Shown here: positions 1 through 43,862 of the stretch, one piece after another | Position numbering within the stretch: position 1 is the first letter of the stretch | Layout: every line of letters begins with the position of its first letter | Source of the DNA: a virus | Length of the DNA stretch: 43,862 nt | IMG/VR virus record: IMGVR_UViG_3300045988_028422 | Direction: 5' to 3' (one strand) | Notes under the pieces: generated by a model | Seen by the model: the letters and a program-made list of their open reading frames with translations, nothing else | Told to the model about the DNA's origin: nothing | Database searches by the model: none | Position numbers and translations under genes: made by a program

Positions 1-43
1 ACCTATGTAGATGAACAACTTGCAACTAAACAGCCTACAGGGG
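1..43. repeat. Contig end overlap (identical to 43820..43862); circularisation artefact of assembly, not a biological terminal repeat
   Basis: acctatgtagatgaacaacttgcaactaaacagcctacagggg occurs at both ends. It lies in-frame in the middle of the tail-fibre ORF. Confidence 0.9.
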
Positions 44-486
44 ACTATGCTACTAACACTGCTCTTACTAGCGGTCTTGCGGGTAAAGCTAATAGCTCCC
101 ATACGCATACTAAGAGTCAGATTACGGACTTCCCTACGATCCCTGATGCCATTCTTAAAAAGGGCAATAGAGGGGCTATTGCAGGTTATGAGCAGTGGAC
201 TAAAGTAGGCGCTACTACAACTCTCAATGTTTCTAGTGGTGACTCGTTGCTGATGGAAACTGCAGGTGCGGCGACTACTATCAATGTGCAGGTGGGCTCT
301 ATTGGTCAGGTAGCTACTAAACTTGTTTGGGTGGCTTTGTCTAACAAAAGCATTACGATTAATGGTATCACAGGCTGGTTTGGAGAAGCCGCCCCGACCT
401 TAAATAAGAGTAGTGCCGTGTTGCTGTTTTTCTTTCACGATGGTTATGCTGAGTGTAGACTTATTGGCCAATGGGATGAACCATGA
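1..486 (+). CDS. Tail fibre protein (gp17-like), C-terminal part; continues the ORF starting at 41534 across the circular junction
   Basis: Frame 1 is open from base 1 to TGA at 484-486. It is in phase with 41534.. once the 43-nt overlap is collapsed. It contains fibre-tip-type motifs (KANSSHTHTKSQITDFP). Confidence 0.85.
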   Translation, partial: TYVDEQLATKQPTGDYATNTALTSGLAGKANSSHTHTKSQITDFPTIPDAILKKGNRGAIAGYEQWTKVGATTTLNVSSGDSLLMETAGAATTINVQVGSIGQVATKLVWVALSNKSITINGITGWFGEAAPTLNKSSAVLLFFFHDGYAECRLIGQWDEP

Positions 487-893
487 TTAGATACACGTAT
501 AAAGATAAGAAGTACACTAGTCTGTACACTCTTCGTCAGGCTATTTGGGATAACGATCACACTATCTTTGGTGATCTCACTGACGAGCTTAAGGCTCGAT
601 TTAGCATTACCGAAGAAGAATACGATCCTCGTGATGAGTGGACGGATGATCAGTGGGCTGATATGGTTCGTAGAAAGAGAGACTCTATGATCTCTGGTAC
701 GGACTACTACATCCTCCCTGATTACCCCAGTACCCCTGACGGTATTGAAGCTGTGAAGCGGTACAGACAGGATCTTAGGGACATTACTCTTCAGAGTGGG
801 TTCCCTAGGAATGTCCAGTGGCCTTCCCTTCCGAGTGCCCTTAGTAGAGCCAAGGGTTTGGCTACTATTGGTCTTGCTAAGGTGGGGGTGTAA
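483..893 (+). CDS. Tail-fibre assembly chaperone-like protein (Tfa-like)
   Basis: ATGA start/stop overlap with the fibre gene. The C-terminal half (KRYRQDLRDITLQSGFPRNVQWPSLP) resembles the conserved motif of phage tail-fibre assembly proteins as I recall them. Confidence 0.6.
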   Translation: MIRYTYKDKKYTSLYTLRQAIWDNDHTIFGDLTDELKARFSITEEEYDPRDEWTDDQWADMVRRKRDSMISGTDYYILPDYPSTPDGIEAVKRYRQDLRDITLQSGFPRNVQWPSLPSALSRAKGLATIGLAKVGV

Positions 894-894
894 T

Positions 895-1242
895 ATGCTG
901 AATAAAGAGCTTCTTATGTTGGGGAGTGAATCTTTAGAGCCTGTGTTGTCTATCTATATATCACCAGATCTCGGTTATTATTCGCCATCCGTATCTGGTA
1001 CGCTTTCTTCTGGGGAATCTTTTTATGTAAGGAAAGCTGGTGAGACGACATTCAAGTTCTCCGAGATAGAACTAACTGCAATTATCTCAATCAAATACTA
1101 CGAGAATGCGCAACTTTCCACCTCCAATTTAATGCCAGCGGGTGCATCCTACAGTGGAGGGGCTGAGCGGGCACCATCAATTATGTTGGAGTCCTTCCGT
1201 ATAAGGGACAGGACACAGTCCGCTAGTATATCGCTAGTGTAG
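895..1242 (+). CDS. Hypothetical protein
   Basis: ATG at 895 preceded by aaggtggggg SD. The track ORF 796..1242 uses an upstream alternative start inside the previous gene. Confidence 0.5.
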   Translation: MLNKELLMLGSESLEPVLSIYISPDLGYYSPSVSGTLSSGESFYVRKAGETTFKFSEIELTAIISIKYYENAQLSTSNLMPAGASYSGGAERAPSIMLESFRIRDRTQSASISLV

Positions 1243-1258
1243 TTTGCTATAGTGCCCC

Positions 1259-1325
1259 GAGAGGTGCGCTCTAAGTTACCTCTCAGAATGCTAGGCTTTT
1301 CAGTAGCTATAGCCTTATAGCATTC
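1259..1325 (+). promoter_or_regulatory. Two tandem stem-loops (transcript processing or termination candidate)
   Basis: gagaggt(1259-1265)/acctctc(1278-1284). Also gaatgctaggct(1286-1297)/agcc..tagcattc(1311-1325) with a 3-nt bulge. No clear U-run follows. Confidence 0.4.
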
Positions 1326-1385
1326 TAGTTTAACCTAAGCTACTAAACTATTAACACTAGCTTTATGCTAGAAAGAAAATATATC

Positions 1386-1955
1386 ATGGCAGAATTTGCT
1401 TCTAAGGGTGTTGCAGGCTCAGGTCTCGGTCTTGGTATCGCAGGTACGGCCCTTGGTCTCCTCAATAACGGAAGTAACGGCGGTGGTGTCCTTGGTGGTC
1501 TCTTTGGTAACAACAATCAGGCTACCATCTCTGCTCTTCAGGCTGAGAACTCTCAGTTGAAGGCTGAGAACTACTCCGACAAGAATGCCAAAGAAGTCTA
1601 TATGCAGTCTTTGACTGACAACCGTAGACTCCGTGATGAAACCTTTGCTTACCTCAAGCCTCTTGCCGATGAATCTGCGAACAACCGTGTTGAACTCGCT
1701 AAGCTTCAGGCAGAACTTAAGTGTTGCTGTGAGAAGCAGGAACTCCGTGAGCAGATTGTCCTCGGTAAGGTCAATGAACTCGCTCTGACGACTCAGGCGA
1801 AGTTCGGCTGTATCGATGGTACCATTGCCAACATGATGGGTACTATCGGTAAGATCACGGATACCATTGTGCCTATGAGTGCAATCTGCCCGACTCCTAT
1901 GGCTAAGTACAATTCGTGGACTGCTCCTACGAATACTCCTGCTACTGGAGCATAA
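1386..1955 (+). CDS. Hypothetical protein with Gly-zipper-like hydrophobic N-terminus and coiled-coil
   Basis: MAEFASKGVAGSGLGLGIAGTALGLL..GGGVLGGLFG, then heptad-like QAENSQLKAEN and a CCC motif. An alternative ATG lies at 1365. Codon bias is capsid-like (no TTA/CTA/TCA codons after 1419). Confidence 0.65.
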   Translation: MAEFASKGVAGSGLGLGIAGTALGLLNNGSNGGGVLGGLFGNNNQATISALQAENSQLKAENYSDKNAKEVYMQSLTDNRRLRDETFAYLKPLADESANNRVELAKLQAELKCCCEKQELREQIVLGKVNELALTTQAKFGCIDGTIANMMGTIGKITDTIVPMSAICPTPMAKYNSWTAPTNTPATGA

Positions 1956-1964
1956 TAATTCCTT

Positions 1965-2297
1965 ATGAAAATCAGTTTGAGTAAAATCTCTCAGGTTCTC
2001 CCTGAGTTCGTTGATACTCGACTGATGCCTAGTGCTCCCTCCACGATGAAATGGATTCTTGGAGGGAGTACGTTCTTGATTCTGCATCAGGCGGATACCC
2101 TCATCGGTAAGTATCTGCCTATGCTGAAACAGGTAGGTATCGTCGATGAGAACAACAAGGTAGACATCGATGTTGCCAAGGGATTCATCAACAGTGCATT
2201 CGATAAGAGTGGCACTGTGGAATACCTCGGATTTAAATTCGATAAGTCTGATGGTGAGGCTCTAATTAATATTATGGAGAAATACAAAGATGATTGA
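1965..2297 (+). CDS. Hypothetical protein
   Basis: 110-aa ORF, 9 nt after the previous stop and in the same strand series. No recognisable motif. Confidence 0.55.
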   Translation: MKISLSKISQVLPEFVDTRLMPSAPSTMKWILGGSTFLILHQADTLIGKYLPMLKQVGIVDENNKVDIDVAKGFINSAFDKSGTVEYLGFKFDKSDGEALINIMEKYKDD

Positions 2298-2460
2298 TGA
2301 AAAATGGGAAGATAATGTTTTTATGATGGCTAAGCATAAACTTCTTGAAGCTATTGAGAAGCGTAACAAGGAGTCTTACCATACTGAGGGAGACATCCGA
2401 GCCTATAAGGATGCCCTAAAGGCTTTGTACTATCTCATTAGCATTGAGAAGAGCAAGTAA
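2290..2460 (+). CDS. Small hypothetical protein (56 aa)
   Basis: Not in the ORF track (short). The ATG overlaps the end of 1965..2297. Translation: MIDEKWEDNVFMMAKHKLLEAIEKRNKESYHTEGDIRAYKDALKALYYLISIEKSK. Confidence 0.4.
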   Translation: MIDEKWEDNVFMMAKHKLLEAIEKRNKESYHTEGDIRAYKDALKALYYLISIEKSK

Positions 2461-2470
2461 TTCGGGTGTT

Positions 2471-2519
2471 TCAGTAGTCCTAAAGGATTTACGCACAGTA
2501 ATTAACGTAGGACTACTGA
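2471..2519 (+). promoter_or_regulatory. 11-bp perfect stem-loop closing the unknown cassette
   Basis: tcagtagtcct (2471-2481) pairs with aggactactga (2509-2519), with a 27-nt loop. Confidence 0.4.
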
Positions 2520-2581
2520 GTCTATCTAACAGTTCACGGATAAGAACAACACTAATTAAATAACTAAATACACTATGGAAC

Positions 2582-3787
2582 ATGAAGATTATTAAGAAAG
2601 ACGGTACTGTAGAAGGTTGGAACGGAGAGAAGATCAAAGAAGCTGTCTATAAGGCGGCTGCTAGAGTGAATCAATATGTGGAGCCTGATATTCTTGACAA
2701 ATTGGTTGAGAAGGTTCACTCTTGTTTAATTATTGATAGAGCTGCCCCAACTAAAGACCTTCATAAGGAAGTGATTCACTACTTGAGATACTTTGGCTTA
2801 GACGATATCGCCAATTCATATCAAGAATATAGAGACTATAAGAATACTTATGCTAAATCATTTGAGAAAGTTAAAGATGAAGCTGATAACGTGCTTCTAC
2901 TTGGGGACAGAGAGAATGCTAACTTCGATAGCTCTCTGGTGTCAACAAAAGGCTCGCTCATTAAGGGATACCTTACAAAAGAGCTCTATCGACAATTCTA
3001 TCTTAGCAAGGAAGAAAAAGAGTTAACTAAGCGTGGTGATATCTACATTCACGATATGCGAGATATGCTCATGGGTTCTGTCAATTGCTGCCTGTTTGAT
3101 ATTGGGAATGTCCTTAGGGGTGGCTTTAGTATGTCCAATGTGGACTACACGGAACCTACGAGTGTATTGAGTGCACTTCAGGTAATTGGAGATATCACCT
3201 TAGTTGCTACAGCTCAACAGTTTGGCGGATTCTCGCTAAGTCAGCTTGATATGGTTCTTCTTCCATATTGTGAAAAGACTTTGAAGAAAGCCTATAAGCA
3301 TGCAAAACATTGCTTCCCTGATTCTGATCCTTCTAGTTGGGATCTCTATGCTAGACGTGTACTTAAGGATGAACTTAAGCAGGGCTTCCAGTCTCTTGAG
3401 TTGAAGCTTAATACTGTCCCTTGCTCACGAGGAGACTTTGCATTCACTACTATTTCCTTTGGTTGCTGGAATGCTCCTCAATGGCTTGGTCGTTACTTGA
3501 CTAATAAAGATCTTTGGATTCTTAAGGAGATTTGTGAGGCTATTCTCACAACCCGTATGAATGGGCATGGAGAAAACCATAAGCCTGTAGTGTTCCCTAA
3601 GCTTGTCTATTTGTACGAAGAGAATTACCTTAGTGCTTTTCAGGAAGCTCGTGATGTATTTGAGTTAGCTATTGAATGCTCCAGTAAGTGCATGTACCCT
3701 GATTTCCTCAGTTTAACTGGGGATTGGGCACACAGTTCTGTAGGCAAACAGTACATGGAGAATAAGCAAGTAGTTACTCCTATGGGT
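2582..3787 (+). CDS. nrdD: Anaerobic (class III) ribonucleoside-triphosphate reductase NrdD, exon 1
   Basis: N-terminal ATP-cone (MKIIKKDGTVEGWNGEKIKEAVYKAA). The exon ends ...VVTPMG; the next in-frame codons are gcg taa (intron). Confidence 0.9.
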
Positions 3788-4579
3788 GCGTAATACTGCC
3801 CATATAAAATTCCGTTAAAACGGGGAGAGCTTATATTAAGCAAATCCGTTGCTAAACACTTTTATTGAACGTATAACTACGTATATAATATGAACAACAC
3901 TAATAATCAAGAAATTTGGAAAGATGTCCCTGAATGGGAGAACCTTTATTGTGTCTCTAACATGGGGAGAATCTTCTCTAAACGCTATAATCGAATCAAA
4001 GCTCAGACTATGAATAACAATGGCTATGCCCGTTGTGATCTCTTTAGTAGTGCTAATGGTAAGATTCGGCGTAAGTCTTTGTATACTCATCAGCTTGTTG
4101 CTACGCTTTTTGTAAAAGGTAAGCAAGAAGGGTTGGTTGTAGACCATATCGATGGGGATAAGACTAATAACATGTACACTAATCTGCGATGGGTTACCCA
4201 AAGTGAGAACATTAAGAAGGGCTATCGGGAAACTGTTAGAGACCCTTCTACTAAGTTCAAGAAACAGCCAGTATATATTACCACAGAGCCTAAGGTGTAC
4301 TTTGATTCTATGACTGAATGTGCCCATAGTTTAGGGCTTCCTGTAGAGCGTATTAAAACAGTCTTACGCTTCTATAGTGGAAAGCTGCCTGAGCTTGGGA
4401 TTCGTGTTGTTCGATGTGAATGCCCAACGACTAACCCTGATGAATGTAAGGGTGTAGATTCAAGTGAATCGAAAAGCGGAACTGAGGCTCAGTCCTCAGA
4501 AGATATAGTCTAATCTCATAGGTGACTATGAGCAGTTTAATAAACGGTATAGGAGTAACGAACCTATATGAATATAATG
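3788..4579 (+). mobile_element. Group I intron in nrdD (792 nt) carrying an HNH homing endonuclease
   Basis: P1: exon tatgggt (3781-3787) pairs with gcccata (3798-3804), with U3787.G3798 wobble and a 10-nt loop. Core element aagatatagtc at 4500-4510. 3' hairpins at 4515-4532 and 4549-4567. Terminal G at 4579. Removal restores TPMG|CRAYLSPW. Confidence 0.85.
3890..4513 (+). CDS. Intron-encoded homing endonuclease, NUMOD4 + HNH_3 type
   Basis: WKDVPEWENLYCVSNMGRIFS (NUMOD4-like). VDHIDGDKTNNMYTNLRWVTQSEN (HNH). C-terminal HTH-like FDSMTECAHSLGLPVERIKTVL. Confidence 0.85.
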   Translation: MNNTNNQEIWKDVPEWENLYCVSNMGRIFSKRYNRIKAQTMNNNGYARCDLFSSANGKIRRKSLYTHQLVATLFVKGKQEGLVVDHIDGDKTNNMYTNLRWVTQSENIKKGYRETVRDPSTKFKKQPVYITTEPKVYFDSMTECAHSLGLPVERIKTVLRFYSGKLPELGIRVVRCECPTTNPDECKGVDSSESKSGTEAQSSEDIV

Positions 4580-5512
4580 TGTAGAGCTTACCTCAGTCCG
4601 TGGAAGGATCCCGAGAATGGTGAATGGATCACTAATGGTCGATGTAACATTGGGGCGGTGTCTCTTAATCTTCCCCTTATTTTGGCTTATTCTCAAAAGA
4701 ATAATGTAGATTTCTTCAGTGTTGTTGATGCACGACTTGAGACTATCCGTAATTTCTTTAAGAAACGCTATGCTCTCATTAGACACACTAAGGCATGCAC
4801 CAATCCTATGGCATTCATGCAAGGAGGTTTCTATAAGGGGAATCTTAAGGCAGACGATGAGATTGGCGATTTGGTAAACTACATGACTGCTTCCTTTGGT
4901 GTTACTGCTCTCAATGAACTTAATATCCTTGCTACTGGTAAGACACTCTATCAGGATCCTTGGTTTGCTGAGGGTGTACTTAAGCATATCAATGATAAGG
5001 TAGAGCAGTTCAAGAAAGAAGATGGATACCTTTATGCTGTCTATGGAGTGCCCGCAGAGAGTCTTTGTGGTGTACAAGCTAAACAATATGCTGAGTACAC
5101 CGGAGATAACCAGTTTGGAGAGTACTTCACTAACAGCTTCCATATGCACGTTAGTGAGCCTATCACCCCTTTTGAGAAACAGGATGCTGAATACAAGATG
5201 TTCCATATGTGCAACGGAGGCCACATTCAGTATGTCCGAGTGACTAACCCTGAGAACCTTCAGGCACTTAAGGCTCTGGTTCTCCGAGGCATGGAGAAGG
5301 GGTACTATCAAGGTATTAACTTTGATAGTGTCTATTGTGAAGACTGCCATAAGCACTCCACTAATGCTATGAACAAGTGCCCTCATTGTGGATCTACTAA
5401 CTTGTCTGTCATTAGTCGTGTTTGCGGATACCTAGGGTACACTAAAGCTAATGGTAGTACTCGTATGAACGATGCTAAGTTAGCTGAAATTAAAGACAGA
5501 GTATCAATGTAA
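4580..5512 (+). CDS. nrdD: Anaerobic ribonucleotide reductase NrdD, exon 2
   Basis: Starts CRAYLSPW. The C-terminus has a CxxC..CxxC Zn ribbon (CEDCHKHS..CPHCGS) and the glycyl-radical motif SRVCGYLGY. Confidence 0.9.
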   Translation, partial: CRAYLSPWKDPENGEWITNGRCNIGAVSLNLPLILAYSQKNNVDFFSVVDARLETIRNFFKKRYALIRHTKACTNPMAFMQGGFYKGNLKADDEIGDLVNYMTASFGVTALNELNILATGKTLYQDPWFAEGVLKHINDKVEQFKKEDGYLYAVYGVPAESLCGVQAKQYAEYTGDNQFGEYFTNSFHMHVSEPITPFEKQDAEYKMFHMCNGGHIQYVRVTNPENLQALKALVLRGMEKGYYQGINFDSVYCEDCHKHSTNAMNKCPHCGSTNLSVISRVCGYLGYTKANGSTRMNDAKLAEIKDRVSM

Positions 5513-5514
5513 CG

Positions 5515-6027
5515 ATGAACTACGCTAAGATAGATACCTGTAGTATGACTAATGGGGATGGCATGGGGGTAGACCTGTTTGTCTCAGGATGCTCCTTATG
5601 CTGCCGAGGGTGCTTCAATTGGAAAGCCCAGAATCCATTCTATGGAACACCGTTTACTGAGGACACTATAAACACCCTCATAGATGCTCTTAAATCGCCC
5701 TATATTGAACGATTGAGTATCCTAGGGGGTGACCCCTTAGAGCCCTACAATGAGCCAGTTGTAGAGCAAATCCTGAAGCGTGTGAGGGATGTCTATGGGA
5801 ACACCAAGAAGATATGGCTATGGACAGGACGTACCTATGAGGATATCAAAGATAAGCCCATATTGAATTATGTTGATGTTCTCATTGATGGTAAATTTGA
5901 ATTAGATAAAAAGGAAAAACATGAATACCACGGCTCAAGCAATCAGCGAGTCTTTAGAATATTCCACAGAGTCTCTTGCGGACACGATGCAACGGTTGTT
6001 CGACAAGGTTCACCCTTCAGGAACTAG
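5515..6027 (+). CDS. nrdG: Anaerobic RNR activating enzyme NrdG (radical SAM)
   Basis: VSGCSLCCRGCFNW cluster motif, SILGGDPLEP, and C-terminal YHGSSNQRV. About 20 aa longer at the C-terminus than the NrdG proteins I recall. Confidence 0.9.
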   Translation: MNYAKIDTCSMTNGDGMGVDLFVSGCSLCCRGCFNWKAQNPFYGTPFTEDTINTLIDALKSPYIERLSILGGDPLEPYNEPVVEQILKRVRDVYGNTKKIWLWTGRTYEDIKDKPILNYVDVLIDGKFELDKKEKHEYHGSSNQRVFRIFHRVSCGHDATVVRQGSPFRN

Positions 6028-6325
6028 TGGCAGACTTTATACTGATCTTATTAGAGAGGAGTTTGAAGAGTGGCTGCAGGAAGAATCTGGTACCCCTGAG
6101 GACTTCAAAGAGATTTGTGACCTTATCTGGGTATGCATTATGTATACTATCGAACATAAGTATCCTCTTGAGTTAGGCATGAAGGCTCTAGGGGAGGAGT
6201 TCGTTAGCAAGATGGTTGATGACAATGGTAACCTCTGCCCTACCTATAGAGCTGATGGTAAGATGCTTAAGGGAAAGCATTTCCACAAAGCAGACTTTAG
6301 GAAGCTCTTAGGTGTAGCTTCATGA
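5921..6325 (+). CDS. MazG-like all-alpha nucleoside triphosphate pyrophosphohydrolase (putative)
   Basis: Acidic helix motifs LIREEFEEWLQEE and EICDLIWVCIMY, and a C-terminal RADGKMLKGKHFHKADFRKLL. The start is uncertain: 5921 overlaps nrdG by 107 nt; the alternative ATG is at 5987. Confidence 0.55.
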   Translation: MNTTAQAISESLEYSTESLADTMQRLFDKVHPSGTSGRLYTDLIREEFEEWLQEESGTPEDFKEICDLIWVCIMYTIEHKYPLELGMKALGEEFVSKMVDDNGNLCPTYRADGKMLKGKHFHKADFRKLLGVAS

Positions 6326-6633
6326 GATTTCTAGATATAGGATCTACAGTTGAAGATGGGGGATCCAGAGTAAAGGATATTATTAGTATGTCTCCCCCTA
6401 TAGCTGTCACAGGGGTTACATTTTTAGGGGTAGCCCTTAGTGACTGGGTTTACATAGGTACCATTGTGTACACTATAGTAGGCATTATAACAATGATAAA
6501 GAAGCACTGGGTAGATCCATACCTAGCTGCTAGGAGAGTGAGAATCAATGAAGAACAAAGAACCATTAGACAGAGAGAGCTTGCTGAGCTTGATTCAGGA
6601 CAACATGTTGGAGAACATGCTGAACGACCTTAA
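6322..6633 (+). CDS. Holin, T7 gp17.5-like (class II)
   Basis: PPIAVTGVTFLGVALSDWVYIGTIVYTIVGIITMI parallels the recalled T7 gp17.5 APIVGTGV..LSLNEWFYVAAIAYTVVQI. ATGA overlap with the upstream gene. An alternative start lies at 6388. Confidence 0.65.
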   Translation: MRFLDIGSTVEDGGSRVKDIISMSPPIAVTGVTFLGVALSDWVYIGTIVYTIVGIITMIKKHWVDPYLAARRVRINEEQRTIRQRELAELDSGQHVGEHAERP

Positions 6634-6811
6634 AGACCCAGAGAAACGTAACCCTCAGCTATACAATGCGATTATCAAGGAGCTGCAGAGAAATGGCATC
6701 AATTGTGTCCCTAAGGCTGGCGAAGATGGAGACAATGCATTGGCATCCCTGCTGAAGGCTACTAAGGAGAACTTTGAGTTAGACTATGGAGCTAATGGCC
6801 TTGTCAACTAA
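6548..6811 (+). CDS. Terminase small subunit (T7 gp18-like)
   Basis: 87 aa. KDPEKRNPQLYNAIIKELQRNG matches the recalled T7 gp18 SDHERRSPQLYNAINKLLDRHK. aggag SD upstream. Confidence 0.8.
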   Translation: MKNKEPLDRESLLSLIQDNMLENMLNDLKDPEKRNPQLYNAIIKELQRNGINCVPKAGEDGDNALASLLKATKENFELDYGANGLVN

Positions 6812-8054
6812 AGCATTGGTTCCATACTTTAACAGTTTTCCACTGTTCTGCAGCTTAGTATGGCAGACTATTGGGTTGCCACAGACTACGCCTATTCAGG
6901 TAGATATTGCTAAGACACTGCAGCATCCCCCCAATGATCGATTCATTCTTATGGGGTTCCGTGGTGTAGCTAAGAGTTTCATTACATGTGCCTATGTTGT
7001 ATGGTGCCTATGGAAGAACCCTCAGCTCAAGATTATGGTTGTCTCAGCTAATAAAGAAAGAGCTGATGCAAACGCTACCTTTATTAAGAAGATCATTAAT
7101 GAGCTGCCATTCTTAGAGCACCTAAAGGCACGAGAGGGGCAACGGGATACTCAGAATCTCTTTGACGTTGGCCCGAGTAAACCCGATCATAGCCCCTCAG
7201 TTAAATCCGTAGGTATCAAAGGACAGCTTACAGGTTCTCGTGCAGATATCATTGTTAGTGATGACGTAGAGGTACCGAGCAACAGTTTCACTCAGGTATT
7301 GAGAGATCAGCTATTCGAGTTGGTGAAGGAGTTTGACGCTGTTATCAAACCTAATGGCACCATCATTTACCTTGGTACTCCTCAGAATGAAATGTCTCTC
7401 TATAATGAGCTTCAGGAGAGAGGGTACACTGCTATCATCTACCCTGCAAGATATCCTTATGACGATATCCAGAGAGCTAACTATGGTACACGTCTAGCTA
7501 AGTTCATTGCAGACAAGTATGACAGTGATCCTGAGAAGTACGCAGGTAAACCTACAGATCCCCTTAGATTCAATGAAGAGGATCTACAGAAACGAGAGCT
7601 GTCCTATAGAAGAGCAGGGTTCCTGCTGCAGTTCATGCTAGACACTAGCTTATCTGATGCTGATAAGTACCCATTGAGACTTAGAGATCTCATTGTAGGC
7701 ACCTTCAGTACAGATGAAGCACCTATGAAGCTTACATGGATGCCTGATCCTGCTCGTAAGGTCTCCCTTCAGGAAATCCCAAAGGTAATGGGATTAAAGG
7801 GAGATGCTTATTATATGTGCCATACAGCTTCCCCAGAGATGGAGAAGTATACCTATAAGATGATGTGTGTTGATCCGTCTGGCAGGGGGCGTGATGAGAC
7901 GGGATATTGTGTACTATACTATCTTAATGGTTACATCTACGTGATGGAAGCAGGAGGTCTCCTAGGGGGGTACTCTGATGTAGTCCTAAATAAACTAGCG
8001 AACACTGCTAAGAAATGGAAGGTTAATGAGGTAGTCATTGAAGGTAACTTCGGT
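6786..8054 (+). CDS. Terminase large subunit (T7 gp19-like), exon 1
   Basis: FRGVAKSFITCAYVVWCLWKNPQLKIMVVSANKERADANATFIKKII is close to T7 gp19. The exon ends ..VVIEGNFG. A possible true start is ATG 6795. Confidence 0.9.
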
Positions 8055-8770
8055 AAACAACATTGCCGAAATAAAACCCATTAAATTCGGTGAAACTCCC
8101 TATGGGACGATACCGAGCCAAGCCTAGAAATAGGAAGGTGTAGAGACTAATTGTAAGATCAAGTGATCTGAAAAAGTGGGGACAATAGCTATAGTAACAA
8201 TAAGATGCACGAATACAAGTATCACATAATATACAAGACAACAAACCTAATAAACGGTAAGATTTACGTAGGGATGCACTCTACGGATAATCTTAATGAT
8301 GGATACTTAGGTAGTGGTTGGATACTAAAGCAAGCCATTAAGAAGTACGGTAAAGAGAACTTTAAAAGAGAAGTTCTATTAGTTCTGTCGAACAGAAAAG
8401 AAGCTAGAGAAGTAGAGGCTTTACTGGTAGATACAGAGTTTATTGCTAGACCTAATACTTATAACCTTCAAGAAGGAGGTATGGGTGTAGAGAACCAGTG
8501 TGGTGAGAATAATCCAGCTTATGGTAAAGTTGCCAATAATGCTAAAGGTGTACTAGCAGAGCACCTTGATGGTAGACAACTTAAGTTTAATTCGATACAA
8601 GAATGTGCAGATACTCTAGGATTTGCTAGAGGTAATATAAGAAACCTCCTCTATAAGGGTATTCGTGGTAGAAGAGGTTGGAAGATTAGCTATTGTTAAG
8701 ATATAGTCCGATCTATACAGCAATGTATAGCCCCAAGGCATAAGCGTAACGAACTTATGTAAACATAATG
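8055..8770 (+). mobile_element. Group I intron in terL (716 nt) carrying a GIY-YIG homing endonuclease
   Basis: P1: ttcggt (8049-8054) pairs with gccgaa (8065-8070), with U8054.G8065 wobble and a 10-nt loop. R-like gtgtagagactaa at 8138-8150. Exact S-like aagatatagtcc at 8698-8709. Hairpins at 8713-8730 and 8739-8759. Terminal G at 8770. Splicing restores EGNFG|DGMY. Confidence 0.85.
8205..8699 (+). CDS. Intron-encoded GIY-YIG homing endonuclease (I-TevI-like architecture)
   Basis: YHIIYKTTNLINGKIYVGMH, KREVLLVLSNRKEAREVEALLV, NUMOD3-like ENNPAYGK, and C-terminal HTH FNSIQECADTLGFARGNIRNLL. Confidence 0.85.
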   Translation: MHEYKYHIIYKTTNLINGKIYVGMHSTDNLNDGYLGSGWILKQAIKKYGKENFKREVLLVLSNRKEAREVEALLVDTEFIARPNTYNLQEGGMGVENQCGENNPAYGKVANNAKGVLAEHLDGRQLKFNSIQECADTLGFARGNIRNLLYKGIRGRRGWKISYC

Positions 8771-9271
8771 GATGGCATGTACCTCAAGCTCTTTGAGCCT
8801 GTCCTTAGGAAGGTCTATAAGGAATGTGGTACTAAAGAAGTTAAGTCAACAGGACAGAAAGAAGTACGTATCATAGACACCCTAGAGCCTGTCCTAGGTA
8901 ACCATAAGATGATAGTTACCCCTGAGTGCATCAATAGGGATATCGATAGTGTCCCTGAAGGTGACTACAAGTATGCACTGTTCTATCAGATGACTAGGAT
9001 TACCTCAGACAGAGGAGCACTAGTTCACGATGATAGATTGGATGCCTTAGCAATAGGTGTCAAGTATTTAGTAGATTTCATGGGAATTGATGCTGATGAA
9101 GGAATAAATGAAGTAACTTCAGAATGGCTAGAGGAATCTTTGGAAGCCTTTCATGGATTTATTACAAGAAAAATAGGAATAAATACAATTACAGAAAATG
9201 TAAGAGAATCAGGTACTTCCAAGGGGTTCAATAAATACAAATATTCAGAGGGATACAAGTTTACAAGATAA
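8771..9271 (+). CDS. Terminase large subunit, exon 2
   Basis: DGMYLKLFEPVL..STGQKEVRIIDTLEPVLGNHKMIV..HDDRLDALAIGVKYL parallels the T7 gp19 C-terminal nuclease region. The spliced product is 589 aa; I recall T7 gp19 as 586 aa. Confidence 0.9.
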   Translation, partial: DGMYLKLFEPVLRKVYKECGTKEVKSTGQKEVRIIDTLEPVLGNHKMIVTPECINRDIDSVPEGDYKYALFYQMTRITSDRGALVHDDRLDALAIGVKYLVDFMGIDADEGINEVTSEWLEESLEAFHGFITRKIGINTITENVRESGTSKGFNKYKYSEGYKFTR

Positions 9272-9304
9272 AATCATCCCTATAAGGGTGAAGTGACTAC
9301 TCCG

Positions 9305-9330
9305 AATAAAATCTCCACTCCCAGAAGGGG
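9305..9330 (+). promoter_or_regulatory. Phage-RNAP promoter candidate (phiOR-like position after terL)
   Basis: aataaaatctccactcccagaagggg shares AAAATCTCCACT with the 18202 and 15951 copies. The initiation region diverges. Confidence 0.5.
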
Positions 9331-9399
9331 CCAGAAAAAGGTATATATAAGATATCTACCTAGCTCCTTCTGATAAAAATAATAAAAAAAAAATAAATA

Positions 9400-10130
9400 G
9401 GGTTACCTATAGACCCTTTGAGATATTCTAAAGGGGCTCATAAAGACTGACTTTAGATTTTTCTTTATGTTTCCTTTTAGTTAACTCAAAGTATCCATAT
9501 GAGACCATTGAATCATAAACTAGTAGTAGCTATCAAGATCATCATTATTATTGTCCTTTTAGTGGTTTCCTTATTGAATGGTGATGTAGGGACAGTTGAT
9601 GCACTACTTAGAGCTGCTGTAGGTGGATTACTATAGCCCCTTTAAGGGGTGCCTATAGTTAGCCTATAGACCATTTAAGGTGTACCTTAAGTTAACCCTT
9701 AGGGTACGCCTCCTTATATTAGCTTGACGATAACTTGTGGTTGACTTTAGGGTAACAACAGATACCTTTAGGTAAACTAAGGGTCACCTTGATTAGAATT
9801 TTATAATAAATTTGTAAGGTGGCACCTTAAGACAGACACGGGCGCGTGTCCCCCGTAGGGTGCCTTGAGATTCCTCATTGCTGCTCGTATACACCTGCTG
9901 CCTAATTTACGTATATATGCGTAGGCGTGCGTAAGGGCGCCCCAGGGGTAGCTTAGGGTAGCTTTAGGGTAACCTCGGGGGCTATTGTTTACATTTGGTT
10001 CATCTATGGTTTTTCGGGGTAACATAGGTATTTCTACTTATATCATATCTGTTGCTCCCTGTTGGCAACCTTAAGACAACCCGAAGGCCTACCCGATGAC
10101 TATTATTAACATAGCGTTGGGGCACCGAGG
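9400..10130. repeat. Non-coding region rich in short CCTTAAG / CTTTAGGG / CCTATAGACC repeats and mini-palindromes; probable concatemer junction / terminal-repeat region
   Basis: cctatagacc appears twice (9406, 9663). Palindromes include cccctttaagggg, acccttagggt and aaggtggcacctt. tagcttagggtagctttagggtaacc is also present. There is no credible ORF. Confidence 0.5.
9499..9636 (+). CDS. Small hydrophobic ORF (45 aa), positional analogue of T7 gene 19.5
   Basis: MRPLNHKLVVAIKIIIIIVLLVVSLLNGDVGTVDALLRAAVGGLL. No clear SD. It lies between the phiOR-like promoter and the repeat-rich region. Confidence 0.3.
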   Translation: MRPLNHKLVVAIKIIIIIVLLVVSLLNGDVGTVDALLRAAVGGLL

Positions 10131-10160
10131 GTATCCCATGAACAGGGGATAGGGGAGGGC

Positions 10161-10189
10161 TTGACATGGGGCTTGTGGTCTGTTAAAGT
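10161..10189 (+). promoter_or_regulatory. Sigma70-type early promoter 1
   Basis: TTGACA (10161-10166), 17-nt spacer, TAAAGT (10184-10189). Confidence 0.6.
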
Positions 10190-10233
10190 GTGCTCATCGG
10201 TTGAAACAAACAGTCCCTTAGGAGGATCTAAAG

Positions 10234-10515
10234 ATGCTACAGTTCAGAGTAAAGATTGCAAAGATCATGAGTAATGCAGAGACACGCACTATTACATTGG
10301 TGTTCTCTGATGACACTCAGTATGTGATCCGTGTGACGACTGATGTTGACCACTATCATAACATTGAAGCTAGTCTGCTATGGAATGCAATGAACTATAC
10401 AGACTTCAGAGATGTCGAAAGAGAAAACTTGCTCATTAGAGAAGCTGAGCAGGCTCTGATGATGGAAGGTGTTGAGACCTTCGAGGGGAAGTGGGTGCAA
10501 TCGGCTGCCAAGTAG
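10234..10515 (+). CDS. Early hypothetical protein (93 aa)
   Basis: Strong SD taggagg 7 nt upstream. First ORF after early promoter 1. Confidence 0.7.
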   Translation: MLQFRVKIAKIMSNAETRTITLVFSDDTQYVIRVTTDVDHYHNIEASLLWNAMNYTDFRDVERENLLIREAEQALMMEGVETFEGKWVQSAAK

Positions 10516-10549
10516 TTAATCCTTACATAGCACATTCTTGGGATAGCCC

Positions 10550-10578
10550 TTGACAAGCTCTAAAGAGTGTGCTAAAGT
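10550..10578 (+). promoter_or_regulatory. Sigma70-type early promoter 2
   Basis: TTGACA (10550-10555), 17-nt spacer ending gtgtgc (TGn extended -10), TAAAGT (10573-10578). Confidence 0.65.
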
Positions 10579-10629
10579 AAGTATTAATCACAAACCAAGA
10601 GCTACACAAGCTAGCAAAGGAGAACCATC

Positions 10630-11028
10630 ATGACAAACTCTAAGACAAACATCAAGTTCAATCCTCTCCCCGGCAAACTTCAGTTGGTCATTGACGAGGA
10701 ACTGTACACATCCGAAGTTATCAACATTTGGAATGATTACGTTGACGAACAAGGCAGAGAAGATGAATACATCTGGCTATTCTGTGAGGATAACCTTGAT
10801 GAGCTCCTAAAGGACTGGCCACCATCTGATATCGTCTTCTCACTTCAGCGTTCTGATGAGCGAGACAACTGGTTCATTATCAATCATAGCTCTTCAGAGA
10901 TCATCAGTTTCCCTGAGTGGGAAGTTGAGAACCACGTTAACATGCCTGAGCTGATTGACTGGCTCGTGAAGGATGACAAGTGGCAAGAGTACCCTGAGCT
11001 TGCTTCGGCTGCCGATATTGAACTTTGA
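10630..11028 (+). CDS. Highly acidic early protein (132 aa); DNA-mimic/anti-restriction candidate
   Basis: aaggag SD. The sequence is very rich in D/E and aromatic residues (DEELYTSEVINIWNDYVDEQGREDEYIWLFCEDNLDELL...). Confidence 0.7.
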   Translation: MTNSKTNIKFNPLPGKLQLVIDEELYTSEVINIWNDYVDEQGREDEYIWLFCEDNLDELLKDWPPSDIVFSLQRSDERDNWFIINHSSSEIISFPEWEVENHVNMPELIDWLVKDDKWQEYPELASAADIEL

Positions 11029-11050
11029 TTAATTCTTACACTTAGCACAC

Positions 11051-11079
11051 TTGACAAGTCACCTAGAGTGTGCTAAAGT
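11051..11079 (+). promoter_or_regulatory. Sigma70-type early promoter 3
   Basis: TTGACA (11051-11056), 17-nt spacer ending agtgtgc, TAAAGT (11074-11079). Near-identical -10 context to promoter 2. Confidence 0.65.
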
Positions 11080-11121
11080 AAGAACTAACCTAAATAGCAA
11101 GTCACCTAAGAGGTAACCCAA

Positions 11122-11394
11122 ATGACAAAGCTAACAAAGCAGACAAAGTTTACTAATCAGCTCACATCCAAGCTAAGCAAGGTCATAGCTGAGCACAATC
11201 CTGAAGTGGCCATTTATCATCTTCTGTTTAGTGATGGTGTATTCTCTAGAATGTGGTTAATGGATGTATGTGGTATGCTCTATCTTAGTGGCTACTCTAT
11301 AGACGAACTCAGCATCATCATCAGTCCCGAAGGAAATGAAGTGTGGATTATGAATGATGATGACAAGGCGGTATTCTGGGCTGCCCTCAAGTAA
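11122..11394 (+). CDS. Early hypothetical protein (90 aa)
   Basis: aagagg SD. ORF directly downstream of promoter 3. Confidence 0.65.
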   Translation: MTKLTKQTKFTNQLTSKLSKVIAEHNPEVAIYHLLFSDGVFSRMWLMDVCGMLYLSGYSIDELSIIISPEGNEVWIMNDDDKAVFWAALK

Positions 11395-11410
11395 CCTCAT
11401 AGTAGCTTTA

Positions 11411-11444
11411 TATAGAACCTTTAGGACAACCCAAGGGTTCTATA
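11411..11444 (+). promoter_or_regulatory. Intergenic stem-loop (RNase III-type processing site candidate)
   Basis: tatagaacc (11411-11419) pairs with ggttctata (11436-11444). No U-run follows. Confidence 0.35.
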
Positions 11445-11486
11445 GCAAACCTACTATCAACCCCCCAAATATAGGAAACCATCATC

Positions 11487-11885
11487 ATGACAACACGTTA
11501 CGCATACAACCTCAAGCCCTTTGGTCGCCAGAAATCATTCTATGGCAAGGCTATCGTAGTCGTCACTCAAGACAAGTATGAGAACACTATGCGCCTGCGC
11601 TCATACGATACTCAAGTGGCGGCATATGACGTATCAACTCAGACCTTCAAAATCTATGGTTGGTACTCAGTCACAACCGATAAGCACGTCAAGAGTTTCC
11701 TGATGGAAGTCTTGGAAGCTTATAGTCCTTCCGTTTGGGAAGCTATCGCCAAGGCTCAAAAGGAATGGCATATCAAGTCCTTTAAGGCATTCTGCTATGA
11801 TGAGCCCAATATCAAGATCCTAGACAACCATTATGTCATCATCAAGGCCATTGGCAGACCCGCAGTGAGCCATGAGATTAACTGA
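11487..11885 (+). CDS. Early hypothetical protein (132 aa)
   Basis: aggaa SD. Motifs KSFYGKA, LRSYDTQVAAYD and WYSVTTDKHVKSF look like a conserved phage family that I cannot name. Confidence 0.65.
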   Translation: MTTRYAYNLKPFGRQKSFYGKAIVVVTQDKYENTMRLRSYDTQVAAYDVSTQTFKIYGWYSVTTDKHVKSFLMEVLEAYSPSVWEAIAKAQKEWHIKSFKAFCYDEPNIKILDNHYVIIKAIGRPAVSHEIN

Positions 11886-11899
11886 GGAGACACAACACC

Positions 11900-12100
11900 A
11901 TGTATGCTTTCTTTATCAAGCGTTACAATGGCAAGCGCTATCGTATGTACAATGGAACCTTTGATCAGCTAAAGTGTGCAGGACTGTTCTATGAGCTACT
12001 GAAGAAGGCAGGGCTGCCTAAAGGGACTCAAGTCCAACTCCGTATCTATGATGTTAACTCTCAGAAATGGAAGTGGCTGGGTGATTGGCTAGACCTCTAG
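11900..12100 (+). CDS. Early hypothetical protein (66 aa)
   Basis: gaggag SD 8 nt upstream. Confidence 0.6.
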   Translation: MYAFFIKRYNGKRYRMYNGTFDQLKCAGLFYELLKKAGLPKGTQVQLRIYDVNSQKWKWLGDWLDL

Positions 12101-12127
12101 GAACCCATCAGAATTCACTCAGGAACG

Positions 12128-12175
12128 ACGATAGGAGCCTTGGTGATACCAACACACTACCAAGTGCCCTATCGT
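12128..12175 (+). promoter_or_regulatory. Intergenic interrupted stem-loop (RNase III-type site candidate)
   Basis: acgatagg/cctatcgt (8 bp) plus cttggt/accaag (6 bp), separated by a 3x3 internal loop. Confidence 0.35.
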
Positions 12176-12204
12176 TTAACCTGATGCAAATCTGAGGGCA
12201 TTCT

Positions 12205-12507
12205 ATGAATCAACTAAAGGAACACCAAATGTATATTGTCATTCACGAATTCAAGACACGCTCAGGGAAGATGCGGTTGCTTAGCTGCAATCTCTGCAAA
12301 GAGATACCTGTTGCTACCTTTGATGAGCATACAATCAACGCTGTAATCTTTACCCAAGTGCAGCCTGCAGTAGACTACATTGATAGTCTCTATGAAAACT
12401 CTAAGGTTACCCAAATGCAACGTGAGAGCATGATCAGCAACCTCTATGAACAACTGGGCAACTATATGGTTGGTCGTCCCTATAAAATCTGGGTCATTGA
12501 AAAATGA
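12205..12507 (+). CDS. Early hypothetical protein (100 aa)
   Basis: gaggg SD. ORF in the early series. Confidence 0.6.
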   Translation: MNQLKEHQMYIVIHEFKTRSGKMRLLSCNLCKEIPVATFDEHTINAVIFTQVQPAVDYIDSLYENSKVTQMQRESMISNLYEQLGNYMVGRPYKIWVIEK

Positions 12508-12620
12508 ATAACATCCTATACCTAATTCACAAAGAAACCTCTATAGTTTACTCAAGGGAATACTATGAGGAACATAAAGCCCATATTGATTTGACTGAAT
12601 TCTATGTCATATTACAATAA
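12504..12620 (+). CDS. Very small ORF (38 aa)
   Basis: ATGA overlap with the previous stop. Translation: MNNILYLIHKETSIVYSREYYEEHKAHIDLTEFYVILQ. Not in the ORF track. Confidence 0.3.
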   Translation: MNNILYLIHKETSIVYSREYYEEHKAHIDLTEFYVILQ

Positions 12621-12629
12621 TGATCCTTT

Positions 12630-12980
12630 ATGGGAAGCTATAGTAAACCGAATGACAAACAAAAGGACAACAAAAAGAAAACTAAAATGAACGAATACGA
12701 TAACGAATGGATTAATAAAGACAGTGGAAAGCCAGAGGATCAAAAGCATTATCAAGGTCTTATTCAGCCCATTGAATTAATGCAAGAGCTACTTTCTCAT
12801 AAGGAATTCGTAGGCTTCATTAAAGGCAATATGATCAAATATGCCTTTAGGGCAGGCCATAAAAATGGGGAATCAGGTAAGAAAGACAAAGAGAAATACG
12901 AAGCTTATAAAGAGTTTCTCACTAGGTATCTTATTGGCAGACCATTGATTGACCGAGACGATGAGGAAGAAGACAACTGA
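12630..12980 (+). CDS. DUF3310/SaV-like early protein (putative)
   Basis: HYQGLIQPIELMQE..GNMIKYAFRAGHK..KDKEKYEAYKEFL fits my recollection of the DUF3310 pattern. No clear SD; an alternative start lies at codon 20. Confidence 0.55.
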   Translation: MGSYSKPNDKQKDNKKKTKMNEYDNEWINKDSGKPEDQKHYQGLIQPIELMQELLSHKEFVGFIKGNMIKYAFRAGHKNGESGKKDKEKYEAYKEFLTRYLIGRPLIDRDDEEEDN

Positions 12981-13036
12981 TCTCTAAGGTTCTCTAATAG
13001 GGCAGATTATATTAATATTGATCCAAGTCAAGAAAA

Positions 13037-13064
13037 AAAATATAATCTCCCCTCCTAGAGAGAG
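13037..13064 (+). promoter_or_regulatory. Phage-RNAP promoter candidate upstream of the RNAP gene
   Basis: aaaatataatctcccctcctagagagagg shares ATAATCTCC and CTAGAGAGA with the 15951 and 18202 copies. Confidence 0.55.
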
Positions 13065-13117
13065 GCAGAGTAAGACATTGACATAGATCAAACCAAAGGA
13101 CACAAGGGACTATAGGT

Positions 13118-13297
13118 AACCTTAAGATAACTTAAAGATAAACTAAAGAGAACTAAAGATAAACTAAAGATATAACTATAATGATTATACCTATAATAAT
13201 AATAACTTATAAGATATAATAATATAATAACTAAGTAGGTTATTACTATAGATACTAATCTAAAGTTAAACACTAAGATAACTTAAAGTTAACTAAA
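13118..13297. repeat. Iteron-like 10-11-bp tandem repeats (AAACTAAAGAT) flanking an AT-rich core; origin-like region
   Basis: aaccttaagat aacttaaagat aaactaaagag aactaaagat aaactaaagat (13118-13171). AT-rich core with the aataac..gttatt inverted repeat. Related repeats at 13255-13297. Confidence 0.6.
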
Positions 13298-13306
13298 GGA
13301 AACCAA

Positions 13307-15949
13307 ATGGACACTAAAGCAGCTATTGATTCAATTCGGATTAATGAATGTGGTTATGATGAATTGTGTCTCAAATATGGAAAGCATTTAGTCGATAAAG
13401 AAATAGAATTAGAGTTAGAGAGTAAGGATCTTGCTTATCAAGCTTTTATGTCTAAAATTAATAAGGCCAGAGAGAATAAAACTTTAGCAGACACAGGGAC
13501 AACCAAAATGCTGCTTAAAGAAGCCCTTCCGGCCTTTTGTAAGGGACTAAAAGATTTCTACACTAAAGCTGATTCAGGTAAACCGGGGAAACGCCATATT
13601 TGTGCAGTTGTCTTAAAGCAGCTAGAGATTGAGCATGTAGCTTTCTTGTCTCTTAGAACTATTCTTTCTAATGCTATCCCTCAGGTAAACCTTACGTCCC
13701 TTGCGAAAGAACTAGGTACTGAGTTGGAATTAGAGATGAAGTTTCAAGATGTATTGTCTACTTTGTCTGATAAGGAACGTTCCTACTTTCAGGTCAACCT
13801 AAACAAGCGTATTGGTATGTCTTTTAAGCAGGCTTTTGTTAACGCTAAAGATAAATGGTTAGCTGATGAGAATCGTAAGGAACGCTGGGAGAAATGGACT
13901 GATAGTGTTCGCTGTAACCTAGGTATGAAGCTGATCGATATTTTTATTGTCTCTACTGGACTGGGGAAGATCTCTAAGTACTCCAAGGGTGGCAGCTTTA
14001 ACATTACCTATCGATTTGAGATTGCTCCTGAGATTGTCCAATACATTGCCCATAACGATAGGGAGATGGCTGATCTTCTCTTTAAGAATCGTCCTATGGT
14101 CATCCCTCCTAAGCCTTGGAGTAATCCTATCAACGGTGGCTACTATATCAATCTCAAGCGCCCCATTCCTTTAGTTCGTCTTAATGAAAAGACTGTTATG
14201 GATCTCTATGGAGATCTCGATATGCCTGACGTCTACAAGGCTGTTAACGCTATCCAAGAGACCCCTTGGAGAATCAACAAAAGGGTACTTAAGGTAGCTC
14301 AGGAGATCTCTAAGTGGAAGCATATCCCTGAGGGCCTTGAGATGCCTTTAGCGGAACCTGAGGAACCTCCAGTGCGCCCAGAGGCAGCAGATAAGGATCC
14401 TAACGTTCAGAAGGAATGGCGTAAGTCTATGGTTATCTACTTTCAGCGTGACAATAAGCGTAAGTCTAAGCGTTATGCAGTGAATGCTCAGCTTGCTCTT
14501 GCTGATATCTACAAAGACTATGAACGTATCTACTTTCCTCATAACCTTGATTTCCGTGGTCGTGTCTATCCATTACCCTTGCTGAATCCTCAGGGCACTG
14601 ATTTCTGCAAGAGCTTGCTAGAGTTCGCTGATGGTGCTCCTTTAGGAGATTCGGGGGTAGCTTGGTTAGCTATCCAAGGTGCTAACTGCTATGGGCTTGA
14701 TAAGAAACCCTTAGAGGAACGCATTGCGTGGGTCTATGAGAACACTGAGTTGATTCTTAGGACAGCTAAAGATCCTCTTACAGACCTCGAATGGACTGAA
14801 ACAGATAGCCCTTGGGAGTTCCTAGCATTCTGCTTTGAATGGGCTGATTTCATGGAACAAGGCACAGATTATGTGTCTCATATTCCAGTAGCATTCGATG
14901 GCAGCTGCAGTGGTATCCAACACTTCTCAGCTATGCTAAAGGATGAGATTGGGGGTACTGCAGTTAACCTCGTGCCTGATGACAAAGTTCACGATATTTA
15001 CGGTATTGTCGCTGAGCATGTGAAACAAGCTGTGATGAAGGATGCTGCTGAGGGTACTGAAGATGAACTAAAGACTGCTGAAGATGGCACTGAGTATGTC
15101 TCTAAGGGTACTAAGGCACTTGCTAATGAGTGGCTGGCCTATGGGATTACCCGTAAGGTAACCAAGAGACCGACTATGACACTTTCATACGGAGCGAAGA
15201 AGTTTGGCTTTACTGAACAGCTCCTTGAAGATACTATCTACCCTCATTTAGAACATCATCCTTTAGCATTCTCTAAGCCTCGACAAGCTGCAACCTATAT
15301 GGCTGACAAGATTTGGAATTCATTAGGTGAAGTTGTTGTCAAAGCTAGAGAAGCTATGGATTGGCTTCAGACTGCCTCAGGACTACTCGCTACGGACAAG
15401 AATATCAACGGAGAGAACCTGCCTACTCAGTGGGTAACTCCTAGTGGTTTCTTGGTTCGCCAAAGGTATCCTAAGGTTCGCCTGAAGAAACTTAAGACCT
15501 TCTGCAGCGGAACTATCCATGTTACTGATGAATCTGGTGCTCCTGATGAAGCTAAGACTGAAGGTGAGACCTTTCAAATTAGTGTCTCTGAGGACTTGGG
15601 GGAAATCGATTCACGTAAGCAGAAGCAAGGTATCGCTCCTAACTATGTGCACTCTATGGACGCTAGTCACCTTATGTTGACTGTAGACGCTTGCGTTGAT
15701 GCGGGTATCCATCAGTTTGCTATGATTCATGATTCTTATGGCTGCCCTGCAGGACAAGGGGATCTTATGTTCTCTCTGGTTCGTGAGGTCTTTGCTGAAA
15801 CCTATAAACAGAATGATGTCTTACAGGATCTTCATGATCAGGTTGAGAACATGTTGTCTCCTAAGAAAGCTAAGGAGTTGCCTCCGATTCCTAAGCACGG
15901 TACATTAGATCTTGATGTAGTCAAACAGTCTATGTATGCTTTCTGTTAA
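13307..15949 (+). CDS. Single-subunit DNA-directed RNA polymerase (T7 gp1-like)
   Basis: 880 aa. Motifs IPVAFDGSCSGIQHFSAML, TLSYGAKKFGF and HSMDASHLM..FAMIHDSYG. C-terminal ..MYAFC resembles the T7 RNAP foot (..FAFA). Confidence 0.95.
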   Translation: MDTKAAIDSIRINECGYDELCLKYGKHLVDKEIELELESKDLAYQAFMSKINKARENKTLADTGTTKMLLKEALPAFCKGLKDFYTKADSGKPGKRHICAVVLKQLEIEHVAFLSLRTILSNAIPQVNLTSLAKELGTELELEMKFQDVLSTLSDKERSYFQVNLNKRIGMSFKQAFVNAKDKWLADENRKERWEKWTDSVRCNLGMKLIDIFIVSTGLGKISKYSKGGSFNITYRFEIAPEIVQYIAHNDREMADLLFKNRPMVIPPKPWSNPINGGYYINLKRPIPLVRLNEKTVMDLYGDLDMPDVYKAVNAIQETPWRINKRVLKVAQEISKWKHIPEGLEMPLAEPEEPPVRPEAADKDPNVQKEWRKSMVIYFQRDNKRKSKRYAVNAQLALADIYKDYERIYFPHNLDFRGRVYPLPLLNPQGTDFCKSLLEFADGAPLGDSGVAWLAIQGANCYGLDKKPLEERIAWVYENTELILRTAKDPLTDLEWTETDSPWEFLAFCFEWADFMEQGTDYVSHIPVAFDGSCSGIQHFSAMLKDEIGGTAVNLVPDDKVHDIYGIVAEHVKQAVMKDAAEGTEDELKTAEDGTEYVSKGTKALANEWLAYGITRKVTKRPTMTLSYGAKKFGFTEQLLEDTIYPHLEHHPLAFSKPRQAATYMADKIWNSLGEVVVKAREAMDWLQTASGLLATDKNINGENLPTQWVTPSGFLVRQRYPKVRLKKLKTFCSGTIHVTDESGAPDEAKTEGETFQISVSEDLGEIDSRKQKQGIAPNYVHSMDASHLMLTVDACVDAGIHQFAMIHDSYGCPAGQGDLMFSLVREVFAETYKQNDVLQDLHDQVENMLSPKKAKELPPIPKHGTLDLDVVKQSMYAFC

Positions 15950-15950
15950 C

Positions 15951-15978
15951 AATAATATAATCTCCATTACTAGAGAGA
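15951..15978 (+). promoter_or_regulatory. Phage-RNAP promoter candidate (first after gene 1)
   Basis: aataatataatctccattactagagagaac. Predicted +1 near G15973, by analogy with T7 ..CACTATA|GGGAGA. Confidence 0.6.
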
Positions 15979-16005
15979 ACCAAGGAACCTCTCTAGTAAC
16001 CTTTT
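15967..16005 (+). terminator. 11-bp perfect hairpin plus T-run overlapping the promoter (candidate early terminator/processing site)
   Basis: ttactagagag (15967-15977) pairs with ctctctagtaa (15989-15999), followed by ccttttaatt. Confidence 0.35.
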
Positions 16006-16034
16006 AATTAATTAAACAAGGAAACCATTTTAAA

Positions 16035-16661
16035 ATGATCGAACGTTACACTACTCCGAAGGGCTTTGCTCAGTATCCTCACCTTAAGGATCCTGACATG
16101 AAATTCAATCCTGAGGGTGTCTTTAGTGTCACTATGCGCTTTGAAGGTAAGACACCGGAGCTGCAGGCACTCATTGAGAAGCTTGAGGCTATTCAGGACA
16201 AGGCTTTTGATGAAGCAGTCTCTGAAGCCAATGCGATGAATAAGAAAAAGATCCATAAGTCTGATCTCTTCTTTGAAGATGAAGAGGGTAATGTCTACCT
16301 CAAGTTTAAGCAGAATGCTGTAATCAAGAAAAAGGATGGATCTACAGTCAACGCTAAGATTGCCCATTTTGATTCTAAGGGCAAGCCTATTGACGTCAAT
16401 GTAGGTCGTGATTCAGTGATTCGTCTTAGCTTCACTGCAGCACCTTACTTTATGCAGTCTACTAAGCAGGTTGGCCTTAGCCTTCGACCGGTTGCAGTCC
16501 AAGTGATTAAGCTTAACGAGTTCGGTGGTTCATCTGCAGAGGACTACGGCTTCTCTGCTGAAGAGGAAGGCTATGAGGCATTCAAGGAAGAGGCACCATT
16601 TGACAGCCTCGATGAAGATGAAGTAGAATCACGTAAGGCTGTTGGAGCCACTGATTTTTAA
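16035..16661 (+). CDS. Single-stranded DNA-binding protein (T7 gp2.5-like)
   Basis: N-terminus TPKGFAQYPHLKDPD. Acidic C-terminal tail ending ..DSLDEDEVESRKAVGATDF, with an aromatic C-terminal residue as in gp2.5. Confidence 0.8.
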   Translation: MIERYTTPKGFAQYPHLKDPDMKFNPEGVFSVTMRFEGKTPELQALIEKLEAIQDKAFDEAVSEANAMNKKKIHKSDLFFEDEEGNVYLKFKQNAVIKKKDGSTVNAKIAHFDSKGKPIDVNVGRDSVIRLSFTAAPYFMQSTKQVGLSLRPVAVQVIKLNEFGGSSAEDYGFSAEEEGYEAFKEEAPFDSLDEDEVESRKAVGATDF

Positions 16662-16683
16662 TAATTACTAGGGAGTACCTAAG

Positions 16684-17130
16684 ATGATTACTTTGGAAGA
16701 ACTTGATAACCGCATTGATTCGGCTCAAACTACTCTTGCTATGATGCAGGATGTTGTGCAGGGTCTTAAGACTAACATTGAGGAACTTAAAGAGGAACAA
16801 AAGGAACCTACTTTCGATCTCTATGATTGGAACCCATGCACCATTAAATTCCCTGATCATGTGCTGCAAGATATCGATTGTGACTTTGTTGCAGTCATGC
16901 TGATGCATAAGGATGTCTATAAGGAATACTGTGAAGATGTAGAAAGTCTTCCTGTAGATGCCTCTAGTGTGCAAGATGGTAGCCTCTTTCTTGGTTACAT
17001 GTACTTTTCGCTTAGTGATGCTAAACCTACCTTCAAGTACGCTAATGGATCTCCTATCTTTGATAAGGGCAGTGAAGAGAAGCGAGATCCTAAGAATTAT
17101 TACTTTAAGTACGTCTTTGGTGGTATCTAA
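16684..17130 (+). CDS. Hypothetical protein (148 aa)
   Basis: gggag SD. taATG coupling to the next gene. Confidence 0.6.
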   Translation: MITLEELDNRIDSAQTTLAMMQDVVQGLKTNIEELKEEQKEPTFDLYDWNPCTIKFPDHVLQDIDCDFVAVMLMHKDVYKEYCEDVESLPVDASSVQDGSLFLGYMYFSLSDAKPTFKYANGSPIFDKGSEEKRDPKNYYFKYVFGGI

Positions 17131-17612
17131 TGACCACCCGCAGTGCAGCATACAGCAAAGCTAAAAGGCACAACGCGGGTACCTACAGATCAGGACTTGA
17201 GGAGAAGAATTCAGACTTCCTCAAGTCCTTTTCTATTGAGCCACACTATGAGGAACAGTACTTAGAGTATGTCGTTCCTCAGAGTACTCACAAGTATACC
17301 CCTGATTTCGTGTTGCCTAATGGCATCATTATAGAAACTAAGGGTGTCTGGGATGCTGAAGATAGGAAGAAGCATTTATTAATCCGTGAGCAACATCCTG
17401 AGTTAGATATCCGGTTTGTCTTTAGTAGAAGTAAGACGTACATTTATAAGGGATCGTCTACTACTTACGCTAGCTTCTGCAACAAGAACGGCATTAAGTT
17501 TGCCGATAAGCTGATCCCCGAAGAATGGCTTAAAGAGAAACCTAAAGATATCCCTGAGGGAATCTTGAAGAACAAGAATAATAACAATAACAACAAGAGA
17601 ATTAATAAATGA
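17130..17612 (+). CDS. Endonuclease I / Holliday-junction resolvase (T7 gp3-like)
   Basis: YRSGLEEKNSDFL..KYTPDFVLPNGIIIETKGVWDAEDRKKHLLIREQHPELDIRFVF. Poly-Asn C-terminal tail. Confidence 0.85.
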   Translation: MTTRSAAYSKAKRHNAGTYRSGLEEKNSDFLKSFSIEPHYEEQYLEYVVPQSTHKYTPDFVLPNGIIIETKGVWDAEDRKKHLLIREQHPELDIRFVFSRSKTYIYKGSSTTYASFCNKNGIKFADKLIPEEWLKEKPKDIPEGILKNKNNNNNNKRINK

Positions 17613-18205
17613 CTACTACCTTTAAGGAACCACTGATTGACTACCATAGAAACTTTGTTAAGTTCAAGTCTCGCAGTTCTACGAATTATCTGGTGGTTCA
17701 CTGCAGCGCTACTCAAAATAAGCCTGAGTACACTTGGAAAACTATTGATCAAATGCATCGTCAAAAGGGATGGCTTGGTATAGGCTATCACTTTGTCATT
17801 CTTACGGATGGAGCTATTCAAAATGGCAGACCCCTTGAAGCTATTGGCAGTCACGTTCTGGGTTATAATGATGACAGTGTTGGCATTTGCCTTATTGGGG
17901 GGACTGATCGTAACGGTAAGTCTGTAGACAACTTTACAGAGAAGCAAAAGGAATCTCTTAAGAAACTTTTAGACTGGCTTAAGAGTAAGTATCCTAAAGC
18001 TAAGGTCTTAGGGCATAGAGATTTCCCCGGGGTAGCCAAAGACTGCCCTTGCTTTGATGTTCAGTCGTGGTACGGCCGTGGTGCTGTCTACGTTACCTAT
18101 GAAGATGCAAGTTCTCTTGATAGATGCAAGTTGTCTCAAGCTGATCTTAAGGAAGCCAATGGGACACTTGAGTTCACTAAAGGCGACTTAGTTCGTATCG
18201 CATAA
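17609..18205 (+). CDS. N-acetylmuramoyl-L-alanine amidase (T7 gp3.5 lysozyme-like) with C-terminal extension
   Basis: YLVVHCSAT, IGYHFVI and GHRDF..KDCPCFD (Zn ligands). 198 aa, versus 151 aa recalled for T7 lysozyme. The extra tail looks LysM-like. Confidence 0.85.
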   Translation: MTTTFKEPLIDYHRNFVKFKSRSSTNYLVVHCSATQNKPEYTWKTIDQMHRQKGWLGIGYHFVILTDGAIQNGRPLEAIGSHVLGYNDDSVGICLIGGTDRNGKSVDNFTEKQKESLKKLLDWLKSKYPKAKVLGHRDFPGVAKDCPCFDVQSWYGRGAVYVTYEDASSLDRCKLSQADLKEANGTLEFTKGDLVRIA

Positions 18206-18226
18206 AATCTCCACTACTAGAGAGAA
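18202..18226 (+). promoter_or_regulatory. Phage-RNAP promoter candidate
   Basis: ataaaatctccactactagagagaag. This is the best match to the consensus of the four copies. Confidence 0.6.
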
Positions 18227-18235
18227 GAATAAACT

Positions 18236-18661
18236 ATGTGGGAGAAGGTAGCCATACTAGCAGTAGTCTTAGCTTTCATTACAGGTGTCATTGGTGGCAG
18301 GAAATATGAAAGCAATAAGCACACTGAAGAGCTTGTAGCTATTCAAGCTCAGAATGAAGTCAAACTAAAGGAGCTAACAGCTAGGAAAGATGAAACAATT
18401 AGCCTTATCATTAAAAGTAAAGCTTCTGATGCTGCTGACTTGGCTGCCCTTACTAAACATGTTAATCGGGTGCAGTACAACCTCAGTAGCACCGATAGAA
18501 AGCTTCTCAGGGATGCCTCAGGAGCTAATGCAAAGTCAGTCGAAGCGTGTAGACAGTTACTCTCAGAGAGTGCAGGACTTCATAGAGAAGGTGTTGAATT
18601 ACTCAGAGACCTCAACACGAGACTAGAGGCTTTTATCAAACTGAATTCTACCTCTCCGTAA
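18236..18661 (+). CDS. i-spanin (Rz-like)
   Basis: N-terminal TM segment (VAILAVVLAFITGVIGG) followed by coiled-coil-like sequence. It contains an embedded lipoprotein ORF. Confidence 0.6.
   Translation: MWEKVAILAVVLAFITGVIGGRKYESNKHTEELVAIQAQNEVKLKELTARKDETISLIIKSKASDAADLAALTKHVNRVQYNLSSTDRKLLRDASGANAKSVEACRQLLSESAGLHREGVELLRDLNTRLEAFIKLNSTSP
18390..18626 (+). CDS. o-spanin (Rz1-like), fully embedded in +1 frame
   Basis: Signal peptide MKQLALSLKVKLLMLLTWLPLLNMLIG|C with an LIGC lipobox. agga lies just upstream of the ATG. Confidence 0.55.
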   Translation: MKQLALSLKVKLLMLLTWLPLLNMLIGCSTTSVAPIESFSGMPQELMQSQSKRVDSYSQRVQDFIEKVLNYSETSTRD

Positions 18662-18728
18662 TATAATTGGACAATATACCATTCTTCTAAAGTGGCTTAT
18701 GTAGGTTCGAATCCTACCGGAGAGACCA
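18652..18728 (+). tRNA. tRNA-Arg (anticodon UCU)
   Basis: Hand-folded cloverleaf. Acceptor ctctccg/cggagag; D atat/atat; anticodon stem ccatt/agtgg with loop cttctaa; T arm gtagg-ttcgaat-cctac; encoded CCA. The 5' end overlaps the Rz stop codon. Confidence 0.85.
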
Positions 18729-18735
18729 ATATTTT

Positions 18736-18820
18736 AGGTGATTGACGGAATTGGCAGACGTTCTATGCTTAAACCATAGTGCCGAATGGCGTAGGGGTTC
18801 GAGTCCCCTATCACCTACCA
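18736..18820 (+). tRNA. tRNA-Leu (anticodon UAA), class II with long variable arm
   Basis: Acceptor aggtgat/atcacct; 3-bp D stem; anticodon stem ctatg/catag with loop cttaaac; variable arm gcc-gaat-ggc; T arm agggg-ttcgagt-cccct; encoded CCA. Confidence 0.85.
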
Positions 18821-18862
18821 AAGACACACCATAGTTAACACACACTAAAGGAAACCACAATT

Positions 18863-19033
18863 ATGGAACCTATTGAACGTAAATCAGATTGGCATTATCC
18901 TGACGGAGATTCATACCGTGATGAGCTTCATAGTAATCAGAAAGAAAAGTGGGAGTATGAATATGAAGCTTTTCTAGATTCTGAAGATGATCCTGATGAT
19001 GAGATTGATGAGGAGGACGATGAAGATGAGTGA
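18863..19033 (+). CDS. Small protein with poly-acidic C-terminus (56 aa)
   Basis: The leader ctaaaggaaacca is the same as at the RNAP gene. Translation: MEPIERKSDWHYPDGDSYRDELHSNQKEKWEYEYEAFLDSEDDPDDEIDEEDDEDE. Not in the ORF track. Confidence 0.55.
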   Translation: MEPIERKSDWHYPDGDSYRDELHSNQKEKWEYEYEAFLDSEDDPDDEIDEEDDEDE

Positions 19034-19871
19034 TAATGGTCAAATTCCTGGGTTTTGTGTAGGTAACTCTTTGGCTATCCTTCGAGCACGCAACAAAGAT
19101 CTCTATACGTTTGAATTGGAGTATCCTCGGTTCATCCATAGTGAATTCATGACACACCGGATGTTCTCTCGGAATGCCTCTAGCTCGCGTGCGGTTCCTG
19201 TAGAGAAAACCATTCAGAACATCCTTAATAAGCCTTGGGCACCTTTGAAGGTCTATAAGAATTGTAAGGGTATGCAAGGCAAGGAGCTCATTAGTGATGA
19301 TGAGTATGATGTCTTTTGCGAAGAGTGGCAAGATGCTGCATTTAAGGCAATTGAAGTTGCTCATAAGATGATTGACAATGGGTACCATAAGCAGCATATC
19401 AATCGTATCCTAGAGCCTTTCACAAAGATTAAAGTTATTGTTACTGCCACTGAGTGGGATAACTTCTTTAATCTCCGGTTGTCTCCTGATGCTGACCCAG
19501 AGATTCAATCTCTTGCTATGGCTATTAAGAAAGCTATGGACAACGCTTGGAGTACCTTCATCAATGTTCATGGTGGGCGTACGCTTCCATATGTGACCTT
19601 TGATGAGATGGATAACATTGAGGATAATCGTATTCTCACGCTTATCTCTGCTGCACGTTGTGCCCGAGTGTCTTATCTTAATCACGATGGTTCTAAGCCG
19701 GATATCCTAAAGGATCTTGCTCTTGCTAAACGACTTATCAATAGTGGGCATATGACACCTTTTGAACATCAGTGTCAAGATGTTTTCGATGCAGGTTTCT
19801 ACTATAACCTTCGTGATTCCCAAAGTGCACGCTATATGCTAGATCATGGAATCGACCTTTCTGCACCATGA
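19020..19871 (+). CDS. thyX: Flavin-dependent thymidylate synthase ThyX
   Basis: ThyX signature FMTHRMFSRNASSSRAVP (RHRxxSxxxxSxR type). The start was chosen at ATG 19020, after the gaggagg SD; the track ORF begins at 18987. Confidence 0.85.
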   Translation: MKMSDNGQIPGFCVGNSLAILRARNKDLYTFELEYPRFIHSEFMTHRMFSRNASSSRAVPVEKTIQNILNKPWAPLKVYKNCKGMQGKELISDDEYDVFCEEWQDAAFKAIEVAHKMIDNGYHKQHINRILEPFTKIKVIVTATEWDNFFNLRLSPDADPEIQSLAMAIKKAMDNAWSTFINVHGGRTLPYVTFDEMDNIEDNRILTLISAARCARVSYLNHDGSKPDILKDLALAKRLINSGHMTPFEHQCQDVFDAGFYYNLRDSQSARYMLDHGIDLSAP

Positions 19872-21471
19872 GCCTTGTCCTAATTGTGGCTCTAGCGATG
19901 CTCTTGCTGTTTTTAGTGACGGTCATAAGTATTGCTATAGCTGTACCACTTATTTTAGACCTGATGGATCTTTGGACAAACCCAAGGGGGTAAAGATGTC
20001 AGCATCCAATATGATTCCTTTAGAGGAACTACAGATCTCTGCTTTGCCTGCTAGGGGTATCACTAAAGATACTTGTACTAAGCTAAAGTATTTCGTGGGG
20101 GAGTATAAGGGTAACCCTTGTCAAGTGGCTTGCTACTATGATGACAAGGGTTCTCTTGTAGGACAAAAGCTTAGATTCCCTGATAAGTCTTTTGCTGTAC
20201 TAGGGAAGATCTCTGGGTGCCTCTATGGTTCTCAGTTGTGGTCTAGTGGTAAGAAACTAGTAATCACTGAAGGTGAGATAGATGCCCTTAGTGTGTCTCA
20301 AGTGCAAGGCAATAAGTGGCCTGTAGTGTCTATCCCTAATGGTGCTCAGGCTGCTAGGAAAGCCATTGAAGCTAACCTAGAGTATCTAAATAACTTTGAA
20401 GAGATCATCCTAATGTTTGATATGGATGATCCGGGACGTAAAGCAAGTGAAGATTGTGCAAAGATTCTCCCATTGGGTAAAGCGTACATTGCTAATCTAC
20501 CTCTTAAGGATCCTAATGAGTGTCTTAAGGCTGGGAGATCAGGTGACCTTGTATCGGCCATATGGAACGCTAAGCCTTACAGACCTGATGGAATTGTTTC
20601 AGGTCAAGATCTCTATGAGAAGTGTGTGGAAGGTCTTGATAGTCTTAAAGACAGTGTGGCCTATCCTTTTCAAGCTCTCCAAAGCAAGACAAACGGTGCT
20701 AGACACGGTGAGCTTTATGTCATTACCTCAGGATCAGGTATGGGAAAATCCACTCTACTCAGAGAGCTTGAATATTTCTTTGGTGTCTCTAAAGGCGAGA
20801 CTTGTGGCGTGGTTGCTCTTGAGGAATCTACAGCAAAGACGGGACTTGAACTTATGTCCATCTTTCTTAATAGACGTCTCATTATCAGTGTTGATCACGA
20901 TAGTGTTTCTAAAGAAGAACTCAAGAGTGCTTTTGATGCCACGATTGGCAACGGAAAGTTCTTCCTCTATGATCACTTTGGATCACTTGATTCTGGGAAT
21001 CTGCTTAGTAAGCTTAGATACATGATCGTAGCTTTAGGCTGCAAGAGAATCTTCCTAGACCATATCTCTATTGTTGTCTCTGGTATGGACAATAGTGACG
21101 ATGGCGGGGAGCGTAAAGCTATTGACAAACTAATGACAAACCTTAGATCCCTTGTTGAAGAAACAGGGTGTACTATGTATGTCGTTAGTCACCTTAAGCG
21201 CCCCGATAAGAAAGGTCACGAAGAAGGAGCTCAGGTGTCTTTAAGTCAACTTAGAGGTTCCGGTGCTATCGCTCAGCTTGCAGATATGGTGATTGGCCTG
21301 GAGAGGAATCAACAGGGAGATAATCCTAATGTCATGGCCCTTAGAGTACTTAAGAATCGTTTCAGTGGTTTGACTGGTATAGGTGGTTATCTCTATTATG
21401 ATCCCGAAACAGGCCGACTAAAGGACTACGATTGCCCATTTGAGGATGACTTAGGTGACTGTCCATTCTAG
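19846..21471 (+). CDS. DNA primase/helicase (T7 gp4-like)
   Basis: Zn finger CPNCGSSDALAVFSDGHKYCYSC. TOPRIM ITEGEIDALS..ILMFDMDDPGRKA. Walker A SGSGMGKST. FLDHISIV, and RGSGAIAQLADMVIGLERNQQGD. Confidence 0.95.
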   Translation: MESTFLHHEPCPNCGSSDALAVFSDGHKYCYSCTTYFRPDGSLDKPKGVKMSASNMIPLEELQISALPARGITKDTCTKLKYFVGEYKGNPCQVACYYDDKGSLVGQKLRFPDKSFAVLGKISGCLYGSQLWSSGKKLVITEGEIDALSVSQVQGNKWPVVSIPNGAQAARKAIEANLEYLNNFEEIILMFDMDDPGRKASEDCAKILPLGKAYIANLPLKDPNECLKAGRSGDLVSAIWNAKPYRPDGIVSGQDLYEKCVEGLDSLKDSVAYPFQALQSKTNGARHGELYVITSGSGMGKSTLLRELEYFFGVSKGETCGVVALEESTAKTGLELMSIFLNRRLIISVDHDSVSKEELKSAFDATIGNGKFFLYDHFGSLDSGNLLSKLRYMIVALGCKRIFLDHISIVVSGMDNSDDGGERKAIDKLMTNLRSLVEETGCTMYVVSHLKRPDKKGHEEGAQVSLSQLRGSGAIAQLADMVIGLERNQQGDNPNVMALRVLKNRFSGLTGIGGYLYYDPETGRLKDYDCPFEDDLGDCPF

Positions 21472-22264
21472 TTTCTATAATGATTTTGATCCTAATGCCT
21501 GCAGGTGGTTAGACAATCTGCAGAGGCACCATAAGATCCCTGAGGGTGTAGTATCCTCTATGTCTATTACCAATATCACTGAGGTAGGTGACTATCAGTA
21601 TGCTCATTTTTTTGCAGGGATTGGTGGATGGCCTTTAGCGTTCCAATTAGCTCAGCTTAAGACTGACCTAAAGGTTTGGAGTGGGTCATGCCCTTGTCAG
21701 CCCTTCAGTGCTGCAGGCAAACAAAAAGGAGTTAATGATGAAAGAGACCTATGGCCGGTCTTCAATAAGCTCATACAACAAGAGAGACCTGATATCATCT
21801 TTGGGGAGCAAGTTGCAACAGCGATTAGACACGGTTGGCTTGACAGGCTCACCTCTGACCTCGAAAGTAATGGTTACCTCGTGCTCTCTTCCGTACTATC
21901 AGCTAACTTGCTTGGGGCTCCGCATGAGAGACGTAGGCTATTCTGGGGAGCCTTCAATATGGAGAACCCCAACCGTCTCAGACACACAAGGTGGTGCCCG
22001 TTGGGCGATCCCTCGTGGTGCTCTGGTTACCTTCAAGAGCACTCTGAAGAACGCTTATCTAGCAGCAAATCATTTTGGGAGAACGGAGAGTGGCTTGAGG
22101 GTACAGAAGGGAAAAGCTTTCTTGTTGAACCCAGAACTTTCCCGCTTTGTAATGGGGTACCCTACAGATTGGAGCTGTTACGTGGCTACGGAAATGCCAT
22201 AGTTCCTCAATTGGGTGCCTTGTTCATTACATCTTTTCTTGACACAATCTTGGCAAAGCTATAG
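21455..22264 (+). CDS. DNA (cytosine-5) methyltransferase, compact phage type, no partner endonuclease
   Basis: FFAGIGGWPLAF (motif I), SCPCQPFSAAGK (motif IV), FGEQV (VI), APHERRRLFW (VIII), GNAIVPQ (X). The N-terminus SFYNDFDPNACRWLDNL is typical of a phage Dcm family as I recall it. Confidence 0.8.
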   Translation: MTVHSSFYNDFDPNACRWLDNLQRHHKIPEGVVSSMSITNITEVGDYQYAHFFAGIGGWPLAFQLAQLKTDLKVWSGSCPCQPFSAAGKQKGVNDERDLWPVFNKLIQQERPDIIFGEQVATAIRHGWLDRLTSDLESNGYLVLSSVLSANLLGAPHERRRLFWGAFNMENPNRLRHTRWCPLGDPSWCSGYLQEHSEERLSSSKSFWENGEWLEGTEGKSFLVEPRTFPLCNGVPYRLELLRGYGNAIVPQLGALFITSFLDTILAKL

Positions 22265-22277
22265 AAGGATATAGAAA

Positions 22278-24029
22278 ATGCTTCAACTATACGACAAACA
22301 TATCATTACTGATATCGAAACCAATGGATTATTGGATACCGTAACTAAATTCTGGTGCGCATGGATCTACGATAGTGCCTCTCAGGAGTACAAAGGATAT
22401 AAGGATCTCGATGAATACATTGATGCTCTTAATGTATATGGTACTAGCGGTTATAACTTGGTATTTCACAATGGTATCAAGTACGATGTCCCTTGTCTTA
22501 AGCGACTATCAGGTAAAGACTTTGTATTTGATCCTAGGGATTGTGTTATCGATACGCTTGTCTTTGCTCGTCTAGTTTGGAGCAACATTAAAGATCTCGA
22601 TATGGGCTTAATTCGTTCTGGGAGGCTTCCCAAGGATCTCTTTGGTTCCCATTCATTGAAAGCCTATGGCTATCGCCTGCGTGAACTAAAGGGCACCTAT
22701 GGGGAACAGGAGGAGGCTTGGGACAGCTTCTCAGAAGAGATGTATCAGTACAACTATCAGGACGTAGTTGTTACTAAGATGCTTTTTGATAAACTCTTAG
22801 GCAAAGGTTACCCTTGGGAGGCCGTACAGCTTGAGCATGATATCGCATGGGTGATGGCTAAGCAGGAGCGTAATGGTTTTGTCTTTAATAGAGATAAAGC
22901 TGTAGTTCTCTATAGTGAGCTTGCAGGGCGCAGAGATGAGTTGACTAAAGAGCTGCAAGAGAGTGTCCCTCCTCTATTGACTGGCTATAAGACCTACAAG
23001 AGAGACAACGCTAAGAAAGGTATTAAAGCAGGAGTACAATATCCTGTTTATGAAACCTTTAATCCCAATAGTCGACAACAGATTGCTAAGGTTCTCATTG
23101 AGCAAGGGTGGGAGCCTCAGGAGGTGACTGATACAGGGTTGCCTAAGGTTGATGAAGAAACTCTAAAGACTGCTAAAGATATTCCTATGACTAGCAAGAT
23201 CTTAGAACTTCTCATGTTAAACAAACGTATTGGTCAGCTTGCTGAGGGTAGTAATGCGTGGCTAAAGCTGATGAAGGAGGATCCTAATGATCACCTATGG
23301 CGTATTCATGGCTCCGTTAACCCTAATGGGGCTGTCACTGGCCGTGCAACTCATAGTTATCCTAATGTTGCTCAAGTTCCTGCCAATAGAGCTCCTTACG
23401 GGAAATTATGCAGAGAATTATTTACTGTTCCACAAGGATGGTATGAGGCTGGTATTGATGCTTCTGGTCTTGAGCTGCGTTGCCTTGGGCATTTCCTATC
23501 CCCATATGATAATGGTGCATATGTAAATGAAATCCTCTCAGGGGATATCCATACGCATAACCAAAAGATGGCAGGGCTTGCTACACGTGACCAAGCGAAA
23601 ACTATGATCTACTGCATGATGTACGGAGGAGGAGACGCTAAGCTTGGTGAGGTTATCGGGGGAGACGCTAGGGCAGGTAAGGCACTTAAAGAGAAGTTCT
23701 TTAAGGCTATTCCTGCTTATAAAGATCTAGTAGAGGATATCTCTCATAGTCTTGTCTCCTCTTCAGAGTGGGTAGGGGGTACTCATAAAGTGAAGTGGCG
23801 TAAGCGGTATCATCCTGATAGTCCTCAGCTTGAGATTACTCATTGTGTCTTAGGTTTGGACAGACGTGTCATCTATGTGCGCTCTGAGCACTCAGCTTTG
23901 AATACCCTATTGCAATCTGCAGGTGCTCTCATTTGTAAGAAATGGGTGTGTCTTGTAGAAGAGAATATGCGTAAGGCTGGCTATAAGCACAGCTGGGATG
24001 GAGACTTTGCCATGATGGCATGGGTGCAT
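22278..24029 (+). CDS. DNA polymerase (T7 gp5-like, family A), exon 1
   Basis: Exo I motif ITDIETNGL. Pol motifs ..GIDASGLELRCLGH, QAKTMIYCMMYGGG. The exon ends ..FAMMAWVH, just before the motif C HDE. Confidence 0.9.
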
Positions 24030-24650
24030 AAACTTCATTGTGCACGTTAAAGTAGGTTAATTCGGGGAAACCCCTCTGGGGCAATCCCGAGCTAAGCATT
24101 GGAGGAACTATGCGTGGTAAACCTATGGTCTTGATTAAGGATCAAAACGGTTGCATAGTCTCCACATCACATAGACTGAATAAAGATGGTTATCTAAGGA
24201 TTAGCGATCACAGGTATAAGGGTAAAGGTAGAAAGCCCTTGATTATGGCTCACAGGCTTGTATGGGAAGAAGCTAATGGTGAAATCCCTGAAGGCTATGA
24301 GATTCATCACAAGTGTCATAATCGTGCCTGTTGTAACCTTAGTCATCTTGAGCTAGTTAAGATCGTCGATCATAAAGTCGAACATAACTCCACTAGATAT
24401 GCTGATAGAAAGGCTAAAGCTAAGGAGTATTGGAAACTTTATAAGTGTACGGGTACTAAGCTAGGTGAAGTCTTTGGTGTCTCGTTTTCCTCTGCCTGTA
24501 AGTGGATTCGAGAATGGAAGTGTAGAGACTAGGTGAAAACCGTAGGGGCTAGGGGTGAGATTCCCCTAGTCTCGAAATGCCTACTACAGCTAATACCAAT
24601 AGGCTGTAAAGAGATAGTCCGACACCCGTAGCAATATGGGAAACGGTAAG
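24030..24650 (+). mobile_element. Group I intron in the DNA polymerase gene (621 nt) carrying an HNH homing endonuclease
   Basis: P1: gtgcat (24024-24029) pairs with gtgcac (24040-24045), with U24029.G24040 wobble and a 10-nt loop. S-like aagagatagtcc at 24609-24620. Hairpin at 24625-24640. Terminal G at 24650. Splicing restores AWVH|DEVQVACR. Confidence 0.85.
24110..24532 (+). CDS. Intron-encoded HNH homing endonuclease
   Basis: HRLVWEEANGEIPEGYEIHHKCHNRACCNLSHLELVKIVDHKVEHN. C-terminal HTH-like GTKLGEVFGVSFSSACKWIREW. Confidence 0.85.
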   Translation: MRGKPMVLIKDQNGCIVSTSHRLNKDGYLRISDHRYKGKGRKPLIMAHRLVWEEANGEIPEGYEIHHKCHNRACCNLSHLELVKIVDHKVEHNSTRYADRKAKAKEYWKLYKCTGTKLGEVFGVSFSSACKWIREWKCRD

Positions 24651-24806
24651 GATGAGGTTCAGGTAGCTTGCAGAACAAAGGAAATCGCTGAAGATTGCTG
24701 TAGGATTGCTCAGGAATCCATGAGACAAACTCAGGCATTCTTTAATTTTAAATGTCAACTTGATACTGAAGGAAAGATTGGCTGTAACTGGGCAGCTTGT
24801 CATTAA
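24651..24806 (+). CDS. DNA polymerase, exon 2 (51 aa)
   Basis: DEVQVACRTKEIAEDCCRIAQESMRQTQAFFNFKCQLDTEGKIGCNWAACH parallels the recalled T7 gp5 C-terminus DEIQVGCRTEEIA...NFRCLLDTEGKMGPNWAICH. Not in the ORF track (no ATG). Confidence 0.9.
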   Translation, partial: DEVQVACRTKEIAEDCCRIAQESMRQTQAFFNFKCQLDTEGKIGCNWAACH

Positions 24807-24814
24807 TTACTACT

Positions 24815-25126
24815 ATGGAAAACACTGGTATGACTAAAGAAACTAAGGCAGCACTGCTGCGTGACTATAAGGCTCCTAAGGGCAGCATTGATCACATCCA
24901 TATTATGTGGAAGTGGAAGGTTAAGCATGATGAGTATGGCAATGTCCCTGCTTATGGTGCTGTAGTCACTCTTAATGGTGAGACTGTGCTTAACTATGAG
25001 CCGGAACCTGAAACTTGGAAGGATTGGGCTCCTGAAGAGATCATTCATGACCTCCTTATGAAGCTCGGTTACAGTGTGACTTCAGATACCACTACAGAGG
25101 AGGAGGGTAGTTATGAAGATGCCTAA
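24815..25126 (+). CDS. Hypothetical protein
   Basis: The track ORF 24797 uses a TTG start; the first ATG is at 24815. Acidic C-terminus. Confidence 0.55.
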   Translation: MENTGMTKETKAALLRDYKAPKGSIDHIHIMWKWKVKHDEYGNVPAYGAVVTLNGETVLNYEPEPETWKDWAPEEIIHDLLMKLGYSVTSDTTTEEEGSYEDA

Positions 25127-25397
25127 GTATTTCTATACTGAAGAGAAAAGTACTGGGGAGGTTATTGTTCACAAGCGTAACGCTGAGATGAGTAACTACT
25201 GCAGCGCTCTTGCTTACATTGGTGAAGTCCATCCTAAACTTCAGTCAGACTATTGTCGATACAATGCACGAATGATTGCTGAGATGGCCTCTCGAGGTCA
25301 CATTACGTCAATCAATAAGTACATTCGACAGGCAGGTAATCGATGGTTCCTTACTCGTTCTGGCGCTGAGCTTGCATCATCCTATGAGCGCTACTAA
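25113..25397 (+). CDS. T7 gp5.7-like protein (putative sigma-S RNAP inhibitor family)
   Basis: YCRYNARMIAEMASRGHITS..NRWFLTRSGAELA parallels the recalled T7 gp5.7 NYVRNNASLVAEAASRGHIS..GAWEITASGTRFL. Confidence 0.6.
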   Translation: MKMPKYFYTEEKSTGEVIVHKRNAEMSNYCSALAYIGEVHPKLQSDYCRYNARMIAEMASRGHITSINKYIRQAGNRWFLTRSGAELASSYERY

Positions 25398-26163
25398 AGA
25401 ATACATTGGGCTGATAGACGGAGATCTATTGGCCTATAAAGCATCTTCTGCTGTCCAAAAGGATATCTATTGGGGGGATGGTCTATATACTTGTCATGCC
25501 TATTTGGATGATGCAATAGATCAATTTGAAGATATTATTGTGGGTATTAAAGATACACTAAAGACAAACCATAATGTCGAAATGAATGACTATTCGTTTG
25601 TCTTTAGTGATCCTAATGATAACTTTAGGAAGCACTTAATGCCTGATTATAAAAACAATAGGCTTGATAAAAGAAAGCCTACTTGCTACTATGGATTAGT
25701 GGATTGGATCAGAAATAACTATGAATCTAAATCTAGTGAATCTCTAGAAGCTGATGATGTAATAGGTATTAATAGTACCCCTGATACAACCTTAATTGTG
25801 TCAATGGATAAGGATTTCAAAACTCTTCCTACTCATTTCTATAGAGTAAATGAAGATCAAATCTATTGGCTTGACGAAGATAAAGCTAACTATTGGCATA
25901 TGTTTCAGACACTAGTAGGAGACACTGCTGATGGCTATAAAGGTTGCCCCGGTATTGGAGCAGTAAGAGCAGAGAGGATCCTTAAGGATGTCCCTCAGGA
26001 TAAACTATGGGAGACTGTAGTTAATACCTACAAGAAAGCTGGCCTTACTGAAGATGATGCTTTGCTGCAAGCTAGAATGGCCTATATTCTTCGAAAAGGG
26101 GACACTAAAGATACCCTTTGGACACCTGATAAAATCGTCCCTATTAAGACGACAGATAGTTGA
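25384..26163 (+). CDS. 5'-3' exonuclease (T7 gp6-like)
   Basis: The start was chosen at ATG 25384 (MSATKEYIGLIDGDLLAYKA). Motifs DKDFKTLPTHFY and WHMFQTLVGDTADGYKGCPGIG. The track ORF start 25276 lies inside the upstream gene. Confidence 0.85.
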   Translation: MSATKEYIGLIDGDLLAYKASSAVQKDIYWGDGLYTCHAYLDDAIDQFEDIIVGIKDTLKTNHNVEMNDYSFVFSDPNDNFRKHLMPDYKNNRLDKRKPTCYYGLVDWIRNNYESKSSESLEADDVIGINSTPDTTLIVSMDKDFKTLPTHFYRVNEDQIYWLDEDKANYWHMFQTLVGDTADGYKGCPGIGAVRAERILKDVPQDKLWETVVNTYKKAGLTEDDALLQARMAYILRKGDTKDTLWTPDKIVPIKTTDS

Positions 26164-26190
26164 TAATAAATTCACCACACTAGGAGATAG
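26163..26190 (+). promoter_or_regulatory. Weak phage-promoter-like sequence
   Basis: ataataaattcaccacactaggagatag resembles the consensus but is 1 nt shorter between the CCAC and CTAG blocks. Confidence 0.3.
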
Positions 26191-26196
26191 ATAATC

Positions 26197-26433
26197 GTGA
26201 AAGACGAATCTATGAAAATTGATATCAAAGATACCACTAAAAGTGATCCTGATGAACCTCTCTTCGACAACTTTCCGGCTGTCCCGAAAGACTTGTTGGA
26301 GGGACTTCAGAAGATCTTTGATGTACGCAAGATGATCCGCTATAAGCCTACCATTGATTACTGTGGTGGTGTACAGGATGTACTTGACTTCCTTGAAAAT
26401 AAGTTCAATGAACAAAACCATATAGGTGATTAA
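26197..26433 (+). CDS. Hypothetical protein (78 aa)
   Basis: GTG start 10 nt after aggag. An alternative ATG lies at 26212. Confidence 0.55.
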   Translation: MKDESMKIDIKDTTKSDPDEPLFDNFPAVPKDLLEGLQKIFDVRKMIRYKPTIDYCGGVQDVLDFLENKFNEQNHIGD

Positions 26434-26629
26434 AATCGGTGCACTGTTTTCAAAGCCTAAGACACCTGAAGTGAAAGTTCAGGCACCTGCCTTAGACAAC
26501 CCTGTAGTTGAACCTCAGGAACCGGAGCTTGGTGCTCAGGAGACTGAAGAACAGAAGGCTCGTAAGGGTAAGAAAGGTCTTAAGGTATCCTTAGACAAAG
26601 CTAAGGGTGTAGGCACTAATGTAATGTAA
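26426..26629 (+). CDS. T7 gp6.7-like small virion protein
   Basis: ALFSKPKTPEVK and RKGKKGLKVSLD parallel the recalled T7 gp6.7 (CFSPKIKTPK.., GRKGLKVERD). GTG start inferred. Confidence 0.55.
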   Translation: MIKIGALFSKPKTPEVKVQAPALDNPVVEPQEPELGAQETEEQKARKGKKGLKVSLDKAKGVGTNVM

Positions 26630-26643
26630 AAAATTAAAAAAGG

Positions 26644-27189
26644 ATGACGAATACTATGGGGGACTATAGGGGGTCTATAGGTAAACTTTATGTTAAACCT
26701 ATTGTAGACTTAAAGACAGCTATGGAGGTTCTAGATAAATGTATGGAATCTATTATAGATAATCCTAATAATTTATCCTTCATAAGAAACTTAGATAAAG
26801 ACTATATTAGGTCTTTTGTTAAAGATGTAGTATTGAATAATAACCAATATGATTATCGTATTATTGGTTTCTATAGTCAATCTGCAGATGAACTAGTGGG
26901 ATGCTGTTTGTTATCCTATGGTTACCCTTGGTATTCTGATAAGCAAAGAATCCTTAATGAAGAATGGACTGTATCTTTTAAAAGAGGAGCAGGCATTGCT
27001 AGAGCGTTGTCTGATTATTTAATTGATTGTCTAAAGAATGATGAGTGTGACTATATTCAAACTGGGAGTGTCAATGATTGGTGTGCTCCTATGTTAAAGA
27101 ATAGTTATGTCTCTAAAGGATTCCGTATTTATAATTGCTATTATTTAAGTAAAGAGGATATTAATGGGCATATTCAAGAAAATCAGTAA
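26644..27189 (+). CDS. GNAT-family N-acetyltransferase (putative), AT-rich insertion
   Basis: Acetyl-CoA motif-A-like KRGAGIARALSDYL preceded by beta-strand-like VGCCLLSYG. The region is visibly more AT-rich than the flanking genes. Confidence 0.55.
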   Translation: MTNTMGDYRGSIGKLYVKPIVDLKTAMEVLDKCMESIIDNPNNLSFIRNLDKDYIRSFVKDVVLNNNQYDYRIIGFYSQSADELVGCCLLSYGYPWYSDKQRILNEEWTVSFKRGAGIARALSDYLIDCLKNDECDYIQTGSVNDWCAPMLKNSYVSKGFRIYNCYYLSKEDINGHIQENQ

Positions 27190-27424
27190 AGCCTTTAAGA
27201 AAGTAGTTAAGGTCGCCACTGGTGGTCTTATTGGTGGCCACAGTAACTCTGGTCAATCGACTACTGAAGCGCCTGCTCCTGAGTTAGGGTTTGTGAATGC
27301 AGATACAACTAACACTACTGAATCAGAATCAGAGAAGCAACAGTTAACTAAAGGAAAGAAGAGAGGCAAGAAGTCTCTTAAGGTTAACATGATTGGTCCA
27401 TCTAGCGGAAGGAATATTGTCTAA
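27164..27424 (+). CDS. T7 gp7.3-like protein
   Basis: N-terminus MGIFKKISKAFKKVVKVATGG and C-terminus KGKKRGKKSLKVNMIGPSSGRNIV parallel the recalled T7 gp7.3 (MGKKVKKAVKKV.., GGKKSLSVARSSGGGINI). Confidence 0.65.
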   Translation: MGIFKKISKAFKKVVKVATGGLIGGHSNSGQSTTEAPAPELGFVNADTTNTTESESEKQQLTKGKKRGKKSLKVNMIGPSSGRNIV

Positions 27425-27807
27425 TGGGACGTGGAGATTCATCTTGGCAGGATCGTAATCATCATCTCGGTAAGTCAAGAGGTGGTAAGAAAACATCTAC
27501 CGGTACGATTACTCCTGTTAAGAAAAATGAAGAGGTTACTGAGACTACTCCCTCTGTAGACACTTCGGTTGGTACTGAGGGTTACGATTATACTAAGGCC
27601 ACTACTGCAGTTAACCCCCCTAGCAACCCTCAGGTTGGTGAGAGTATCATGAACAGTGGTGGTACAGGTGCTAATGAGACCTATGATTCCTCTAAGGGAT
27701 CTAAAGCTGTCTCTACTACCACCCAGTCGACAACCTCTAAGAAACGTAAGAGCAGTCTTAAGGTTAACATTAGTGGTGCTGGTGGTACGGGACGTAATAT
27801 TGTGTAA
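27424..27807 (+). CDS. gp7.3-like paralogue
   Basis: C-terminus KKRKSSLKVNISGAGGTGRNIV. It shares the 15-nt tcttaaggttaacat with the upstream gene. taATG coupling. Confidence 0.6.
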   Translation: MGRGDSSWQDRNHHLGKSRGGKKTSTGTITPVKKNEEVTETTPSVDTSVGTEGYDYTKATTAVNPPSNPQVGESIMNSGGTGANETYDSSKGSKAVSTTTQSTTSKKRKSSLKVNISGAGGTGRNIV

Positions 27808-27809
27808 TA

Positions 27810-29399
27810 ATGGCAGAAACTAAACTAGATAATCAAACTGCTGAAGGTGCACAAAAGGTATACGAAAGATTGTCTACGGACAGAGATCAGTATACCCAGA
27901 GAGCAGAGAAGAATGCTACCTATACTATCCCTCAGTTGTTCCCTAAGGAATCTGATGATGGTGGCACTGCCTATACGACACCTTATAATTCTATTGGGGC
28001 TAGAGGTCTCAATAACTTAGCATCTAAGTTGTTGTTATCTTTGCTTCCCCCGGGTCAGCCTTTCTTTAGACTTGGGTTAGATACTGCATCTAATGAGGCA
28101 CTACAGGCATCTGGCAATGATCAGGTTAAGGATACCATAGAGTACGGCTTGTCTATGATGGAGGCTGCTATGGTGAAGTATATGGAGCATAATGGTCTTA
28201 GACCTACTCTCTTTGAGTGCATTAAGCAGCTCCTGATTGCTGGCAATGCGTTGCTCTTTCTGCCTCCTCTAGAGGGTGGCATGAAGTGCTATACTCTCAG
28301 AAACTTCGTAGTTGAAAGAGATGCTATTGGCAATGTACTTCAGATTGTCGCTAGAGACACTTTAGCTCAGGGGACTATCCCTCCGAGTGTCTTAAGTCTC
28401 TTAGGCAATGCAGGTAATGAAGTTAATCGTTCTGAGAAGGTTAACATCTACACTCATACCTATCTTGTCCGTGGGGATACCTTAGAGGGATCCACTTGGG
28501 AATCCTATCAGGAAGTAAATAATACCATTATCCCCGGATCAGAACAGACGTATCCCTATGGCAAATGTCCTTGGATCCCTGTGAGATTCACTAAGAAAGA
28601 TGGGGAATCCTATGGTCGATCCTTTGTTGAAGATTACCTTGGTGACTTGATCTCTTTAGAGAACCTTCAGCATGCCATTAACGATATGGCTATGATTTGT
28701 GCTAAGGTATTGTACCTTGTGTCTCCTTCATGTCAGACTAACATTAAGGCTCTAACTAAAGCTGAGAATGGGGCTTTCGTAAGAGGTCGACAGGACGATA
28801 TTGTTGCAATGCAGACAAACAAACAGACTGACCTTCAGGGCTGCTATGCGGTATCTCAGGGTATAGAACAGAGATTGTCTTATTGCTTCATGTTGTCTAG
28901 CACTACTGCTCAAATCACAAGAGATAGAGTGACAGCAGAGGAGATCAGATATATTGCTCAGGAACTTGAGGATACCTTAGGGGGTGTCTATAGTCTCCTG
29001 TCTCAGGAACTTCAGTTGCCTTTAGTGTCCTGTATCTTCAATCAGATGCAGTCTAATGGCAGCCTTCCGACTATCTCTGAGCAGTTCGCTACGATTGAAC
29101 CTACGGTCATCACTGGTGTTGATGCCTTGGGTCGTGGTCATGACTTTGCTAACTTGTCTCAGGCACTTCAGGTACTTGCTCAGTTCCCTGATATCATGCA
29201 GATGATCAATCAGCAGAACTTAGCTATGCGTATCTTCACGAGTGCTCAGATTGATGCTACGGGTCTCGTTAAGTCTCCTGAACAGGTTGCTAAGGAACAG
29301 CAGGCAATGATGGAACAGTATGCTGCCCAGCAGGGTATTGATGCTCAGGCTCAGATGGCAGTAGATAACAACAAAGCTCAACAGGAACAGGGGGTGTAA
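27810..29399 (+). CDS. Portal (head-tail connector) protein, T7 gp8-like
   Basis: KVYERLSTDRDQYTQRAEKNATYTIPQLFPKE..IGARGLNNLASKLLLSLLPP is close to the T7 gp8 N-terminus. Confidence 0.95.
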   Translation: MAETKLDNQTAEGAQKVYERLSTDRDQYTQRAEKNATYTIPQLFPKESDDGGTAYTTPYNSIGARGLNNLASKLLLSLLPPGQPFFRLGLDTASNEALQASGNDQVKDTIEYGLSMMEAAMVKYMEHNGLRPTLFECIKQLLIAGNALLFLPPLEGGMKCYTLRNFVVERDAIGNVLQIVARDTLAQGTIPPSVLSLLGNAGNEVNRSEKVNIYTHTYLVRGDTLEGSTWESYQEVNNTIIPGSEQTYPYGKCPWIPVRFTKKDGESYGRSFVEDYLGDLISLENLQHAINDMAMICAKVLYLVSPSCQTNIKALTKAENGAFVRGRQDDIVAMQTNKQTDLQGCYAVSQGIEQRLSYCFMLSSTTAQITRDRVTAEEIRYIAQELEDTLGGVYSLLSQELQLPLVSCIFNQMQSNGSLPTISEQFATIEPTVITGVDALGRGHDFANLSQALQVLAQFPDIMQMINQQNLAMRIFTSAQIDATGLVKSPEQVAKEQQAMMEQYAAQQGIDAQAQMAVDNNKAQQEQGV

Positions 29400-29402
29400 C
29401 AG

Positions 29403-30185
29403 GTGAGCGAAGAAACAACAAACTTGAATAGTGATGGTCTTAGTGTCGACAATGGTGTCGATATTATGATCTCAGGTACTCAGCAGCTTACCCTTGATGG
29501 TGATGAAGCTACAGGTATGCTTAAGGATGGCGGCAGTAATGATGCTGTCCCTATGGGTGAGCCTTCTGAAGGCAAACATCAGGGTGAACCTCAGGCAGAA
29601 CCACAACAGGGGGAACCTGAGGGTGACCTTAATGTAAAGATCGATAAGCACACGAAAACCTTAGATGCCCTTGGTAAGGATCTTAAGGCTAAAGGTGTGG
29701 ACTTCAATCAGGCCATTAAGGAATACAATGAGTATGGTGCCTTGTCTAGTAAGACTATGGCTGACCTTGCTCAGGCAGGTTATCCTTCAGAGGTCATTGA
29801 GGGTTTCATTGAATCACGACAGAACCTTGAGAGTGAGTTCACTAATGCTGTCTATAATTCAGCAGGTGGAGAACAGGCGTACAACAAGGTTATTGAGTGG
29901 GCACAAGGAAACCTCTCTAATAAGGTTCTGAGTTCCTTTAATCGAGCTATTGACAACAACAATCTTGAAGCTGTTACTCTTATGTTTGAGGGTATGAAAG
30001 CTAAGATGATTGCTAAGCAAGGAACACGTAATCCTACTATTATGGGTGGTGGGGTTACTACGGGTGGCTATAAGGGCTTCTCAAGTAAGCAGGAAGTAGT
30101 GGAGGCTATGAGTGACCCCCGCTATGGTGCTGACCCCAGTTACACTAGAGCTATCGAAATGAAGATGTACTATACTCAGTTGTAA
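29403..30185 (+). CDS. Capsid assembly (scaffolding) protein, T7 gp9-like
   Basis: Acidic, with a GTG start. C-terminus FSSKQEVVEAMSDPRYGADPSYTRAIEMKM parallels T7 gp9 ..EMIKAMSDPRYRTDANYRRQVEQKV. Confidence 0.85.
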   Translation: MSEETTNLNSDGLSVDNGVDIMISGTQQLTLDGDEATGMLKDGGSNDAVPMGEPSEGKHQGEPQAEPQQGEPEGDLNVKIDKHTKTLDALGKDLKAKGVDFNQAIKEYNEYGALSSKTMADLAQAGYPSEVIEGFIESRQNLESEFTNAVYNSAGGEQAYNKVIEWAQGNLSNKVLSSFNRAIDNNNLEAVTLMFEGMKAKMIAKQGTRNPTIMGGGVTTGGYKGFSSKQEVVEAMSDPRYGADPSYTRAIEMKMYYTQL

Positions 30186-30247
30186 CGTACCCATAATAAA
30201 AACATTTCCTAATAACAATAATATAACTACAATAAGAATATAATAAA

Positions 30248-31258
30248 ATGGCTGCGTTAACCGCTAATTCTATTTCTAATCCTGGTCAGAATCTGAGCGC
30301 TGGTGATCGTGATGAGCTGTTCATGAAGATCTTCTCTGGTGAAGTCCTTACGGCTTTCACGAGAACCTCTGTCATGATGGATAAGCAGATTGTCCGAACG
30401 ATTCCTCACGGTCGTTCTGCTAGCTTCGCTGTCATGGGTCGTACTCATGCTAAGTATCTTACCCCGGGTAACTCCTTAGATGATCAACGTAAGAAGATGG
30501 AGAACACGGAGCGTGTGATTGCTATCGATGGTCTCCTCACGGCTGATGCTCTTATCACGGATATCGATGATGCAATGAATCACTATGATGTTCGTACGGA
30601 ATACTCGAAGCAGCTTGGTGAAGCTCTTGCTCAGGCTTTCGACTGTGCCTCTATCAATGAACTTGCTAACACGGGTGCTAAGACTGCCACGGGTATGCCT
30701 GAGAACATCCCTGATAATACTACTCTTGAAAATCCGGGTACGGGCAAGGCATTTGAGTATGTTACGGGTAAAGATGAAGCTACGACTGTGGAGTATGGCA
30801 ACATCCTCCTGCAGGGTCTGATTGATGCCCGTGCTCAGTTTACGAAGAATTGGGTTCCGGCAGGTGACCGTTATTTCCTTGTCTCCCCCGAAGGTTATTC
30901 GGCTATCTGCCGTGCCCTTATGCCGGATGCTGCTAACTTTGCTGCTATCTTTGATCCGAATACGGGCAAGCTCCAGAATGTCTGTGGCTTCCAGATTGTG
31001 GAAACTCCGAACTTCTTGAACAATGGTGTTGATGGTAAGCACGCTCTTAAGGAGCAGATCTCTACGGCTGTCCTTCAGGGTATCGCCTTCCACCGTTCCG
31101 CTGTGGGTGCCCTTAAGCTGAAGGATCTCGCTATGGAACGTGCTCGCAGAGCTGAATATCAGGCTGATCAGATCATCGCTAAGATGGCTGTGGGTCACGG
31201 TGGCCTTCGTCCTGAAGCCGTGGGTCTCTTCGTTAAGACTGCTCAGGTTGGTGCGTAA
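30248..31258 (+). CDS. Major capsid protein, T7 gp10A-like
   Basis: GEVLTAFTRTSVM, VIAIDGLLTADALITDIDDAMNHYDVRTEYSKQLGEAL, ERARRAEYQADQIIAKMAVGHGGLRPEA. Confidence 0.95.
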   Translation: MAALTANSISNPGQNLSAGDRDELFMKIFSGEVLTAFTRTSVMMDKQIVRTIPHGRSASFAVMGRTHAKYLTPGNSLDDQRKKMENTERVIAIDGLLTADALITDIDDAMNHYDVRTEYSKQLGEALAQAFDCASINELANTGAKTATGMPENIPDNTTLENPGTGKAFEYVTGKDEATTVEYGNILLQGLIDARAQFTKNWVPAGDRYFLVSPEGYSAICRALMPDAANFAAIFDPNTGKLQNVCGFQIVETPNFLNNGVDGKHALKEQISTAVLQGIAFHRSAVGALKLKDLAMERARRAEYQADQIIAKMAVGHGGLRPEAVGLFVKTAQVGA

Positions 31259-31431
31259 TGTACTCGGAATCCGACATTAAGGATTCCTATTTCTATGTCA
31301 ACGGGGGTTCTAAGAAAGGCTCCCGTTTGACTGTAGAAGAAAAGATTAAATTAGGTTTGATTAAATCCCCAACTGAAGTCAAACCTAAGGTAGTCTCTAG
31401 GAAGCCTAAGATCCCTGCAGCTCCCAAATAA
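31258..31431 (+). CDS. Small basic ORF (57 aa) immediately after the capsid gene, in its -1 frame
   Basis: taATG overlap with the capsid stop. Translation: MYSESDIKDSYFYVNGGSKKGSRLTVEEKIKLGLIKSPTEVKPKVVSRKPKIPAAPK. Not in the ORF track. Confidence 0.4.
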   Translation: MYSESDIKDSYFYVNGGSKKGSRLTVEEKIKLGLIKSPTEVKPKVVSRKPKIPAAPK

Positions 31432-31473
31432 TACATAATAACAACTATAAAATACTACTACAAAGGATAAATT

Positions 31474-32049
31474 ATGATTGTCACTCCTTCTAACAAACTA
31501 GATGCAGTGAATGAGATTTTATCTGCTGTAGGCTCTAGTCCTGTCAACTCACTTGAAGATGAACTGAATGTAGACGTTCTGAATGCAGTGAGGATTCTCG
31601 ATAGTGTCTCTAAAGAGATTCAATCAAGAGGATGGGACTTTAATATTGAAGATTCAGTAGCTTTATTGCCGGACGCTGATACTAACTTAGTTCCCTGCCC
31701 TAATAATTATCTTAGGTTTGTCAGCAGTGGTTATAAGTTGATCAGACGATCCGGCTATTTTTTCGACATTCTTTCGCAGACCAATGAGTTCCCTGAGGGT
31801 TTGACTTTAGATACTCTGGTTAGAGGATTAGACTTTGAGGAGTTACCTGAGGTATTCCGTAAGTTCATTACTTGTCGTGCAGCTAGAATCTTCCAGATGA
31901 GATATCTTACTTCAGATGACCTGAATACGCATCTGATGACTGAGGAATCTAGTGCCTATGCAGATATCATTGACTATGATCTAACTACGGGTAACTATAA
32001 TATCCTCAATGATGACCAATACATTTCTCAGTATATCCAGAGGAGCTAA
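31474..32049 (+). CDS. Tail tubular protein A (T7 gp11-like)
   Basis: LDAVNEILSAVGSSPVNSLED..SKEIQSRGWDFNIEDSVALLPD parallels T7 gp11. Confidence 0.9.
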   Translation: MIVTPSNKLDAVNEILSAVGSSPVNSLEDELNVDVLNAVRILDSVSKEIQSRGWDFNIEDSVALLPDADTNLVPCPNNYLRFVSSGYKLIRRSGYFFDILSQTNEFPEGLTLDTLVRGLDFEELPEVFRKFITCRAARIFQMRYLTSDDLNTHLMTEESSAYADIIDYDLTTGNYNILNDDQYISQYIQRS

Positions 32050-32054
32050 TAGGG

Positions 32055-34532
32055 ATGCCATTAGTATCGCAATCAACAGTATCCTATAAGGGTGGCGTAT
32101 CTCAGCAACCGGATATCATTAGGTTTGCTGATCAGGTAGAGGAGCAGATCAATGGTTTCTCTAGTGAAGTCGATGGCCTGCAAAAGAGACCTCCTACAGT
32201 TCACATTAAGAGACTTGGGGACAGAGTAGATCCACTCACTACTAAGTATCATGTCATTAACAGAGACGAGACTGAGCAGTATATCTTAGGTATGTCCAGC
32301 GGGTCTCTAAAGGTATGGGATTTTGAAGGTAATGAAAAGAAAGTTGTTATTGACAATGATGCTAGTTATCTTAATGTCACGGACGCTAATGATGAATTTA
32401 GAGCAGTCACTGTTGCAGACTATACGTTCATTCTGAACCGTAGTAAAACTATTGGTATGTCTAGTGCTACTACCTCTCAAAAGGGTCAGGACACTGCACT
32501 AGCGTACATCAAGAATGCCTCCTATGCTAAGACCTATGCTCTCTTTATGGGCGATACCTTCATGTGTGGTGTCATTACCCCTGATGGTGGTGAAGCTAAG
32601 CAGGCTGTACAGACTACCTCTGCGTACATTGCAGAGAAACTTGTAGACTTAGCTACAGGTTCTCAGGGTGCTGATAAGGGAGCAACTACCTATGATTGGC
32701 TATTAGGACAGGTTGGCGGCAGAGCCTCTATGGGGTTCGCTAAGAATCCTAATTTCAACTTCAATGCTTATAACTTCAAAGTCTTTGGTGATTCCGTAGT
32801 TTCCATCCAATCTAAGACTGGCTGGGCTATGCCTAATGTTGTTGTTAAGGATGGCTTTGGCAACACTAATGCATATGTCTTGAAGGGTTACGTTAACAGT
32901 GTCTCTAAGCTTCCCCCTGCTGCTCCTGATGGTTACATCATGCGTATTAAGGGTGAATCTAACTCGGCTGATGATGACTACTATGTTAACTACAATGAAG
33001 GTAAGAATGCGTGGCTAGAGTGTGCCGCACCAAACATTCAGTATCAATTTGATTACTCTAGTATGCCTCATGCTCTCGTAAGAGAATCTGATGGCTCCTT
33101 CCACTTCAAAAGACTTACTTGGACTGATAGAGCAGTAGGTGATGAGGACAGCAATCCTGAGCCTAGCTTCGTAGGGGAAACGCTGAATGATATGTTCTTC
33201 TACAGAAATCGCTTAGGGTTCATCAGTGGTGAAAATGTTATCCTCAGTGCTTCTGCTGATTTCTTTAATTTCTGGTTTAGATCAGCAGCTACTATTGCTG
33301 ATACTGATCCAATTGACCTTGCTGTATCTTCAAACAAAGTCTGTATTCTAACACATGCAGTACCATTCAGCAGGGAACTAATGTTGTTCTCTAGAGAGGG
33401 ACAATTTGTTCTCTCTAGCGATGGCGTAATGACCCCTAAGAGTGCTAAGGTTGATCAAATCACTTCCTTTGATTACAGTGATGATGCTCAGCCTTTAGGT
33501 GTAGGACAAAGTATTTTCTTTATCTCTAACAGAGTTAACTATTGCTCTCTTATGAGATACTATACGGTACAGGACGTAGCTGATCTTAAGGATGCTGAGG
33601 ATGTAGCTGCACATGTTCCTACGTATATTCCTAAGGGAATCTTTAGGCTCTCTGGTAATGCTGCAGACAATGTAATCACACTGTGTTCACGTACTCATCC
33701 TAACACTGTATGGGTCTTTAAGTACATCATTCAGAATTCCCAGAGTATGCAGCAGTCATGGTGCAAATGGACGTTCCGATATGAAGGTACTCAGGTCTTA
33801 CTTGCAGAGTTCGTAGGCTCTGAAATCTACTTCCTTATTAACACTGATGGCGGACTGTTCTTAGAGAAGAGCATGCTTACAGGTCAGGCAGTAGACTTCT
33901 CTGATGAGCCTGTAAGATACTTTATGGATCGTAAGGTACGCTATGTCATTCCTGATACTAACAAGTACAGTGACTTCAATGACTACACTGAGATCTCCCT
34001 AAAGGATGTCTATGGTGCAGTTCCTAAGATTGGCTCAGCTACGTATTGTCTAGTTGGTACTGATGGCTACTATCATCAGGTAACCGATTGGGATGCTAAT
34101 GGTGTCTTTAAGGTGACCGGTGATCTCAGAGGTATGACTTACTTCGTAGGCAGACAATATGAATTTGATGTTGTATTGTCTAGACCAACGATTAAGAAAA
34201 CTACTTCTGACGGTGCTACGATCTCTGAAGATGAAGGCAGATTACAACTGAGATACTATTGGTTTAACTATAGTAACTCCGGTACCTTTGATGTGTCTGT
34301 AGACAATGATGTCAAGAATAAGCACTTCAAGTACACTTGTACATCTAAGGTCTTAAGTGAATCTCCATTAGTCTTAGGAGCCTATAGAGTAGCAACAGGT
34401 AAGTTTAAGTTCCCTGTGCAGGACAATAGTACTGAGGTTAAGATTACAGTTACTTCAGATAATCCGTTGCCTGTGAACCTTATCTCTGGTGGTTGGGAAG
34501 GATATTATATTCGGAGGAATAGTCAGACGTGA
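32055..34532 (+). CDS. Tail tubular protein B (T7 gp12-like)
   Basis: 825 aa. N-terminus GGVSQQPDIIRFADQVEEQINGFSSEVDGLQKRPP. Position and size match gp12. Confidence 0.9.
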   Translation: MPLVSQSTVSYKGGVSQQPDIIRFADQVEEQINGFSSEVDGLQKRPPTVHIKRLGDRVDPLTTKYHVINRDETEQYILGMSSGSLKVWDFEGNEKKVVIDNDASYLNVTDANDEFRAVTVADYTFILNRSKTIGMSSATTSQKGQDTALAYIKNASYAKTYALFMGDTFMCGVITPDGGEAKQAVQTTSAYIAEKLVDLATGSQGADKGATTYDWLLGQVGGRASMGFAKNPNFNFNAYNFKVFGDSVVSIQSKTGWAMPNVVVKDGFGNTNAYVLKGYVNSVSKLPPAAPDGYIMRIKGESNSADDDYYVNYNEGKNAWLECAAPNIQYQFDYSSMPHALVRESDGSFHFKRLTWTDRAVGDEDSNPEPSFVGETLNDMFFYRNRLGFISGENVILSASADFFNFWFRSAATIADTDPIDLAVSSNKVCILTHAVPFSRELMLFSREGQFVLSSDGVMTPKSAKVDQITSFDYSDDAQPLGVGQSIFFISNRVNYCSLMRYYTVQDVADLKDAEDVAAHVPTYIPKGIFRLSGNAADNVITLCSRTHPNTVWVFKYIIQNSQSMQQSWCKWTFRYEGTQVLLAEFVGSEIYFLINTDGGLFLEKSMLTGQAVDFSDEPVRYFMDRKVRYVIPDTNKYSDFNDYTEISLKDVYGAVPKIGSATYCLVGTDGYYHQVTDWDANGVFKVTGDLRGMTYFVGRQYEFDVVLSRPTIKKTTSDGATISEDEGRLQLRYYWFNYSNSGTFDVSVDNDVKNKHFKYTCTSKVLSESPLVLGAYRVATGKFKFPVQDNSTEVKITVTSDNPLPVNLISGGWEGYYIRRNSQT

Positions 34533-34984
34533 GAAAGGGATTAACTCTTAAGAAAGCTATGGTAGGTGCTCTGCCTAGTATGGCGCCTATGGAGCAAGAG
34601 ATTGGTAAAGGTCTTGTTATGGCTACTCTGTCTCTGCCTGAGGCACCTATTGAAGTAGATCATTTCCTGTGGGCAGGCTGTTACGTTAGAACCATTCTAT
34701 TGAGAAAGGGTGAGATTGGTGCAGGTGCTTTCATTAAGATTCCTACAGTGGTTATCGTTAGTGGGGACTGTAAGGTTGTCGTAGGGGATCACCTAGAGGA
34801 GATCTCTGGCTATTCTGTATTGAAAGGTATGGATGGCCGTAGGCAGGTCTTTAGTGCCTTTGAGGACACCTACATTACTATGTTCTTTGCTAGTAATGCA
34901 TCTACTGTAGAGGAAGCAGAGAAAGAGTTTACTGATGAGTGGCAGTTATTAACTAACAATAGAGAGGAACTATGTCAGGAATAA
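34529..34984 (+). CDS. Internal virion protein A position (gp13-like), hypothetical
   Basis: GTGA overlap with the gp12 stop; ggagga SD. Assigned by synteny and size only. Confidence 0.5.
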   Translation: MRKGLTLKKAMVGALPSMAPMEQEIGKGLVMATLSLPEAPIEVDHFLWAGCYVRTILLRKGEIGAGAFIKIPTVVIVSGDCKVVVGDHLEEISGYSVLKGMDGRRQVFSAFEDTYITMFFASNASTVEEAEKEFTDEWQLLTNNREELCQE

Positions 34985-35856
34985 TTGCTGCAGGTGCAGT
35001 AATCGGTGCAGTTGCAGGTGGTGGCAGTTCCCTGTGGCAGAAATCAAAGTACAACAGATCTCTCACTAAAGCATTCAAGAAACAGATGTACTATGCTCAG
35101 ATGAACTACAATTGGAATCAGAACCAATTGACTAGACAAGAGCAGAGTGCCTATGATAATGCTGTGAGCAACTTATTTCAGTTGTCTTATAACGCCTTGC
35201 AGAATAATGCTACAGTTGAAGCTTCTCTAGCTGAGACAGGTTACGAAGGGCGAACTGCAGGACAAATCAAAAGATCAATCTCAGGTGCAGTGTTGCGACA
35301 AAAGACTGCTCTTAAGGATGCCTATGAGACTGATGTAACTAACATTAGATCTCAGAAGGATGCTCTATATGTCCAGATGAAGAATTCTGTAGAGCAGGCT
35401 AGAGATCAACTCAAGAGCCAATATAAGGGTGGCATGAGCTACGTTATGGAATTCCTCGATAGTTCCGCTAAAGGTGCAGCTATTGGTGCAGCTACAGCAG
35501 GTGCAGGCAGTGCTCTTGCAGGTGCTGCAGGTACCGTAGGTGGTACTGGTGGTACCATTGCGGGTACTGTGGGTGGAGAGACGGTTGTTGCAGGTACCTC
35601 TAGTGTTGGGGGTTCTGCGGGTCTCTCTGGTATTGCAGGTGCGAATGTCTTAGGTACATCTACTACAGGTGTTACTACTTCTTCGTCTACTATGGGTACC
35701 GGTACTAGCTTTATGAATAACTTTATGGCTAATTATAGTACCCTTAAGACACAAAACCAAGGCATGTTTAACTTCCTTGATTACATGCAGAACTTTACAG
35801 GTGCGATGAATCAGGGGTATAACCGTAGAGGTTCCTATGGAGGTTATTACTACTAA
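34972..35856 (+). CDS. Internal virion protein B (gp14-like) with Gly/Ala/Thr-rich C-terminal half
   Basis: Synteny and a hydrophobic N-terminus (MSGIIAAGAVIGAVAGGG). Long G/A/T/S low-complexity segment. C-terminus GSYGGYYY. Confidence 0.65.
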   Translation: MSGIIAAGAVIGAVAGGGSSLWQKSKYNRSLTKAFKKQMYYAQMNYNWNQNQLTRQEQSAYDNAVSNLFQLSYNALQNNATVEASLAETGYEGRTAGQIKRSISGAVLRQKTALKDAYETDVTNIRSQKDALYVQMKNSVEQARDQLKSQYKGGMSYVMEFLDSSAKGAAIGAATAGAGSALAGAAGTVGGTGGTIAGTVGGETVVAGTSSVGGSAGLSGIAGANVLGTSTTGVTTSSSTMGTGTSFMNNFMANYSTLKTQNQGMFNFLDYMQNFTGAMNQGYNRRGSYGGYYY

Positions 35857-38195
35857 TGGCTTATAAGAATACAGCAGGTACTACGTCCATTGCTAATGAG
35901 ATGGGTACTTGGAGGTACTTCAATTCTGGCTTAGCTAAGCTCGGGGAATATAAGGGTGCAAACCTTAACATTGATTCTTCTAAAGTTACTGCAGACCTCG
36001 AAGGTGACTGGGTGAATGCTTTAGGTCTAGCTTTTAAGCAGGCATCTAAAGACTTCGATCAGTATCAGATTGATGAAGCAAAGCGGCAACAGGTAAAGAA
36101 GAAAGAAGTAGAGGACTTAGCTGATAAGTATTTCCAAAGTCATTCTATTGAGCAGTATCAGCAGGATATCAAGAATAATCGTATTCCGTTTCAGGACAAT
36201 CCATTTGCTATGTCTAGACTTAAGTATCTGCATGGTCGAATGGCATACAACCTGACCTATCAGGACTTTGTTAATGAACAGGTTAATACGAATAAGCTTG
36301 CTGGTAAGTCTCAGGTTGAAGTAGATTCAGAGTTCTATCAGTACGCTAAAGAGAGCCAAAAGGATCTTGCTGATTCCTTTGGTTACTCTATGGATGATGA
36401 GTTCTTTAAGGAGGGTTTCTTTGAGACTTCTCCTGAGGGTCGTCTAAAGGTAATCGCTCAGAAGGAAGCTGTAGAGGATAAATGGGAAACTGAGAAATCT
36501 CTTATTGCTGATTCCTCTAACATTGCTACGATCATTAATTCAGGGTCACCTAATGCAGGTCAAGCTTTCCTGAATTACCTTGATCAAATGGGGAGAACTA
36601 CGGGGGCTAACTATTCCCCTGAGATGCAATATAAGCTTCTCAACAATGCTTTCCAGATGGCCTCTAAGTCTCGCTATGGTTCTCAGCTTATTGAGAGTAT
36701 TGCAGACAAAGAGATTCCATTTATCAAAGGGACTACCTTTAGAGAGCTATTGGGTGAGGATAACCTTAAGGCATGGCTTGTCAATGCAGAGACTGTAAAG
36801 GCTACTGACAATGCTATGGAGTTCTCTCATTGGTGTGATGATATTGACAAGTATGTTGAGGATGGCAACTATGTTCTCCTCAGTCAGCTTAAGGATGAAG
36901 AGTATCTTTCTAATAACAATGTAGAGACACCTAGAACTAAGTACCTTGATCAGGCAATCAGGAACGCTAAGAGAACTGCTCAGGCTAACCTTAAGGCAGC
37001 TGGGAAGATGCGAGGGGATGCCCTCTATGAGGAGTACCTAGGTAATACTCTTATAGCTAACCTTACGGGTACTGCGGTTCCTACTGAAGAGGCTTTCAGG
37101 AAAGTACTTCAGGATGCGGGTATCTCCCTGAATTCCAATGATATGAAGGTTATCGGGCAAGGGTTTGTCCAGAAGCTCTTTACTGAAGGTGATCCAAAGA
37201 AGGTCTCAATGCTGCTCACTATGGCTACCTCTAAGGGTACCCCTAATTCCATTAGAGAGCCTGTCACTGAGATGCTTAAAGAGTACTATCAGGACTTAGA
37301 TCATAGACTTAATGAAATTGCTATGACTGGTAAGATCTCATCTAAGGATGCTGTAGATTTACTTACGGATAAGGAAGCAGGTGACTTCCAGTATAATATC
37401 CCGGGTCAAGCTAGAGCAATCTCTATCTCAGGGTTATCCCCAGGGTTCCAAACTTTAATGAGCCTCTATAGTACTAATCCTTCAGCAGTACGACAGGTTC
37501 TCACTAATGGCACCTATGGTGACACTCGTGTATACTCACAGTTGTCTACTGTAGATATGGCTATTAGGCTTGGTAAGAATCCCCTTCAGGTTCTCGCTTC
37601 TGCTCAGGCTTTTAAGGCTCAGCAACAGAGAAAGGCACTAGAATCAGGCGTTCCTTTAGAGCAGCTATTGCCTAGATTCAGAGTAGACAAGAATGAGATT
37701 CAGGGTTTAGTTGGCACTGGGGGTCTCAACAGAGCTACTACGGATATGTTGGATACTCTTGTGTGGGCTGAGATTCAAGCTTATAAGGATGCCAATCCTA
37801 CAGATGATACCTCTATCCGTAAGCTCGGTAAGGCTGCTATGGAAAAGGTAGCCAATGAATTCGTGGGTGTCCGTGGCTTTGTCCTCCCAATTGCTTCTAT
37901 TCAACAAGGCTTAGGTGAGGTTGGGGTTACCCCTCAGTCTCCTGAGGATCTAGCTAAGTATGCCAATGAGGTCTTTAAAGACTACATGAGTGAGAGGGGT
38001 CTTAATACTCCTATGCTTTATGATAGTTCTTTCTATGATGTCAACAGAGATAATATTTCTGTAGTTGCTCTTGATGGTACTGAGAATATGGTTATTCCTA
38101 TGAAGGACTTCACTGCTAGAATTAAAGCTAAGATTGTTAAGAATATTGAGGAGGGTTCCAAGTTTAAATGGCCGACAATTCATACGTTCCGGTAG
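35856..38195 (+). CDS. Internal virion protein C (gp15-like)
   Basis: 779 aa, versus 747 aa recalled for T7 gp15. Assigned by synteny between gp14 and gp16. Confidence 0.75.
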   Translation: MAYKNTAGTTSIANEMGTWRYFNSGLAKLGEYKGANLNIDSSKVTADLEGDWVNALGLAFKQASKDFDQYQIDEAKRQQVKKKEVEDLADKYFQSHSIEQYQQDIKNNRIPFQDNPFAMSRLKYLHGRMAYNLTYQDFVNEQVNTNKLAGKSQVEVDSEFYQYAKESQKDLADSFGYSMDDEFFKEGFFETSPEGRLKVIAQKEAVEDKWETEKSLIADSSNIATIINSGSPNAGQAFLNYLDQMGRTTGANYSPEMQYKLLNNAFQMASKSRYGSQLIESIADKEIPFIKGTTFRELLGEDNLKAWLVNAETVKATDNAMEFSHWCDDIDKYVEDGNYVLLSQLKDEEYLSNNNVETPRTKYLDQAIRNAKRTAQANLKAAGKMRGDALYEEYLGNTLIANLTGTAVPTEEAFRKVLQDAGISLNSNDMKVIGQGFVQKLFTEGDPKKVSMLLTMATSKGTPNSIREPVTEMLKEYYQDLDHRLNEIAMTGKISSKDAVDLLTDKEAGDFQYNIPGQARAISISGLSPGFQTLMSLYSTNPSAVRQVLTNGTYGDTRVYSQLSTVDMAIRLGKNPLQVLASAQAFKAQQQRKALESGVPLEQLLPRFRVDKNEIQGLVGTGGLNRATTDMLDTLVWAEIQAYKDANPTDDTSIRKLGKAAMEKVANEFVGVRGFVLPIASIQQGLGEVGVTPQSPEDLAKYANEVFKDYMSERGLNTPMLYDSSFYDVNRDNISVVALDGTENMVIPMKDFTARIKAKIVKNIEEGSKFKWPTIHTFR

Positions 38196-41100
38196 ACACT
38201 GGGGAATATCCTGTAGCTAACCTAGGGAGGTTCTTAGGAGCCTCTAAGCCTCAGTATGAAGCCTATGTAACTACTACTCCTATTGAGAACATTCCTGAAA
38301 AGGATGTACTTAAGGGAGACACTAAGAGTTATAGTCTCTTTAACTTTAACGAGAGTGCTTTTGTAGATGGTGTTAAGGTTTCCCCTATTGGCATGTGGGT
38401 TCGCAGAGGGGGATTTACTACCAAGAAATATGAGCCTACCGAAGAAGAGAAGGATGAGCTGTATAAGCAGTTCAATTATGACAAAGATGATATTGACTTT
38501 GTTTTAGATAATGCTTCTTCTATGGAGGACGTTAAGAGGAATGCAGACTTACTTGCAGAGAACCGAAGGGTTGAAGCTCAGTTTGCGAATAGCCCTTGGT
38601 ATATGTCTTTAGTAGGTGGCTTAGGGAGTGCTGTAGGTAATCCAGTGGATATTGTTACTACGGTTGCTTCAGTTGTTGCTCCTCCTATTGGTGTCTCCTC
38701 TAAGGTAGCTTTAGGTGCCACTAAGGTCACTGCTAATGTTGTCTCAGGTTTAGCAGCTAATCAGCTTCAGGATTACGTTACAGGTATTCATCATGATGTC
38801 TGGGCAGACGTTGGTGCTATTGCAGGTCTTACGTTAGGCTTTGAGGGACTAGGTAAAGGTTTACGTACAGTCTCTCAAGTTAACCGTAAGGTTGCTATAG
38901 CTCATGATGCTATGCTAAAGGGTGAGAAACCCCCTGAGGATGTTGTCTTTACCCCTATCGAGAGAACACTTGCTAATAAGACTTTACCTCTTGCTAGAAA
39001 GATGAATGACCTTAGAGAACAGCTTACCTCTAAGTTGCCTTCAGTTGAATTCAAACAGAAGCTATTGTCTTATAGAGATAAATCTGAGGATCTTAAGGAA
39101 TACATTGGTAACCTCACTCATTGGGAACAAGGTATCCGTACTGATGAAGGTTTTAAGCAGAGACTGAATAGCCCTGCTAAGAATACTCTCTTTGATGAAG
39201 TAGAGGGCCTTAGGGTTGAAACAGATAGCCTCATGAATACCCTTCCTCATGATGTACAGAAGTTATCCAACAGGTACGGAAGAGAGGAGACTAATGAGTT
39301 TCTTTATGACAAGATTGGTGGCTATGATGTCTCTAAGAATCCACTTAGTAAAGATCCTGAAGCTGTAGCACTGGCCGATAGAATCTCAGATACCTATAGA
39401 CACCGTGGCCTTAAGCTGCATCATCTTGGTCTAGTTGATGCTGCCTATAGAATTGGTAAGTATGTTCCAGTAGTTATTGACAAATGGAAGATGCATGACT
39501 TCCTGCTTAGAGTAGGTGGAGATGAGCAGGCAGGTATCTATCTTCAGAGTTACCTCTATACAGGCGTAACTCGTTCCGCAGAAAGGCTTGCAGAGTTCCG
39601 TAGGATTTGGAAAGAGGAACTACAGGCTCAGGCAGAGAAGGAAGCTAAGAAAGCCGAAGCTCAGGGACTTGAAGTAAACAAAGTAAAGCTTACTCCTGAG
39701 GAAGAAGATATTAAATTCAATGCGTGGCTCTGGGATGAAGCTAGAAAGGCAGGATATGGATATAGAGATCAGAATCACTCTGGTCACTCTGTAGACAACT
39801 TTAGTGATGATGCTAGAGACTTCTCTTTTCAGAAACGAAGGATGCCTTGGGATACCTCTTATAAAGATCATTCTGGCTTCTCTCTGAATAAACTCAGAGG
39901 AGATATTGTTGATGTCTCTGGCAGATACTTTAATCGTACTGCGGGGTTACTTGCAGAGAAACGAGTATACAACAGAGACTTCTCAGAGGGACTTGAGCAT
40001 ATCAATAAGATGGCTGATGACTATTGGGTAAAGAATACCAATAGACGTCCTGAGGGTGAGGATGAACTTCGTGAGGCTCTTAATGTCATGCATAGGCGTG
40101 CCTATGGTATGGCTATTAATCCCAACAGAGCTAACTTCACTACTGGGGATGCTCTTGCAGATATCATGAAGCAGTTAGCTTTCTCATCCTTTGGTACTCT
40201 CATGGGTATCCTTAACTACGGTGAAGTTGGAGCAGCATTTCAGGCATATGGTGCAGGTGCTCTCATTAGAATGATCCCAGGGGTACATGAGACTGTCCAA
40301 AGATGGGGCAACGGTTTATTCACTAAGAATGATATTACCGCTATTAAGGATCACCTTATTGGCAGGGAACTTTATGATACCTTAGATGCCTCAGAGATCA
40401 TGAGGCGTAACGCAGAGAAATATCGTAACATTAATCCCTATATGGCTAAGGCTGTAGGGATCTTTAATGTTATTGCAGACTACTCCCCTGCTGCTCAGAT
40501 TCAGAGGTACACTAATAACACTATCATTGATACAGTCGTTAGTTGCTTCCTTGGGGAGTTCATGCAGAAGGCTTATGGGCGTACTGCGGCTCACAGAGGA
40601 TTCCTTAGAGATATTGATCTTAAGAGAGTAGGGATTACTAAAGCTGATCTTGATTATACCCTAATGGCTAGCAAGAGATTCTTTAGGTACGATGAGACAG
40701 CTAAGACACCTATGCTCAAGAAAGGTACACGATTGGCTGACTTCAGAGATGACGATAAAGCTATGAGTGTATTGCGTAAGCTCACTAACTACGCTATTGA
40801 GGAGACCCTTCAGAGACGTAAATTAGATGATGTCTTTACGTGGCAGGTAGCTAATAATCCTGTAGTGTCTATGGCTCTCCAGTTTAAGACCTTCGCAGTG
40901 CAGTCCTATAATAAGCGTTTCGTTAAACTAATGAATCGCTGGGAAGAAGAGGGTAACCTTGCTGCATTGAATAGCTATCTTACCTCTAGTGCTCTTACAG
41001 GTGCAATTACGTTAGCTCAGGTTAACCTTAGAGCCTTGGGTATGGAGGATGAAGCTAAAGAGCAGTACCTTCAGAACACCTTAGGTATTGGCTCTATAGA

Positions 41101-41527
41101 TGACTTGAGTGACCCTGATGCACTTACTACATTCTTAATGCAGGCATTCTTTAATAGAAATCCCTATACAGCCTCTATGGCTCTTGCACTGAACTCTGTA
41201 GGTATTGGCACATCAGCTAAGACTACAGCTCAAACTAGAGACAACTTAGGTGAAGATTCAAACTACATCAAGTGGAATGGTATCGCTAATACTGTCTTAG
41301 ATATGTTCCCTGCATTGCGCTATGGCGAATCTCTTGCCTTTGGTGGCTTGGGTACATACAGCAGAATTCAGGATATGGTTCTTAATGATTCTACCTATAA
41401 GGATCGAAGGGATATCGCTAGGTATATCAAGAGGTCTACATCAACTATCCCAAATATACCGGGGATAACTAATGCAATTAAGTCCTTCGTTAATGACGAT
41501 CTAGAGGACTACAAATATGGATATTAA
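38168..41527 (+). CDS. Internal virion protein D (gp16-like), apparently without the N-terminal transglycosylase domain
   Basis: 1119 aa. SPWYMSLVGGLGSAVGNPVDIVTTVASVV.. parallels the T7 gp16 region GLGAKLSAGIIGAGVDPLSYVPMVG. No SLT-type GxMQ motif is seen in the N-terminus. Confidence 0.8.
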   Translation: MADNSYVPVDTGEYPVANLGRFLGASKPQYEAYVTTTPIENIPEKDVLKGDTKSYSLFNFNESAFVDGVKVSPIGMWVRRGGFTTKKYEPTEEEKDELYKQFNYDKDDIDFVLDNASSMEDVKRNADLLAENRRVEAQFANSPWYMSLVGGLGSAVGNPVDIVTTVASVVAPPIGVSSKVALGATKVTANVVSGLAANQLQDYVTGIHHDVWADVGAIAGLTLGFEGLGKGLRTVSQVNRKVAIAHDAMLKGEKPPEDVVFTPIERTLANKTLPLARKMNDLREQLTSKLPSVEFKQKLLSYRDKSEDLKEYIGNLTHWEQGIRTDEGFKQRLNSPAKNTLFDEVEGLRVETDSLMNTLPHDVQKLSNRYGREETNEFLYDKIGGYDVSKNPLSKDPEAVALADRISDTYRHRGLKLHHLGLVDAAYRIGKYVPVVIDKWKMHDFLLRVGGDEQAGIYLQSYLYTGVTRSAERLAEFRRIWKEELQAQAEKEAKKAEAQGLEVNKVKLTPEEEDIKFNAWLWDEARKAGYGYRDQNHSGHSVDNFSDDARDFSFQKRRMPWDTSYKDHSGFSLNKLRGDIVDVSGRYFNRTAGLLAEKRVYNRDFSEGLEHINKMADDYWVKNTNRRPEGEDELREALNVMHRRAYGMAINPNRANFTTGDALADIMKQLAFSSFGTLMGILNYGEVGAAFQAYGAGALIRMIPGVHETVQRWGNGLFTKNDITAIKDHLIGRELYDTLDASEIMRRNAEKYRNINPYMAKAVGIFNVIADYSPAAQIQRYTNNTIIDTVVSCFLGEFMQKAYGRTAAHRGFLRDIDLKRVGITKADLDYTLMASKRFFRYDETAKTPMLKKGTRLADFRDDDKAMSVLRKLTNYAIEETLQRRKLDDVFTWQVANNPVVSMALQFKTFAVQSYNKRFVKLMNRWEEEGNLAALNSYLTSSALTGAITLAQVNLRALGMEDEAKEQYLQNTLGIGSIDDLSDPDALTTFLMQAFFNRNPYTASMALALNSVGIGTSAKTTAQTRDNLGEDSNYIKWNGIANTVLDMFPALRYGESLAFGGLGTYSRIQDMVLNDSTYKDRRDIARYIKRSTSTIPNIPGITNAIKSFVNDDLEDYKYGY

Positions 41528-41533
41528 TGTTTA

Positions 41534-43862
41534 ATGGCTTCCACTATTATCATCTATGAGGGGGACGGTACTAGAACTGACTTTACCGTCCCCTTTGATT
41601 ATCTAAAGAAGTCTTTCGTTACTGTACGATTAGGCACTGGCACTACTCTTACTGGGGGTGACTATGGTGATACCGGCAGTGACTATTACTTCCTAGATAA
41701 AACTACGATTAGACTTAAGGTAGCTCCTGCATCAGGAGAATCCTTAACAATCCGAAGATATACCTCAGCTACTGAACGAGTAGTCACCTTTAAGGATGCC
41801 TCCATTCTTAAGGCTACTGACTTGGATACGTCTCAGGTGCAGGCATTTCATATCGCTGAAGAAGGTCGAGATATCCTTGAGGATTCCCTTAGTGTCAACC
41901 GAGAGGGAAACTGGGACGCTAAGAATAAGAGAGTTGTTAACTTAGCTGATCCAGTGGATCCTCAGGATGCCCTTACTAAGGCTTACTATGATGCCGATTC
42001 TCAGAAGGTTCAAGCTAACCGTGATGAAACTGAGAAGTTCATGCAGAGAGCTGAGACTGCTGCAGACAATGCCAAAGCATCTGAAGTATCTGCAAGTAAG
42101 TCTGAAGCTAACGCAAAGGCATCTGCAGGTACTGCTGTCTCTGCTGCAGGTAAGACTGAGACACTTCATGCAAATACTCAGATTCTTCATGATAAGGCTG
42201 TAGTCTCTGCAGATAGCGCTAAGACTTCCGAGACTAACGCTAAGGCATCTGAAGTAGCCTCAAAGAAATCTGAAGAGAATTCTAAGACTAGTGAAATTAG
42301 TGCTAAGACTTCAGAGACTAACGCTAAGCAATCTGAAGCTAACGCAAAGGCATCTGAAGAGGTAGCTAAGGAATCTGCAGACTACGTAAAGGAAACTGCT
42401 GGTGTAGTAGTTCCTATTGCCCCTGAGATTAAGATTGTCGCTAATAACATCACTCATGTTCAAACTACCTCGAATAACATTAAGGATGTTAACTTAGTTG
42501 GAGGTGACTTAGAGGGATCCTTTGGTATCTCTACGTTCCTTGACTATGGTGACTTAGGAGATACTTCAGGTACTATTCCTACGATCACTGGTGGCAACAT
42601 TAAGGTAGTTGCAGACAATATTGAGGATGTTCGTACAGTAGCTGGCCTTGCAGATGATTTCCAGACTGTTATCAACTCTGTAGAGACTGTTACTAGTCTT
42701 ACTACTAGAGCTGAGACTGCTGCTACTACTGCTACTACTAAAGCTACTGAAGCTTCCAATAGTGCAACTAAAGCAGCCTCTAGTGCTACTGCAGCTTCCA
42801 CTAGTGCAACTACTGCTGCTACACAGGCTACTACTGCTACCTCTCAGGCTACCTTAGCTAAGAATTGGGCTATTAAGACTGACGGTACGGTTGATGGTAC
42901 AGAGTATTCAGCTAAGTACTATGCTAACCTTGCAAAGACTGAAGGTGGTTCTGCTGTTACTGATGCTCAAGCTACAGCCTTAGAAGCCATCAAGAATCAG
43001 CAGACTACTTCGGTAACTGCGGTACAAACTGCACAGACTACTGCTACTACTGAGATCACAGATGCTCAGGCTACAGCTTTAGAGGCTCTGCAGACACAGC
43101 AGACCTCTTCAGTCAATGCAGTAAAGAAGCAACAGACTGCTTCGGTAACTGCTGTCAACACTGCGGGGACTACTCAGGTCAAGAATGTTAATGATGCAGG
43201 CACTGCACAGGTTACTGCTATTACTACTGAAGGTTCCTCTCAGGTAGGTCTAGTGACTGCTGAAGGTGACAAACAGGTAGCTAGAGTAACTGAAGCTAAC
43301 TCTATGTTAGACAGTAAGGTTACTGCAGCTTCCAATAGTGCTACTGCAGCGACCACTAGTGCAACTAATGCTAAAGCTAGTGAAACTAATGCTGCCTCTA
43401 GTGCAACTAAAGCAGCCTCTAGTGCTGCCTCAGCTTCCACTAGTGCAACTAATGCTAGCAACAGTGCTACTGCAGCGGCTACTAGTGCAACTACTGCAGG
43501 TACCTCAGCAACTAACGCTGGTGCTTCTGCAGACAGCGCAGAGGCTAGTGCTACTGAGGCTACCACTCAGGCTGAAAGAGCTAAGGAATATGCTGAACAA
43601 GCTTCCACTGGACAGATTCAGGCAGACTGGTCAGAGACTGATAATACTGCTAAGTCGTTCATTAAGAATAAGCCTTCAGTTAACACTTACAATGTCGTGT
43701 TAGCTGAACTGCAGGAAGGCACTAAGACTACCTTTGGTTACGTCACTGCGGCAGGCATTAGAGGAGCTATTAAGAAATGGGCACCTACTGATGTAGATAT
43801 CTCTGGTAAGGCTGATAAGACCTATGTAGATGAACAACTTGCAACTAAACAGCCTACAGGGG
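41534..43862 (+). CDS. Tail fibre protein (gp17-like), N-terminal 776 codons; runs off the window end and continues at base 44
   Basis: N-terminus MASTIIIYEGDGTRTDFTVPFDYLKKSFVTVRL.. and ..VVNLADPVDPQDALTKAYYD match the T7 gp17 adaptor domain. Long A/S/T-rich repeats follow, with no stop codon to the end of the window. Confidence 0.9.
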   Translation, partial: MASTIIIYEGDGTRTDFTVPFDYLKKSFVTVRLGTGTTLTGGDYGDTGSDYYFLDKTTIRLKVAPASGESLTIRRYTSATERVVTFKDASILKATDLDTSQVQAFHIAEEGRDILEDSLSVNREGNWDAKNKRVVNLADPVDPQDALTKAYYDADSQKVQANRDETEKFMQRAETAADNAKASEVSASKSEANAKASAGTAVSAAGKTETLHANTQILHDKAVVSADSAKTSETNAKASEVASKKSEENSKTSEISAKTSETNAKQSEANAKASEEVAKESADYVKETAGVVVPIAPEIKIVANNITHVQTTSNNIKDVNLVGGDLEGSFGISTFLDYGDLGDTSGTIPTITGGNIKVVADNIEDVRTVAGLADDFQTVINSVETVTSLTTRAETAATTATTKATEASNSATKAASSATAASTSATTAATQATTATSQATLAKNWAIKTDGTVDGTEYSAKYYANLAKTEGGSAVTDAQATALEAIKNQQTTSVTAVQTAQTTATTEITDAQATALEALQTQQTSSVNAVKKQQTASVTAVNTAGTTQVKNVNDAGTAQVTAITTEGSSQVGLVTAEGDKQVARVTEANSMLDSKVTAASNSATAATTSATNAKASETNAASSATKAASSAASASTSATNASNSATAAATSATTAGTSATNAGASADSAEASATEATTQAERAKEYAEQASTGQIQADWSETDNTAKSFIKNKPSVNTYNVVLAELQEGTKTTFGYVTAAGIRGAIKKWAPTDVDISGKADKTYVDEQLATKQPTG

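What the first reader, a model, noticed from the sequence alone, without database searches (positions are those of the whole stretch)
3788..24650. One group I ribozyme family has colonised three essential genes, each copy carrying a different homing-endonuclease family
The three introns (nrdD 3788-4579, terL 8055-8770, DNA polymerase 24030-24650) share readable sequence blocks and show compensatory stem changes.
- All three have a 6-7-bp P1 closed by a U.G wobble, with a loop of exactly 10 nt. The loops are aaacaacatt (terL), aaacttcatt (DNAP) and gcgtaatact (nrdD).
- terL 8081-8100 (ttaaattcggtgaaactccc) aligns with DNAP 24057-24074 (ttaattcggggaaacccc).
- All three carry an AAGAUAUAGUCC-like element (4500-4510, 8698-8709, 24609-24620).
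- The next hairpin keeps the loop agcaat in terL (ctatac/gtatag) and DNAP (cccgt/atggg) while the stems differ.
- The 3'-terminal hairpin keeps the loop (a/c)gtaacgaa in nrdD (atagg/cctat) and terL (cataag/cttatg) while the stems covary. It is followed by near-identical tails ending ..ataatG.
- The endonuclease ORFs are unrelated (NUMOD4/HNH_3, GIY-YIG, HNH) and sit at different places in the ribozyme.

This looks like a modular ribozyme scaffold that has exchanged endonuclease cargo and retargeted to new sites within a single 44-kb lytic genome. I do not recall this being described for T7-like phages.
Basis: partly seen in the sequence, partly recalled or inferred. Interest (0 to 1): 0.8.

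Follow-up and report, generated by a model that had tools for sequence, protein, structure and literature searches.

The report
Three T4-type introns in T7-like phage
A 44-kb T7-like gut phage carries three self-splicing group I introns, each with its own homing-endonuclease gene, in its nrdD, terminase and DNA polymerase genes; they belong to the classic phage T4 intron family and each was probably picked up separately from other phages rather than copied within this genome.

Summary
Window 3788-4579 (nrdD), 8055-8770 (terL) and 24030-24650 (DNAP) are precise insertions. A close relative, MT835557 (80-98% identical in different segments), lacks exactly these bases in terL and DNAP. Removing them restores intact NrdD, TerL and DNAP.

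All three fold as subgroup IA2-type group I ribozymes. On 11 homologous introns, 91.8% of cells pair (30-42% in slid controls), and 35 of 45 pairs show compensatory changes.

- The "family" is the classic T4 td/nrdB/nrdD family.
- The three copies are 48-60% identical to each other and never cluster (0/500 bootstraps).
- Each has a closer relative elsewhere:
  - DNAP: the published T7-like gene 5 intron, same site, endonuclease 58% identical.
  - nrdD: the Felixounavirus nrdD intron, same site.
  - terL: the K1E ribozyme, and the same site and endonuclease as Ralstonia phage BOESR1.
- Two endonucleases share the HNH_3 domain, and two sit in the same P6 loop.

New here: metagenomic relatives of this phage show ten polymorphic intron sites (four nrdD, four terL, two DNAP). 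One contig carries at least six introns, and one carries a copy of the terL intron whose endonuclease gene has decayed.

Verdict: new members of a known kind.

The parts
3788..4579 (+). nrdD group I intron (792 nt), IA2 type. It is inserted after the GGT (Gly402) codon, directly before the Cys codon of ..TPMG|CRAY..
   Evidence: A precise insertion relative to MT835557. The exon join gives a 712-aa NrdD. RF00028 scores 25.8 bits, E = 2.8e-4.
3781..3804 (+). nrdD intron P1. The exon strand tatgggt (3781-3787) pairs with the guide gcccata (3798-3804). There is a U.G pair at the 5' splice site and a 10-nt loop, gcgtaatact.
   Evidence: Direct reading. P1 covaries across 11 introns.
3890..4513 (+). 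nrdD intron endonuclease ORF (207 aa), NUMOD4 + HNH_3, I-HmuI-like. It starts in the P6a loop, runs through P6a', P7, P7.1, P7.2, P3' and P8, and stops right after P7'.
   Evidence: Pfam hits NUMOD4 (4.4e-12) and HNH_3 (1.1e-12). PDB 1U3E at 5.2e-22. 35% identical to the Felixounavirus nrdD-intron endonuclease.
4408..4579 (+). nrdD intron 3' core:
- P6a' 4408-4415
- P7 4429-4433
- P7.1 4434-4438 / 4449-4453
- GUA 4454-4456
- P7.2 4457-4461 / 4466-4470
- P3' 4476-4481
- P8 4483-4487 / 4494-4498
- J8/7 and P7' 4499-4510
- P9 4515-4532 (GUGA loop)
- P9.1 4548-4568
- terminal G 4579
   Evidence: 73% identical to the Felixounavirus nrdD intron. Aligns with the T4 nrdD and td cores.
8055..8770 (+). 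terL group I intron (716 nt). It is inserted after GGT (Gly423), before the Asp codon of ..EGNFG|DGMY.. in the T7-type nuclease domain. It lacks P7.1.
   Evidence: Exactly this stretch is absent from MT835557. The exon join gives a 589-aa TerL. RF00028 scores 38.7 and 28.0 bits. A near-identical copy with the ORF deleted (L036 15194-15499) scores 75.2 bits against a gathering score of 50.
8205..8699 (+). terL intron endonuclease ORF (164 aa), GIY-YIG (Seg-like) + NUMOD-like domain, in the P8 loop. P8 is acaatagct 8182-8190 / agctattgt 8688-8696.
   Evidence: Weak Pfam GIY-YIG and SegE hits plus I-HmuI_NUMOD-like. phrog_314 at 2.9e-37. 62% identical to the endonuclease in the BOESR1 terL intron and 40-56% to T4-like Seg-type endonucleases.
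24030..24650 (+). DNA polymerase group I intron (621 nt), IA2 type. It is inserted between the His and Asp codons of ..AWVH|DEVQ.., which I identify from general knowledge as motif C. It has no P9.1 and a short tail.
   Evidence: Exactly this stretch is absent from MT835557. The exon join gives a 635-aa DNAP. RF00028 scores 34.2 bits, E = 7.8e-7. 67-74% nucleotide identity to the gene 5 introns of PT2, 13a and many T7-like phages.
24110..24532 (+). DNAP intron endonuclease ORF (140 aa), HNH_3, in the P6 loop. Its 3' end overlaps P6', J6/7 and P7 (gacta 24527-24531).
   Evidence: Pfam HNH_3 at 2.8e-17. 58% identical to the phage 13a intron HNH. The same exact protein is on 24 contigs read.
2582..5512 (+). 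nrdD host gene (exons 2582-3787 and 4580-5512), class III ribonucleotide reductase.
   Evidence: Pfam ATP-cone, NRDD and Gly_radical. Spliced translation.
6786..9271 (+). terL host gene (exons 6786-8054 and 8771-9271).
   Evidence: Pfam Terminase-T7_RNaseH-like, split across the junction. Spliced translation.
22278..24806 (+). DNA polymerase host gene (exons 22278-24029 and 24651-24806), family A.
   Evidence: Pfam DNA_pol_A. Spliced translation.

Best explanation
The window is the complete genome, about 43.8 kb, of a T7-like podovirus from gut metagenomes. Three of its essential genes (nrdD, terL, DNA polymerase) are each interrupted by a mobile group I intron of the phage T4 td/nrdB/nrdD type (subgroup IA2 architecture, no P2).

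Splicing (inferred from the anatomy). In the transcript each intron folds into the P1-P9 ribozyme. The internal guide sequence pairs with the last 6-7 exon bases, ending in a U.G pair. A free guanosine attacks after that U. The terminal G of the intron then occupies the P7 site, and the exons are ligated, helped by a short P10. This restores the reading frame.

Mobility (inferred). Each intron also carries a homing-endonuclease gene in a peripheral loop:
- nrdD: I-HmuI-like HNH in P6a.
- terL: Seg-like GIY-YIG in P8.
- DNAP: an HNH related to the phage 13a intron endonuclease, in P6.

During mixed infection the enzyme cuts or nicks the intron-less allele of a co-infecting relative. Repair then copies the intron in.

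Origin (inferred from similarity). The three introns were acquired independently from a pool of related introns circulating among T7-like, SP6-like, Felix O1-like and T4-like phages. They were not duplicated within this genome.

What is shown and what is not. Shown: the precise insertions, the restored reading frames, the conserved and covarying structure, the presence/absence polymorphism in close relatives, and the nearest relatives. Not shown: catalysis, endonuclease activity and direction of transfer.
For: Precise insertions and intact spliced genes.

Structure:
- RNAalifold recovers P1, P3, P4, P5 and P9.
- For the hand-placed helices on 11 introns, 91.8% of cells pair against 30-42% in slid controls. 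35 of 45 pairs have changes on both sides, and 0 of 500 shuffles reach the observed values. P7 (gacua/uaguc) is invariant.
- P7.1-GUA-P7.2 is present in the nrdD and DNAP introns, and L9 is a GNRA loop.

Covariance-model support:
- RF00028 hits all three below threshold.
- It passes threshold on relatives with uninterrupted cores: K1E 63.6 bits and D1-2 55.7 bits.
- The ORF-deleted copy of the window's own terL intron scores 75.2 bits.

Same family as T4 introns: the alignment. W_nrdD is 62-65% identical to T4 nrdD and td.

Independent origins:
- The identity matrices and NJ bootstraps never recover the three window introns as a clade (0/500).
- W_DNAP + 13a + PT2 is recovered in 100% of bootstraps and W_terL + K1E in 90%.
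- The same nearest neighbours appear in the identity ranking and single NJ tree of the 19-intron alignment, which was not bootstrapped.
- Same-site relatives exist with homologous endonucleases.

Mobility:
- In metagenomic relatives whose TerL is 93-100% identical across its pieces, terL is intron-free, or has one, two or three introns in different combinations.
- MT835557 has intron-less alleles whose junction sequence is almost unchanged.
- One endonuclease gene is decayed.

Not an assembly artefact: the same proteins and arrangement appear in many independent assemblies.
Against: - No RNA or biochemical data, so splicing and cleavage are inferred.
- At Rfam's gathering threshold the window itself gives no group I hit.
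- The core alignments are short (about 180-190 columns) and were cut by hand around the ORFs. Differences of about 10 points in identity are only roughly two standard errors. In particular, the placement of W_nrdD is weak (W_nrdD + D1-2 in 37% of bootstraps).
- W_terL is a mosaic. Its core is K1E-like, while its site and endonuclease are BOESR1-like. Its history therefore includes recombination or retargeting that I cannot order.
- The terL intron lacks P7.1, so it departs from textbook IA2.
- I found no clear co-conversion tract from a Felix O1-like donor in the nrdD flanks.
Confidence: 0.8

Rival explanations
1. One ribozyme scaffold spread within this genome to three new sites and exchanged its endonuclease cargo on the way.
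For: - All three align to one family and share P1 loop length, J8/7-P7' and P9 features.
- The terL and DNAP introns share the L1 end cauu. It can form the same 4-bp P10 with 3' exons that both start GATG.
- In the wider set, related ribozymes do sit at different terL sites.
- Endonuclease type and position differ between related ribozymes. K1E has a GIY-YIG 3' of P9, while the window has an unrelated GIY-YIG in P8.
Against: - The window introns are 48-60% identical to each other against 64-72% to their best outside relatives.
- The three-way clade and both pairwise clades tested were recovered in 0 of 500 bootstraps, and the 19-intron tree does not group them either.
- Each intron has a relative at the same site in another phage with a homologous endonuclease.
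- The shared blocks are also in T4 td, nrdB and nrdD introns.
Confidence: 0.08
2. The terL intron is a recombinant. An endonuclease specific for the ..GGT|GATGG.. site (BOESR1 type, in P8) became associated with a K1E-type ribozyme core. Alternatively, a K1E-type intron moved from terL site 365/368 to site 423 and then captured that endonuclease. This is compatible with the main explanation for the other two introns.
For: - W_terL's core is 71-72% identical to K1E, which sits at a different site with a non-homologous endonuclease (BLASTP E = 0.37).
- It is only 62-64% identical to BOESR1, which sits at the same site with a 62%-identical endonuclease in the same P8 loop.
- W_terL and K1E both lack P7.1 and share ..guagagacuaaNuguaag.., whereas BOESR1 has P7.1 and ..gcaacgacua...
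- The same lineage carries a K1E-site intron at aa 368.
Against: The identity difference rests on fewer than 200 columns. P7.1 loss could be convergent. No intermediate was found.
Confidence: 0.3
3. The insertions are not spliced. The genes are simply split by free-standing endonuclease genes and work as two polypeptides, or the insertions are inteins or assembly chimeras.
For: Gene callers report the halves as separate ORFs. Split genes of this kind exist in other phages.
Against: - About 200-290 nt of conserved, covarying ribozyme flank each ORF.
- There are in-frame stop codons just inside each intron, so these are not inteins.
- The splits fall inside conserved motifs (VH|DE, G|DG, G|C).
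- ORF-less and ORF-decayed versions keep the ribozyme.
- Many independent assemblies agree.
Confidence: 0.02

Closest known systems
Phage T4 td, nrdB and nrdD (sunY) introns: three homologous IA2 introns with I-TevI, I-TevII and I-TevIII
   Same: - One intron family in three essential genes of one phage, each with a different endonuclease: GIY-YIG, GIY-YIG and HNH in T4 (annotation).
- The cores align base for base. Shared elements are aaaugccNaacgacua, GUA-P7.2 gggucaagYgacYc, gauauagucu, a P9 with a GNRA loop, a P9.1 loop uaRcga, and a tail ..gaacaNaaug.
- ORFs lie in P6a or 3' of P9, as seen from the sequences.
- nrdD is a shared host gene.
   Different: - The host is a 44-kb T7-like podovirus, not a 169-kb myovirus.
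- The T4 nrdD intron is at a different site (about aa 274 in window numbering, against aa 402).
- terL and DNAP are not intron hosts in T4.
- The terL intron carries its ORF in P8 and lacks P7.1.
Gene 5 (DNA polymerase) intron of T7-like coliphages PhiI, W31 and 13a, with an HNH endonuclease (I-TslI) (Bonocora & Shub 2004, as cited in PMC3428280 and PMC8351571)
   Same: - Same site: 881 in E. coli Pol I numbering according to PMC3428280, and ..gggtgcat|gatga.. in 13a, PT2 and the window.
- The ribozyme is 66-68% identical in the core and forms a 100%-bootstrap clade.
- The endonuclease is 58% identical to the 13a one.
- The ORF is in P6/P6a, there is no P2, and P7.1-GUA-P7.2 is present.
   Different: The host phage is a distant T7-like lineage (DNAP 45-59% identical to 13a in the two pieces). 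J8/7 reads gagauaguc instead of gauauaguc.
terL introns of Autographiviridae: K1E gene 40A/40.5/40B and Lelliottia phage phD2B (PMC4246154); Ralstonia phage BOESR1
   Same: - K1E: closest ribozyme core (71-72%), no P7.1, 10-nt P1 loop starting aaac.
- BOESR1: identical insertion site (aacttcggt|..|gatgg), endonuclease 62% identical and also in the P8 loop.
   Different: - K1E: different site (about aa 365), and a non-homologous GIY-YIG ORF placed 3' of P9.
- BOESR1: different core subtype (has P7.1, acgacua in place of agagacua).
Felixounavirus nrdD intron (split nrdD reported in PMC4837284; annotated as a join in phage JohannRWettstein)
   Same: - Same site (..ccgatgggt|..|tgtagagc..).
- The 3' core is 72-74% identical in blastn.
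- The HNH ORF is 35% identical.
- An ORF-less form exists (D1-2, 316 nt, RF00028 55.7 bits).
   Different: The host is a myovirus. The P1 loop is 14 nt, with a long (8-bp) P10. The overall core is only 63-65% identical.

Membership tests
Group I intron (Rfam RF00028) | P1 formed by the 5' exon end and an internal guide sequence, with U.G at the splice site, and a terminal G at the 3' end. | tested here: met
   All three introns show this. On the alignment, the U.G column holds in 9 of 11 introns; the other two are misaligned because they have a P2. The other P1 pairs covary with the exon sequence.
Group I intron (Rfam RF00028) | Conserved core helices P3-P9, including the P3/P7 pseudoknot, supported by covariation. 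| tested here: met
   P3 is 100% paired with 6 of 6 pairs compensatory. P4, P5 and P9 also covary, and P7 is invariant. P6 and P8 were placed by hand in each intron but were not tested by covariation, because their lengths differ.
Group I intron (Rfam RF00028) | A score at or above the curated gathering score of the covariance model. | tested here: inconclusive
   The window copies score 25.8, 38.7 (+28.0) and 34.2 bits against a gathering score of 50, because ORFs of about 0.4-0.6 kb interrupt the cores. The near-identical ORF-deleted terL copy scores 75.2 bits. K1E scores 63.6 and D1-2 scores 55.7.
Group I intron (Rfam RF00028) | Guanosine-dependent self-splicing. | not testable with these tools
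   Needs in vitro transcription and splicing, or RT-PCR.
Subgroup IA2 (T4 type) | Extra helices P7.1 and P7.2 between P7 and P3', linked by G-U-A (the criterion as stated in PMC3428280). | tested here: met
   - nrdD: accct/agggt - gta - gattc/gaatc.
- DNAP: ggt/acc - gta - an 11-bp P7.2.
- terL: only gta + P7.2, with no P7.1, like K1E.

So the feature is met for two introns, and the terL intron is a reduced variant.
T7-like gene 5 intron (PhiI/W31/13a type) | Insertion between the His and Asp codons at Pol I site 881; an HNH ORF in P6a; a homologous ribozyme. | tested here: met
   The junction sequence is the same as in 13a and PT2. The clade has 100% bootstrap support. The endonuclease is 58% identical to the 13a one. 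The ORF starts in the P6 loop. The PhiI and W31 sequences themselves were not available. 13a is used as their stand-in on the assumption that it carries the same intron.
HNH homing endonuclease, I-HmuI type (nrdD ORF) | NUMOD4 N-terminal motif + HNH_3 catalytic domain + C-terminal DNA-binding modules. | tested here: met
   Pfam NUMOD4 and HNH_3 are above cut-off, with a weak I-HmuI_NUMOD-like hit. PDB 1U3E at E = 5.2e-22, covering residues 3-157 of the chain.
GIY-YIG homing endonuclease (terL ORF) | GIY-YIG catalytic domain. | tested here: inconclusive
   The Pfam GIY-YIG and SegE_GIY-YIG hits are below the curated cut-offs (18.9 and 23.1 bits). However, phrog_314 'homing endonuclease' scores 2.9e-37, and tblastn finds 40-62% identity to annotated GIY-YIG/Seg-like endonucleases. 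The motifs ..HIIY.. and ..KIYVG.. are readable in the sequence. No solved structure matched.
Mobile (homing) intron | Presence/absence polymorphism at the same site among close relatives, with intact target sequence in the empty allele. | tested here: met
   MT835557 and contigs L030/L031 have empty terL sites. L029, L032 and L036 carry other combinations. Actual cleavage and gene conversion were not tested.

The most novel reading that the evidence does not exclude
This T7-like gut phage lineage may be an unusually dense and active hot spot for T4-type group I introns.

- Across near-identical metagenomic relatives there are at least ten polymorphic insertion sites in just three genes: NrdD after aa ~217, 402, ~561 and ~686; TerL after aa 160, 180, 368 and 423; DNAP after aa 448 and 584.
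- A single 44.8-kb contig carries at least six introns in nrdD and terL alone.
- Every stage of the homing cycle is visible: empty site, intron with an intact endonuclease gene, intron with a decayed endonuclease gene, and ORF-less intron.
- Related ribozymes at different terL sites, and the same endonuclease on different ribozyme cores, would make it a natural system for watching intron retargeting and endonuclease capture.

I found no description of this in the searchable literature. A 2012 paper calls group I introns rare in T7-like phages.
Probability: 0.55. Interest if true: 0.55.

Novelty: new member of a known kind. Interest (0 to 1): 0.35.

Why it matters
For annotation: nrdD, terL and DNA polymerase in this abundant gut phage lineage are single genes, not fragments. 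Gene callers split them into two to five pieces each, which breaks TerL- and DNAP-based phylogenies and pangenome counts.

For biology: the same T4-type intron pool circulates among very different virulent phages (T7-like, SP6-like, Felix O1-like, T4-like). A 44-kb genome can tolerate three, and in relatives six or more, such elements inside conserved, probably catalytic, motifs.

The polymorphic population offers a ready-made natural experiment on the homing cycle and on how endonucleases and ribozymes are re-assorted. It does not reveal a new mechanism.

Tried and rejected
- Rfam at gathering threshold on the whole window found only two tRNAs. I needed E-value mode on 1-kb slices and relatives without ORFs.
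- Megablast against the phage collection found only MT835557 and a short PT2 hit. The informative relatives came from the 'distant' and protein modes.
- I looked for a co-conversion tract around the nrdD site. The flanks are more diverged from MT835557 than the rest of the gene, but they are not closer to Felixounavirus sequence, and the region is variable at the protein level. The result is inconclusive.
- The Bonocora & Shub 2004 and 2009 papers are not held. I rely on what PMC3428280 and PMC8351571 say about them.
- PhiI and W31 sequences were not fetched; 13a stands in for them.
- BLASTP between the window terL endonuclease and K1E gp40.5, between the two window HNH ORFs, and between the nrdD HNH and the MT835557 terL-180 HNH gave no significant pairwise similarity.
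- PDB sequence search found nothing for the GIY-YIG ORF or the DNAP HNH ORF.
- I did not build my own covariance model. Alignment A2 exceeds the 400-column limit, and the Rfam result on the ORF-deleted copy made it unnecessary.
- Inteins, group II introns and assembly chimeras were considered and dismissed (see the rival explanations).

Full report
**What the window is.** The first 43 bases repeat exactly at the end, so the window is a circularly closed assembly of about 43.8 kb with 42.6% G+C. It encodes:
- a single-subunit RNA polymerase, a T7-type connector, a Gp10A-like capsid protein, a nozzle protein, a T7 holin and a T7 helicase-primase;
- an anaerobic ribonucleotide reductase pair, NrdD and NrdG;
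- two tRNAs, Arg-UCU and Leu-UAA.

It is therefore a T7-like (Autographiviridae-like) phage. The closest public record is MT835557, an unannotated 42.9-kb contig from human faeces that is 80-98% identical in different segments.

**Checking the observation.** Blastn against MT835557 shows that the relative lacks exactly window 8055-8770 and exactly 24030-24650. At nrdD, 913 window bases face 118 in the relative, which fits an insertion of 792 bases at 3788-4579.

| Protein | Length | Junction |
|---|---|---|
| NrdD | 712 aa | ..TPMG\|CRAY.. |
| TerL | 589 aa | ..EGNFG\|DGMY.. |
| DNAP | 635 aa | ..AWVH\|DEVQ.. |

The Pfam profile positions abut across the nrdD and terL junctions.

The exact motif GAKATAGTCY occurs only at these three places in the window. 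Rfam's group I model hits all three with E-values from 3e-4 to 3e-8. It stays below the gathering score because each core is interrupted by an ORF of about 0.4-0.6 kb.

**Structure.** I collected homologous introns and cut out their ORFs:
- MT835557 terL;
- K1E terL;
- 13a DNAP;
- the two Aeromonas phage PT2 DNAP introns;
- Salmonella phage D1-2 nrdD;
- T4 td, nrdB and nrdD;
- later, Ralstonia phage BOESR1 terL and six more from metagenomic relatives.

The structural tests gave:
- RNAalifold on nine cores recovers P1, P3, P4, P5 and P9, and 27 of its 32 predicted pairs show compensatory changes.
- On eleven cores with hand-placed helices, including the P3/P7 pseudoknot, 91.8% of cells pair against 30-42% when the partners are slid.
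- In that set, 35 of 45 pairs change on both sides, and no shuffle out of 500 reaches the observed values. P7 (gacua/uaguc) never varies.

The anatomy:
- There is no P2.
- P7.1-GUA-P7.2 lies between P7 and P3' in the nrdD and DNAP introns. This is the IA2 hallmark as stated in PMC3428280. The terL intron has only GUA-P7.2, like K1E.
- L9 is a GNRA tetraloop.
- The nrdD and terL introns have a P9.1 hairpin. The DNAP intron does not.
- The terL and DNAP P1 loops both end in cauu. This can pair with 3' exons that both start GATG, giving a 4-bp P10. That explains why those two loops look alike.

Relatives with uninterrupted cores pass Rfam's threshold: K1E at 63.6 bits and D1-2 at 55.7 bits. A metagenomic copy of the window's own terL intron is about 98% identical in the ribozyme. 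Its endonuclease gene is reduced to a 5' stub with a nonsense codon. This copy scores 75.2 bits against a gathering score of 50.

**The endonuclease genes.**

| Intron | ORF | Type | Place in ribozyme | Key evidence |
|---|---|---|---|---|
| nrdD | 3890-4513 | NUMOD4 + HNH_3, I-HmuI-like | Starts in the P6a loop, reads through P7, P7.1, P7.2, P3' and P8, stops just after P7' | PDB 1U3E, E = 5e-22 |
| terL | 8205-8699 | Seg-like GIY-YIG with a NUMOD-like tail | P8 loop | phrog_314, 2.9e-37; Pfam below cut-off |
| DNAP | 24110-24532 | HNH_3 | P6 loop, 3' end overlaps P6'/J6/7/P7 | Pfam HNH_3, 2.8e-17 |

The two HNH proteins are not similar pairwise. They do share HNH_3 and several PHROG families. 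"Three unrelated families at three different places" is therefore overstated. There are two catalytic families and two loop positions.

**What the family is.** The T4 td, nrdB and nrdD introns align with the window introns block for block. The shared blocks include J6/7-P7, GUA-P7.2 (gggucaagYgacYc), gauauagucu, P9, the P9.1 loop uaRcga and the tail ..gaacaNaaug.

**Are the three copies each other's relatives?** No.
- Over about 180-190 core columns they are 48-60% identical to one another.
- W_DNAP is 66-68% identical to the introns of coliphage 13a and Aeromonas phage PT2 that sit at the same ..gggtgcat|gatga.. site. That clade has 100% bootstrap support, and the endonuclease is 58% identical to the 13a one. 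This is the gene 5 intron first described in T7-like phages PhiI and W31 in 2004, at Pol I site 881 (PMC3428280, PMC8351571). Blastn finds it in 49 phage records.
- W_nrdD is 62-65% identical to T4 nrdD, T4 td and the Felixounavirus nrdD intron. The Felixounavirus intron is at the same ..atgggt|tgtagagc.. site. In phages such as JohannRWettstein it carries a 35%-identical HNH gene. The split nrdD of these phages is in the literature (PMC4837284). The T4 nrdD intron is at a different site.
- W_terL is 71-72% identical to the K1E gene 40 intron (90% bootstrap). That intron sits about 58 codons upstream and carries a non-homologous GIY-YIG gene 3' of P9. The same site and a 62%-identical endonuclease in the same P8 loop occur in Ralstonia phage BOESR1. 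The BOESR1 core is of another subtype and only 62-64% identical. A split terL with an intron in K1E and phD2B was noted in 2014 (PMC4246154).
- A clade of the three window introns, or of W_terL with either of the other two, appeared in 0 of 500 bootstraps. The 19-intron tree, which was not bootstrapped, does not group them either.

The best reading is three independent acquisitions from a shared pool. The terL intron has a mosaic history.

**Beyond the finding.** The exact nrdD-intron endonuclease is indexed in 521 blocks of the metagenome collection, on contigs of 43-45 kb. This is a common lineage. In contigs whose TerL pieces are 93-100% identical to the window's, the same three genes carry other introns.

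| Gene | Insertion sites (window numbering) |
|---|---|
| NrdD | after aa ~217, 402, ~561, ~686 |
| TerL | after aa 160, 180, 368, 423 |
| DNAP | after aa 448, 584 |

- Contig L032 (44.8 kb) has four introns in nrdD and two in terL.
- L036 has three in terL, with RF00028 scores of 49.2, 53.1 and 75.2 bits.
- L030 and L031 have an intron-free terL.
- Some copies have full endonuclease genes, some truncated ones, and some none.
- The gagauaguc variant of J8/7 in the window DNAP intron recurs in three other introns of the lineage, so it is evidently tolerated.
- In a 19-intron tree, the terL introns at sites 160, 368 and 423 and the K1E intron cluster together. Movement to new sites within terL probably did happen at the population level, but not among the three introns of this finding.

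**Mechanism.** By analogy with the T4 and T7-like introns of the same family, each intron should self-splice by the two-step guanosine-initiated pathway, and its endonuclease should drive homing into empty alleles during co-infection.
- Shown here: precise insertions, restored reading frames, conserved and covarying cores, empty alleles with nearly unchanged target sequence, and a decayed endonuclease copy.
- Inferred: catalysis, cleavage specificity and direction of transfer.

**Verdict.** It is wrong about within-genome spread, and wrong that this is unknown in T7-like phages. These are new members of a known kind. The most interesting point is the lineage-wide density and polymorphism of such introns, which deserves a proper census.

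Noticed in passing
L032 7900-17400; L036 12800-16200; L022 1011-4200; L027-L036 generally: Metagenomic relatives of this phage carry further group I introns in the same three genes. Together they define ten polymorphic sites: NrdD after aa ~217, 402, ~561 and ~686; TerL after aa 160, 180, 368 and 423; DNAP after aa 448 and 584. One 44.8-kb contig has six introns in nrdD and terL alone.
   Followed up: partly
L036 15194-15499 (equivalent to window 8055-8770): A copy of the window terL intron with a ribozyme about 98% identical. Its GIY-YIG gene is reduced to a 5' stub with a tat-to-tag nonsense change and a large deletion. It scores 75.2 bits on RF00028.
   Followed up: yes
L001 5394-6142 (MT835557), equivalent to window position 7327: The close relative lacks all three window introns. 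It has a different group I intron, with a 156-aa ORF that I did not scan (Pfam HNH is on record for the same-size ORF in L027 and L029), in terL after aa 180.
   Followed up: yes
window 5029-5245: MT835557 lacks these 217 bases of nrdD exon 2, which breaks the reading frame there. The gap spans position ~5057, where relatives carry the nrdD-561 intron. It could be an imprecise intron loss, a pseudogene or an assembly error in an 'UNVERIFIED' record.
   Followed up: no
window 21455-22264: A C-5 cytosine DNA methyltransferase ORF lies between the helicase-primase and DNAP genes. MT835557 lacks it (776 nt against 5 nt). Contigs L021 and L024 have an Endonuclease VII-like ORF in this slot, and L025 has nothing there. 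It looks like a variable cargo slot.
   Followed up: partly
window 1-43 and 43820-43862: An exact 43-nt overlap of the two ends. The window is a circularly closed assembly of a complete genome of about 43.8 kb.
   Followed up: yes
window 18652-18728 and 18736-18820: Two adjacent tRNA genes, Arg (UCU) and Leu (UAA).
   Followed up: yes
L003 2058-2735 (Aeromonas phage PT2): The PT2 DNA polymerase has two group I introns: one between the ..AKTF and IY.. codons and one at the His|Asp site. Only 'homing endonuclease' and polymerase fragments are annotated. The 3' part of the upstream intron is very like the T4 nrdB intron.
   Followed up: partly
window 24782-24814, against L002 3381-3810: MT835557 has about 430 extra bases just downstream of the DNAP stop codon that the window lacks. 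I did not examine them.
   Followed up: no
window 2582-6027: An anaerobic (class III) ribonucleotide reductase pair, nrdD and nrdG, sits between the tail-fibre region and the holin/terminase genes of a T7-like genome. This would fit an anaerobic gut host.
   Followed up: no
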